Origin: Isurus oxyrinchus
Lineage: Eukaryota
DNA length: 64,000 nt
Assembly: GCA_026770705.1 (NCBI GenBank)
Contig: JANJGN010000007.1
Coordinates: 96,720,001-96,784,000, forward strand
Direction: 5' to 3'
A program made the position numbers and the translations under genes. The notes beneath the pieces were generated by a model. It was not told where the DNA came from. It worked only from the letters and a program-made list of their open reading frames with translations, and made no database searches. Below are positions 1 through 64,000 of the stretch, one piece after another (position 1 is the stretch's first letter; each line of letters begins with the position of its first letter).

Positions 1-20
1 TGAGTATTGTTGAAAAAGGA

Positions 21-760
21 TATTTTGTCAAAGCTTTTTGTCTTGCAGTCATCAGATCAATCTCAAGAATTCCAATATCAGGGAAAGCAACAACTTTATC
101 GTGCATGAGAAGAGAGTGCTAATTAGTTGACAAGTGGACTTTGATTGGTAGAGGCGATGCCATGGAAAGTGCACCAGTTAATGGTGACTGACAGTTAACG
201 GCCAAGCATTGTTTGGAATTTATATCAGGCAGCTTGATTCTGACTGGTCGAGGTATTGCCCTGAGGAATGAATGGCTATTACTTATTTTGTTTAGCTGAA
301 ACAGACAATGTGCCTATACATACAGCAATGTGTATATACCTTATTTCCTTCTGCAATGATCAGGGCCTTGTGTATTAATATGTGCAGCTTCCAGTACACG
401 CAAATATGCCACACTGCAATTCTGACTCACATTCTTAAATTGGTTGTTCGCGTAATTCTTGGCACACCTTTGACAAAACTTGGCACAAATTTGACAGTTG
501 TTGTCGAATTGCGTAATCACACTGAATGTTCGTCACTGTGTTTTGAACTTTTTAAGCACGGGCTGGTTGTGTACAGCCTGTACCTTCCCCATTGCGAACA
601 GCAGAAGGTACACGTTGTTTGATACAATCTGCCAGTCTCTGTACGTATGTCCTACCTACCTACCAACATACTGGCACAAACATTCATATACCACATTATT
701 CATGTGTGTGATAGGCTTTGGCATTCTTGTGGTTGTCCTGATGAGTGCAAGACAAAATGC
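21..760 (-). mobile_element. Penelope-like element remnant (GIY-YIG endonuclease end) flanked by inverted terminal repeats
   Basis: Minus strand 340-703 reads NNVVYE-C..YVGR...(LAD)CIKQ..CAKNYANNQFK...LRVLEAAHINTQGP with stops/frameshifts. Bases 31-75 are an imperfect inverted repeat of 718-760. Confidence 0.75.
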
Positions 761-1439
761 CCCTTTTCAGCGCCACTGTCATCTATTTGTTAGATTATAA
801 GTTTAAAACTGTTTTGATGTATCTAACTTTCAAAGGATATAAGTACAATTACAGTGTATTCTTACAACAAAAAATATGTAGCCAAATATTCAAGGCTCTT
901 AATTTCAACAACCTATCAAATAACATGCTGGGGACCCGTGAATAAATTCCTGTCTCTGAAAAAAAAGTAGCTCTGTGGTGAGGAAGCACAGCTCTAGCAG
1001 AAACGTTGTTGGATGCAGTACAGCTTGATTAATGCAATGAAGTTTTATACGAACATGTCAATAATGTCGGGCGAGTAAAGACATCATGGTTTATCCATCC
1101 TACTCCAGACAACTGTAAAACATTGTGGGTGACAATATATACACTTGACGCCCCAATGGAACTGCTTCCTTGGTGGAGGGAAACAAACGGATTGAATTCA
1201 GTTCAAATGTGAGGGAAATATATGTAGGAAATTTCTCTCTAGCCCATCTTGACCATCAAAACTAGCCCGGGAAATCGCCTTTGCGCCGAATCCCCGAAGT
1301 CACTGTCGTTTATAGGAGGAAATGGCCACTCCACCCAGAACCAGGTCAAGGTCACCTTTGACAAAACTCAACGTATCAACCTCTAACACACGAGACAGAA
1401 ACTTGTTCCAAGGATGCACGATTTATAATCTATATTAAT

Positions 1440-2350
1440 TATGTAGATGAAGAAAATGGAGTCATGCACATTCTATATATGTGTAAGGTTTTCTGATGAC
1501 ACAAAGGATGGAAATGTGAGGACATAGAGAGGCTGTAAAGAGATACAGGCAGGTTATGTGAGTCCACAACAAGATAGCAGATAGAGTATTGAATGAGGAA
1601 ATGCAATGTTATACACATTGCTTGTAAGAATAGAAAACTAGAACATTATATGAACGGATTAAACTCCTTAAGGTTGATGTTCAAAGACAGTTGGATGTGC
1701 TTGTGCAAGGAACACAGAAAGTTAGTATGCAGGTACTGTCGTCATTTGGAAGGCAAATTGCATATTGGTCTTTATTGCAAGGCATTGGATGACAAAAAAA
1801 AAATAATTATTGGTACAATTGTATAAGGCTTTGTTTAGACCACACCTGCAATACTGTGTGCACTTTTGGTAACCGTATTTAAGGAAGGATATACTTGTAT
1901 TAAATGCAGTGCGACGAAGGTTCATTAGATGCAGGGCGAATGTGTTGTGAGAGGCTGCGTAAATTCGGCTTACCATTCTCTGTAATTTAGAAGACTATGA
2001 AGTGATCCTATTTAAACATGCAAAGTTCTGAAGGGCTTAACAATTAGGCACTAAGAGGTTGTTTAACCTGGCTGGGGAATCTAAATCCTGCAGCACAGTC
2101 CTTGGATAAGGGGACAGTCATTTAGGTTTGGAATGAGGAGAAATTTCTTCACTGAAAGGTTTGGGAATCTTTTGAATTCTGCGCCCCAGATATTGGTAGA
2201 TGTTCTATCCTTGAATGCATTTATGACTGAGATTGGCAGATAAAGTGTGAAATGGATGAGAAAGTGAAGTTGAAGCTGAAGGTCAGGCAAGGTGGTATTG
2301 AATAGAGGAGCAAGTTTGATGGCCCACATTGTCTATTCCTGCTCCTATTC
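1440..2350 (+). mobile_element. CR1-clade LINE 3' fragment (decayed RT C-terminus and 3' UTR)
   Basis: Residual KCNVIH, LYKALFRPHLQYCVHFW motifs and CR1-type 3' end. Confidence 0.8.
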
Positions 2351-2399
2351 CTTTTTGAAAGGAGCCACATTCTGACATCTGAGCTAGGTGCATTCTTTT

Positions 2400-4910
2400 A
2401 CATAATAACACAAAGTGTTGTGGATTGGAAAAAGTAACACTGATGTGTAAGAAAGGACGGAGACAGAAGGCAGGTCTCTTGAGCTGGTTAGTCTAATATC
2501 TGTTATAGCTAAAATGCCAGAATTCATTAATAAGGAGTTAGCAGCATCACACTTAAAAAATCATAATAATATTAGGCAGAGTCAACATGATTTAGTGAAA
2601 GGGAAACCATACTGGACAAATTTGTTAGGGATCTTTGAGGATGTAACAAACAGGGTGGAAAAAAAAGAACCAATAGGTATAGTGGATTTGCATTTTCAAA
2701 ATACATTAAGGAATGCATGCATGAACTAAAGCAACTATTCATTCCCGTGTCACGTAAAAATAAAACAGGAAAGGTTGCTCAACCATGGCTTACAAAATAA
2801 ATTAGGAATTGCAGCAGGTCCAAGGAGTAGACATGTCAAATTGGCAGAAAAAACAGCAAGTCTGAAGATTGAGAGCAGTTTAGAATTCAGCAAAAGTGAC
2901 GAAAAGACTGATCAAGAAGTGGAAAATTGAATATGAAAATAAATTAGCAAAGATCATACAAACTGACTGTAAAATCTTTTATAAATATGTGAAGATAAAA
3001 AGATTAGCAAAGACAAGTGTAGGTCCCTTACAAACAGAAACGGGGGAAATTATAATGGGAAACAAAGGAATGGCAGAAGGATTGAACACAGATTTTGGTT
3101 CACAAAAGAAGACACAGATAATTTCCCATTATATATAAGGAAGCAAAGGTTGGTTGAGAGGGAGGAATTGAGGAAAATCAGTATTAGTAAAACAAATGGT
3201 GCTATGGAAATTAATGGGGTTAAAGGCTAAAAATCCCCAGGGCCTGATAATCTACACCCCAGATTACTAAAGGTAGTGGCCCTGGAAATATTGGATGCAT
3301 TGTTGGTCATCTTCCAAAATTCTACAGACTCTGTAGCAGTTCCTACAGATTGGAGTGTGGCAAATGTAACCCCACTATTTAAGAAAGGACAGAAAGAAAA
3401 GAAAAAAACAGAGAATTACAGACCAAATAGTCTAACATCAGTTGTGGGGAAAATGCTAGAGCCTGTTATAAAAGATGTGGTAACAGAACACTTGGAAAGC
3501 ATTAACAGGATTAGAAAAAGTCAGCATTGGTTTATGAAAGGAAAATCATGCTTACCTAATCTGTTGGAGTTTTTTGAAGATGTAAATAGAATAGATAAGG
3601 GAGAACCAGTGGATGTGGTGCAATTGAATTTGAAGAAGGCTTTTGATAAGGTTCCACATAAGAGGCTAGTGGGAAAAATTAAAGCACATGGGATCAGGTG
3701 TAGTATACCGGCATTGATTGAGAATTGGTTGACAGAGCGGAAACAGGGAATGGGAATAAATGGGTCTTTTTCTGGGTGGGAGGCGGTGACTAGTCGTGTA
3801 CCGCAGGGGTCAGTGCTTGGGCCCCGGCTATTCACGATATCTACAAATGACTTGGATGAGGGAACCAAATACAATATTTCCAAGTTTGCCAATGACTCAA
3901 AACTGGGCGGGGCTGTGAGTTGTGAGGAGGATGCAAGGAGGCTTCAGGGCGATTTAGACAGGTTGCGTGTGTGGGCAACGCATGGCAGATGCGGTAAAAC
4001 GTGGATAAATGTGAAGTTCTATGCTTTGGTGTGAAAAAAAAACCCAGAAAGGCATGGCATTATTTACATGGTGATATATTGGGAAATGTGTATGCACAAA
4101 GGGATTTGGGTGTCCTTGTACACCAGTCAATGAAAGTAAATAGGCAGCATCCAAAAGCAATTCAGAAGGCAAATGGTATGTTGGTCTTCATTCCAAGATG
4201 ATTTGAGTTCAGAAATAGGGATGTCTTATTGCAGTTATACAGGGCCTTCGTGAGACCACACCTGGAGTAATACGTGAAATTTTGGCCTCTATCACTAAGA
4301 AAAGTATAAACCTAAGAAATGCCATAGAGGCAGTGCGATGAGAGTTCACAAGGCTGATACTGGGGCTGGCAGGACTATCGTATGAGGAGAGATTGTTTCG
4401 AGGGGATCTAATTAAAACTTATAAAATTCTAACAGGGCTAGGCAGACTGGATGCAGGGAGGATATTTCCCCTAGTCGGGAGTCTAGAACCGGGGACCCAG
4501 TCTCAAGATATGGGGCATGCCATTTTAGGCTGAGATGAGGAAAGGTTTCTTCACTCAGAGGGTAGTTAACCTGTGGAATTCCCTACCACAGAAGGCTGTA
4601 GAGGCTGGGTCACTGAGTATATTCTAGAAATATTTTGATGCATTTTTGGATATTAAGGGCATAAAGAGATATTGAGAGAATATATTGAGAGGGATATAGC
4701 GTTGGGATAGATGATCAGCCATGGTCATATTGAATGGCAGAGCAGGCTCGAAGGGCTGAATGCCCTACTCCTGCTCCTAGTTTCTATGTTTCTATTCCAT
4801 AAGGTGCAAGAGAAAAGGTTACTAAAGAGGGCAAGAGCTCAAGGTGTTGGGGTAATATAATAGCATGGATAGAGCATCAGCTAACAATAGGAAACAGAGA
4901 GTCAGGAATT
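2400..4910 (+). mobile_element. CR1 LINE RT region (~2730-4795) inserted in an older CR1 fragment (~2400-2720 and ~4800-4910)
   Basis: ORF 3276-4034 has NYRP.SLTSVVGK, KAFDKVPH, VPQGSVLGP, KFAND RT motifs. TTCTATGTTTCTAT tail at ~4781-4795. The older element's DLHFQ...DKV motif is split by the insertion. Confidence 0.88.
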
Positions 4911-7040
4911 TTTTCATTCATTCATGGGATGTGGGCATCGTGGGCTAGTTCAGTATTTATTGCCCATCCCTAATTGCCCTTGTGAAGTTGGTTGTGAGCT
5001 GCTTTCTTGAACCTCTGCAGTCCATGTGGTGTAACTACACGCACAGTGTGTTGGGAAAGGAGTTCCATGATTTTGACCCAACAACAGTGAAGGAACGGTG
5101 ATATATTTCCAAGTCAGGTTGGTGAATGACTTCCAGGGGAACTTCCAACTGGTATTGTCCCCATGTGTCTGCTGTCCTTGTCTTGGTTGCAGTCGTGGGG
5201 TTGGAAGGCACTGTCTAAGGAGGCAAGGTGAGTTCCTGCAGTGCATCTTGTAGATGGTACCCACTGTTGCTATTGTGTGTTGGTGGTGGAGGAAGTGAAT
5301 ATTTGTGGATGTGGTCTCAATGAAGAGGGCTGCTTCGCCCTGGATGAAGTCCTGCTTCTTGAGTGTTGTTGGAGCTGCCCTCAGCCAGGAAATTGGAGAA
5401 TATTCCATCACACTCTTGACTTGTGCCTTGCAGATGGTGGACAAACTTCAGGAAGTCAGGAGGTGAGTTACTCGCTACAGGATTCCTAGCCTCTGATCTG
5501 CTGTTGCAGCCACAACTGAAGATGTTTGGATCTAGGACACAACCCTGACAAAATCCTACAGTGATATCCCAGAACTGAGATGATTGAAGTCCAACAACCA
5601 CAACCATCTTCCTTTGTGCAAGGTATGACTCCAACCAGTGGAGTGTTTTCCCCTGATTCCCACTGACCCCAGTTTTGTTGGGGATCCTTGATCACTCAGC
5701 CAAGTGCTGCCTTGATGTCAAGAGCACTCACCCTCGCCTCACCTCAGTTGTTCAGCTCTTCTGTCCATGTTTGAAATAAAGATGTAATGATGTCACGAAT
5801 TGATTAATCCTTGTGGAATTCAAACTGAGCGTCAGTGTGCAGATTATTGCCAAGTAAATGCTGCTTGACATCACTGTTGTGGAACCCTTCCATGAGTTTA
5901 CTGATGATCGAGAGTAGACTGGTAGGCCGGGTTGGATTTTCTATGCTTTATGCAAACAGAACATACCTGGGTAATTTCCCACATTGCCGGAGAGATACCA
6001 GTGTTGTAGCTGTAATGGAACATGGAAAACTCTCGGAATATTGTCAAGGCCCATAGAATTTGCAGTATCTAATGCCTTCAGCCGTTTCCTGATATCACGT
6101 GGATTTAATCAAATTGTCTGAAGACTGGCATCTGTGATGCTGGGGACTTCTGAAAGAGGCCGAGATGGATCATCTACTCGTTACATCTGGCTGAAGATTG
6201 TTGCAAATGTTTCAGCCAAGCCTTTTACACTGATGTGCTGGACTCCCCCATCACTGACAATGGGGATATTTGTGGAGCCTCCTCCTGCAGTCACAATTGG
6301 ATACGGCAGGACTGCAGAGCTTAGATCTGATCCGTTGGTTTTAGAATCACTTAGCTCTGTCTATCACTTGTGGCTTATGCTGTTTGTCATGGAAGTAGCC
6401 CTGAGTTGTAGCTTCAGCAGGCTGCAGCCTCATTCTTAGTTCTTCCTGCTGCTGTTCCTGGCATGTTCATCCCCTGGCTTGATAATAATAGTAGAATGGG
6501 AGATATGCAGGGCAATGAGGTTAATATTGTGGTTAAATGCAATTCTGTTGCTGCTGATGGCCCATAGCACCTCTTCTAGGTCCAGTCTTGAGTTACTAGC
6601 TCTGTTCGAAATCTATCCCATTTAGTGTCATGGTAGTGCTACGCAACATGCTGGATGGTATCCTCAATGTGAATACGCGACTTCATCTTCACAAGGACTC
6701 TTGACAACCAGGTAGTCACTTTTATCCATACATGGACAGGCGCATCTGTGGCAGACAGCTTGTTCAGGATGAAGTCAGGTATATTTTCCCCTATGCCATT
6801 TAGTCTCAGCCAGCTCGGTCAGTAGTGGTGCTACCAAATCACTGTTGGTGCTGGGCATTGAAGTCCCTCACCCAGAATAAATTCTGCTCCCTTCCTACCC
6901 TCAGTGTTCCCACTAAATTATTTCCAACATGGGGGAGTACTGGTTCATCAGCTGAGGGCCGCAGCGGGTTGGGGGGTGGTGGTGGTGTGGGTAGCAGAGT
7001 TGGGGATGGCGTTATGTAGTAATCACAGGAGGTTTACTGC
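4910..7040 (-). mobile_element. CR1/L2-group LINE, second family (3' end CCCACATCCCATGAATGAA)
   Basis: Minus-strand ORF pieces STICKAQVKSVMEYSP and SYLAQRKMVVVVG; same family as 10190-10670, 55130-57385 and 62390-64000. Confidence 0.8.
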
Positions 7041-9900
7041 CATAGAGCCATGTAACATTAGAAATATTATGGTGCAGAAAGAGGTCATTCAGCCCAATGT
7101 GTCTGCACTGGCCAAAAAAGAGACAAATAGAATCGAGTCACTCATTTTAATTCCACATTCCAGCACCTGACCCATAGCCTTGCAGGTTAAAGCACTTTAG
7201 GTGTAGATCCAGGAGTTTTTTTTTTAAATGGTTGAGTGTTTCAGACTCAACCACCAATTCAGGCAATGAACTCTAGATGCCCACTGCCCTCTGGATGAAA
7301 AAACGTTTTCTCATATCCCCTCTCATCCTTCTACTAAACACCTTAACTCAATGTCCCCAAGCAAATTACCCCACAGGTAAGGAAAGCATGTCTTTCTTTC
7401 TACCCAGCCTAGGCCCTTCTAAACTTTGTACACCTCAGTTATTCTCCCATCAGCCGTCGATGTTCTAGGGAAAACAACCCTATTCTATCAAATCTTTCTT
7501 CACAGCTGCAGTTTTCAAGCCATAGCAACATTCTTGTAAATCTCCTCTGTACTGTCTTCAGAGCAATTATGTTCTTCCTGTAATGTAACCAGAACTGTGT
7601 GAAAGATTCCAGCTGTGTCCTCACCACCATTTTAAACTTTTCTATCATTCAATACCTCATCCAGTAAAGGAAAACATTCTATATGCTTTTTACCACTTTA
7701 TCCACCTGTCCTCTCACCTTCAGGGATCTGTCGACATGCACTGCAACATATCTCATTTCCTCTTACCCTCTCAATATACTCCTGTTTATTGAGTATTCCT
7801 TTGCTTTGATTACCGTTCCCAAATGCATTATGTCATGCTTTTCAGGATTGAATTCCATTTTCCACTTTTCCGCCCACACAACCAAACCATTGATATAATT
7901 TTGAAGTCAACAGCTTTCCTCTTCATTATTAATTACATGACCAATTTTTGTGTCATCTGAAAATTTCCCATTCATGCTTCCCACATTGAATTCCAAATCA
8001 ATCATATATACAACAAACAGCAAAAAGCCCAACACAGCCCTCTGGAACACCACTGGCAACCGCTGTCCATTCGCAAAAAAAAAACATCAATCGCCCATTA
8101 TTTTTTGTTTCTTGTCGTTGAACCAACCTTGGATCCAACTCGTCACCCTAGCTTATATCCCATTGGATTGTACATTTCTGATGAGTCTGCCATTTGGGAC
8201 CTTGTCAAATGCCTTACTAAAACATATCCATACAATACCCATGGCATGAGCCTCAGCAATCCTCTTTGTTACTTCCTCAAAAAATTCGATTAAATTGGTA
8301 AGACACGATCTTCCCCGAACAAAACCATGCTGACCATCCCCGCTTAATCTGTGCCTTTCTAAATGTCAGTTTATTCTGTCTTTCATAATTGATTCCAATA
8401 ATTAGTTCACCAGAGAATTGAGACTGACGAGACTATAATTTTCTGGCTCATCTTTTGCACAACTTTAAATAATAGTGCTACGTTCACAGAAATCTACTCC
8501 CCTGATGTCTCGCTTGTATTTAGTATGGATTTGAAATTCCTAATAAGAGCATCCGTTATTCCCTCCCTGGCTTCCTCTAACAGCCTGCCAAACAATTTAT
8601 TTGGCCCTGGTGATTTATCCACCTTCAAGGATGCCAGTCCCTTCAGTACTTCCTCTATCACTATGCTTATCCAATATTTTACACTCTGCCTCTTTGACTA
8701 GACTGTCCTTAGTGAAGACAGAGGCAAAGCAATCATTGAAAACCCTGCCCGCACCTTCAGCATCAACGCCCAAATTGCCATGTACATCTCTGATAGGGCC
8801 AATACTCTCCTTAGCTCTTCTCTTGCCCTTAATATACTGGTAAAACATCTTCGGGTTTCCTTTGATTTTACCTGCTAATGTGTTTTCATTTCCTCTCTTT
8901 TCATTCCTAATTTAATTTTTTTACTTCATCTCTGTGCTTTCTATATTCCTCTAGGCGTCTTGCAGTATTAAACTTGTAGTGACTGTCATTAGCTTTCTTT
9001 TTCTGCTTTGTCTTACCTTGTATGTTTCTGGAAAACCAGAGGACTCCAGATTTGGCAGTAGCATCCTTTTCCTTTGTGGGGTCATGCCTACACAGTGCCT
9101 GTTGAATGTCGCTTTTGAATGTCTCACTGATTTGACACTGTTTCCCCTTCTAATAGCTGTACCTAGTCCAATTTTGCCAGTTCACCTCTCAGCTTTGTAA
9201 AGCTTGTCTTCCTCAAATTTAGAAATTTTCCTCCTGCTCTATCTTTGTCTTTCTCCCTCATGATGCTAAATCTAAATGTATCATGGCGACAATTCCAAAT
9301 TAGAGATTGCTACTTCATCCACTTGCCCAGCCTGATTTCCTAAGACAAAATCTATAATTGCATGCCCTCCCATTGGGCTTGTTATGTGCTGGCTAAAAAC
9401 ATTCTCTTGATCACAGTTCAAGAATTCTGTGTCCTCAGTGCCCTTCACACTGTTAGTATCCTAACTGATATTAGGGTATTTGAAGTCCCCAACTATTACT
9501 GTCCTGTTGTTTTTGTACTCAGGAATTTGCCTACATATTTGCGCTTCTAACTCCCATCCACAATTTGGAGGTCGATAGGACATTAGCGGTGTGGCTGTGC
9601 CTTATTTATTTCTGAGCTCAACCCATATGGCCTCATTTGATGCCTCATTTAGCATATCATCCTTCCTCAGAGATATAATTGCTCCCTTAACCAACAATGC
9701 TACACCTTCCACCATTTTTATCCCCTTCCCTATTCTGCTTGAAAGCTCTATAACCAGGGAAGTTGAGCTGCCATTTTTGCTGTCTTTAAGCTGGGTTTTT
9801 GTTACAGTAAGGATATCATGCTACCACACGTCTATCTGTGCCTGAAGTTCATTGGCTTTATTTGCTGTGCTCTCTGCATTTACGCATGGGCAATAAATGC
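7041..9900 (-). mobile_element. CR1 LINE, decayed (endonuclease-RT-3' tail)
   Basis: Minus-strand ORF pieces FYQYIKGKRRAKESIGP and VQRRFTRML; CR1 3' end near 7041-7110. Confidence 0.82.
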
Positions 9901-10189
9901 TGCCAAGCCAGCTAAATTCACATCCTATGCAAGAATAATAAAAACATCTTCTTTCAGATGGTTGTTAGTCTTTGGAATTCTCTTTGACAGAGAGAAGTGT
10001 CTTGAAATCAGCATTGTGATGATAATGAATCTGAGCAACTTAGCGCTAATGGCAGGTAAAAGGACGAGACAGCATAACTCCTCTTATAATCAATTCCCGT
10101 ATGCATGTCCACCAAAATCCAAATTGATTTGAGGCATCCATTCATGGCGATGCTAATGTACTATTCGAGACGTATGTACTCTCCACGTG

Positions 10190-10670
10190 CCTGGATAGTG
10201 CAGCTCCAACAACACTCAAGGAGCTTCAAACCATCCAAGACAAAGCAGCCCGCTTGATTGGCACCACATCCATAAACATTCACTCCATCTACCACCGACG
10301 CACAGTAGCAGCAGTCGTGTACCATCTATAAGATGCACTGCAGGATCTCACCAAGGTACCTTAGACAGCACCTTCAAAACCCGCAAACCCTCCCAACTAG
10401 AAGAACAAGTGCAGTGGCTCGATGGGAACACCGCCACCTGCAACTTCCCTCCAAGCCACTCAGCAAACTGACTTGGAAATAGGTCCCCATTCCTTCACTG
10501 TCCTTAGGTCAAAATTCAGAAACTCTGTTCCTATCAGCACCATGGGTGTACATACACAACATGGACTGCAGCAGTTCAAGAAGGCAGCTCACCACCACCT
10601 TCTCAAGGGCAATTAGGGATCGGCATTAACTGCTAGCCTAGCCAGCGACACCCACATACCATGAAAAAAA
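10190..10670 (+). mobile_element. 3' fragment of the second LINE family
   Basis: Reverse-complement match to 4910-5420; ends CCCACATACCATGAAAAAAA. Confidence 0.8.
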
Positions 10671-12892
10671 TAAGAAACAAGAATACTAGATATTTGCGTC
10701 TATGTTGTTCTTTACCCAGAAGGCTGGGTAAGTGGTCAGCATTCACACTGCCCACATACACAACAGTGGAATTACATTGGTTTCATATAACTTTTTGTTC
10801 ATGAGGTCAATCTCTCAACATATTAAGATCTACCGAAGCAGAAGAAAATTGTCTGCAGTTAAGACTCATACACACATCTTGGTAAAGTTTGCAGCATGTG
10901 CCCACAGCACCAATATCCAAATGATTAATATAAATCAAGAAGGCCTTCACTGATATTGGCCATTGCGGGCATTATAGGGTGCAAGTCTCCAAATGGATCA
11001 TAAGCCGTCAATAACTATCATTGTCTGCGACTTGCAGCCAACTCCCAATCGAATTCATCATATGGCACTGCCATATCAAATGCTTTTTGGAAGTCTAAGT
11101 AGACAATGACAGCTGGGCTTGAATCATACACGAATTTCAGAATTTCTTCAAGTATACAATTATACTTTTAAGACATATTCTATCTTCCCGTTTATAAACG
11201 TATGTTTTGCGGCTCTAAAACGAGGTGACTTTTCCAAGGAATCATATGTTCTATCCCTAATGATTCCTTTAAGCATCGTTACGAGCACTGATATCAAATT
11301 AATGGTTTATATTTGATTGGGTCCAGCTTATTACCTTTGCATAGAACAAGGGATGAGGGTCACATTAGGTTCCTTGAATCCACGAGAAGCACATCAGAGT
11401 GCAGTAACCTATAAAAAAATAGATCCTAAAGATGTGATGCCTTGAGTGCTCTTTGCTGTATATCATTGGAACATCCAATCATCAAAATTTAATTACACAA
11501 ATGGGAATGCAGTAGCTGATTGTATGCTGGCTTTTGATGTACTTTAATCTCTGAATTCCTACAAGCAATGACAGGATGTTGCAAACTGTAATGCAGGTTA
11601 AGAACTTAACTGACTAATTAAGTGAAACAATTCATCGACAGTCTTAGTGTGAAAGTGTGGTCTTTGCACGTATATTAGTAAAATACTTCTAGGCTTTTGT
11701 TCACGCATTGACACTCTTTTCAAGCCAACTGAAATGAGGCTTCTTCTGCATTTGGCAGCCTTGCTGAATTATGTTTTTATCATAATCGTATCGCTGTCTC
11801 GGTAAAAAGAAAGGAAATGGCTTATTAGTCTGTTTCCGTGTAGGCAAGTCTAAAATTAAACGCACACATTTCGATTGCAACATAATGATCTAATAACACA
11901 CGTGGGGTTATTGGCTGGAATGATGTTACATAATCCCTCAATATCAATGCAAAATTACATACACATTTTCAGTTAAAATGTACATAATTTCAGTTTGATG
12001 CTCTATTTGCTGAAAGTACACTGGATCTTATTCATAAATGTCTGATTGTTTAAAGTTTAATATTCCTGATTTGTTCACTGAAATACCTCAGTGGTTGTAT
12101 TATAAAATTGATTTGTTAACATATTGTTAACACCATCAGTGATGGCCCGCAATTGATTTCCCAACTGTTAAATCAATGTCAAACATTAACTCAATTTTTT
12201 AAAACTGTACTTCTACGCAGTGCTGGACATAGTCGGGGATTTTTTTTAACTACTTAGGAAGATTAGAATATAGGGCTTAGGAACAGGAGAAGGCTTTTCC
12301 GCCCTTTGAGTCTGCTCCGCCATTCAATAAGATTACGGCTGATATGGTATTGGTCTCAACACCACTTTGACGTCTGCAACCCCGATAACCACTGACTCCT
12401 CTGTCTATGAAAAATTTGTCTAACTCAGCTTTGAATAAATTCAATGATCTAGCCCCCACTGCTTTCTGGGGAAGAGAATTCCACATACTTACGACCCTTT
12501 GAGAGAGAAAAAAATCTTCTCATGTCAGTCTTAAAGGGTAAACCTCTTATTCCCTGGTTCTCGTCTCACCAGCAAGAGGAACCATGCTCCGGGTATCCAC
12601 GCTATCATGTTCCACCAGGATCTTATATATTTCAATAAGATTACCTCTCATTAATCTAAACTCCATTGGGTATAGGCCAAACCTATTGAACTATTCTTCA
12701 AAAGATAAGCCCCTCATCCCAGGAATGAGTGGCGTGAACCTTCTCTGAACTGCTTCTAATGCAATTATCTGTTCTTAAAACATGGAGACTTAAATTGTAC
12801 ACAATACAACTGATGTGGTCTCACAAATGTCCTCTACAGCTGCTGCAAAACGCCCCTATTTTTATTTTCCACCCTTTGCAATAAACACCTCG

Positions 12893-13011
12893 GGGCGGAA
12901 TGTTGCCCGTGGTGGGCATGCGGGCCCCATTGGCTTGGCGGCGGGCGGACAACTGACCACCGCCACAGAAACGGGACCTGGTGCCATATGGCCAACGGGA
13001 AAATTCTGGCC
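12893..13011. mobile_element. ~120-bp Harbinger-type MITE/remnant inside CR1 'A'
   Basis: GC-rich island with ends GGGCGGAATGTTGCCC / GGGAAAATTCTGGCC, resembling the Harbinger TIR at 16064; CR1 sequence continues on both sides. Confidence 0.55.
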
Positions 13012-16000
13012 TGACATTCCATTTGTCTTCCCAATTACTCGCTGTGCCTGCATATCAACTTTTTGTGATTTATGCACCAGGACACCAAGAGCTCTGGAGT
13101 CCTGGAATCTCTCTCCATTTAAATAATATACTGCTTTCTGTTCTTCCTGCTAAAATAAACAAGTTCACATTTTTCTTAAGCCTCAGCTACCAAGTTTTTG
13201 CCCAATTACTTAGCCAGTTTATATCTCTTTGCATAATCTCTCCCTCGTTTGGCAATTTACTTTCCTATATATTTGGTATCATTGGCAAAATTAGCTGCCA
13301 TACATTCGGTCCCTTCATCCAAATTATTGATTTAGATTGTAAACAGCTGAGGCCCCAGCACCGATCCCTGCGGCCTGTTACAGCTTGCCATCCTGAAAAA
13401 AGAACTATTTATCCCTACTCTCTGCTTCCTGTTAGCTAATCAATCCTTTATACATACTAAAATGCTACACCTAACCCATGTAATCTGATCCTGTGAACTG
13501 ACCTTTGATGTGGCATCTTATCAAATGCCTTCTAGAAATACAAGTGCATCGCACCTAAAGATGCATCTTTATTCACCTTTCTGGTTACTTCCTCAAAAAC
13601 TGTAATAAGTTAGTTAAACACAACTTTCCCTTCACAAACCCATGTTGACTCTGCCTGATCTAATTAGGTTTTTTTTAAGTATCCTGCCATAATCTCTTTG
13701 ATCATTGATTCTAACAATTTCCCTTTGACAGGTGTTAGGGTAACTGGCCTATGGTTTCCTCCTTTCTATCTCCCTCCTTTCTTGAATAAAGATGTTATAT
13801 TAGCTATTTTCAAATCCATTGGGACCCTTTCAGAAACTAAGGAATTGAAGACGATTATAAACAATGCATCTACAATTCTGCAGACACGTCTTTAAGACAA
13901 TAGGATGCAAGTCATTTGGCACTGGGGTCTTGTGAGACTTTAGGTCTAAAAGTTTTCACAGCACATTTTCTCAAATGATGGTAATTGTTTTAAGTTTCTC
14001 CCTCCTAATGACCTCTTGATTTTCAAGCACATTTGGGAAATTTTCTATGACTTCTACAGAGATGTCAAACACAACATAGTGTTCAACACCATTGCCATTT
14101 CCCTGTTTTCCATTATTAATTCCCAGACACACTCCCTGGATTCGCTGTATTTCCTCATTTTTATTTAAATACTTGTAGAAATTCTTATATTATATATTTT
14201 ACATTACCAGATAGCTTTCTTCCATATGCTCCTTTCTGAATTTTTATATGTGTTTGCCATTGTTTGCTGGTTCTCAAAATTTGACTAATGTTTTGAGCTA
14301 CAACTAAGTATTTGCAGATTTGTGTCATGTTTCCTTCCATTTGCTACAATTCTTAACTTCTTATTCGGGATAGATGATGTATCCTTCTCAAATAATATTT
14401 CTTTCTCACTGGGATAAAACGTTTCTGAGAGTCATAGAGTCATATAGGTCTGTCACACAGAAAAAGGCCTTTCGGCCAATTGAGTCTGTGCTGGTCAAAC
14501 AAGTACCCAACTATTCTAATCCTATTTTCCAGCACTAAGCGTGTAACCATGAATTCCATGGCGTTGCAACTGCACATCCAAATTCTTCCTAAATGTTATG
14601 AGGATATCTGCCTCGACCACACTTTCAGGCAGTGAGTTCCAGATTCCCACCTCCCTCTAGGTGAAAAAACTCTTCCTCACATCCCCTCTAAACCTTTTGT
14701 CTCTTACCTAAATCTATGGCCCCTGGTTATTGATCATTCCACCAAGGGGAAAAGTTCCTTGCTGTCTACGCTATCAATCCCCCTCATAATTTTATACAAT
14801 TCAATCATGGCCCCGTCAGTCTCATCTGCTGCAGGGAAAATAACCCCAGGCTATCCAATCTCTCCTCATAATGAAAACTCTCCAGCCCAGGCACAATGCT
14901 GTTAAATCCCCTCTGCACTATCTCCAGCGCAATCACATCCTTCATGTAATGCATATTCCAGATCTGCACGCACTACTCTAGCAGTGGCTGAACCAGCATT
15001 TTATACAGTTCCAGAATAAACTCCCTACTCTTATATACTATGCCTTGGCTAATAGAGGTGAGTATCCCATATGCCTTCTTAACTACCTTACCCACCTGTC
15101 TTGCTACCTTAAGGGACCAGTGGACATACACATCAAGGTTCTTCTGATCCTCGGTACTTCCCAGGGTCCTACCATTCATCATGTATTCCTGTGCCTTGTT
15201 TGTCCTGCCCAAGTGCACCACCTCACACTTATGTGGATTAAATTCCATTTGACACTGCTCAGCGCATCTGACCAGCTTGCCTATAGACTGCTGTAATCTA
15301 AGGCTACCAACTCACCACATAACATCCACACATTTTCATGTCATCCGCGAATGTACTGATCAACCGCACAACATTCTAGCCTAAATTGTTTGCGTATACC
15401 ACAAACAGCAAGGGACTCAACACCAATCCCTGTGGAACCCCACTGGACATAGGCATGCATTCGCAAAAACATGCCTTCACCATCACCCTCTGTTTCCTGC
15501 CACTCAGCCAATTCTTGATCCAATTGTCAAACTGCCTTGGATCCCATGGGCACTTATCTTCATTATCAGTCTCCCATGAGGAGCCTAATCAAAAGCCTTG
15601 CTGAAGTCCAAGTAGATATGTCAAATACATTGCCCTTATCTTAATAACTGGCTGCCTCTTTGAAAAAATTAAATCAAATTGTTCAGAAATGACCTCCCCT
15701 AAACAAAACCATGCTGACTGCTCTTGATTAATCCCTGCCTCTCCAAGTGTAGATTAATCCTGTCCGTCAGAATTCCTTCTAATAACTTCCCCACCACTAA
15801 GGTTAGACTGAGTGGCCTGTAGTTCCCTGCTTTATCCCTGGCCCTTCCTGAATAACAGTGCCATATTGGCTGACCACCAGTCCTCTGGCACCTCTCCTGT
15901 GGCAGAGAGGTATTGAAAATTATTGCCAGCGCCCTTGCTATCTCGTTCCTTACCTCACTCAATCCCTGGGATACATTTCAACCGGACCTGGAGATTTAAC

Positions 16001-16187
16001 TACTTTTAAGCCTGCCAGACAACTTAGAAGCTCCTCCCTTTCTATGCTAATTTCTTTAACAATGGGCAGAATTTTACACAGAGATAAAAACAAAAAAACT
16101 GTGGGTGCTGGAAATCCAAAACAAAAACAAAAACAGAATTACCTGGAAAAACTCAGCAGGTCTGGCAGCATCGGCGGAGAAGAAAAG

Positions 16188-16226
16188 AGTTGACTTTTCG
16201 CGTCCTCATGATCCTTCGACAGAACT
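16188..16226 (-). ncRNA. Hammerhead-like motif copy in the inverted pLTR (degenerate stems II and III)
   Basis: Reverse complement AGTT-CTGTCGA-A-GGATC-ATGAG-GACGC-GAAAAGTC-AACT. Confidence 0.45.
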
Positions 16227-17487
16227 TGAGTTTGAGTCCAAGAAAGAGTTGAAATATAAGCTGGTTTAAGGTGTGTGTGTGGGGGGGGCGGAGAGAGAGA
16301 GAGAGAGAGAGAGGTGGAGGGGGGTGTGGTTATAGGGACAAACAAGCAGTGATAGAAGCAGATCATCAAAAGATGTCAACAAGAATAGTACAAAAGAACA
16401 CATGGGTGTTAAAGTTAAAGTTGGTGATATTATCTAAACGAATGTGCTAATTAAGAAAGGATGGTAGGGCACTCAATGTATAGCTCTAGTGGGGGTGGTT
16501 TTTTTTGTTTCTTTTTAATTTTTTTTTAAAAATAATGGAAATAGGTGGGAAAGGAAAATCTTTATTATTTATTGGAAAAAAAAGGAAGGAGGAAACAGAA
16601 AGGGGGTGGGGATGGGGGAGGGAGCTCACGACCTAAAGTTGTTGAATTCAATATTCTGTCCGGAAGGCTCTAAATTGCCTAGTTGGAAGATGACGTGATG
16701 TTCCTCCAGTTTGCGTTGGGTTTCACTGGAATAATGCAGCAAGCCAAGGACAGACATGTGGGCAAGAGAGCAGGGTGGAGTGTTAAAATGGCAAGCGACA
16801 GGGAGGTTTGGGTCATTCTTGCGGACAGACCACAGGTGTTCTGCAAAGCGGTCGCCCAGTTTACGTTTGGTCTCTCCAATGTAGAGGAGACCACATTGGG
16901 AGCAACGAATGCAGTAGACTAAGTTGGGGGAAATGCAAGTGAAATGCTGCTTCACTTGAAAGGAGTGTTTGGGTCCTTGGACGGTGAGGAGAGAGGAAGT
17001 GAAGGGGCAGATGTTGCATCTTTTGCGTGGGCATGGGGTGATGCCATAGGAGGGGGTTGAGGAGTAGGGGGTGATGGAGGAGTGGACCAGGGGGTCCCGG
17101 AGGGAGCGATCCCAACGGAATGCCGATAGGGGGGGTGAAGGGAAGATGTGTTTGGTGGTGGCATCATGCTGGAGTTGGCGGAAATGGCGGAGGATGATCC
17201 TTTTTATTTAAAAAAAAACACCCCCACTACAGCTTTACCTTGAGTGCCCTACCATCCATTCTTAATTAGCACATTTGTTTAGATAATATCACCAACTTTA
17301 ACTTTAACACCTATGTGTTCTTTTGTACTATTGCTGTTGACATCTTTTGATGATCTGCTTCTATCACTGCTTGTTTGTCCCTACAACCACACCCCCCCCC
17401 CTCCACCTCTCTCTCTCTCTCTCTCCGACCCCCACACACACACCTTAAACCAACTTATATTTCAACTCTTTCTTGGACTCAAACTCA

Positions 17488-17526
17488 AGTTCTGTCGAAG
17501 GGTCATGAGGACTCGAAACGTCAACT
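17488..17526 (+). ncRNA. Minimal type-I hammerhead ribozyme-like motif in the Penelope 5' pLTR
   Basis: AGTT-CTGTCGA-A-GGGTC-ATGAG-GACTC-GAA-ACGT-C-AACT: stem I AGUU/AACU, 5-bp stem II, palindromic ACGU helix III, GUC cleavage triplet; core has U at the usual A6. Confidence 0.65.
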
Positions 17527-17666
17527 CTTTTCTTCTCCGCCGATGTTGCCAGACCTGCTGAGTTTTTCCAGGTAATTCTGTTTTTGTATTTGTTTTGGAT
17601 TTCCAGCATCCGCTGTTTTTTTGTTTTTATCTCTGTGTTTAATTGACTGCCACTGCTCTTCAAGAA

Positions 17667-20423
17667 ATGCCTACCTCCTTGAAGAAGTTCTGTTCTTTTC
17701 TGCGACAAGATTTCCGTTCCTCTCTTTTGCCCTGCTCACCTTGCTTGCTTTCCTTTTCCCTCCTGGTATTTGACAAGGTGTTTACTAAAACCCGCTTTCA
17801 CAGCCATATCTCCTTTCTCAGTGACTGTCTCCATCTCCGACTTACCCCACGTGGATTTCAACTGAAATTCCACCCCTGATGTTTCAAACCCACCCAGGAT
17901 TACAGGTATCTCTGGGACATAAAACGTTTCTCGGACTGCTGTTCCGGTCACATTCTGAATTCCACATCAGTGCCATGCGCCGCCATATGAACACACTCGA
18001 CCTCTCCCTCCAGCAGCATCTTCGTACCCTTTTTCAAAGCTGCACGTGCCCCCAGTTTCATTTTATCCTTCGGCTCATCTGACGCCTCAACAAGAAACTT
18101 TTTCTCTTTCTCTCAAGTGCTAAGGAACGTAAGCTCCAGCAACTCATCGACACCAACACCCATCTAGGACCCTCCACCCCTGCCTGTCCCTCCGTCCCCA
18201 CCCTTTCATCCAATTCCAACCCCAGCCGTGTATTCACTATACCCCCTGACCTTCCACTCTCCGATGCTGAACGTTCAGTGCTCAGCAAAGCACTTAGTTT
18301 CATACCCTTACGCCCTCACCTCAATGAATTTCATGCTCGGCACGATGCTGTACTCTTCTTCCGCTGTCTTCATCTCCGGGCTCACTTCTTCGGGCAGGAG
18401 TCCTCTCCCAGTTCAACGGATCCTTTTACCCATCTCCAATATTCTCCCTCCACCTGGACCCCTCCCTCTGGATTCTTACCTTCTCTTGATCTTTTCATTG
18501 AGAACTGTCGCCGCGACATTAGTCGTCTCAATTTCTCTGCTCCTCTCACCCATTCTAACCTGTCTCTCTCTGAACTTACTGCACTCCATTCTCTCAGGTC
18601 CAACCCTGACATTGTCATCAAACCCGCTGACAAGGGTGGTGCTGTTGTTGTCTGGTGCACTGACCTCTACCTCACGGAGGTTGAGCGTCAAATCGCAGAC
18701 ACTTCCTCCTACCTCTCCCTGGATCATGACCCCACCACTGAACATCAAGCCATTGTTTCCAGGACTGTCACTGACCTCATCTCCTCTGGGGATCTCCCTC
18801 CCACAATTTCCAACCTGATAGTCGCCCAACCTCGGACGGCCTGCTTCTATCTCCTACCCAAAATTCACAAACAGAACTGCTCCGGTAGACCGATCATCTC
18901 AGCTTGCTGCTGCCCCACAGAACTCATTTCTTGTTGTCTTGACTCCCTTCTCTCTCCCCTTGTCCAGTCCCTTCCCACCTACATCCGTGATTCCTCTGAC
19001 ACCTTACGTCACATCAACAATTTCCAGTTCCCTGGCCCCAACTGCTTCCTCTTCACCATGGACGTCCAATCCCTCTACATCTCCATCCCCCACCAGGATG
19101 GTCTGAGGGCCCTTAGCTTCTTCCACGAACAGAGGCCCGAACAATCCCCATCCACCACTACTCTCCTCCGTCTGGCTGAACTTGTTCTCACGCTGAACAA
19201 TTTCTTCTTCAACTCCTCTCACTTCCTCCAAATAAAAGGTGTGGCTATGGGTACCCACATGGGCCCCAGCTATGCCTGTCTCTTTATGGAGTATGTGGAA
19301 CATTCCTTGTTCCAGTCCTATTCCGGCCCTCTTCCACAACTCTTTCTCCGGTACATCGATGATTACTTCGGTACCGCTTCATGCTCTCGTCGGGACTTGG
19401 AAAAATTTATTAATTTTGCTTCCAATCTCCACCCCTCCATCATTTTCACATGGTCCATCTCTACCACTTCCCTTCCCTTCCTTGACATCTCTGTCTCAAT
19501 CTCTGGTGATAGACTGTCCACCAATATCAATTACAAACCCACCGACTCCCACAGCTATCTCGACTACAGCTCCTCACACCCCGCTTCCTGTAAGGACTCC
19601 ATCCCATTCTCTCTGCTCCTTCGCCTCCGTCGCATCTATTCCGATGATGCTACCTTCAAAAACAGTTCCTCTGACTTGTCCTCCTTCTTCCTTAACCGAG
19701 GTTTTCCACCCACGGTCGTTGACAGGGCCCTCAACCGTGTCCAGCCCATCTCCCGTGCATCTGCCCTCACGCCTTCTCCTCCCTCCCAGAAACATGGTAG
19801 GGTCCCCCTTGTCCTCACTTATCACCCCACCAGCCTCCGCATTCAAAGGATCATCCTCCGCCATTTCCGCCAACTCCAAAATGATGCCACCACCAAACAC
19901 ATCTTCCCTTCACCCCCCCCTATCGGCATTCCATAGGAATCGCCCCCTCCGGGACCCCCTGGTCCACTCCTCCATCACCCCCTACTCCTCAACCCCCTCC
20001 TATGGCACCACCCCATGCCCACGCAAAAGATGCAACACCTGCCCCTTCACTTCCTCTCTCCTCACCGTCCAAGAACCCAAACACTCCTTTCAAGTAAAGC
20101 AGCATTTCACTTGCATTTCCCCCAACTTAGTCTACTGCATTCGTTGCTCCCAATGTGGTCTCCTCTACATTGGAGAGACCAAACATAAACTGGGCGACCG
20201 CTTTGCAGAACACCTGCGGTCTGTCCGCAAGAATGACCCAAACCTCCCTGTCGCTTGCAATTTTAACACTCCACCCTGCTCTCTTGCCCACATGTCTGTC
20301 CTTGGCTTGCTGCGTTGTTCCAGTGAAGCCCAACGCAAACTGGAGGAACAGCACCTCATCTTTGAACTAGGCACTTTACAGCCTTCCGGACTGAATATTG
20401 AATTCAACAACTTTAGATCTAGA
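17667..20423 (+). pseudogene. Penelope-like RT-GIY-YIG polyprotein with a few stops/frameshifts
   Basis: KPADKGGAVVV, FYLLPKIHK, MDVQSLY, GVAMGT, RYIDD, LPFLD, then NLVYCIRCSQCGLLYIGET and LNIEFNNF. TGA at ~17877 and ~18080, frameshifts at ~17960 and in the poly-C at ~19915. Confidence 0.9.
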
Positions 20424-20825
20424 ACTCCCTCCTCCATCCCCACCCCCTTTCTGTTTCTTCCCCCTTCCTTTTGTATTTTCCAATAATTTATATAGATTTC
20501 TCTTATCCCTCCTATTTCCATTATTTTTACATCTTTTATGCCCTGCTAGTCTTTCCACCCTACCCCCACTAGAGCTGTACCTTGAGTGCCCTACCATCCA
20601 TTCTTAATTAGCACATTCGTTTAGATAATATCACCAACTTTAACTTTAACACCTGTGTGTTCTTTTGTACTATTGTTGTTGACATCTTTTGATGATCTGC
20701 TTCTATCACTGCTTGTTTATCCCTACAACCACACCCCCCTCCATCTCTCTCTCTCTCTCTCTCCGCCCCCCACACACACACCTTAAACCAACTTATATTT
20801 CAACTCTTTATTGGACTCGAACTCA

Positions 20826-20864
20826 TGTTCTGTCGCAGGGTCATGAGGACTCGAAACGTCAACT
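20826..20864 (+). ncRNA. Hammerhead-like motif copy in the 3' pLTR (core CTGTCGC, probably inactive)
   Basis: TGTT-CTGTCGC-A-GGGTC-ATGAG-GACTC-GAAACGTC-AACT. Confidence 0.5.
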
Positions 20865-21212
20865 CTTTTCTTCTCCGCTGATGCTCCCAGACCTGCTGAG
20901 TTTTTCCAAGTAATTCTGTTTTTGTTTTTGTTGTGGCAGTATTTTACGTTCGTTGGTCGGGCGGTCGGCTGATTGCAGCTGAAAAAATGGGCCGTGCCGC
21001 TATTTTCTGCGGGTGGGGTCAATTAAGGCCCGCCCTGTGGCTAAGTGACTCCCGTGGAGAACAGGAAACTGGACGCTGAGGCGGGCGGCCTAAGACTGCT
21101 GGTTCCAATGGGGAACTTGGAGCCTGCATAAAGAGTGCCCAGGCAGCCTGCTTGAGGCAATGCACCCTGGCCACTCGTGGAAAGAGGGTGGGAGGTCTGA
21201 GTGGACAGCAGC

Positions 21213-24043
21213 ATGAGCAGGAGGAGGGGGCAGGCTGTAGGAAAGGCCAGTGGGGTGCCAATGTGCCCCCAATTTACTGACGCATGCCTTGCTGTCTTCC
21301 TGCAAGAGGTGGGCATCCATCAGAACATTCTGTAACCGGAGGATGGATGGAGGAAGGCCCCCCATGTCACCAGCCAAATGTGGGAGGAGTTGGATGATGC
21401 TGTAAGCACCCATGATGATGTGCGGCACACTGGCACACAGTACATGAAACTATTCAATAATTTTCTGTGATCTGGAAGGTTGAGTACCATGTCTGCCTTG
21501 GCCACTTGACCCAGAAGGCAGCCTTAGCCTTTGACCCCCCCACACCCTCCATCATGTCTTGCTGTCATTGCAGCATTGGGCATGTGTCACATGCTGGATG
21601 GGCAAATGGGTACGGACCATGCTTACACCAGCCTTAGTGGTTGAAAAGAAGGGTTCTCCCCACAGCATATGTTGGTTTTTGTGGCATTTGAGGAGTCAGG
21701 GTTAACCTGCAGGGGAGGCCGCTGGGCACATACTCAGAACTACAACACATGTCACATTGATGGTAATGAGATAGCGCAAGGGGTGCCTTAAGGTGTTTTG
21801 GGCAAGTGTCATCTGTTGGCATCGTCGCTGCATCTAGTTGCACCTCCTTGCCATGGGGGCTAAGAGCTGTGTGATATTCAAAGTGATGGATGCCAAATGT
21901 GTTCAAGGTGGCAGTTGAGGGAGGGGATTGAGACCAACCATGCAATCCTCTGAGGACTGATCACCAGTATTGTGGACAGGAGCCAGTGGAGGCCTCAGAT
22001 GGGCCATTGTGGTTGGGCTGTGGCCTGCGCATGCAGACTACATGAGTGAGCAGCCCAATAAATACTCTTCTCTGTTTTACAGGCAAAAACTCACCACAAT
22101 GCTGGGGAGCACAAGAGGACTGGAGGTGGGTGCTCGCTCCTGCAGTGCCTCACACATTTTGAAGAGCAGGCCATAAAGCTGGGCAGGAGTCAGGGGTCAG
22201 GATTGCTGGGGACGGTGAGGCTGGTGCCCAGCAGCCAGGTATTTGAAGTCCACAGTCCTATCCAATCTGTCTGCACACCATCCAAACCACGGATGGTTGC
22301 TGCAATGGTTAGTGCTGAAACAATGCTCATTCTCAAACTGAGACACTGTGACGTGTGGCTCATACAGAAGGGATCTCATCCCCTTGAGGAATCGCGTCTC
22401 CACCACCTTCCAAAGTCAATTTATCCCATTGGTGACCACTATCACCATGGTCTCTCCTGCCATTGGATCGCTGCTTCACAGCCAAAGACCTATTTCATCT
22501 GAGGGGGTTTAGGACTTCTGGCACCCTTTCAGTCATTTGCCCTGCATTACTTCATCCAAAAGGTCATCACCACCTCAGCTGCGAACAACCTGGCATCCAA
22601 CTTAGATGAATGCCACCCCGTTATTCATACCTGCTCCAATTGGAAATGTTGCCTTCTGCCCACCAGGTCTATGATCTTATGGAATGAAGGTCAGCAATGT
22701 GACCTCTCAATCTCCTGGTGTCGACAGCAAATGTTGCTACTGTTTGTGATGTATCCTCAGCCCCACAACTATCCAGGCCACAATGCATCCTGGTTAGGTA
22801 TCTCTGCACTCTCCCCACTCCTAAGGTTTAAAACATGCAATGTGGCAGTCCAGAGGCCATCTGACCAGCCTGTTTGCATGTGCATTTTATGTTTGGGGCT
22901 CGCCTTGACTCTTTTCTGCCTCACTAATGTTCTTCTCCTTAGGGTCTTCAAGGGTGAGTGACTTATGAGGCTGGGGCGGGAGGGGGGGAAGGAATGAAAG
23001 GTTGAACTGAGTCTACGTTAACTGATGCATTGTCCTTGTTGTTAGTTTCAGCATCAACACCGGACTGACCTGCACCTCGACCCTGCGCCGCACCAGCCCC
23101 CACCCCACCACCCACACCACCACCACCGCCCCCCCCGCCACCCACACACCTGAAGGCCAAGAAGGGAAACTTGCGGGTCATCATTTCACCCAACCATGCA
23201 CCAGTGCATATCCACACCTCGGTGGGGACTTTACCATCGGCTACTGTCACATTGGCACATCACGATCACTGGAGCAGATGGTAGGGGCAGAGAATGCCAA
23301 TGCCGCCAGCAGCCGGAGTGCTGCAGGGGCTGAGGCATATGCTGAGTCCCGCACTGATGATGTGCCTCTGGAGTTGTCCCCAATGCAGCAGCTGCAGGAC
23401 AGGCAGCAGGAAGTGCGCTAGCATCTGGCCAGTTGCATGAGGGATGCTTCAGTTGCTCTCTGTGATGGAGGAGACCAGGCAGAATGCACGTGAAGGTTTG
23501 GCCCTCAGAGCAGAGCTTCAGGCTTCCTCTAATGTGAAATTGTCGACTCTCATTGAGAGGGGCTTCAATTGAATGGAATAATTCATGATTGGGATATGCT
23601 CTGACCTGCAAGCTCTCACAGTGATACTGGGCACACGTGTTCATTTCCAATGTGGGACATTTTGTGGACACCAAGCTTTGGAAATCGGTGCCCATGCATC
23701 TGCGGTGAGCAAGGAGGTTGAAAGGGAACTCATGTCGGCGCAGCTGCAGCCTGTCATCCCTGTGAGCTGCTCTCAGGGCACTCTGGATGAGGAGCAGCTC
23801 CTCCACCCCTCTACAAATCAATGTTTCTTCTGTTGACGCTCCGTAGCTGGGGTGGTGCCAGTTCTGGAACTGGCCACTCGCTCCCAGACGGGGCGATCAC
23901 AGTCTCCACAGGCTAGAGGACGCCCACCATGGTCATCGAGCCCAATAGGACACCAGAGTCAACAGGCTGTTTGTCAAGCCACTCCAAGTAATGGGGCGGC
24001 ACCTAGACATAACACCCAAAAACGTAAGCAAAATGCAACTTAG
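21213..24043 (+). pseudogene. Harbinger Myb/SANT-like DNA-binding protein gene, spliced, disabled
   Basis: Exon ~21213-21478 reads PQFTDACLAVFLQEV...*PEDGWRK...MWEELDDAVS...RHTGTQYMKLFNNFL*SGR; donor at 21479, next acceptor TTTTACAG at ~22082. 3' extent approximate. Confidence 0.7.
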
Positions 24044-24355
24044 GCACTCCACGGGTATGTCACTGGTGATTTTGTGTTGGCATTTAGAATAGGGACCCCT
24101 TTTTGTAACATTGTCGAATAATAATGTGAGCTTCAATTGTGGACCAAACAATGTCCACCTTTGTTACCATAGATGAGCGTCTTTTCATTGTGGTGCCTTT
24201 TTCAGTTTCACATAATTATCATGAGTGCTTGAGTGGAGATTGATGTTTCTGTACTAAGGCCTTATTTGCAGCTGATCAGGTGGAAGAGGTAGCACCTAAG
24301 TGCCACGTAAGAAAGTTCCAGGCAGTGTTGCTCCTGCTGATCCATGTGTGAGGAG

Positions 24356-25600
24356 CTAGCTGAATGTTCTTTGGATTAAATTGTCCCGGGTGTCCCTGCC
24401 TCCTTGTTGTAAACACGAGTAGTCATTGTGGCCCTCATCATCACCCTGTGCTTCCTCAGCCTCTGAGGCACTGCTGGATTTATCATGTGCAGCCTCATCC
24501 AGGGCGTCAAGGTTTTCACTGTCAATTGCATCCTCCCTTTCCAGTGCAAGATTTTGCAGGGCACAGTAGGCAACCACGATCAGAGGGACATGATCTGGGG
24601 GGTACTAGAGTGTGCCCCCTGAGCGATCCAGGCAATGGAAGTTCATCTTGAGAAGTCCGATGGCTCTCTCCACCACAGCCCTTGTGGTGCCCTGGGTCCT
24701 ATTGTACCGATGCTCAGCTTCCGTTCCTGGATGTCGTATTGGCATCATGAGCCACCTTCACAGGGGATAGCCGTTGTCACCCATTAGTCAAATATCTAGC
24801 CGAGCCAGAGCACTGAAGAGCCACAGTACCTGAGATTGTCTGAGGATGTAGGCATCGTGGGAGCTGCCTGGGAACCTTGCACAGATTTATAAAACCTGCA
24901 TCTTGCGATCAGAAACTATCTGCACATTCATGGAGTGGAAGCCCTTCCTGTTGACGAAGGCACCAGGTTCACCTGCTGGCGCTTTGATGGCCACAATTGT
25001 GCAGTCTATTGCACCCTGGACGCGGGGGAAGCCAGCAATGGCTGTAAAACCTCTGGCTCGTTGTGCCTGAATTGCCTGGTCACAGCAGAATTGCATGAAG
25101 GTAGATATCTGTCTGAACAGAGTATCTGTAACCTGCTTGGCACAAGTATTGACAGCTGATTGGGAGACAATGCAAATATAACCCACCGAGCCCTGGAAGG
25201 AGCCAATGGCCTAGAAGTGGAGGGCAACTGTGAGCTTCAGAGTTGCTTGCATGGGTTGTCCACCCACAGTTAGTTGAGATCTCAGGGCCATTCATCTGAC
25301 AGATATAGTTGACTGTCTCCCTCCAGAGTTGGATACTCCTTTGGCACTGCACCTCAGTCAAATTGTGGTAGCTGCTTCGCCCGCTGCATACCCTGGCAGC
25401 AGGATAGTGGCGTCTTCTGTGGACCCTTGCACCTTGGACAACCTCTTGGCCCTGTGCCCCTTGTGCCTGCGCCTGGCCTCCCAAAGGTGGCTCCCCTGGA
25501 GGCTAATTGTCCAGTCCTGACCTCCTTCTTTTTCTATCCCTCCCTTCCTCCTCAGGGAACCGCCTCCAGTGGAGACGCCAGGACCCAGATCCCCAGGCTA
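24356..25600 (-). pseudogene. Harbinger DDE transposase (HARBI1-family nuclease), disabled
   Basis: GFPRVQGAIDCT, FVNRKGFHSMNVQ, FPGSSHDAYIL, GDNGYP, RAVVERAIGLLK, CALQNLAL motifs with stops and frameshifts. Confidence 0.9.
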
Positions 25601-28600
25601 AATGGAGACCTCCAGAAAGCTGCAGACCCGAGAAAGATTATTGTCTGCAGACTGTTTTCAACGTACACAAGAAGCTATTGAAAATCAATGAGAACTACTA
25701 ACAATTACACAGGAAACTTTTAAACACTTTCATCAATTATAGCTTCGTAGAAAACATGAACAACCCCTTTGAGTGCACATATCCTGACATTGCAAAAGTT
25801 TTCTTAATTAATCACCTACCCGCCTTCCCGCTGGGTCTGTGCCCCAAATTGAAGTTTGCACAGGCCCCTCAAAATCGTACACAATTTGCAAGTTAAGGGA
25901 CTTAACAAGCTCTTCAATTAATGGCAGGGGAACTGACCGAGCCCGCTCACCAAAATAACGCGATGGCACGCGCTGACATCGGCATGCTCGCGCGACATCA
26001 ACACGTGTCATTTTACATGCCGACCTGTGGGTTACGCCATCCGCATGTCATCTGGAATATTCTGGCTTATATCACCGTCCTTTTGTCTCATTTTCACAAC
26101 AGCGTCATCCCTCCTATTTGTGATCAGTGACATACTGTATTAATTTAGAACCCTATCTACCTCTTCAGGTTCTAAACACAAATTACCACTATGATCCCTA
26201 ATGGGCCCGAATCCTCCCGAGTTATGACCTTACTGTTAATGTACTTGTAAAATAACAATGTATTTTCCTTTATTTTAGCTGCCAATGTTTGCTTATGTTC
26301 CGATTTTGTTCTCCTAATTTCATTTTTAAGTTCCCCGCTACACAATATAAACTCATCGACGGCTTCTGCTGCTTTGAGCCCTTGGTATCTGCCATAAGTC
26401 TTCCTTTTTCTCTTTATCCAATCCTGCATATCCCTCGACATCCAGTGTTCCCTGGATTTGTTGGGCCCACCCTTTATCTTCACTGGAATATGTTGGTGCT
26501 ATACTCTCCACTTTTCCTTCTTGAATGAGTCCCACTGCTCTGACAAAGATTTACATAAAAGTAGCTGCTCCAAATCAACTCTGGCCAAATCATAACTGAT
26601 CTTATTAAAATTGGCCTTCCCCCAATTTAGAACTGTTATTTATGGCTCAGTATTGTCCTTTTCCAAAACAACCTTGAAATCTAACAAAGTTACAATCACT
26701 ATCTGCAAAATGCTCCCCCATTGAATCCTCTACCACATGCCTGGCTTCATTCCTTAAAATTAAGTCCAGGACCGCACCGCTCTTGCAGTAACTTCTTCGT
26801 ACTGGCTTAAAAAACCCTCTCAAATGCATTTGAAGAATTCCACTCCCTTTAAACTATCACACTATGACTATCCCAGTTAATGTTCGGGAGGTTGAAATCC
26901 TCCACTATTACTCCCCTATTATTTTTTCATTTCTCTGAAATTTGCCTACTCATCTGCTCTTCTGTTTCTCCCCGACTGTTTGGGTGCCTACAGGACACTC
27001 CCAGCAATGTGATTTTTCCTTTTTTATTTTTCAGTTCTACCCATATGGCTTCATTTGAGGAGCCTTTTAAGATGTCATCCCTGCTTACTGCTGTAATTGA
27101 TTCCTTAATCAATATTGCGACACCCCCTCCTCTTTAACTTCCTTCCCTGTCTCGTCTGAATATTGAGCTGTCAATCCTTCCCTTCTCTAAACCATGTCTC
27201 TGTGACAGCAATGCCATCATACTTCCATGTGTGAATTTGTGCCCTTAACTCATCTGCCTTATTCATCAAGCTCCTTACATTACATCAAATACCTTCCAAT
27301 GTTGCCAAGCTCACTTTTGCCTTCACTGACCTATAACTTATTTGCCTCACTCGGTCTCTTCTAATTTTGGCTGTACATGTCCCCCTGTGGAATCTCCTCT
27401 CAGGATCCCAACACCGTGCCAAGTAGTTTAAACACGCCCCAACAGCAGGAGCATACCTCCCCATAAGGAAGTCAGTCCCTTTCCGGTTCAGGTGCAACCC
27501 GTCCACGTTGCACTGGTCCCACTGCCCCCAGAAACGGTCCCAATGTCCCAATAATCTAGAAACCTCCCTACTGCACCATTTCTCCAGCCATGCATTCAGC
27601 TGGGCTAACTTTCTATTTCTATATTCACTAGCGTGTGGCACCAGAAATAATTCAGAGATTCCTACCTTTGAGGTCCTGCTTTTTAATCTGTTTCCTAACT
27701 CCCTAAATTATGCTTGCATCACTTCATCCCTCTTTCTACCTATGTCGTTGGTACCAATATGTACCACGATCTCTGTCTGTTTGCCCTCCCCCTTTATAAT
27801 GTGGTGCAACTGTTCAGTGACATCCTTGGCTCCCTCAATAGGGAGGCAACATACCATCCTGGAATCACGGCTATGGCCTCAGAAATCACTGTCTGTTCTC
27901 CTTACTATTGAGTCTCCTACCACTATTGCTCTTCCCCTCTTTTCCCTCCCACCACCCCCCCCCCCCCCCACCCCGTGCAGCTGAGCCACTCACAGTGCCA
28001 AGAGTGTGGCTGCACTTCCCAAAGAAACCATCACTCTCACCACTTTCCAAAACAGAGAAATGGTTCTCGATCATGGTGAACCCTAGGGATTTCCTAGCTA
28101 CCTGCTTGACACCATTCTTCTGACTGACGGTCACCCATTCCCTCTCTGTCTGCATTTATGTAAGCTGTGGGGTGACCACGTCTAAAAACATGCTATCCAC
28201 GAAACTCTAAGCCTCACGGAAGCACCTCACTGCCTCCCAATTGCTGCTCAAGATCCTAAGCCCGGAACTCAAGTAGCTGCAGCTGGAGACACTTCCTGTA
28301 CACATGGTCGGTCTGAACAGAAGATGCATTTAGGACTTCCCACATATTGTATGCAGTACATTACACGGGGCTGAGCTGCCCTGTCATGCCTCTGTTTGAA
28401 ACAAAAACCTTATTTTAAGATAAATACAGTAAGCAAACGTTAAATTATTTATGCACCTTATATAAAAACTAGAACTCTTACATTTCCTTAGCTTAATCTA
28501 TTCTATCCTGGAGAAAAACTGGTGAAAACAAGCTCGAGAAAATCACTTACCCACTAGTCACCAATCCGCTATCACCTTTATACTGCCATAACCTTTTGAA

Positions 28601-28686
28601 GCTTCCCTGCCCTCACACTCGTTTTGATCACTCCATTGCTCTCTCAAGCTGTCTTGTAATGCCACTCTTTTTATTTTCAACACAAT

Positions 28687-28833
28687 CTGACTACCAGACA
28701 CTCTTCCCAGACTGCTTCACTGCGATTCTGACTGCTGGACACTCTTTCCAGACTGCTTCACCATGATGCTGACTGTAGGACACTCTTCCCAGACTGCTTC
28801 ATCGCGATCCTGACTGCAGGATATTCTTCCCAG
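28687..28833. repeat. 41-bp tandem repeat (~3.6 units) at the 5' end of CR1 'B'
   Basis: Units start CTGACT at 28687, 28728, 28769, 28810; unit approx. CTGACTGCAGGACACTCTTCCCAGACTGCTTCACCGCGATT. Confidence 0.9.
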
Positions 28834-28924
28834 AGTTATTAAATACCTCCTTAACATTCTGCCACTGCATCTCCACTCTCTTATCTTTTAAGGTAGCTTC
28901 GCATTTCACTTCAGCTAGATAATA

Positions 28925-29112
28925 AAAATGGGAAATTCTGGAAAGACTCAGCAATTCCGGTCTCATATGTAGACAAAGAAATAGAATTTATGTTTTGAGT
29001 CTGCATGATTCCTCTTTGGAGCTCTGAAGAATGCTGCTAGACCTGCCGAGTTTTTCCATTTTATTCAATATTTTGCTTCAGGTTTCCAGCATCCATAGTG
29101 TTTTGCTTTATT
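28925..29112. mobile_element. Short inverted-pLTR remnant of a Penelope-like element
   Basis: CTGGAAAGACTCAGC.. on one side and ..GACCTGCCGAGTTTTTCCA..TTTCCAGCATCC on the other, similar to the pLTR ends at 16100-16170 and 17545-17620. Confidence 0.5.
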
Positions 29113-31021
29113 TTGCATCCACATGTCTGCTTTCAAAGCCTTATAATTACCTTTATTCAGGTTTAATATACTGGTCTTTGATTCACCTGCCTCCCCTTCA
29201 AACTGAACATAAAATTGTTTCACGTTATGATTGCTGTCACCTTGAAATTCTTCCCTTTAAGGTTTTGATTAATCTTGTCTCATTACTCATTGCTAGGTCC
29301 AGGAAAGTCTGCTCCCTCGTGTCTCTAGAACGTCTGCCCCAAGAAATTGTCCAGAATTAACTCTATGAACTCTGGTTCCAGGCTAGTTTGGCCAATCTGT
29401 TTCGCCAAATCAACATGTAGATTAAAGTCACCCATGATTATTGCAGTACCTTTCTTATGCGCCCTTTTATTTCTTGTTGTATACACTGTCCTACCGTTCT
29501 ACTACTGTTAGGGGCTTATAAAATACTTCCACAAGTTTCTACTTTCATTCATTATTTCTCATCTGTACCAAAACTGATTCTACATGATGCTCTTTCAGGC
29601 CATGGTAATCTCTGACTGCTGTATTAATTGCAGCCTTAATTAGCTACCCCTCCACCTTTTCCTAGCTTCATATCATTTTGAAATGTCAAATATCCTTCAA
29701 TATTTAGTCCCAGGCTTGGTCACCCTGCAACCATGGCTCTGTAACAGTTAGCAAGTTATACATATTTATATCTATCTGTGTTAACAATTCAGCCATTTTC
29801 TTACCAGTGTTGTGTGCATTCAGATCTAGAGCCTTTAACTGTTTTTTTAAATCATTTTTACTTTCTCTGGCCTTATCTGCTGATGCACTCTTAAGTTTGC
29901 ACTGCCAGTCCCTTCCTGCCACACATTGCTATTACCCAAATCAAGACTCTGCTGTGTTACCTGGTTGTTTCTCTTTGCTTTACTACATCTGCTCTCGCAT
30001 GCTCCCTGCCCCCTCATCACCCCCACGCCCGCCATACACTATTTCGTTTACAGCCCTCTCTACCATCCTCGTTATATGATTCACCAGAACACTGGTCCCA
30101 GTACGGTTCAGGTGTCGACCATCCCAAAGAAACAGCTGACATTTTCCTCAGTACTATTGCCAGTGCCCCATTTCTACCACGTTAGTCTTTGAGCCGCGTT
30201 TTCATATTTCTAATCTCATTTACCCTGCGCCAATTTGCTCGTGGCCCACTAATAATCCATAGATTGTCTCATACTCCATTTGTCATTAGCACCTACACGG
30301 ACCACTATAACTGGATTTTTCCCCTCCCACTGCAGGTTCCACTCCAACCCCGAGCAAATGTCTCAAATCTTGGCAAAGGGCAGGCAGCACAGAGGTTTAG
30401 ACTCACGCTCTCGATTGTCGTGAACTGTGCCTACCCCCCTGACTATACATTTCCATACTACGACTATATTCTGATTAACTGCCCCTGCTTGAATGACTTC
30501 CTGTACCCGTGGTCAGTTTACTCACCCACCTTGGATTTTTCGGTTTTATCTTTACAGGCTCCAAGAACCTCGACCCTGTTGGGTAATTGCTAGGGCAATG
30601 AAGTTCGTAGTCAGAGGCTACCGTGGGTTATGGCTATTATGGTTTATTGGCATTTTCTCTTGTACACTCGGTGAATGTGCGATAGCGCATGGGCTCGATT
30701 AATTGTGCTGACTTTGCTGAAGTCTCTAAATTATTCCCGCAATTGCAGCAGGGGAGATAAATAATTATCTTCAGAAGCGTGATTTAGCCCTTCAGTATTT
30801 TCTTCTACGACAGCAGTTGTGATTAATTCGTGGTTTTATTGACGCTTTTCACACACAATTATAGGCGAAGATCTTATCTCAAAAAACAAATGCCGTCAGT
30901 GAAAGCATTTCTAGCTTTCTGCATCAGCATTCATCACTTTCACGTATCTTCTAAGTTAGTGTTTCTAATTCATCACAGGGCGGTACGTACGTGTAGTATA
31001 TTGCCAGATTCAGCTGCGAAC

Positions 31022-31067
31022 ATGTTTTTACTTCCCTGGCTATTGGTGTTGGAGATTAAATGTACAG
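31022..31067 (+). CDS. Gene 1 leader exon (MFLLPWLLVLEIKCT)
   Basis: ATG, hydrophobic stretch, phase-1 donor ACAG|GTATAT. Alternative leader candidates exist (see findings). Confidence 0.55.
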
Positions 31068-32089
31068 GTATATTTTCTTGTTCTTTGACGTAGCGCAAAA
31101 ATGCAGCAGCCGCTGGAAATGTAGTATTTGTTTCTAATTTTATGTGCTTCAATTATTTTTTGTTAATGCTGAACGAATTTTCTCTGAACGGTTTATTGTT
31201 GTGCACATTTCGAAGTTAAAACGTTGGATTTAATGCACGAGGGTGTCTGATTAACATCAATGATATTGGTGCAATTGGATTATGGCAATAACAACATCTT
31301 TTTCAACTTGGTAGATTCTCTGGAATTATTCAGTTTAAGTCTCAGGATATTGTGGAACTTAAAAAATCCAATTTCGCATTTCCCTGCACTACGTTCAAAA
31401 AGGTTGGGTTACCAATATTAATACATAAACCATGTATTAAAAGTAAGGCTATTAAACGTTTTACGCATGCAGTCCTTGCTGCAGTTAATGTTCCTAACAC
31501 TGACTTGGACACCGGTATTGAAACAGGGCGATTATATTATTTATGAACAACCTCGTTAAATGCACAAGGAATTATCTTCAAATGCGTGTGCGAGCATATT
31601 ATTGGTTATAAACCGCATGGATAAAATGAAGTAAGACAACAGACAATTCCGGATTCCAAGGAGAAATTAACCGTGTCTGCTAAACATAATTTAATAGAGG
31701 CAAATACAGTGTGATGTACTTGGATCATATGTAGCAGCATATCGCCCGTGATGACGGTCCGTATGGTCAACGATGGTGAGTTGCAGGAAGATGTGAGATA
31801 TACATGATCTGACCATGACCAGCAAAATAAAACTATTTCCAACTTGAAAGTGGTGTTACAATGTATCAACAGGGCAATTAAATGCTACAGTTGAAAACAG
31901 ACCGGTCAATGTCCCTTCGTCTCAGAGTGACTTCAAGGACTTAAACCACGCGTCGCGCCAATCAAGTATCGTTTGAAGTGCTCCTTGTCTGATTCATGAA
32001 ACCTTCAAGTTCTGTTCGTGAAGGCATGGGCAATTCAAAATGTACCCGTGCAGCTTGCGCTTCACATCAGATCAGTTTTTGTAAGAGCA

Positions 32090-34268
32090 AGCTGAAGTGA
32101 ATTGGCAAATTAGGTTCAGGGACAGCTCAATAGAGATGCAGTGGCTAATATTTAAGGGTATGTTTCAGAATGCTCAGAAGAGATACATTCCAACGAATAC
32201 GAAAACGTCCAAGGGGCGGACACATTAACCGTGGCTAACTAGAAAGGTTAAGGATAGTATCAAACTTAAAGAAAAAGCATATAACTATGCAAAGATAAGT
32301 GGCAGGTCAGAAGATGGGATACAATATAATAAACAGAAAATAATGACTAAAAAACTAATAAGGAGGGAAACATTTGGGTATGAGAGAAAGCTAGCCAGGA
32401 ATATAAAAATAGATAGTAAAAGTTTTTATAAATATTTTTAAAAAGAAAAGAATAAACAAAGTGAGCGTTGGTCCTATAGAAAATGAGAATGGAGAATTGA
32501 GACTGGAATAAAAATAGATCACAGATGAATTGAGCAGGTATTTTGTATCAGTTTTCAATATACAGAATACAAGTAACATCCCAGCATACGCTATAAACCA
32601 CAGATTGGAAGTGGGGAAGGAAGTCAGGAAAACTACATTCTCCAGTTAAGTGATACTAAGTAAACTGTTGGAACTAAGGTCTGACAAGAGCCCAGGCCCA
32701 GCTGGAATTCATCCTAGGGCCTTAAAGGAAGTGTCTATTGAGATAGTTGATGCATTGGTTTTACTTTCCTGAATCTCCCTGGATTCAGGGAAGGTCTCAT
32801 TAGATTGGAAGATAGAAAATGTAACTCCATAATTCAAAAAGAGAGGGAGGCAGAAAGCGAAAATCTACAGGCCAGTTAGCCTAACATCTGTCGGCCAGAA
32901 AATGTTAGAACTATTATTAAAGAAGTTATAGCAGGGCACCTGGATAAGCTCACGGTCATCTGGCAGAGCCAACAGGGTTTTGTGCAAGGGAAATGGTGCT
33001 TCACCAACTTAAGGCAGTTCTTTGAGGAAGTAACATGCTGTGTATAAAGGGGAACGGTGGATGTACTGTACTTAGATTTCCAGAAGGCATTTGATAAAGT
33101 GTTACATCAAAGGTTATTGTGGAAAATAAAAGCTCATTGTATAGTGGGTAACATTTTGTCATAGATAGAAGATTGACTGGCTAATAGGAAGCAGAGAGAA
33201 GGCTTAAATGGGTCTTTTTTCAGGTTGGCATTGAATGATGTGCCACAGAGATATTTCAAGGAGGAGCTTTTAATTTAGGAGCTCTCTCTTTTTTTTACAC
33301 TTTTTATAAATGATTTGGATGAAGGTATCGAAAGGATCGTTGCCAGCTTTGCTGATAACACAAATATAGGTAGGAAAGTAAGTTGTGAAGTGGACATACG
33401 GAGGCTACAAAAAGTAATAAATAGGTTAAGTGAGCGGGTGAAGATCTGGCAAATGGATTATAATGCGGGAAAATGTGAAATTGTTCATTTTGGCAGGAAG
33501 ATTAAAAGAGAAGCATATTATCCAAATGGTAAGAGATTGCAGAGCTCTGATGTGCAGAGGAATCTGGGTGTTCTAGTGCATGAATCACAGATGTCTAGTA
33601 TGCAAGCACAGCAAGTAATTTGGAAAGCCAGTAGAATGTTACCATTTATTGTGAGGCGAATTGAATGTAAAAGTAGGGATGTTATGCTTCAGTTGTACAG
33701 GGCACTAGTGAGGCAACATTTAACGTGCTATGTACAGTATAGATCACCTTATTTAAGGAAGGATGTGAATGTGTTTCGAAGATTTGACAGAAGGCTTACC
33801 AGACTAATACCTGGAATGGGTATGTTGGCTTATGTTGGACAGACTAGGCTTATATCTGCTGGAGTTTGGAAGAGTAAAAGGTGACTTGATTGAAATACAT
33901 ATGATCCTGAGGGGTCTTAACAGAATGGATACGGAGAGGATGTTTCCTCTTGTGTAAGAATTTAGAAATAGGGGTCACTATTTAAAAATAAGCGATCCCC
34001 AATTTAAAACAGAGATGAGGAGAATGTTTTTCTCGCAGAAAGTCATGAGTCTTTGGAACTGTCCTCCTTAAAATTTGGTGGAAGCAGGGTATTTTAATAT
34101 TTTTAAGGCAGAGGTGGATAGAATTTCGATAAGCAAGGAGGTGATGGAATGCAGATTTCTGGATACTCTCAGGTCAGCCATGATCTTATTAGTTCGCAGA
34201 ACAGGCTCGAGGGATTTAATGGTCTACCGTTGGTCCTTGTTCGTAAGTTCGTATGTTCATATGTTCGT
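32090..34268 (+). mobile_element. CR1 LINE RT and 3' end in intron 1 of gene 1
   Basis: ORF 33315-33884 (SFADNT, KCEIVHFG, LYRALVR); tail TTCGTATGTTCATATGTTCGT. Confidence 0.87.
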
Positions 34269-34496
34269 TAATGAGGTATTAAGGCAGAGCAATTCCACAA
34301 GAACACCGTCAGATCTCACAGATTAAAGTGAAAGTGCTACAGTTAGCTCCTGTAGTATTCCATATTGTTGGCTTACAGCTTGCATTTATTCATCAGGAAA
34401 TATTCCTACTTAGCAAATCAATGATTATTGCCAGCAAACCATATGTTCGTGGTATATTCAATTGCTGCTGCATTTATTTGTTCATGATTGTTACAG

Positions 34497-34798
34497 ATGC
34501 GCGGAAAAGAGTGTCCCAAACCCCTGTAAGGGCCAAGGTGGTAGCAGTACTTTCTATTGCGCTATCCCCCTTTACCATGATAATTCCGATGTGAGTATCT
34601 ACTGGTGGAAACTAGGAGAAAATCAATATCTGCACTCATGTGAAGACAAAAAAATACGATTCCTTTCTTTGAGGAAAGGCGTGGCCTCTTTACAGCTCCA
34701 GAATGTTAGCGGTGGTGACTCAGGAGTTTACTTCTGCGGAGTGAGACGTTCCCATAGTCGGATTATAAATGGAACTGGATCCAAGCTTGTTATCAATG
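34497..34798 (+). CDS. Gene 1 V-set exon with fused J-like segment (frameshift at ~34526-34536)
   Basis: Acceptor TTACAG|, donor ATG|GTAAGT. DARKRVSQTP / GGSSTFYC..SIYWWK..ASLQLQNV..DSGVYFC..NGTGSKLVIN. Length 302 nt, not a multiple of 3. Confidence 0.9.
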
Positions 34799-34825
34799 GT
34801 AAGTGGAATGTCTACATGTACTCAT

Positions 34826-34870
34826 TCACACACAGACAGACACGAACGCACAGACACACACACACACACA
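34826..34870. repeat. Imperfect (CA)n microsatellite
   Basis: CACACACAGACAGACACGAACGCACAGACACACACACACACA. Confidence 0.8.
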
Positions 34871-35229
34871 AAGAGAGAGCAAACACGGCCAAACACCTGC
34901 TGACCGATTTAAGATTATATCGTGATTCATAACTTGGACATTAAAGAGTATATTTCATATATTTTAGAATTTAGGCTAAATTCTTATCCAATACCTATTC
35001 TTACTTCGGCATACTCTGGCTCAATTTACATTTGAAACAGACGGGAACTAAAAATAATGCTCGACAAATGCCATTTTGTCGCATTATTTTCTGTATTTAA
35101 CTCCATTTTAGCGAGGGCGAGTGTCCGATTTTCAATGGTAAATCTGATATTTGAATCAGAACATGATGGATAATCTTTTCCCTTTTGTAGCAAGTTAATT
35201 GTGGGAATAAAATCTCTATGTTAATCTCA

Positions 35230-38200
35230 GAATCACAGAAATCACAGAATTGTTACAGCGCAGAAGCAAGCCATTCAACCCATCCTGTCTGCACCGCTCT
35301 CCTAATAAGCAATTCACTGAGTGCCACTCTCCCGCCTCCTCCCAGTAACCCTGCACATTCTTCGTTTCAGATAGTCTAATTCCACTCCGAATGCTTCGAT
35401 TGAACCTGCCTCTACCAAAGTCTCGGGGGGTGGTGGGGGTGGTGGGGGGGGGGGGGGGTCCGGTGGGTGGGGGGTGGGGGGTTCATTCTAAAACGTAACC
35501 AGTCCCTGCAGGATAGGTTTTTCCTCATGGTGTTTTTGCTTATTTTGTCAAACATTTTAATACTGCGCACCCTTGTTCTCGAGCTTTCATGAGTGGGAAC
35601 AGTTTATTCCTATTTACTCTGATCAATGCCTTATAGGTTTCAATAGCTCTATAAAATCTCCCCTCAGCCTTCTCCTCTCCAAAGAAAACAGTCCCAACTT
35701 CTCCAGTGTATCTTCTTAACCGAGGTTCCTTATCACTGGAAACATTCTTCTGAGTCTTTACTGCAGTCTCTGCCATGCCTTCATGTCTTTCCTAAAGTGC
35801 GGCACCCAAAACTGGACACAGTACTCCAGCTGAGGCCTAACTGGTGTCCTGTGTAAGTTCAGCACAACCTCCTTGTTCGTGCATGCTATGGCCCCATTAA
35901 TAAAGCCCAGGATGCTGTTCTTCACCACCACTCTCGTAACTCGCTCTGCCACCTTCAATGACTTATGCACAGATACTCCCAGGACCCTTTGCTCCTGCAC
36001 CCCCTTCAGAGTTGTACCCTTTATTTTCTATTGTATTTCCATATTCTTCGAACCAAAACCAATTACCTGACATTTCTCTGCTTTGAACTTCATTTGCCCT
36101 CTGTCCACCCATTCACCAACGTGCTCTGTCCTTTTGAAGTTCTGCACTATCCTCCTCACACTTCAGAGTGCTTTCAAGTTTGTGCATTATACAAAAACAT
36201 TGAAGTTGTGCTCTGCATACCAAGGCCTAGGTCAGTAATATCCATTAGGACAAGCAAGTGTCCCAAAATTGACACCCGGGGAATTCCACTACAAACCTTC
36301 TTCCAGCCTAAAAGACATCCATTAACCAGTATTGCCTGTTTCCTGTCATACAGCCAATTCTGTACCCATGTTTCTCCTTTCCACTTTATTCCATAAGTTA
36401 TAACTTTGCACAAAAGTCTGTTGTGCAGCATTATATCAAATGCCTTTTCAATGTCCATGTGCACCACAACAACATCATCCTCATCAACCTTATCTGTAGC
36501 TTCTTCAAAAAATATAAACTCCAGAAAATTTGTTATACACGGTTTTCCCTGAACAAATCCATGCTGGATTTCCTTACTTAACACGCATTTGCCCAGGCTT
36601 TTACTTTCTCAACGTTCTCCCCCACCATTCAGCCCCTCCCCCACAGCCATGGAAGTTAACCTAACTCGCCCGGAGTCTCTAGGGTAATCTTTAAAACACC
36701 TTTTAAACAAGGTATAACATTTTCAATTTCCAGTCCCCTGGAGCCACCAGAGTATATGGAAGTCTGGAAAATTATGACCAATGCGGCTGCAATTTCCATT
36801 CACACTTCCCTCGGTATATTTGGACAAATCTCATCCTGCCCTGGTGCTTTATCAACATTAAATATGGAAATCCTCTGCAACTGCACCTCCATTTCAATTT
36901 AAAATCTCTCTAGCGTATTAAATACTGTCCAGTTCCCCTCTGTGATACGTCAGCTAACCCTCCCTGCTTCCATGTGTAAATCCTCTTTTTGGTCTCTATT
37001 CAGCGCAACTCCCCCTTATACCATGATATTACCATTTATATGCATATTGAAGATTTATGTATTCACTGTGATTTTAACTGCCTATCTCTTTTCTTAGCCC
37101 CTTTTTGCTTCCCTTATTTGCTTTTTCAGTTTTGCTCTGAACCTTCTATATGCAGCCTGGTTCTTCGTTATATTGTCTACTTGGCATCTGTCATAAGCCC
37201 ACTTTTTTTCCTTCATGTTAATATCTATCTCTTTTGTCATCCAGGGAGCTCTGGATTTGTTTGCCATATCCTTCCTATTCGAGGGCATATACTGTGCTTG
37301 ATCTACCTCTTCATTGGAGTTAGCTCATTGTTAGCTACTTCTCTTCATGTGAACTGTTGATTCCAATTTATTTGGTCCAGATCCATTTTTACTCCAGTTG
37401 TAGTTGGCTTACCCCAAGTTAATAATTATTACTCCAGATTATTCTTTGTCCTTTGCCATGGCCAATCCAAACCTTTTGATTCAATGATCACGGCACCCTA
37501 ATGTTCTCCTGCTGATCCACTTGGCCGAAATATTTCCCAAAGATCAGGTCCAGCAGTGCCTCCCCTGTCATTGGACTGAGAATATACTACTGTAGGAAGT
37601 TTTCATGGATAGGCTCGAGAAACACTTGCCCCTCTCTGCCCTTTATGCTACTACCATCCCAGTCTATATTCTGATAACCGAAGACCCCATTGTCACTACT
37701 TAATAATTCTTATCGATATCTTCAACTTATTTGCAGATTTGTTCCTGATGTCCCGTCCACTTGTTGTTGGCCTCTAGACAGCACCCAGAAATTCAATTGC
37801 ACATTTCTTGTTATTCAGCCCTAGCCAAAAAGATTCAGCCCTTGACCACTCTGGGACACCCTCTCTCTCCAGCGCTACAATTCTCGCCTCAATCAATACC
37901 ATCACCCCACCCCCATTTTTCTTCCTTTCCTATCTTTCCTGAACACTTCTTATCCAGGAACATTTAACATTCAGTTCTGTCCTTCTTTGAACCAGGTCTC
38001 TGTTATACCCAAATCATCACAGGGAATCTGAGCCTGTAACTCAACAATTTTAGTGACCTCGCTCCACGCATTGACATACATGCATGGTAATCCTGATTTA
38101 GACATCATTCCTTTCTCCCTTACTCTGTCCCCAACTAACAACATACTATTCTTACATACATTCCTTCTCTAGTGCTATCTATCTCTCCTAGGTTTCTGTA

Positions 38201-38520
38201 CACCCTTGGTATTCCTCTCTGACAATCATCTTGCTTCCCATGCCCATGCCAAGTTACTTTAACTTCGGTCAGGCTCTGCATAGGTGCATTCTGTCCGGTG
38301 TGTACAGGTTTCATTTCCCCCAGAGCCGATCCCAATAGCCCAGGAATCTAAAAATCTAAAGTCCTACCTCCTGCACCATTCCTCCAGCACGAATTAATTT
38401 GATTTCAACTCCTACTTTTATTTTCACTTTAGTATGTCTCTGAGAGTAAGTCGGATATTACTACTTTTGATGTTTGGCTTGCTAACCTCCTACTCAGCTC
38501 TCTAAATTCTGACTGCAGGG
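35230..38520 (-). mobile_element. CR1 LINE, decayed, in intron 2 of gene 1 (G-rich tract at ~35425-35481)
   Basis: AATCACAG tail at ~35230-35250; minus-strand ORF pieces QHGFVQGKPCITNFLEF and VRPQLEYCVQFW. Confidence 0.82.
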
Positions 38521-39202
38521 CCATCTCGGTGTCAGCAGAATTCTGGATTTAACTTCAAAGTCTTCTGCATTTCCCCTGTTATTCATTTTCTCCTGCTTTC
38601 CTTTGCATTCGGGTGAATTACTAAACTTACTGTATTTTCAAATTAGCTTTCCCTATACCCTTCTGAGTAATTACTTAAAATCCATCCCTATCTTCGGAGT
38701 TATGACATCTTCAGTCAGCATGTCTTTAAGTATCCAATTTAGGTGGATGTTGTTCGAAATGCTATTTTAAACTACTTGTAAACAAATTAATCATGAATTA
38801 GTCAAAAACTTTGACATGTAAAATATGACGAATTTCAAACCACATTTATGACTGATTATTTTATATGCTCTATGTTTAATGTTGAAATATTTATTTGATT
38901 TTAAATTCCTCCAACCTTTTCTATCTTGCATTTATACATTTTCCATCATGACTATTGATGATGTTATTATTTATTTCACCAGTGTCACTTTAGACATTGT
39001 AATCCGTTAATCGATGGGACGTATTTTAATTTGTTGTGGAATGTTAGATCAGCATCGCTTGTTTGTCACACAGAAAATAAAAAAAACATCAATCTCTTTA
39101 AAAATGAAACTGCTATTTGCTGTATATACAGTTTTACTTTTGTACTGGATTTGACCTAGCAGAAAATGTAATAACTTACAACATTCTGAAATTGTTTTAC
39201 AG

Positions 39203-39511
39203 TTCCCCCAACCCCACTGCACATTCACCGCCATATGATTAAACGTAATGCATCAGCTTATCTGATGGTTGTGTGTAAAACCTCTGAATTTTACCCAGGG
39301 ACTACAACAATTACTTGGTACAAGAATGGCGTGAATGTTGGGATCGGGATAAACACAATTCTGCAGCTAAATGCAAAAGGTCTGTACGAACTTTCCAGCA
39401 CTTTGGAAGAAACGCAACCTGTCAAAAACGGGACTATGTATACCTGCCAGTCATCTCATCTCAACGTCCAAAATTCCATTGCCTATCAATTTATTTCAAC
39501 TAGCACTGGAG
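39203..39511 (+). CDS. Gene 1 C1-set Ig domain exon
   Basis: Acceptor TTTTACAG|, donor GAG|GTACAA, 309 nt open: VPPTP..VVCKTSEFYP..ITWYKNG..NAKGLYELSSTL..YTCQSSH (C1 hallmarks FYP, W-x-K-N-G, Y-x-C-x-x-x-H). Confidence 0.92.
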
Positions 39512-39829
39512 GTACAAGTAACATTTCGAACCATTGAAAAGGACATCTGATAAATATATATTCGTAATTCAGGAGTATTTATCTTAACACTAATACATGT
39601 AAAGATATTATGAATACAATTTTTATGTTGAATCCAAACCTAGGTTTTGCTTCAACTCGTGTATATGGGCATCATTGGCAAGGCCAACAATTAATGCCCA
39701 TGTTTGTTTGCCACAAAAGGTTTTGCGCACATACTTTTTAAAGTGATGTAATTTTGGTAATGAATATGCACCCGCAATGCTGTGAAGGCACATGCAGAGG
39801 AGAAAAATTAGCAGTGGGAAATGGTGAAG

Positions 39830-42790
39830 TGTCAACTGATAACGAGGATATATTAGAGCGTTGCATCAGGTAGTTAGAATACTCGGAGTGTTTGATGGAA
39901 TTAGAGTAGCCAACAATAAGTCATTAAATGGGGTCAAGATAAACAAGAAAATTTTTAAAAGCCTAAATCAGGGCTAATGTGTATGCACGTATGGAGTGTG
40001 ATTAATTAGATTGGTGAACTGCGGGCACAGGTTGACAAATGGAATTATGATGTTATTGCTGTAACAGAGACGTGGCTCAGCAAGGACAGGACTGGGCGTT
40101 AAACATTCCTGGGCATAAGGTGTTTAGGAGAGACAGGAAAGAAAGAAAAGTGGGGAGTGGGCGTGGTCGAGTGGTAATATTGGTTAAAGATGGTATTACA
40201 GCAGTGGAAGGAGAGGGTGTTCCAGAAGGGTCAAGGGCAGAATCTCTCTGGCAAGAGATAAGGAATGAGAGAGGTGGACTAACGTTGACTGGTGTAGTAT
40301 ATAGGCCACTTACTAGTGGAAGGGATGTGGACAAACAAGCTTGCAAAGGTATTACGGAGAGGTTCAAACGTTATAAAGTAATCAATAAGGGACTCAAATA
40401 TTCAAATATAGATTGAGATATAAAAAATACAAAAGGACAAGAGGGGCGAGCGTTTCTGGAATGTGTTCAAGACAATTTTCTACAGTCCGACAAGAGGACA
40501 TACAATTTTGGAAGTGGTTCTGGGCCATGTAGATCAAATATCAGTGAGGAAGCATCTAGAGGGCAGTGGCCATTTTATCATAGGGTTTAGGTTAATCAGG
40601 GAAAGGACAGAGAACAATCCAGAGCAGAAATAATTAATTGGGGAAAGCCAACTTCGATGGGATAAGATGTTTCTGAACCAAGTGAGTTGGGATCAAATGT
40701 TGGCAAAAAAAAATAGCTGAACAATGGACCAACTTCAAAGGAAAAGTATTGTAGGCAAATTTAAAATATATTCCCTTGAAGGGGAAAGGTAGGACAAGTA
40801 AACCCACAGTGCCCTGGATGACGAAAGAGATAGAGGTAAAGATGAAAAGGAAGAAGTACGCATACAACAGATGTCTGGTAGAAAATGCAATGGAGAATCA
40901 GGCTGAATATAGAAAGAAAAGAGGGGAAGTGAAGAAACTAATAAGAAAAGCGAGGATAGAGAATGAAATGTATTGGCAGCGAACATAAAAGGAAACCTCA
41001 ATGCCTTCTCTATGCATGTTAATAATAAAAGGATGGTAAAAGCAAGAGTAGGGTCGATTAGGGGCAAAAGGGAACTTGCATGTGAAGGCTGTAGAAATAG
41101 CGGAGGAGTTGAACACTTTTTTTTTTCTGCCTTTATAAAGAAAAAGCTGGCTACCCATATGGATTTGAAAGAAGAGATAACTGCTATACCAGAAGAACTT
41201 ACAATTGAATGGAAGGAGGTGTTGGAACGACTATCTTGATTTAAAATAGATAAACCACCGGGACCAAATGAGATGCATCCAATGGTCCTGAGGGTGGAAA
41301 ATGCAGAGGCAGCAGTGATAATCATGCAGTCTTCCTTAGGCACAGTGGGTGTGCCAGAGGATCAGGGAATTCTGTAAGTTACACCCTTGTTCAAAAAATT
41401 GTGCAAGGATATAACTGGCAATCACTGGCCAGTCAGCTTGACCTTAATGGTCGGTAAACTTCTGGAAACTATAATATGGGACAAAATCAAAATCGCTTAG
41501 TCAAGTGCACGTTAAGTAAGGAAAGCCAGCATGGATTCATCAAGGGAAAATTATTTTTAACTAACTTTCTGGAGTTTTTTAAAGAGATAAAAGAGAAGGC
41601 TGGTAGGGGGAAAGCTGTTGATGTGGTGTATATGGATTTTGAATAGGCATTTGATACAATGACACAAAACAGGCCTGTGAGCATATTCTAGGTCATAGAC
41701 TAAAAGGGAAAGTCGGCATTTGGATAAGAAATCGGCATGAGTGAGATGAAACAGAGAGTAGTGATAAATGGTTGTTTTTCAAATTGGAAGAGGGTTTGAA
41801 GCAGAGCGCCTCAGGGGTCAGTGTTGGGACGCTTGCTCTTCTGCATTATATTATTGACCTAGGCTGTTGTGTGCCGAACATGATTTCAAATTTTGAAGAT
41901 GACAGTAAGATTGGAAACGTTGTCAATTGTGATGGGGATAGCCTCGAACTTCATAAGTGCATAGACATGCAAGTGGATTGGGCAGATAAATGGCTGGTTA
42001 AGTTCAATGTGATAATTGTGAGGTGATTCGTTCTGGCAGGAAAGATGTGCTGGGATAGTTTAAAATACAGGGAGATCCTCTAAAGGAGTTGCAGGAATAT
42101 ATGGACCTCTGTTTATATGGTCACTGATGATGGCAGGGCATGTGGAGTGAGCAATAAATAAATCATATAGTCGCTTAGGCTTTATTAATAGTAGCATTGA
42201 ATACAAGAGTAAGGAAGTCGTGATGACCTTGGATAAGGCAGTAGTTAGGTTTCATCTGGAGTACTGCATCCAGTTCTGGGCGCCATACTTTGCGAAGGAT
42301 GTGAAGGCATGGGAGACAGTACAGAGGGAATTCACAATAATGATTTCTGGGATGAAGAACTGTAGCTATGAGGATCGATTGGGGAGGTTGTGAATGCTTT
42401 CCTTGGAGAAAAGAACGCTGAGAGGAGACTTGGAGAAGAGTCTTCGTAATCTTGTGGGTAAGTAGTGAGAAAGTGGTCCCACTCAACAGAAATCCAAAAA
42501 CTAGAGGACAGAGATTCAAAATATTTGCCAAATTGATTTATGTGAGGAAAACTTTTTTTCACCCAGAGGGTGGTTGGAGCCTGGAACAAATTTCTGAAAG
42601 AGTGTTTGGGACATGCTCGATCGAGATACTTAAAAGGGAACTGGATTGCTTCCTGAAAATGAAGAATGTGCAAGCTTATGGTGATAAGGCAGGAGAGTGG
42701 GATTAGAAGGAATGCTCTTTCAAAGAACCAGCGCAGATTCAGTGGGCTGAATGTCCTCTTTCTGCACTTAGTAAACTGTGATGCTTTGAA
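39830..42790 (+). mobile_element. CR1 LINE (APE-RT-3' UTR), decayed, in intron 3 of gene 1
   Basis: VTETW..DWALNIPGHKVFRRDR, GVVYRP, SNFEDDSKIG motifs; CR1 3' end at ~42740-42790. Confidence 0.85.
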
Positions 42791-43596
42791 TTTTGATCCT
42801 GCAGTGATGAAGGAGTACAGTTGTATGTCCAATTATTGGTAGATACTCAGGAGGAGAATTTCAAATTCTGACTGAGACGGGAAAATGTTATCATTGATCC
42901 AGACTTGATCCCTCATATCATGGAAATTCCTCGGCATTTTTTGATATTCCTTTAAAAACACATAAATAAGTTTTCGATATGTATTGGAACAATAATGTGG
43001 AGTAATTAAACATTGCTAGGTCTACCTGCATGTGTGTTTGTATTAAACTTTTCTAATTAGAAGGCTGAGCTACGGTAGTGTGTTTGCTTTGGCTAAGAAT
43101 AGAAACCAAAGGGCGGAATACTGATCTGGCAATGCTAGTTTGAGAATTTGACTTCAGTTACAAAATGCTGGAAATAAAATTCTGGCTGCAGTAAAAGTAA
43201 CCATGGAGGTATTTCATTGTAGAAGCAGCAACGCCAGGCCACCACAATGCCAACGTATCCAGGAATCATGTTTCACACTTAACTCTTAGTTAGCTGCACA
43301 ATTGTGACATGCATTATAACGCAAAAGCCCGAACATGGCTTCTTTGAATATTGTTATGGGGGATGAACTAAAATATATGGCACGTTTTAAAATTACAATA
43401 CTAAAATTGTCTGACGCATATTTAACCAAGACTTGAAATGTGGAAGAAAAAAAACTGATGGCTCATAACATGCTTAGTAGTCCTTTAATATTATGGAAGT
43501 CCAGAAAATCGAAACTTCAAATAGATTGTAGGCGAAGTGGGAATGGAAGACACACGTGCACAACCTCAAATTTTATTTTTAATATTCATTTTACGG

Positions 43597-43710
43597 AAAA
43601 TGAGATTATATTGCGGTATATACATGTCTATGGATGCACAGGAGGTGGAATCTTGATTCTAGTTTTCGTGGTCGTCATGAGGAAGAGATATCCGATGATA
43701 ACATGTAAAG
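43597..43710 (+). CDS. Gene 1 transmembrane exon (acceptor appears mutated AG>GG)
   Basis: T-rich tract then TTACGG|; ENEIILRYIHVYGCTGGGILILVFVVVM-RKRYPMITCK; donor AAG|GTAGGA; 114 nt, phase 1-1. Confidence 0.75.
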
Positions 43711-43939
43711 GTAGGAAATAGTCCTGTTGACTTCAGTTCCGCTGTAACTTTCTTCTATTTCTATGATGAGGTGAAGACATTTCAGGAAGCATTGAGGTAT
43801 GCTGATGATAAACTTGACTAAGTGGCAGCACTCTAAACTCATATTAATTGATAGGAGAGCTAAACATATAAACAGGTGCAGAACAGGGAAAGCTCCTTTA
43901 GCTGATATCCTAAACTGAGATTTCCTCTACAGGATGAGC

Positions 43940-44215
43940 TGGATTTTAAAAAAATATCCCATGGTGTTGTTTAAGGAATAGCTGGAATGGTCTCTCGGCC
44001 GCCGGTCAAACATTTATTTCCCAATGCACATGGATAAAACATTTGAATTGCTTATTTATCCCATCGCTGCACATGAGAGCTACCGTGCCCAATTAGCGGC
44101 TGCATTTCTTATATTAAAACAAAGATTAAAGTTCCAAAGTATTTACTCGGCTGTGAAGCACATGAGGACGTCTAAACACCGTGGATACCGATGTCAAAAT
44201 ATAAGTTATTTCTGC
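43940..44215 (+). mobile_element. Deu-domain-type SINE remnant
   Basis: Degenerate match, from memory, to the DeuSINE core and L2-like tail (..CAATTAGCGGCTGCATTTC..AAAGTATTTACTCGGCTGTGAAGCAC..GGACGTC). Confidence 0.5.
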
Positions 44216-44899
44216 TCCCGTGTAAACGGATGTCATTTATTTCGGCTGATGATAGAACAAAGAGCAAACCAAGGAAAGTACCGCACAGGAACAGGTCCTT
44301 CGGCCCTACAAGTCTGCGCCGATCGTATTGCCTGTCAAACTAAAACATTTGCACTTCCGGGGTCCATATCCCTCTATTCCAATGTTATTCATGTCAAGCT
44401 GCATCTTAGCACCACTATCGTACTTGCTTCCACCACCTCCTCTGGCAGCGAAGTCAGGCTCGAATCTATGCGCTGAGTTTGTTTTGCTGCAGTGAGGCGG
44501 CAGAGTTTTGCTCCACTTCCCTGGAGCTGATAGGCAAAGGTTTTGAGCTAACAGAATTGCCCCTGTGCTGTACTTGTGTGGAAGTCATTTGAGGGCTGTA
44601 TCTCATGCGAGGTGCTTCCAACCATGGAGCAAGCTAAGATTCATTATCTAAGTTCAAGCATGATATTAATCACTGGTAACATACTCTTCACCTAATGGAA
44701 CTTCACCAAAATCAGAATCAGTAATTCCACAAAGGCCTGAGATGGGAATTTGAACATTGGAAATATCTAACAAGGTCTTGTTTTAGTGACTGAACAATAT
44801 GTTGTACTGTGCATTAAACGTACCAGAAATGGGTTTGTATTATGGAGAAGCTTATCAACAAATAATTAATTGGGACTATTTAATTATCCAAATTACCAG

Positions 44900-44943
44900 G
44901 GACAGAGAGTTCCATGGAGCGGGCAGAACACTCTGAAGATCAG
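44900..44943 (+). CDS. Gene 1 cytoplasmic exon 1 (GTESSMERAEHSEDQ)
   Basis: Acceptor TTACCAG|, donor CAG|GTAGGT; phase 1 to 0 joins the TM exon to the last exon in frame. Confidence 0.72.
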
Positions 44944-45399
44944 GTAGGTCTTATTATTCATTCTGATATGTTTCTGTACAAACAGAAAATTGGTGATGAC
45001 ATGCTTTGGTAGATGCTATGAGGATGAAACATGTCACTTAACCATTTAAGGGAAAACACATTTTTCCTAAAGTATCTACTTCAGATTTGAACGAGAAAAT
45101 TCTAAATTCCATGTTTTTTCCTGCAGAAATTCATTGTGGTCTTTAAATATCATTGCAAATGTTTCCCTCAGATATAACACACGTAGAATAATTTTGATGC
45201 AGTCAGTCACAACAGCATAAACTTTAAGGTACATACATGCATGTGCATGTACTGGCAGAACACATTGATCCCTTCAGGTACTGTTTGTTTTTTTCTGCGA
45301 AGGGAAAACCGTGCATCTTTCTCAGAACTCGACATTTAAGTCTCCTCAGTCAGGTTTCTTCCCCACCCTATATGAAATTGATTGTTAGACAAATGACAT

Positions 45400-46610
45400 A
45401 CGATATCCCATGTGACTGACACAAAGTTAAACTATTTCTTCCCATCCTGCTCGACCTGTATGCAGAATTGGATATGCCTGATGACACCATTATGTCCAAC
45501 GATTCAATGGTCTGGCATGTTGGTGCTGCACTCGTCTGGTACCATTTGTTTTGATTTAATCAGAACCATATAATCAGCTGATGTGTATTATCTTAATACT
45601 CCTGCATCATTGCCTCTGGTGAATCACGATTCTGTCTTCCCCCCCCCCAGCCCCACCCACTTCTCATCTGCTTGTTGGTGACCCCAGCAAAATATAGCGT
45701 CACCTCTGTCCTGTACACTGGCGACAGCCTGTTCTAGTTTATCACTCTCGACTCCGCCATTGATCTTAAGTATCAGGCTGTCTTTCCGAATTTATGTACA
45801 GGATTTAAAGAATATTCATCCCATTAAATATTGGAAATAATGAAGTCAATGTCTTCTTCTAAGCTCCACATTCTGGTCCCGAACAATCAAATCCATCTGT
45901 CTACCTGGCAACTGTCTGTGGTTGAATCAGATTGTTTGTAAACGTGGTGTTATATTTTCCACTCAGATGAACTTCTAACCACATATTCAGTAATACCATC
46001 TATTTCTGCTTCACAAAATCAGTTGGTTCCATTCCTGCCTTGGCTCATCTGCTGCTGAAGCACTCACCCATATATTTGTTACCACTAGACTTCAAATATA
46101 TCTGTGACCTGCCTCCCACATTCTAACCCTGATAAACTTGAAGGCATCCAAAACTCTGGCACCAGTCGCCTTACTCTCACCAAGTCACAATCAGCCATCA
46201 CCTATGCTAACCGACTTGCAATGCCTCTCAATTAAGCAATATTTCGATTTAAATGTTATCATACTTGTTTTCATCCCCTCTCTGTCCTGCGGCTGTCTAT
46301 CTTTGTAACCTTCTCCAGCTCCAAGTTATCTGCTCTCTCCTAAATCTAGCCTTTGAACATCCTTAAGTTTATTCGGTCAGCCATTCGTGGCCACTCTGCA
46401 GCAGCTAAGTCCATTTATTCTGGAGTCCTTCCCTAAACCTCTCCGTTTCTCCAACTCGGTTTCGTCCTTAAGCCTACTTTTTCCACTCTGCTTTTTGACA
46501 TCTGCCCTAATATCTCCTTATGCTTGGTCTCATACCATGCCTTATAATGTTTCAGTGAAGCGCCTGCTGATAGTTCATTGCGTTGAAGGTGCTATATAAA
46601 TGCAAAATTT
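45400..46610 (+). mobile_element. L2-clade LINE 3' portion, old
   Basis: Decayed LLDL..DMPD, HIFVTTRL, KLEGIQNS motifs; ends GTGAAGCGCC..AAGGTGCTATATAAATGCAA. Confidence 0.7.
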
Positions 46611-46892
46611 TGTTATCCACCTACAGAGAAGCAGTAGCTTGCATAATAACCATAATTTATCCCCCAATTTATGGCCCGCATTGGGGAAGATAAATATGAC
46701 ACATTCTGCCCGAATTACACACAATGACATTTGTGAGCAAGAGGGAAGACAACTAATCTTATTTTAATCTTCGAGTTGCAACTCTGTATTCGGCCTTATA
46801 GTGCGTTCTGTTCGATGTGGAATCCATAAACAACAATATGCATAATCTAACAAGTAAACCATATAACATGCATTACTTTGCAATTAATTCAG

Positions 46893-47030
46893 AGTTCAGA
46901 AAATGAGATGGTGCCTTACGCTGCATTGACTTTCACCAGGTCAATTAAAACGGAAAGTGCAACGGATCAAGTGGAGATGACTGATTATGCCCAGGTACGT
47001 TTAGAAACAAAAAAACCCCGCAAATCTTGA
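46893..47030 (+). CDS. Gene 1 last coding exon with ITIM (VPYAAL, 46911-46928) and ITSM (TDYAQV, 46980-46997)
   Basis: Acceptor AATTCAG|; SSENEMVPYAALTFTRSIKTESATDQVEMTDYAQVRLETKKPRKS*; too short for the ORF track. Confidence 0.85.
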   Translation, partial: SSENEMVPYAALTFTRSIKTESATDQVEMTDYAQVRLETKKPRKS

Positions 47031-47549
47031 GGGCAGGGTAAATTTCGCTTGAGGTGTTAACATTCTGAATCGTGGTTGTTTTGACTGGTGAGAAAACTGA
47101 AAATGGACACGTGCTAATTATACTTTTACAAAACTTGCTGTATAGATAATGCAAGCCGCAGTAGACACCAATCCGACACACCCCGCTCCAGCGTTGTTTG
47201 GCTCCAGGAAAACAGAAAAGGCTAATCGGAATGACCAAAAATCAGAATATGCACAGTTACGGGAGAAAACTCCATGACAACAGCAGATACCACCTGCTAC
47301 GAAAGGGAAATCACCTAATGTTTCGAACTATGTCGTGGTTACCCGTGATAGCCAATACATTAGTTTGCATCTTTATTGTGATTCTGCCATCAAACTTTTA
47401 GGGGCAACTTGCTTTAACAGGCAAATGCATCAACTGGTATCGGTCTGTTTTGTAAAACGTTATCTCGCCATGATACTGACACAGACGACTTCTTGAAAAC
47501 ATCAGTATGAATATAATTTCTTCGTTTTGTAACCAATAGCTTAAAGTTT

Positions 47550-47555
47550 AATAAA
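47550..47555 (+). terminator. Candidate polyadenylation signal of gene 1
   Basis: AATAAA ~520 nt after the stop, followed by ATTAAA and a T-rich tract; other AATAAA sites lie further downstream. Confidence 0.4.
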
Positions 47556-48879
47556 GCTATATTATCATTTCATTAAAACGAGATTATGGCACTTTGATAC
47601 TTTTTTTTGCAGTCGACGTTGTCCTTATCACTCTTGATATTTCATGGCATTATTTTAGCTCACTTTATTTGGGCTTATAATTTCGTTTATCAGGCATGAA
47701 TGAGGCGAATTCAATGTTTAGTGATATAATGTGACTCAATAGTCTCACAACGAAACGCTGAGTCCTGCATTTTTAAAAGTAAAAGCCCTGCGGAAAGCTG
47801 TATTATATTGGCGATACTGACAAGGCAAGTTTGTCTGTTGCCTGGATAACAGTGTCCACTAACTTGCGTCTCTAAACTCATATTAAGATAGACGAATCGA
47901 AATCATTTTTGTATATGCGTAATACATCCAATCTAAGGGGTGAAATGGGGTTGCGTGAAAATAGGAACAAAATGGCAGATCTGTGATGAGGCTGAAGTCG
48001 GGGGACATCAAATGACAAGCAGCTTGGTGGAAGAAAGCCAAAGGGAGCAGGGCCGGTGCAAGAGTTTCAAGAGCCCGAGGTGAACCTTCAGCACTGCATC
48101 ACGCCAAACCCCACAATTAACATTCTGAAATGAATCTTGTGTATTCATGGGAATTAAAATTCTGCATTTATTATTACGTTTATTTTACATGAACAAAGGA
48201 TAATAGTTTGATATTGATTGTACCATCTCATTGCTCCGCATTTATCACAGAATATGAAGGAATATATAGAATTTAGAAGAAAAGCACATTATGTGCAATA
48301 TGGCTCAAATGATGTAATAAAGTGTGCTCCTGGAAGAGCTACTAGATGGTTGTATACATAATTTACACAATCAATAATCATTACGATAAAGTGGGTTCGA
48401 TTAACTCATGTTCTTTGATATTAGTTACTGGTTCATAGTTTTGGAATAGTCATGCAGAAATAAAAGTTTGCAAAACTGTCGCACAAACAGGATGAGGACT
48501 ACAATATGAAATTTTGGGGAAGACTGCAATGTAAGCACATGGAAAACTATATATATATCAGTCTGTGTGGATGTGTACCAGTAGATCTAGACTTTTAATT
48601 CTCACTACTGACGCCTGTTTGCTTCCTTATTTAGTTTCATGACTAGCGCATTCAGTTTTCGACCGCCTAGTTCGCCAAATGGTTTTACTGACCCCAAAAG
48701 GGAGAAATAATGCGTGACAAATACAAAATATGTGTGCAGAAGATGTTCCCATGACAGAATAATGAATTGCTGCCCTCTGAAAGTAAAAACGAGAAAACAA
48801 GGTTAAGACTACAATGAAAAGTAGACAAAATCGGGGTGGAGTGGATGTGGGGGATGATGGGTGGGTGCAGAAATTACAG

Positions 48880-51800
48880 TCTGATATTGGTGAAATTAAT
48901 TTCGAGTCCGGATGAGTAAATATCCGAACGGAGAGATGAGATGCAGGTCCTAGAGATTGTATTGAGCTTCACTAGGACACTGTAAAGGATAGAAATATCA
49001 GGGTGAAAGCAAGGTGCGAGGGGCAGAGGCGGGTGTGGGTGTGTGGAGTGGATTAACATGGCAAGTCACGGGAACGCAGGGTCGTTCTTCTCTACTGAAT
49101 ATAGATGTTCTGCCAAGACGGCACCAAATATCTCCCCAGTGTAGAGGAGACCACGTCAAGAACAGTGAATACCTTATGCTAAATTGAGAGAAGGGCACAC
49201 AAATCGCTGCTTCATTTGAAGGAAGTGTTTGGAGTCTTAGACGAGAAAGTAAAAATGTAAGCGTTGTATTTCACGGGCATGTATGGAAAGGTGCTATTGA
49301 GAGGGGATGGAGCATTTAGTGTGATCAAAGAGGGGACCGGGTGGTACTGGCAGGAATTGTCCTATTGTCATGCTGAAAGTGAAGGGGGTTGGAAGATAGT
49401 GTATCGCGTTGGCATCATGCTGCCGGTAGCAGACATGGTGGAGAATGATCTGTTGAACACGGAGGCTCATGGGTTAAAGATGGGTGAAAGTGGGCACACT
49501 ACCATGGTTCTATACGGAAGGGGAAGGGGTGAGGGCACAAGTGCAAGAAATAGGCAAAATATAGAATCCTGGAATGGTTACAGCACAGAAAGAATTTGGT
49601 CGGCTTATGGTGTCGTTGACAATGTCTTCAGGAGCAATTCACTTTGTGCCAGTCCCCAGCCTTCTGCCCAGAACCCCACACAGTTTTCCTTTTCAAATAA
49701 TGATCCAGTTCCATTTTCAATGTCTGGTTTGAACCCACCTGCGCCAGAGCCTCGGGCTAGACATGCCAGATCCTAATGATTTGCTGTGTAAAAAAAGATT
49801 TTTCTTTTGCGTTGTTTCTTCTTTTGTCTATTACCTTAAAGTTGTGCCTTCTGATTCTTGGCCCGTCCATAGAAGGAAATATCCTCTCCCCATCTACTCT
49901 GTCCACATCCCTCATGATTTTCAAGGCCCCTAACAAATCTGCTCCCGAACCTCTGTCCTGCAAAGAGAACAGTCCAAACGTTTCCAAACTATCTACGAAA
50001 CTGAAGTTCCTCATCACTGGAGCCATTCTAGTGAATCTTTCTCCGCACCTTTTTAAGTGCCATCAGATCCTTTCTGAAAAGTGTTGCCCTGAACTTGACA
50101 CAGTTGAGAGCGAATCATTGTTTTATACAAGTTGAACAAAACGTTATTGTCTTTGTAACCCATGTCACCATTTCCAAAGCCAAGGGTTCTTTATTTTTTA
50201 TTGGCCACTTTCTCAAACTGTCTTGCCGAATTTGATAATTTGTGCACATATGCAGAAACCCCTTTAGAATTGCATCCTTTCTTTCATATTGTCTCTCTAC
50301 GTTCTTCCAACCAAAATGAATCACATTACACTACTTTTCATTAGATTTCATCTGCCACTTCTCCCCCATTCCCCAAACTGTCTATGTCATTTTGACGTCT
50401 TATAATATCCTCCTCATTTTCCAGGCGCTGCCAAGTGCTTCGTTGCCTGCAAATTGTGAAACTGTGCCCTGAACAACAAGGTTTAGGTCTTTAGTCAGGA
50501 GGGGAATGGGTCCAAACACCGACCCCTGAGGAATTCCGCCATCAACGTGCCTCCGTCTGAAAGGCAGCCATTCACGATGACTCTCTGTCCCCTGTCACTC
50601 AGCCAATTTCCCCATTCATGTTGTTGCTGACACGTTTATTCTATGACTTCTAACTTTACTCACAAATCTTTTGTGCAACACTATTATATGCTTGTGGAAG
50701 TCCACAGACACCACATCAGCAGTATTACTCTAATCAACCCTCCCTGTTATCTGATCTAGAAGCTCAATCAGGTTAGATAAACGCGACTTGGCTTTAACCA
50801 ATTCATGCTGGCTTTCACTAATTAACTCGCACCTCTTCCGAATTCTGTTTTCTAAGAGCTTCTCCATCAGAGAGCATAAACTATCTGACTTTCATTTGCT
50901 TAAGTTAGTTCTAGTCCCTTCTTTAAATAAGGGTGTAACATTTTCTGTTCTCCAGTCATTCAGCACCACGCCTGAGCCTAAGGAAAGTTGGAAATAAATG
51001 ACAAGTGCTTCCATAATTTCCACTCTCAAAACCTTCTGTGCCCCTGGTTGCATGTCATCTAGTGCTGGTTCGTTATGAACTTTATGTAGAGGCAACATAT
51101 CCAGTGTCTCCTCCTTATGTATTTAAACCTTAAGTTGTCTGAAACATATTCTCTTTCACCATGACTCGGGCAACAGCTTCTCTCTTTGTAGAAATAAATG
51201 TAAAGTACTCATTTCGGCCCTCAGCTATGTCCCCCTGCCCCCTTATGCATAAGTCTCCCTTTTGCTCCTGAGTTGTGGTGGGTGTGGTGGGTGTTGGGGG
51301 AGGATGGGGGAATAGGTGACTCATACTTTGAGGAAAAGAAAGACATATCAGAGGTGTTAGGATGTAAGGTTGCGTGACAAGAGCAGGTGCGACAGCGAGT
51401 CAGAGAAACTGCGAGTTGAATGGGCTCTCTATAGGTTGCAGGGTGTGATAAACTCTTGTTGAGGCAGCTGTGTGAGTCCGTGGGATTATAATGGAGACAG
51501 AGACGTCAAGAAAAGACTCAGAGATGAACTATCTGAAGGTAAGAGAAGAATCAAAATTGGAAACAAAATTGGTGAAAGTTTCCACTCTCAGAGTAGGGCA
51601 GGAAACAGCAACCGTACAGCGATTAATGTTCTGGAAAACAAATTAAGGTAGGAGGATTCCAGCAGGGCTTGAAAAAGACATGTTCTACATGTCCCAGTGA
51701 AATATGAACATAGTTAGGGCCCATGTGCGTACCCATAACAAAGTTTATTATTTAAAGAAGTGAGATGAGTTAAGAGAGAAATTGTTCAATGCGAGAACAC

Positions 51801-53340
51801 GTTCAGCCAGACGGAAGAGGTTTGGGGTGGATGGAATATGTTTGGCCCAATTTTGAAGGAAGAAGCGGAAATATCTCAGTCCGACCAGGTGCAGGATAGA
51901 GGTGTAGAAAGGTGAATATGGGACTCATAGGGCAAGGAAATTGCAAATTGTTAATGTGATGGAGTGCATCAGAACCATCACAGTTGGCGGTGAGGAGAGA
52001 TTGTACAGAGGGAGAAAACATATAAAAAGTTTACGTCGAAATCATTTCCTTTGACAGCAACTGGCTGAGATCATATCCCTACCAAAGCAGTCGTGCTTGT
52101 GTATCTTTGGAAGAGGTAGAAACAGGCTCTTCACAGTTGATAGACAATGAGTTGCGAAGCCATGAGGGGAAGATGAGGTCAGAGACCGTGCTGGAAATGT
52201 TGAAAAAAACACAATTTCAAATACAATTTTTTACGTCATTCCCAAAATGCACAAACAGTACTGTCCTAGCTGACATTTCCAACATATTAGCGAAACTTCT
52301 GCTCTTACCCTTTTCCCTAGCTACCTGAGCCACAATTATGTCCCCATCATGCTCAGCTTGCACCCCACCATCCTCCACCATTTTCTCCACCTGCAGCATG
52401 ATGCCACCGTCAGGCACATCTTTTTCTCCCCTCCTCTTTCAGTCTTCCGAAGGGATAGTTCCCTCTGCGACAGCCAGGTCCACATCTCCATCAACCTCAA
52501 CACCCCATCCCCTTCCCACTGCATCTTTCATGCAAATGCAGAAGATATGAAACCACCCATTTTAACCGCGCTGTCCTCAAGACCTACTGAATTAATCCTT
52601 TTGGCAGGATCAACGACTTACTCGTACTTCGTTCATGTATTTTCATACTGTATTTACTGCTCCCAATGATCCACATAGGGGAAAGCAAAAACAGATTGCG
52701 TGACCACTTTGCTTAACACCTATATTCAGCTTGCAGGAATGTACCAGCGCATCTGGTTGCTTCCCTAATATTTCTTGAGCTTGCTCTCAGAGTGCCACCT
52801 GTGTCCTCGGTCTACAGCAGTATTCCATTGAAACTCAACACAAGCCCGTGGAACAGAACCTCATCTTTCGATTAGGTACTTTACAGCTTCCTGAACTACC
52901 ATTGTGCTGGACTTTTTCAGGCAGTAGTCTCTCTACCCCAGCCCCACACAAGACTCCAACTCCGCATTCTGTCTGCTTTCCCATGCATGGATCAATAGTA
53001 ACTTTGTTTATTTTTTTTCCTCGTTTTTTTCGTGCATACAGCAGTTGTTTATGATTCTGCCATTTACACCTTCTCTGGGCCATCTTTGGTGCATTACTTG
53101 TCCCATTTCTAGTTCCTTTGTCTCAGCTCCAGCAGCACTTTTGACATTTGATACCATCTGCCTTTCGTCCTATCACTGACTTTTCACTTTCTTTTTGTAT
53201 TTCTGCACTCCTAATTTCACCTCTTTAACGCCGATTACATTGGTAACTTTTCCTGGTTCTGATGAAATGTACCAACTTGAATGTTAACTCAATTTCTCCC
53301 TGCGCAGCTGCTACAAGATATGCTGAATATGCCCATTCTT
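48880..53340. mobile_element. Old Penelope-like element in inverted arrangement (minus ~48880-49560 and ~51320-52200; plus ~52320-53340), interrupted by a CR1 (~49560-51300, minus)
   Basis: ILHHFLHLQHDATVRHIF, YCIYCSQ, EQNLIFRLGTLQ and DALHHINNLQFP resemble the 17667-20423 ORF; CR1 pieces WRTENVTPLFKEG and MIHFGWKN. Confidence 0.72.
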
Positions 53341-54588
53341 TTAGATTGACAGCATCCGCAACATTATGCTTTTGAATAATCCTTGAAGGCAATATGATCA
53401 AACAGAGAATATAGAAGTACAATAATTGTCAAACGTACCAGAAGGAATATTAAGTTGCATGTCATATGCTCTGGATTGTTATGGTGTGGAAAACACTGCT
53501 TGAAACGGTCCTGGGGGTAGATTTAATAGTACAATAAAAAAACACAGTTATTTACATGCAGTGTTATGGGGAAAAGTAGGAAATTGGAACTAATTAATTG
53601 TGTTTTTTCCCAAAGATCTGCTATACGTACAATGGCCCGAATGGTCTCTCGCACTGCTTCATGATGCCATATGGCAAAATTATCAATCACAACAATATTT
53701 GCCTTGTATAATTTATTTTATGCAAACCACCAAACAGAGAATGTGCAGCTGTTCCTCTTAGAGCTGAGGAGGCTAAGAAAATAATTTATAGAGGTGTCCT
53801 AAATTATGAACTATATAAATAGAGTACGCAAAGAGAATTTGTTTCCAGCAACAGAAGGGTTTATAATGAGATGACATTGATTAAAGGTAAATTTTGAAAA
53901 CAAGTATTTAAAAAAACAGAAACAACATGGAAAAAGTGCTTTTATGCTTCGAGTAACCCGGGTTTGGAATACACTGCCTGAGAAGATGACTTCAAAAGCA
54001 CATTAGATAAAAACTGAATTAGACAAAGTTATCAGTATATTGGGAAAAATGGAGGAGTAGAACTATGTGGATTGCTCTTCTACAGAGCATTTGCAGACAC
54101 TATGCACCAAATGGCTTCAAACAGTAGAAGGAACAAAATGACTTAGGTCAGGAGTGGGCTATTTTGCCCATCAAGCCTGCTCCAAGATTCAATGAGGTCA
54201 TGGTTGATCTGGTTCTCGTCTCAGATCGACTTTTGTGCCTGACTGCCCGCCTCTACCTACCCAATACCATTGACTTCCTTGCCTAATTTAAATTTGTCAA
54301 ACTCTACCTTAAGTAAATTCAAAGGCCCGGTCTCCACTGATTTCTAGGGAACATAATTCCACACACCAACGCCCCTTTGGGAGAAAACGCTTCTCTCAGC
54401 TTTGCCTTGATAGGGAGACCTTTGATTATTTTGGTACATCCTCTCTCCTAGCTTTAGTCTTCCCTACACGACGAAACATTTTCTGGTTATCAAGTCCCAT
54501 CAGGATCTTATATGTTTCAATAAGATCACCTCTTATACTTCTAAATTCCACTGGGTATAGGGTACACTGTTCAACCTTTCCTCATAAG

Positions 54589-57500
54589 CGTTATGGCAAG
54601 CGGACAGTGAATGTAATGCTGCCCAAGTCCCAGAGGGAAACTTGAAGCAGCTGCAACAACTATTTGCAATTTGTACTTATATCGAGATGTGGGCTTTGGA
54701 TTCAGTTAAAAAATGCTACCAAGTCTTATCAGTTTCTTACAAAACTAACTTAAATATTTATTAATAGAAGAGTTAAGCTAAGCACATACATAGATCAACA
54801 ATTTAATACTATGGTAACTTCTCAGTTCCCTAATTAATCTAAACCCCAGTTATGCCTTTGCTAAGGCAGCAGTGAGAGACACAGATTTCAAAAGACCCAG
54901 GCAAAGTAAAACACAATACCCTGAGCAGTCGAATTCAAAGTGAGTTTTTCTCAGCTTCAGTTGCTTGTAAACAACAGCTTGAGGTTTAGACGTTGGAGGC
55001 TTTTCACACTTTTGTTAGACCTTAGCATTCCTGCCCCTACAGACAACCTTCACTGGTTTATACATATTTTCCCCTTTGAAAGAAAATTCCCATTGTTTCT
55101 CCATGTCTTAGGACGTGTACCTCTCAAACGTTTTTATTCATTCAGGGGATGTGGGCGTCGCTGGCTGGGCCAGAATTTATTGCCCATCCCTAATTGCCCT
55201 TGAGAAGGTGGTGGTGAACTTCCTTCTTGAACCGCTGCAGTCAATATGGTGTAGGTACACTCACAGTGGTGTTAGGAGGGGAGTGCCAGGATTTTGACCC
55301 AGCGACAGAGAATGAACAGCAATGTATTTCCAAGTCAGGATGGTGAGTGACCTGGAGGGTGGTGTTCCCATCTATCTGCTGCCCTTGTCCATCTAGATGG
55401 TAGTCGTTTTGGGTATGGAAGGTGCTGTCAATGGAGCCTTGGTAAATTTCTGCAGTTCATCCTGTAGATGACACACACTGCTACTACTGCGCATCAGTGG
55501 TGGAGGGATTCAAAGCTTGTGGATATAGTGCCAATTAAGCTGGCTGATTTGTCCTGGATGGTGTCAAGCTTCTTGAGTCTTTTGGGAGCTTCACCCATAC
55601 AGGCAAGAGGAGAGTATTGCATCACACTTCTGACTTGTGCCTTGTAAATGGTGGACAGGCTTTGGGGAGTTAGAAGGTGGGTTATTCGTTGCACAATTCC
55701 TAGCTTCTGTCCTGCTCTTGTAGACACAGTATTTATATGGCTAGTCCAGTTCAGTTTCTAGTCAATGGTAAGCCCCAGGATGTTGATAATGGCAGATTCA
55801 GTGATGGTAATGCCATTGAACATAAAAGGGTAATGGTTACATTCTCTCTTATTGGAGATGGTCATTGTCTGACACTTGCGTGGTGCAAATGTTACTTGCC
55901 ACTTGTCAGCCCAGGCCTGGATTTTGTCCAGGTTTTCCTGCATTTGGACATGAATGACTACATTATCTGTGGGGTCATGAATGGTGCTGAACATTGTGCA
56001 ATTATCGGCGAGTATCCCTACTTCTGACCTTATGATGGAAGGGACGTCATTGATGAAGTAGCTGGAGATTGTTGCACCGAAGGCACTACCCTGAGGAGCC
56101 CCTACAGTGATGTCCTGGATCTGAGATGACTGACCCCCCAACAACTGTAACAACCTCCCTTCGTGCTAGGTATGAATCTAACCAGTAGATTTTTCCCCCG
56201 ATTCACATTCCTTCCACTTTTTCTAGGGCTCTTTGATGCCGCATTTAGTCAAATGTGGCCATGATGTCACGGGCAGTCACTCTCACCTCACCTCGGGAGT
56301 TCAGCTCTTTCGTCCATGTTTGAACCAAAGCTGTAATGAAGTCAAGAGCTGAGTGGCTCTGGCAGAACCCAAACTGGGCGTCAATGTTCAAGTTGTTGCT
56401 AAACAAATGCTTCATGACAGCACTGTTGATGGCCCCTTCCATTATTTCGCTGATGATGGAGGGGAAACGGATGGGTCGATAATTGGCTGGGTTGGATTTG
56501 TCCTGCTTTTTGTGAACAGGACATAGCTTGGAAATTTTATAGCCGGGTAGATGCCAGGTGTATTGGAACAGCTTGGCTAGGTACGCAGCAAGTTCTGGAG
56601 CACTGATCTTCAGTACTATTGCCGAAGTATTGTCAGGGCTTGTAGCCTTTGCAGTGTCCAGTGCCTTCAGCCATTTATTGATATCATGTATAGTGAACCG
56701 AATTGGATGAAGAGTGGCACCTGTGATGCTGGAAACCTCCGGAGCAGGCCGAGGTGAATCATCCACTTGGCACTTCTGTCTGGAGATTGCAGCAAATGCT
56801 TCAGCCTTATTTTTTTCACTGATATGCTGGTCTCTTCAATAATTAAGGTTAGGGATATTTGTGTAGCTTCCTCCTCCAGTGAGTTGTTTAATTGCCCACC
56901 ACCATTCATGACTGGATGTGGCAGGACTGCAGAGCTTTGGTCTGATGCATTGGTTGTGGAATAGCTTAGCTCTGTCTATCACTTGCTGCTAATGTTGTTT
57001 GGCGCACAAGTGGTCCTGTATCATAGCGTCACCAGGTGACACTTCATTTTTAGGCATGTATGGTGCTGATCCTGGCATACCCACTTGCACTCTTCACTGA
57101 ACCAGGGTTGATCCCTTGCCTTGATAGCAATGACAGAGTGGGCGATATGCTGGCCAATAAGGTTACAGATTGTGTTCGAGTACAATTCTGCTGCTGCTGA
57201 TGGCCCACAGCGCCTCATGGATACCCAGTCCTGAGTTGCTAGATCAGTTCGAAATCTATCCCATTTAGCACGATGGTAGTGCCACACAACATGATGGAGT
57301 GTATCCTCAAGGCGAAGATGGGACTTCGTCTCAACAAAGAATGTGAGGTGGTCACTCATGCCGATATTCTCATGGACAGTAGAAATCCATAATATAACGT
57401 TAAAAATACATCAAAGTACCAATTTTACCAGTAATTCTTGGGTACAAAATGCACACTGCTTCATAACTCCTCCTGGCTCGTTGAAACATTTCAGCCCCAC

Positions 57501-57733
57501 TTTTGAATTCAACATAGTCTGGTTTATTTAAAACTGCTAATGTTCCCTTTAAACATATGTTTACTTAATAAACATTTCAAACATGGCTTACGTTCTGTTA
57601 CATCAAAACCTTCAGGCCGGCTGCTTCTAATTCAATTAAGTCCTCTCCTCCGTACACAAAAACTCATAGACACAGGCCTCTGCTTTACAATAAATTCCAA
57701 TAACATTATGTAAGTTATTATCTCTTTTTGACA
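54589..57733 (-). mobile_element. Probable solo LTR (~0.9 kb) split by a LINE
   Basis: Termini CGTTATGG (TG>CG) ... TTTTGACA, flanked by ATAAG / ATAAT; non-coding; interrupts a CR1. Confidence 0.5.
55130..57385 (-). mobile_element. Second-family CR1/L2-group LINE (RT and 3' end)
   Basis: ORFs KSNPANYRPI, DAQFGFCQSHS, PQGS..LADNCTMF, LSTIYKAQVRS. Confidence 0.87.
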
Positions 57734-59663
57734 ATAATACAACCCATTCACCCCAGCAATGAGTCCAGTGAACCTTCTCTGAATTGCTTCCAATGCAATT
57801 TTACCTTTTATTAAAATAGGGAGATCGAAACTACACACAGTTCTCCAGAAATGATCTCAGCAGGGCTCTGTACAGCTGCAGTAAAACTTCATTACTTTTA
57901 TATTTCATTCGTCTTTTAATAAAAGGCAATATTTCATTTGCTGTACCTGGATACTAACGTTTTGTGATTCATGAACCAGGACACAACTCTGTAACTCAGA
58001 CTTCTGCAGTCTTTCTCCATTTAAATTTTATAGTGCTTTTCTATCCTTTCTGCAAAAGTGAACGGGTTCACATTTACTCACGTTACCCATGTGCCAATTT
58101 TTTGCCGACTCACTTAACTTGTGTACATTCGTTTGCCGACGCTCTACCTCAACTTGAGAATTTACTTTCCCATCGATTTTGGTGTGATCGGCAAATTTAG
58201 CTACCATACATTCTCTCGCTTCAACCAAGTCATTGATATAGATCGTAAGTAGTTGAGGGCCCAGCTGTTCTATGGTTTTGTGATAAATAATGTGGTATTG
58301 TTCAAAGATTGAGGCTAAAAAATAAATTAAAATATGGATGTGAATAAATAATTCCGCATTTTGCTTTCCACTGTTTTTAATTGTGTACAAACTTCTAAAC
58401 AGCAGCTTCCAAACTGTTTTTTCCGAAATTCAATATGCTAATTTGCCTTTGCGCTTTTATTGATAAGGCGAGTGGCGTTATCAGAAGCAGAATGGTACAT
58501 GGTCTTTGACGGCTAATCGGTGTAGTTTTTGATCAGGTGAACTGGATTATCAATGATCTGGCCAACACTTGCCCTTAGCTTGCAGTCGGCGTCATGAACA
58601 AAGCTGCTTATAAAGTATGCAATGTGTATACATCATATATCATTATGATGTCCTCAACTATTTGAAAAAAAGCCCCTCAAAATCTCCGAAAGATTTGTGA
58701 AACACTGTACTCATTAATAAAGTTGTTTTGACTCGCTCCAATCTTATGATGATTTTCTCTGTGCACTCTTACTACTTGCCTGCAGATGGAAAGGTTGTTT
58801 CACAAGATAAAATGCAGAATGAGATTTACTACAAAATATTTTCTGAAATGATCACATGATGCTTGTTTCTATAGACACATTGAATATTTAAACAGAATTC
58901 CAACAATCCCAAAAAAGATTGCGTTCCATCTCGCTCAGCTGTTAAACATATGTGCTAAATTTTATTTCAGCACATTTTGAAGTTGTGACTCTAAAGCAAA
59001 AAAATCATGATCATGAAATGCATGCAAAATCTACTGATATTTTAAAAAACAAATCAGGCTTAGGATGTGGATATCGCTGGCAAGTTCTGCTTTCATTGTC
59101 CACCTGCGTGTGATGTGTAAGGTGATGTTTACCCGCCGTTAATTAAGCATTACTTCATCAAATATTTGCCATTGATTATCTGCCATCTTACCTTTAAATC
59201 GAGTTTCTAAATCTATCTTAGTCGACTCGAGACTCATATCTGGGTAGTTTGCTTTGCCTAGCATTGAAATGCTAGCTTCAGGCTAAATCAAATCACTTTA
59301 AAAATAAATTTAAAATGATATAATGTCATTAATCACAAGATCTTGTTGCATTCGTTGTCAATGTCACAACATTTTCATTGTTCTAAAACAATTCGTTTGA
59401 GCATTGGTGTGATACATAAAACTGTCTTCTAAGCCAATTTATGCGGTTTAATATGCCTTGATCACCACGCTGAAAGGTGTGGTCTTCATTTCATCTCAGC
59501 TAAAACCTGCATTGTGTGATATTCTAATGATGCAATGCTCTTGGCTATACGTGTGAAGCGTATCTCTTCATCTTTCTCATTGCACGACACTGCTTTAAGG
59601 CCAGGTGCTCCCGACTTTGTTTCTCAATTAACAGCCCTTTGGACGAAATAGATTCTCCGTGAA

Positions 59664-59715
59664 GGGGCGGAGAAAAAAACGTTTCTTGTTGATTGGCAAC
59701 AAATAGCAACTTCCT
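59664..59715 (+). promoter_or_regulatory. Candidate TATA-less promoter of gene 2: GC box, inverted CCAAT, ETS site
   Basis: GGGGCGGAG 59664-59672, ATTGG 59692-59696, ACTTCCT 59709-59715, directly upstream of the leader-like exon. Confidence 0.5.
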
Positions 59716-59896
59716 TTATTGAGCTTGACTGCTTCATTGTTTCGTGATCCTGGGATTGGTTGCTGCAGGTATTTTTTGTAATCGCCTCTTAAATCTAAGT
59801 TTCTGTATATTCGGTTCTCAGACTTGCATCAATTTGCCATCAGGTTTGATACGTTTAACGTTTTGGGACAATGCTTTCTTTTATCTTTTACATTAG

Positions 59897-60210
59897 TTGG
59901 TGATGTTCTGTTCTAGGTTTTACAAAGCCCCCAACCAAGATTGTGATGATCGGTGAAAATGTTACTTTCGCCTACACGTTCCCTCTTTTTTCCAATAATT
60001 CAGATGTAAATATTTACTGGTGGAGACTCGGCGAAAATATATTTATGCAACCAAGCTCAGACAGGCGGAAGCGATATTTTTTGAGGAAAGATCAGTGTTC
60101 TTTTCAGCTTCTTGATGTCGGTTTCCAAGATGCTGGTGTTTATTACTGCGGAGTCAAACACCGGCGGAACATGATCCAAAACGGAACTGCATCTAAGATT
60201 ATAGTTCACG
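59897..60210 (+). pseudogene. Gene 2 V(J) exon
   Basis: VLQSP/PTKIVMIGENVTFAY..NSDVNIYWWRLGEN..DAGVYYCGVKHRRNMIQNGTASKIIVH; clear homology to gene 1 (NSDVxIYWWxLGEN). From the 59896 acceptor there is a TAG and a 1-nt deletion; an alternative acceptor at 59915-59916 gives an open frame. Confidence 0.88.
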
Positions 60211-61825
60211 ATAGGTAAGACGGCAGGACATTTTCATGCTGATAATTCAAAAAAAAAAAGAAAATTTCAATAAACACAATCTAATGGCTTATTCCGCTTT
60301 TAACAATTATCTTGGTCGATTGGCTTTACATGTTGTATATTATCGCTTCGCATTCACAATAGGAAACCAAATACAGTGTTTTTAGCACGATGATTTTAAT
60401 CGTAAGCAGGGCAAGCAACGCACTGTTGAAGCCAAATTTTGGAGATTGTGAAATTATCTGAAAATGTTTTTATAACTTTTCGGCTGGATTTGTTACAATA
60501 CATTCTGATTGGCTGTCCATGTTTTTGAAACTGTGTTTCAGATTGTGCATATCCTCACGACCCAAAAAGAGAAAATTTGACAACTGTAAAATCTATTATC
60601 GAGTATAATGACCTAATAGCTTCATTAGTTGAAGCTAATGACAGACATTGATATTGAAGGAACTGCCTATAAGTCACGTCATGTATATAAGCGAAGGTGC
60701 TTCAGCGGGAGCTGGTCCATACTCAGTCAGTTGTACCTTATTCCACTGTTTAACGCATTGCAACTCACAAAGCACGATATTCTTGGTTTTAGAACAAAAA
60801 TAATTAAATTATCCCGAAACTTAAATTAATATTTTAGAAAAATGGTAAAGTATTTATTAGTACAACATAAAGTGAATGCCTATAGTTCTTTGCACTTCGT
60901 CAATCTGCCCCAATTTTTCGCTTAATTCGGCGGAATACCTGTGGAAGCGGCGATGAAGCCACGTTTTGTGTAGACATTTCGCAGGCTGAAGATGACCAGT
61001 CCGGGTGACTGGGTGGGGTGATGTAGGGAAAGGTGGGTGGGGTTTGGCTGTTGGTGGTAGCACAGATCACTGCTGCTTTGTGCAAATTCAAGAACTTGCA
61101 CTTCAACTAGATTTTGAATCCATGCATTCATTTGTGTGTATTGTGAACAAAGGTAGGTCCATGGCTCATTGTCCACTGATGCCTCACCCAGCCCTTTCCC
61201 TTGGCAGTGTTTTTGTCAGTGCATGTTTTTCATTACCTTCCACTGAAATTTCAAGGTATATGGAAGTAAGTTAGGCTAATACTTGGACTTGTTAGTGAGG
61301 TATCAACCTCCGTTAGGCCTCTTGTATTTGGGTTGGATATCCAACCAGGTTTGCGTGATTTTCTGTGGAAGAAAATTAACCTACAGAATTGTTCTAATAC
61401 ATGGAGGCTGTTGTCCCTATATTTTATCTTTAATGCCTCTGTTAATCCATAAGCATAATTAAAATTAACTACCATTCCTACTTGTTGGGCATTCTGATTG
61501 AAGAAGCATAGGCCTTGTTTTTGTGAGCATTACAAATAGACTTCCGCTGGAAGTTAATTTCCTGTGAGTGTGAATTTTGAGGTATTTTTAAATGGCGCGA
61601 GATTCCAGTCTACCGATGATTATGTGCCTTGATCATGTATGCAACAGATGGCTGCAACATAAATGCAATAAGCAAATGTACAATTTAAGTGAAGCAGAAA
61701 GAGAAAATACCGATCATGAAATGATGCTACTTGATTTACTTTCGTACAAAGGGATGTAAGAGTAAATAATCTTCTAAATGCGGAACACCGTATTTATTTT
61801 TGTTTTCCTCTGCGCCTCGATTTAG

Positions 61826-62136
61826 CTCCGCCTGCTTCCCCGACTATTGTCTCCAAAATTTCTAGCGGAATTTCACCACGCATGTGCTTTTCGTTTCGTA
61901 TGTGAAACGGCTGGCGTTTACCCGGAAATACTTACCCTTAGTTGGTACAGAAATAATAGCAATGTTGTAACCGGAATTAAAACAACAACACAGCTTGACT
62001 CAGCGGGACGAGGCTTCCAGTACATTGGAAGAGGCACTGCCAATCCAGAAAGGGACATATTGCATCTGCGTGATATCTCATCCCACGCTCCAGGCTCCGA
62101 AAATAGATGTTCATCTTGTATCCAACTGGAACGCGG
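61826..62136 (+). pseudogene. Gene 2 C1-set exon
   Basis: Acceptor TTTAG|, donor GCGG|GTAAGA. APPASP.. / FVCETAGVYPEILTLSWYRN..QLDSAG / EASSTLEE..YCICVISH in three pieces; ~5-nt deletion at the G-L-Y-E motif relative to gene 1. Confidence 0.88.
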
Positions 62137-62389
62137 GTAAGATGTGGGAACAATGCGATCTCACGGACATACTCCTTTAAAGTTCTACATTAAATGTGAT
62201 GGAAAACGCACACAATTTGGTAGACTTTCATGCAGCTCGGTTTAGTGAAATGAAACATGTGCAATCATGTCCGTAGGTCTTTTGTCCACAGTTCCTTCGT
62301 TAACACAAACTAATTAAAAAAAACACTGTTATTGATATTTTTGAGTTATAGTTTTGAAGCATGCATGTAGACTGCTCTGCCATTCTTTC

Positions 62390-64000
62390 AAGGGACGTTG
62401 GCGACGCTGGATGGGCCCACCCCGAATTGCACTTGAGAACGTGGTGGTGAGCCGCCTTCTTTAACTGCAGCAGTCTCTGTGAGGTAGGTGCACCCACAGT
62501 GCTGTTAGGGAGGGAGGTGCCGGATTTTGACCAAACGACAATGACGGAATGGCGTGATATTTCCAAGCCAAGATGGTGGGTTGTGTCGAGGAGAAATCCC
62601 ATGTGCTGCTGTCCATTTTGTGGATGGTACACACTGCTGTAACTGGTCATTGATGGTGGAGGGAGTGGCTGCTGGAGGTGGTGATTTTGTATTCATTCGT
62701 GGGCTCTGGGGGTCGCTGGTTAGTCCAGAATTTATGTTCCACCCTTAATTGCCTTTGAGAAGTAGTGGTGAGCAGTCTTCTTGAAGCGCTGTAGTCCATT
62801 TGATGCAGGTGCACCCACAGTGCTGTTAGAGAGGGAGATCCAGGGTTTATGGTTCAGCCGCAGTGAAGGAATGGCGAGATATTTCCATTTCAGGATGATG
62901 AATGGCTTGGAGGGGAATTTCCAGGTGGTGGTGTTCCCATGTATCTGTTGATCTTGTCCTTCAAATCGTAGTGGTTGTGGTTTGGAAGGTGCTGTATAAG
63001 GAGGCTTGGTGAGTTCCTGCAGTGCATCATGTAGATGGTACAACCTGCTGCTGCTGTGCGTCAGTGGTGGAGGGAGTGAATGTTTTTGAATTTGGTGCCA
63101 ATCGAGCGGGCTGTTTTGCCCTCGACAGTGTCAAGCTTCTTGAGTGTTGTTGGAGCTGCACTCATGCAGGCATGTGAAGATTGTTCCATCACACTCCTGT
63201 CTTGTGTCTTCTAGATTGTGGACAGGCTTTGCAGAGTCGAGAGGTGAGTTAATGTCCGCAGAATTGCAAGCCTTTGACTGCTCTTGTATTCGCACTATTT
63301 ATATGGCTGACCCAGTCCAATTTCGTTTCCATGTCAATGGTAAACCCCAGGATGTTGGCATTGGGGTTTCGGCGATTGTAATGCCATTGATTCTCATGGG
63401 AAGATCTTTGGATTCCCTCTTGTTGGAAATGCTCATTGCTTTGCACTCGTGTGTTTCGAATTTTATTTGCCACACATCCACCCAATTTGGAAAGTTGCGC
63501 CAGTTGTAAATAAGGAAATTACCCTGCGGAGCTCCTGCACTGATGTCCTGGGGCTAAGATGATGGACCTTCAACAACCACAATGCCCTTTATTTTGCTGA
63601 GTATGAATCCAATCAGTGGAGTGTTTCCCCCCTCATTCCCATTGGCTGCAGTTTTCCTGGGGCTCCACACTCGGTCAAATGCATCCTTGATGTCAAGGGC
63701 AGTTGTTCTCACTTCACCTCTTGAGTTCAGCTCTTTTGTCAGTTTGGACAGTGAGGTCATGAAGGTCAGGAGATGATTGGCCCTGGCACAACTCAACCTT
63801 AGTGTCAGCAAGCAGGTTATTGCTGAGTAAGTGCCATTTGGCAGCATTGTTGATGACCTCTTCCATCACTTTACTGATGATCGAGGGTAGACTGATCCAG
63901 AAGTAATTGGCCTGGTTGGATTTGTTCTGCTTTTTGTGAATAGAAACTACCTGGGCAGTTTTCCACATAGCCTGGCAGATTCCTGCATTGTGTCTGTTCT
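62390..64000 (-). mobile_element. Second-family LINE fragments (two adjacent 3' ends)
   Basis: Duplicated 3' region at ~62390-62660 and ~62740 onward; TKELNSRGEVRTTALDIKDAFDRVW. Confidence 0.82.

Follow-up and report, generated by a model that had tools for sequence, protein, structure and literature searches.

Two probable pseudogenes of a chondrichthyan multigene family of VJ-C1 membrane receptors in the genome of Isurus oxyrinchus

The stretch of Isurus oxyrinchus DNA analyzed here (64,000 nucleotides, hereafter the window) carries two genes of the VJ-C1 type, both on the + strand and both with highly significant exons (Table 1); no other host genes were found within these 64 kb. In each gene, a V exon that already includes a J-like strand (NGTGSKLVI in gene 1, NGTASKIIV in gene 2) runs uninterrupted from its YxC motif through G-x-G-[ST]-x-[LI]-x-[IV] into a GT splice donor, and a true C1-set exon follows, as a sequence-only reading of the window had proposed. 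The same reading took both V exons to be non-rearranging and free of recombination signal sequences (RSS), and the 600 bp around each exon contain neither a CACAGTG nor a CACTGTG heptamer. We reject a rearranging Ig or TCR V segment, since the heptamer is absent and the V sequence continues into the J-like strand and splice donor.

Table 1. Exons and exon relics of the two VJ-C1 genes, in window coordinates
Feature	Position	Strand	Evidence
Gene 1 leader exon MFLLPWLLVLEIKCT, phase-1 donor	31022..31067	+	ATG and GT donor read; tblastn match to P0005 leader NMFILPWILVLEITYT
Gene 1 VJ exon, 302 nt, out of frame	34497..34798	+	Pfam V-set 34.4 bits; family HMM 117 bits
Gene 1 C1-set exon, intact, 309 nt, phase 1 to phase 1	39203..39511	+	Pfam C1-set 41.7 bits; family HMM 135.8 bits
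Gene 1 connecting-peptide and transmembrane exon NEIILRYIHVYGCTGGGILILVFVVVMRKRYPMITCK	43597..43710	+	P0005 residues 238-274, 46% identity, E 1.2e-6; family HMM 23.2 bits
Gene 1 first tail exon, ITIM VPYAAL and ITSM TDYAQ(I/V)	46900..46994	+	P0005 residues 285-325, 49% identity, E 1.4e-5; family HMM E 6e-6
Gene 1 terminal exon, partly decayed, stop 47275-47277	47146..47277	+	tblastn P0005 residues 323-358 (E 0.008), P0172 residues 284-323 (E 0.001); family HMM E 0.001
Gene 2 leader relic LLHCFVILGLVAA	59729..59768	+	ATG absent throughout 59640-59768; two in-frame TGA codons just upstream
Gene 2 VJ exon, 298 nt	59917..60214	+	Pfam V-set 26.9 bits; family HMM 132 bits
Gene 2 C1-set exon, 311 nt, two frameshifts, three reading frames	61826..62136	+	Pfam C1-set 20.1 bits; tblastn with P0182

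Gene 1 spans the full series of exons from leader to tail. Its V domain retains the canonical Cys, Trp, and J residues, its C1 exon is 61% identical to P0005 (tblastn) and is spanned gap-free by a read-derived contig, and this is the only C1 exon between V and the transmembrane (TM) segment; a scan of the window with the family HMM turned up no additional C1. The inhibitory-type tail that had been proposed is present, with VPYAAL as the ITIM and TDYAQV/I as the ITSM. The sequence-only reading, correct as to these motifs, had closed the gene at a stop at 47028-47030; the exon instead probably ends at a consensus donor (CAG/GTACGT) at 46994, with an alternative acceptor at 46893, and the terminal exon listed in Table 1 follows, its AG acceptor in phase 0 and compatible with that donor. 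In this terminal exon the second ITIM now reads NPTHPAPAL, and SEYAQL is retained.

The reading frame of gene 1 is broken in its V exon, where the A strand ARKRVSQTPVRAK lies in the frame of the leader and the remainder (GGSSTFYC...YFCGV...NGTGSKLVIN) lies in another, so that a stop is reached after 31 codons when the exon is read from the leader. About 10 nt are missing after QTP by comparison with its closest relative. A second, single-base lesion in the assembly replaces AG by GG at the acceptor of the transmembrane exon (43595-43596); read-derived contigs were compared with the assembly over 34400-40300. The TM exon and ITIM/ITSM tail ascribed to gene 1 from the sequence are present, but the gene that carries them is not intact.

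One could argue that gene 1 is nevertheless a working inhibitory receptor gene, and that its V-frame fault and GG acceptor reflect errors of sequencing or allelic variation, or are bypassed by alternative splicing. Open reading frames and good conservation are seen in its C1, TM, and first tail exons, the canonical residues of its V domain stand, and splicing to a cryptic AG at 34536-34537 would bring the V exon back into frame, albeit with loss of the whole A strand. That cryptic acceptor, however, is without a pyrimidine tract, the gap of about 10 nt relative to its relatives is not a homopolymer slip, and an independent read-derived contig from the same organism, at a depth of about 39, is identical to the assembly over the V exon (34400-34817). 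Such contigs exclude an assembly slip, though not a somatic or library artefact, because the reads may share the assembly's sample. Gene 1, moreover, carries two independent lesions. We consider a working gene very unlikely.

Gene 2 bears at least five lesions: a lost start codon, a B-strand Cys23 replaced by Tyr, a VJ donor in phase 2 rather than phase 1, and two frameshifts in the C1 exon. Its VJ exon is 61 to 63% identical to P0182 and P0020 (tblastn), and the second Gly of its J-like strand (G124) has become Ala. The C1 exon aligns to P0182 in three tblastn segments, in frame 1 at 61825-61857, frame 2 at 61898-62008, and frame 3 at 62010-62138. Any exons 3' of this C1 exon would fall past the end of the window.

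Both window genes are thus very probably pseudogenes that belong to a multigene family encoding type I membrane receptors in chondrichthyans. Neither has kept an open, spliceable reading frame (exons of 302, 298, and 311 nt; a GG acceptor; a leader without ATG in gene 2; Cys23 to Tyr), and, judged from these sequences, a receptor could not be made by either copy. We infer that the locus is not expressed; none of the RNA runs of Isurus oxyrinchus contains it.

The family to which these copies belong is found in at least 17 chondrichthyan species. A phmmer search with the V exon returned dozens of single-V proteins of 220 to 420 amino acids with the same order of VJ, C1, TM, and tail, and every named member comes from a chondrichthyan: Heptranchias, Heterodontus, Mustelus, Scyliorhinus, Carcharodon, Cetorhinus, Hemiscyllium, Chiloscyllium, Mobula, Hemitrygon, Hypanus, Pristis, Amblyraja, and Callorhinchus. 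Within the reach of these searches, the family would be restricted to cartilaginous fish. Its hallmark is a single exon, in phase 1 at both ends, that joins the V domain to a J-like strand (…Y.C…NG[TN]G[ST].[LI].[VI]), to which both window V exons match; N121, G122, and G124 are invariant or nearly so across the family, and all three are present in gene 1. The C1 domain is likewise a single exon that starts with VPPTP or APPxP and carries FYP…W[YC]K…Y.C.[VS]SH, a pattern found in gene 1 and recognizable across the three frames of gene 2. Within the window, the stalk with a conserved GC, the TM segment, and the YAxL and xYAQ tail are seen in gene 1 only.

The V domains of genes 1 and 2 are only 44 to 45% identical to each other, and the two copies come from two different old subfamilies rather than from a recent tandem duplication. 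The C1 domain of gene 1 groups with Heptranchias, Mobula, Hemitrygon, and Pristis proteins (clade support 0.955), and the V domain of gene 2 is 62 to 64% identical to Mustelus and Heptranchias proteins. The tree and identities point to a gene 1 subfamily older than the split between sharks and rays and to a gene 2 subfamily older than the split of the shark orders. Since the two copies are dead and come from different old subfamilies, the locus is a decaying stretch of an old array. The tandem family that had been proposed is upheld as a multigene family of cartilaginous fish, but the window itself holds no working tandem set, only two decayed copies of old subfamilies. The proposed birth-and-death history fits, because both copies are dead.

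The family is real and barely covered in print. Our search of the literature found no paper that describes the chondrichthyan VJ-C1-TM-ITIM/ITSM family, in keeping with the suggestion that it was poorly described, but its members already stand in public protein sets under inconsistent automatic NCBI names (SIRP-alpha-like, Ig lambda-like [Ig lambda-1-like], tapasin-related-like, B7-H6-like [NCR3LG1-like], and CD276-like). What is new here is the two dead copies.

A further question is where this family stands among known VJ-C1 genes. The proposed likeness of its ectodomain, one VJ and one C1 domain, to TCR and Ig light chains is borne out by the AlphaFold model of P0005, the closest intact relative, for which the best Foldseek matches are antibody light chains (E about 1e-16, 20 to 25% identity); the predicted fold agrees with that of these chains. 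Unlike Ig and TCR genes, however, the family brings a TM segment and signaling tail of its own, lacks RSS and a separate J segment, and carries N in place of the F/W of the FGXG motif, which gives an NGT sequon. By profile, the closest solved relatives of the family appear to be Ig lambda and SIRP-alpha, with UrIg2 lower (bits per domain: Ig lambda V-C, 67.9; SIRP-alpha d1-d2, 65.5; SIRP-alpha d3, 47.9; UrIg2, 53.3).

The family could be what corresponds to SIRP in cartilaginous fish, whether as orthologue or as co-orthologue, in which case the window genes would be SIRP pseudogenes. In both, the N terminus is a V domain that includes a J-like strand and leads directly into C1-set sequence, and both have a single TM segment, a tail with several ITIM-type tyrosine motifs, and paired short-tailed forms. 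The four tail tyrosines of SIRP-alpha alternate between YAxL and xEYAx motifs, as do the tail motifs of the family. The commonest NCBI pipeline name for members is 'tyrosine-protein phosphatase non-receptor type substrate 1-like', the family profile matches SIRP-alpha d1-d2 as one contiguous V-C1 stretch, SIRP-alpha d3 is the best single C1 match among the matches listed, and a few members (e.g., P0027) carry two C1 motifs, which fits SIRP. Ig lambda nevertheless equals SIRP-alpha in profile score, the two sharing the top per-domain scores among solved structures, and SIRP does not figure in the top 60 PDB matches for the V exon, for the C1 exon, or for the V-only profile. SIRP, moreover, has one V-set and two C1-set domains (PMC12975943), whereas most family members have one C1 domain, as do the window genes, gene 1 showing a single C1 exon between V and TM. 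CD47 is the ligand of SIRP, and its ITIM tail recruits SHP-1 and SHP-2; of these traits, it is the tail motifs that are seen in the family. We regard a SIRP counterpart as rather unlikely.

UrIg, attributed to Flajnik et al. 2023, is reportedly TM-less and has several C domains. NKp30 carries an NGT sequon in its J-like strand, as do the window genes. On another reading, the window genes would belong to one of the non-rearranging VJ groups already known from sharks, either NCR3 (NKp30) or UrIg/UrIg2, and their single-exon VJ fits. UrIg and UrIg2 are likewise elasmobranch, non-rearranging genes with a split leader, a single-exon VJ, and subsequent C1-type domains, and UrIg2 (9dmx) is matched by the C1 exon at E 2.9e-9 and by the family profile at 118 bits (E 3.8e-33). 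Per domain, however, UrIg2 scores below both Ig lambda and SIRP-alpha, and it has nine C domains (PMC12227049). Several C domains follow the VJ in these genes, but in gene 1 one C1 exon is followed by the TM exon. UrIg and UrIg2 are both single-copy and without an ITIM tail, whereas the family is multicopy, combines one C1 domain with a TM segment and an ITIM/ITSM tail, and extends to the chimaera Callorhinchus. NKp30, or shark NCR3 (Kinlein et al. 2021), resembles the family as a non-rearranging VJ on a membrane receptor that is multigene in sharks. PMC12227049 and PMC10751288, however, present NCR3 as a gene of the VJ-domain type and introduce UrIg as the novel VJ-C1 gene. The window genes carry a C1 exon, unlike NCR3 as described (VJ only), no special similarity of the family to NCR3 was detectable, NKp30 is missing from the top 60 PDB matches for the V exon and the V-only profile, and no family member carries the automatic name NCR3. 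We hold membership in either group to be extremely unlikely.

PRARP is said to occur in bony fish, amphibians, reptiles, and birds, and to have VJ, C1, TM, and an ITIM-bearing tail (work attributed to Fu et al. 2019, J Immunol 202:1992). The architecture of the family, namely, a non-rearranging single-exon VJ, one C1, TM, and an ITIM tail, agrees with PRARP as it is known from description, and the family may thus be a cartilaginous-fish branch of these genes, a possible, if doubtful, placement that matches by architecture only. PRARP, for its part, is a pair of genes in bony vertebrates, and the family forms a large array in cartilaginous fish; no bony-vertebrate protein with the family architecture appeared among the 150 best representatives or in word-indexed searches, which are insensitive to distant kin. 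The work of Fu et al. 2019 on PRARP is cited where PMC10751288 turns to such genes.

We also entertain, tentatively and as an unlikely reading, that the family is an undescribed lineage of germline-joined VJ-C1 receptors in all cartilaginous fish, independent of SIRP, PRARP, NKp30, and UrIg/UrIg2. If such independence were true, the pre-RAG antigen-receptor precursor would have left one more living descendant in this family, the only one to combine a large multigene array with an inhibitory tail.

Whatever its placement, an intact member of the family would be built from a split leader, a germline-joined VJ exon, a C1-set exon, an exon that encodes both a short stalk, with its conserved Cys, and the transmembrane helix, and tail exons in which YAxL-type (ITIM) and [TS/V]xYAQ-type (ITSM-like) tyrosine motifs alternate. 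Signaling would most likely follow that of SIRP-alpha, whose inhibitory mechanism is described in PMC12975943, as the motifs and the analogy suggest: the V domain would bind ligand, Src-family kinases would then phosphorylate the tail tyrosines, and the SH2 phosphatases SHP-1 and SHP-2 would be recruited to dampen cell activation. Activating partners may be represented by the short-tailed members, some of which have a charged residue in the transmembrane segment. Among 104 family proteins, 47 combine a TM segment with tyrosine motifs and 34 have a TM segment without them; forms with a charged TM residue, for which the sequence-only reading had advised a search, make up 7 of these 34.

The exon content of this locus is real, and both of its receptor genes are dead. 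We built a family HMM from 25 full-length relatives and used it to screen the window, cut into 3,238 stop-to-stop fragments; it matched the C1 exon of gene 1, both V exons, and the transmembrane (TM) and two tail exons, and nothing else in the window. These exons fall into two Ig-superfamily sets on the + strand at 31.0 to 62.1 kb, and the observation is far beyond chance. The sequence-only reading had described V, C1, TM, and tail exons here and assigned them to non-rearranging VJ-C1 receptors with an inhibitory tail; the family HMM and Pfam recover all of these exon types, and the kind of gene had been correctly recognised. The data support the conclusion that both window copies are pseudogenes, unable to make a receptor protein. 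The family of chondrichthyan receptor genes to which they belong is publicly annotated and hardly described, and the window adds new dead members to it.

Positions of receptor exons and transposon-derived features in the window
Feature	Position	Strand	Evidence or remark
Gene 1 leader exon	31022-31067	+	MFLLPWLLVLEIKCT, GT donor phase 1
Gene 1 V exon	34497-34798	+	Pfam V-set 34.4 bits; family HMM 117 bits
Gene 1 C1 exon	39203-39511	+	Pfam C1-set 41.7 bits (cut-off 21); family HMM 135.8 bits
Gene 1 stalk and TM exon	43597-43710	+	Family HMM 23 bits
Gene 1 tail exon	46900-46994 (alternative start 46893)	+	Family HMM E 6e-6
Gene 1 terminal exon	47146-47277	+	Family HMM E 0.001
Gene 2 leader relic	59729-59768	+	Followed by 148-nt leader intron
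Gene 2 V exon	59917-60214	+	Pfam V-set 26.9 bits; family HMM 132 bits
Gene 2 C1 exon	61826-62136	+	Fragment, Pfam C1-set 20.1 bits
Penelope-like retroelement	16626-20486		
Penelope RT ORF	18278-19936	+	Pfam RVT_1
Penelope GIY-YIG-type ORF	19239-20486	+	After RT ORF
Inverted partial copy of Penelope nuclease ORF	16626-16955	-	
Harbinger-type transposase fragment	24887-25186	-	Pfam DDE_Tnp_4 23.2 bits, slightly below cut-off
LINE-type ORF fragment	33315-33884	+	Within gene 1 leader intron

In both V exons, a single frame runs from the F-strand YxC via a short CDR3 to a J-like strand (NGTGSKLVI in gene 1, NGTASKIIV in gene 2) and on to a GT donor. Both strands keep the spacing of a J segment, G-x-G-[ST]-x-[LI]-x-[IV], with Ala for the second Gly in gene 2. 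Neither a CACAGTG nor a CACTGTG heptamer occurs within 600 bp of either V exon, and with the uninterrupted V-to-J exon and its donor this bears out the earlier claim of a germline-joined VJ lacking RSS. Ig and TCR J segments carry Phe or Trp before the G-x-G, whereas the family carries Asn as part of an N-G-T sequon; that a glycan at this sequon might block V-V pairing is speculation.

In gene 1, the V exon is 302 nt long though it has phase 1 at both borders. Read from the leader frame it gives ARKRVSQTPVRAK, with a stop after 31 codons, and the sequence from GGSSTFYC… onward lies in another frame. Compared with P0005, the family protein closest to gene 1 (…FQAPESAQVIAGGNITFQC), ~10 nt are absent after QTP. 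A read contig from the same organism, at a depth of ~39, is identical to the window across 34400-34817, and a second spans the C1 exon gap-free; the frame defect is therefore no assembly slip. We rejected a cryptic acceptor at 34536-34537, whose use would remove the A strand and which has no pyrimidine tract. In a related species ~96% identical in the C1 region, a net 8 extra letters lie within 34400-34593, consistent with a V-exon deletion specific to Isurus oxyrinchus; at the lesion itself this relative appears to have ~10 nt more. It also has A for T at 34527, changing Val to Glu, the residue usual in the family. Its V exon aligns only to 34593, with indels, the remainder being unaligned at 85% identity; this pattern points to fast divergence or rearrangement of the exon between close species. 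The TM exon of gene 1 aligns residue for residue with P0005 by tblastn, and its only phase-keeping acceptor is GG, not AG (…cattttacGG/AAAATGAG); the nearest upstream AG, at 43548-43549, was rejected as an alternative, being out of phase.

The tail of gene 1 calls for a revision of the original gene model, which ended at the stop codon at 47028-47030, yet a consensus donor (CAG/GTACGT) stands directly after TDYAQ. An exon 150 nt 3' of this donor follows a phase-0 AG acceptor and shows homology to the family terminal exon (tblastn E 0.008 against residues 323-358 of P0005 and 0.001 against another family protein, P0172). The donor and the homologous downstream exon therefore make a four-unit ancestral tail the likelier reading, predicted to comprise VPYAAL (ITIM), TDYAQI (ITSM), a decayed second ITIM, and SEYAQL. 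The decayed unit reads NPTHPAPAL where relatives have NLTYAALEL, and the four units agree with the family consensus …YAxLxL…TVYAQTKQ…LTYAALxL…TEYAxx. The string GAAAATGAGAT is common to the starts of the TM exon (43596-43606) and the first tail exon (46899-46909); its G belongs to a good AG acceptor in the tail exon and to the GG acceptor in the TM exon, and the match could be fortuitous or a vestige of exon duplication.

Gene 2 is broken as well. No ATG occurs anywhere in 59640-59768, two in-frame TGA codons immediately precede the leader relic, and the B-strand Cys has become Tyr (TFAYTF). Its V exon is 298 nt long, and the donor is therefore in phase 2. The C1 exon, at 311 nt, is matched by the family protein P0182 in three successive frames (tblastn); the remaining exons would lie past the window end. 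The leader intron of gene 1, which holds the LINE-type ORF fragment, measures 3.4 kb against 148 nt in gene 2; the classical short split-leader intron has thus been lengthened by transposon insertion.

The window genes were searched one exon at a time. For the gene 1 V exon, a full HMMER search against 1.84 billion representatives yielded 224 matches, dozens of which are 220-420 aa proteins that combine a single V with a J motif, C1 motif, TM, and tyrosine motifs. All family members traced to source are from cartilaginous fish: sharks (Heptranchias, Heterodontus, Mustelus, Scyliorhinus, Carcharodon, Cetorhinus, Hemiscyllium, and Chiloscyllium), rays and skates (Mobula, Hemitrygon, Hypanus, Pristis, and Amblyraja), and a chimaera (Callorhinchus). 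Homologue searches with the whole protein, the family profile, and the C1 region returned chondrichthyans only, from a word index that is insensitive to distant kin and silent on bony vertebrates. The members share one large contig in each species. Their automatic names disagree, ranging over SIRP-alpha-like, SIRP-beta-like, Ig lambda-1 light chain-like, tapasin-related-like, NCR3 ligand 1-like, CD276 homologue, and MHC II beta-like, and a protein-cluster atlas search yielded generic Ig clusters only. In our trees of the V and C1 parts, the gene 1 C1 groups with proteins of Heptranchias, Mobula, Hemitrygon, and Pristis (support, 0.955), and the gene 2 V has its nearest relatives in Mustelus and Heptranchias (62-64% identity). 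Identity between the V domains of the two genes is only 44-45%, which, with their separate tree positions, argues for two old adjacent lineages and no recent duplication.

Among 104 scored family proteins, 47 have a TM and tyrosine motifs and 23 are truncated. Another 34 have a TM and lack tyrosine motifs, and in 7 of them the helix carries a charged residue. This division suggests paired inhibitory and activating forms. Three proteins from rays and sharks in or near the gene 1 subfamily (P0006, P0007, and P0179) carry Arg within or next to the TM helix, and their tails, 12-19 residues long, lack tyrosine motifs, which makes them candidate activating counterparts. Intact members would have the architecture of an inhibitory immunoreceptor. 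In the AlphaFold model of P0005, pLDDT is >90 across most of the V and C1 domains, and Foldseek matches this model best to antibody light chains (E ~1e-16). We propose that the V-C1 ectodomain would bind a ligand, that the stalk cysteine may link dimers, and that one TM helix would join the ectodomain to the ITIM/ITSM tail, whose tyrosines would be phosphorylated once ligand is bound and would then recruit SHP-1/SHP-2, by analogy with SIRP-alpha (PMC12975943).

Scored per domain against all PDB sequences, the family profile gave 67.9 bits for Ig lambda V-C, 65.5 bits for SIRP-alpha d1-d2 in one contiguous stretch (d3, 47.9 bits), and 53.3 bits for UrIg2 V-C1, making SIRP-alpha and Ig lambda the closest solved relatives of the family; the top of a V-only profile search of PDB was dominated by multi-Ig proteins (titin, Robo, and contactin). 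SIRP shares the tail logic of the family but has two C1 domains. In bony vertebrates, PRARP reportedly combines VJ, C1, TM, and ITIM, the same architecture. UrIg and UrIg2 contain many C domains and lack an ITIM tail, and the literature describes NCR3 as a gene with VJ only. The shark papers from 2023 to 2025 that we consulted give UrIg/UrIg2 as the non-rearranging antigen-receptor genes that sharks have kept and do not mention the family.

In the search for relics of the gene whose splitting by the RAG transposon gave rise to antibodies and T-cell receptors, non-rearranging VJ-C1 genes are the target. In the shark literature consulted, UrIg, UrIg2, and NCR3 are the only such relics named (PMC12227049, PMC10751288). 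A VJ-C1 receptor family of large size, with members in sharks, rays, and a chimaera, would be a third kind, and its many copies would allow tests of diversification without rearrangement. The window locus alone adds little, documenting the "death" half of the family's birth-and-death evolution; the family as a whole merits phylogenetic and synteny study.

Outside both genes, the 64-kb window is transposon-rich DNA, and its Harbinger-type fragment falls in a G+C-richer block at 18-26 kb.
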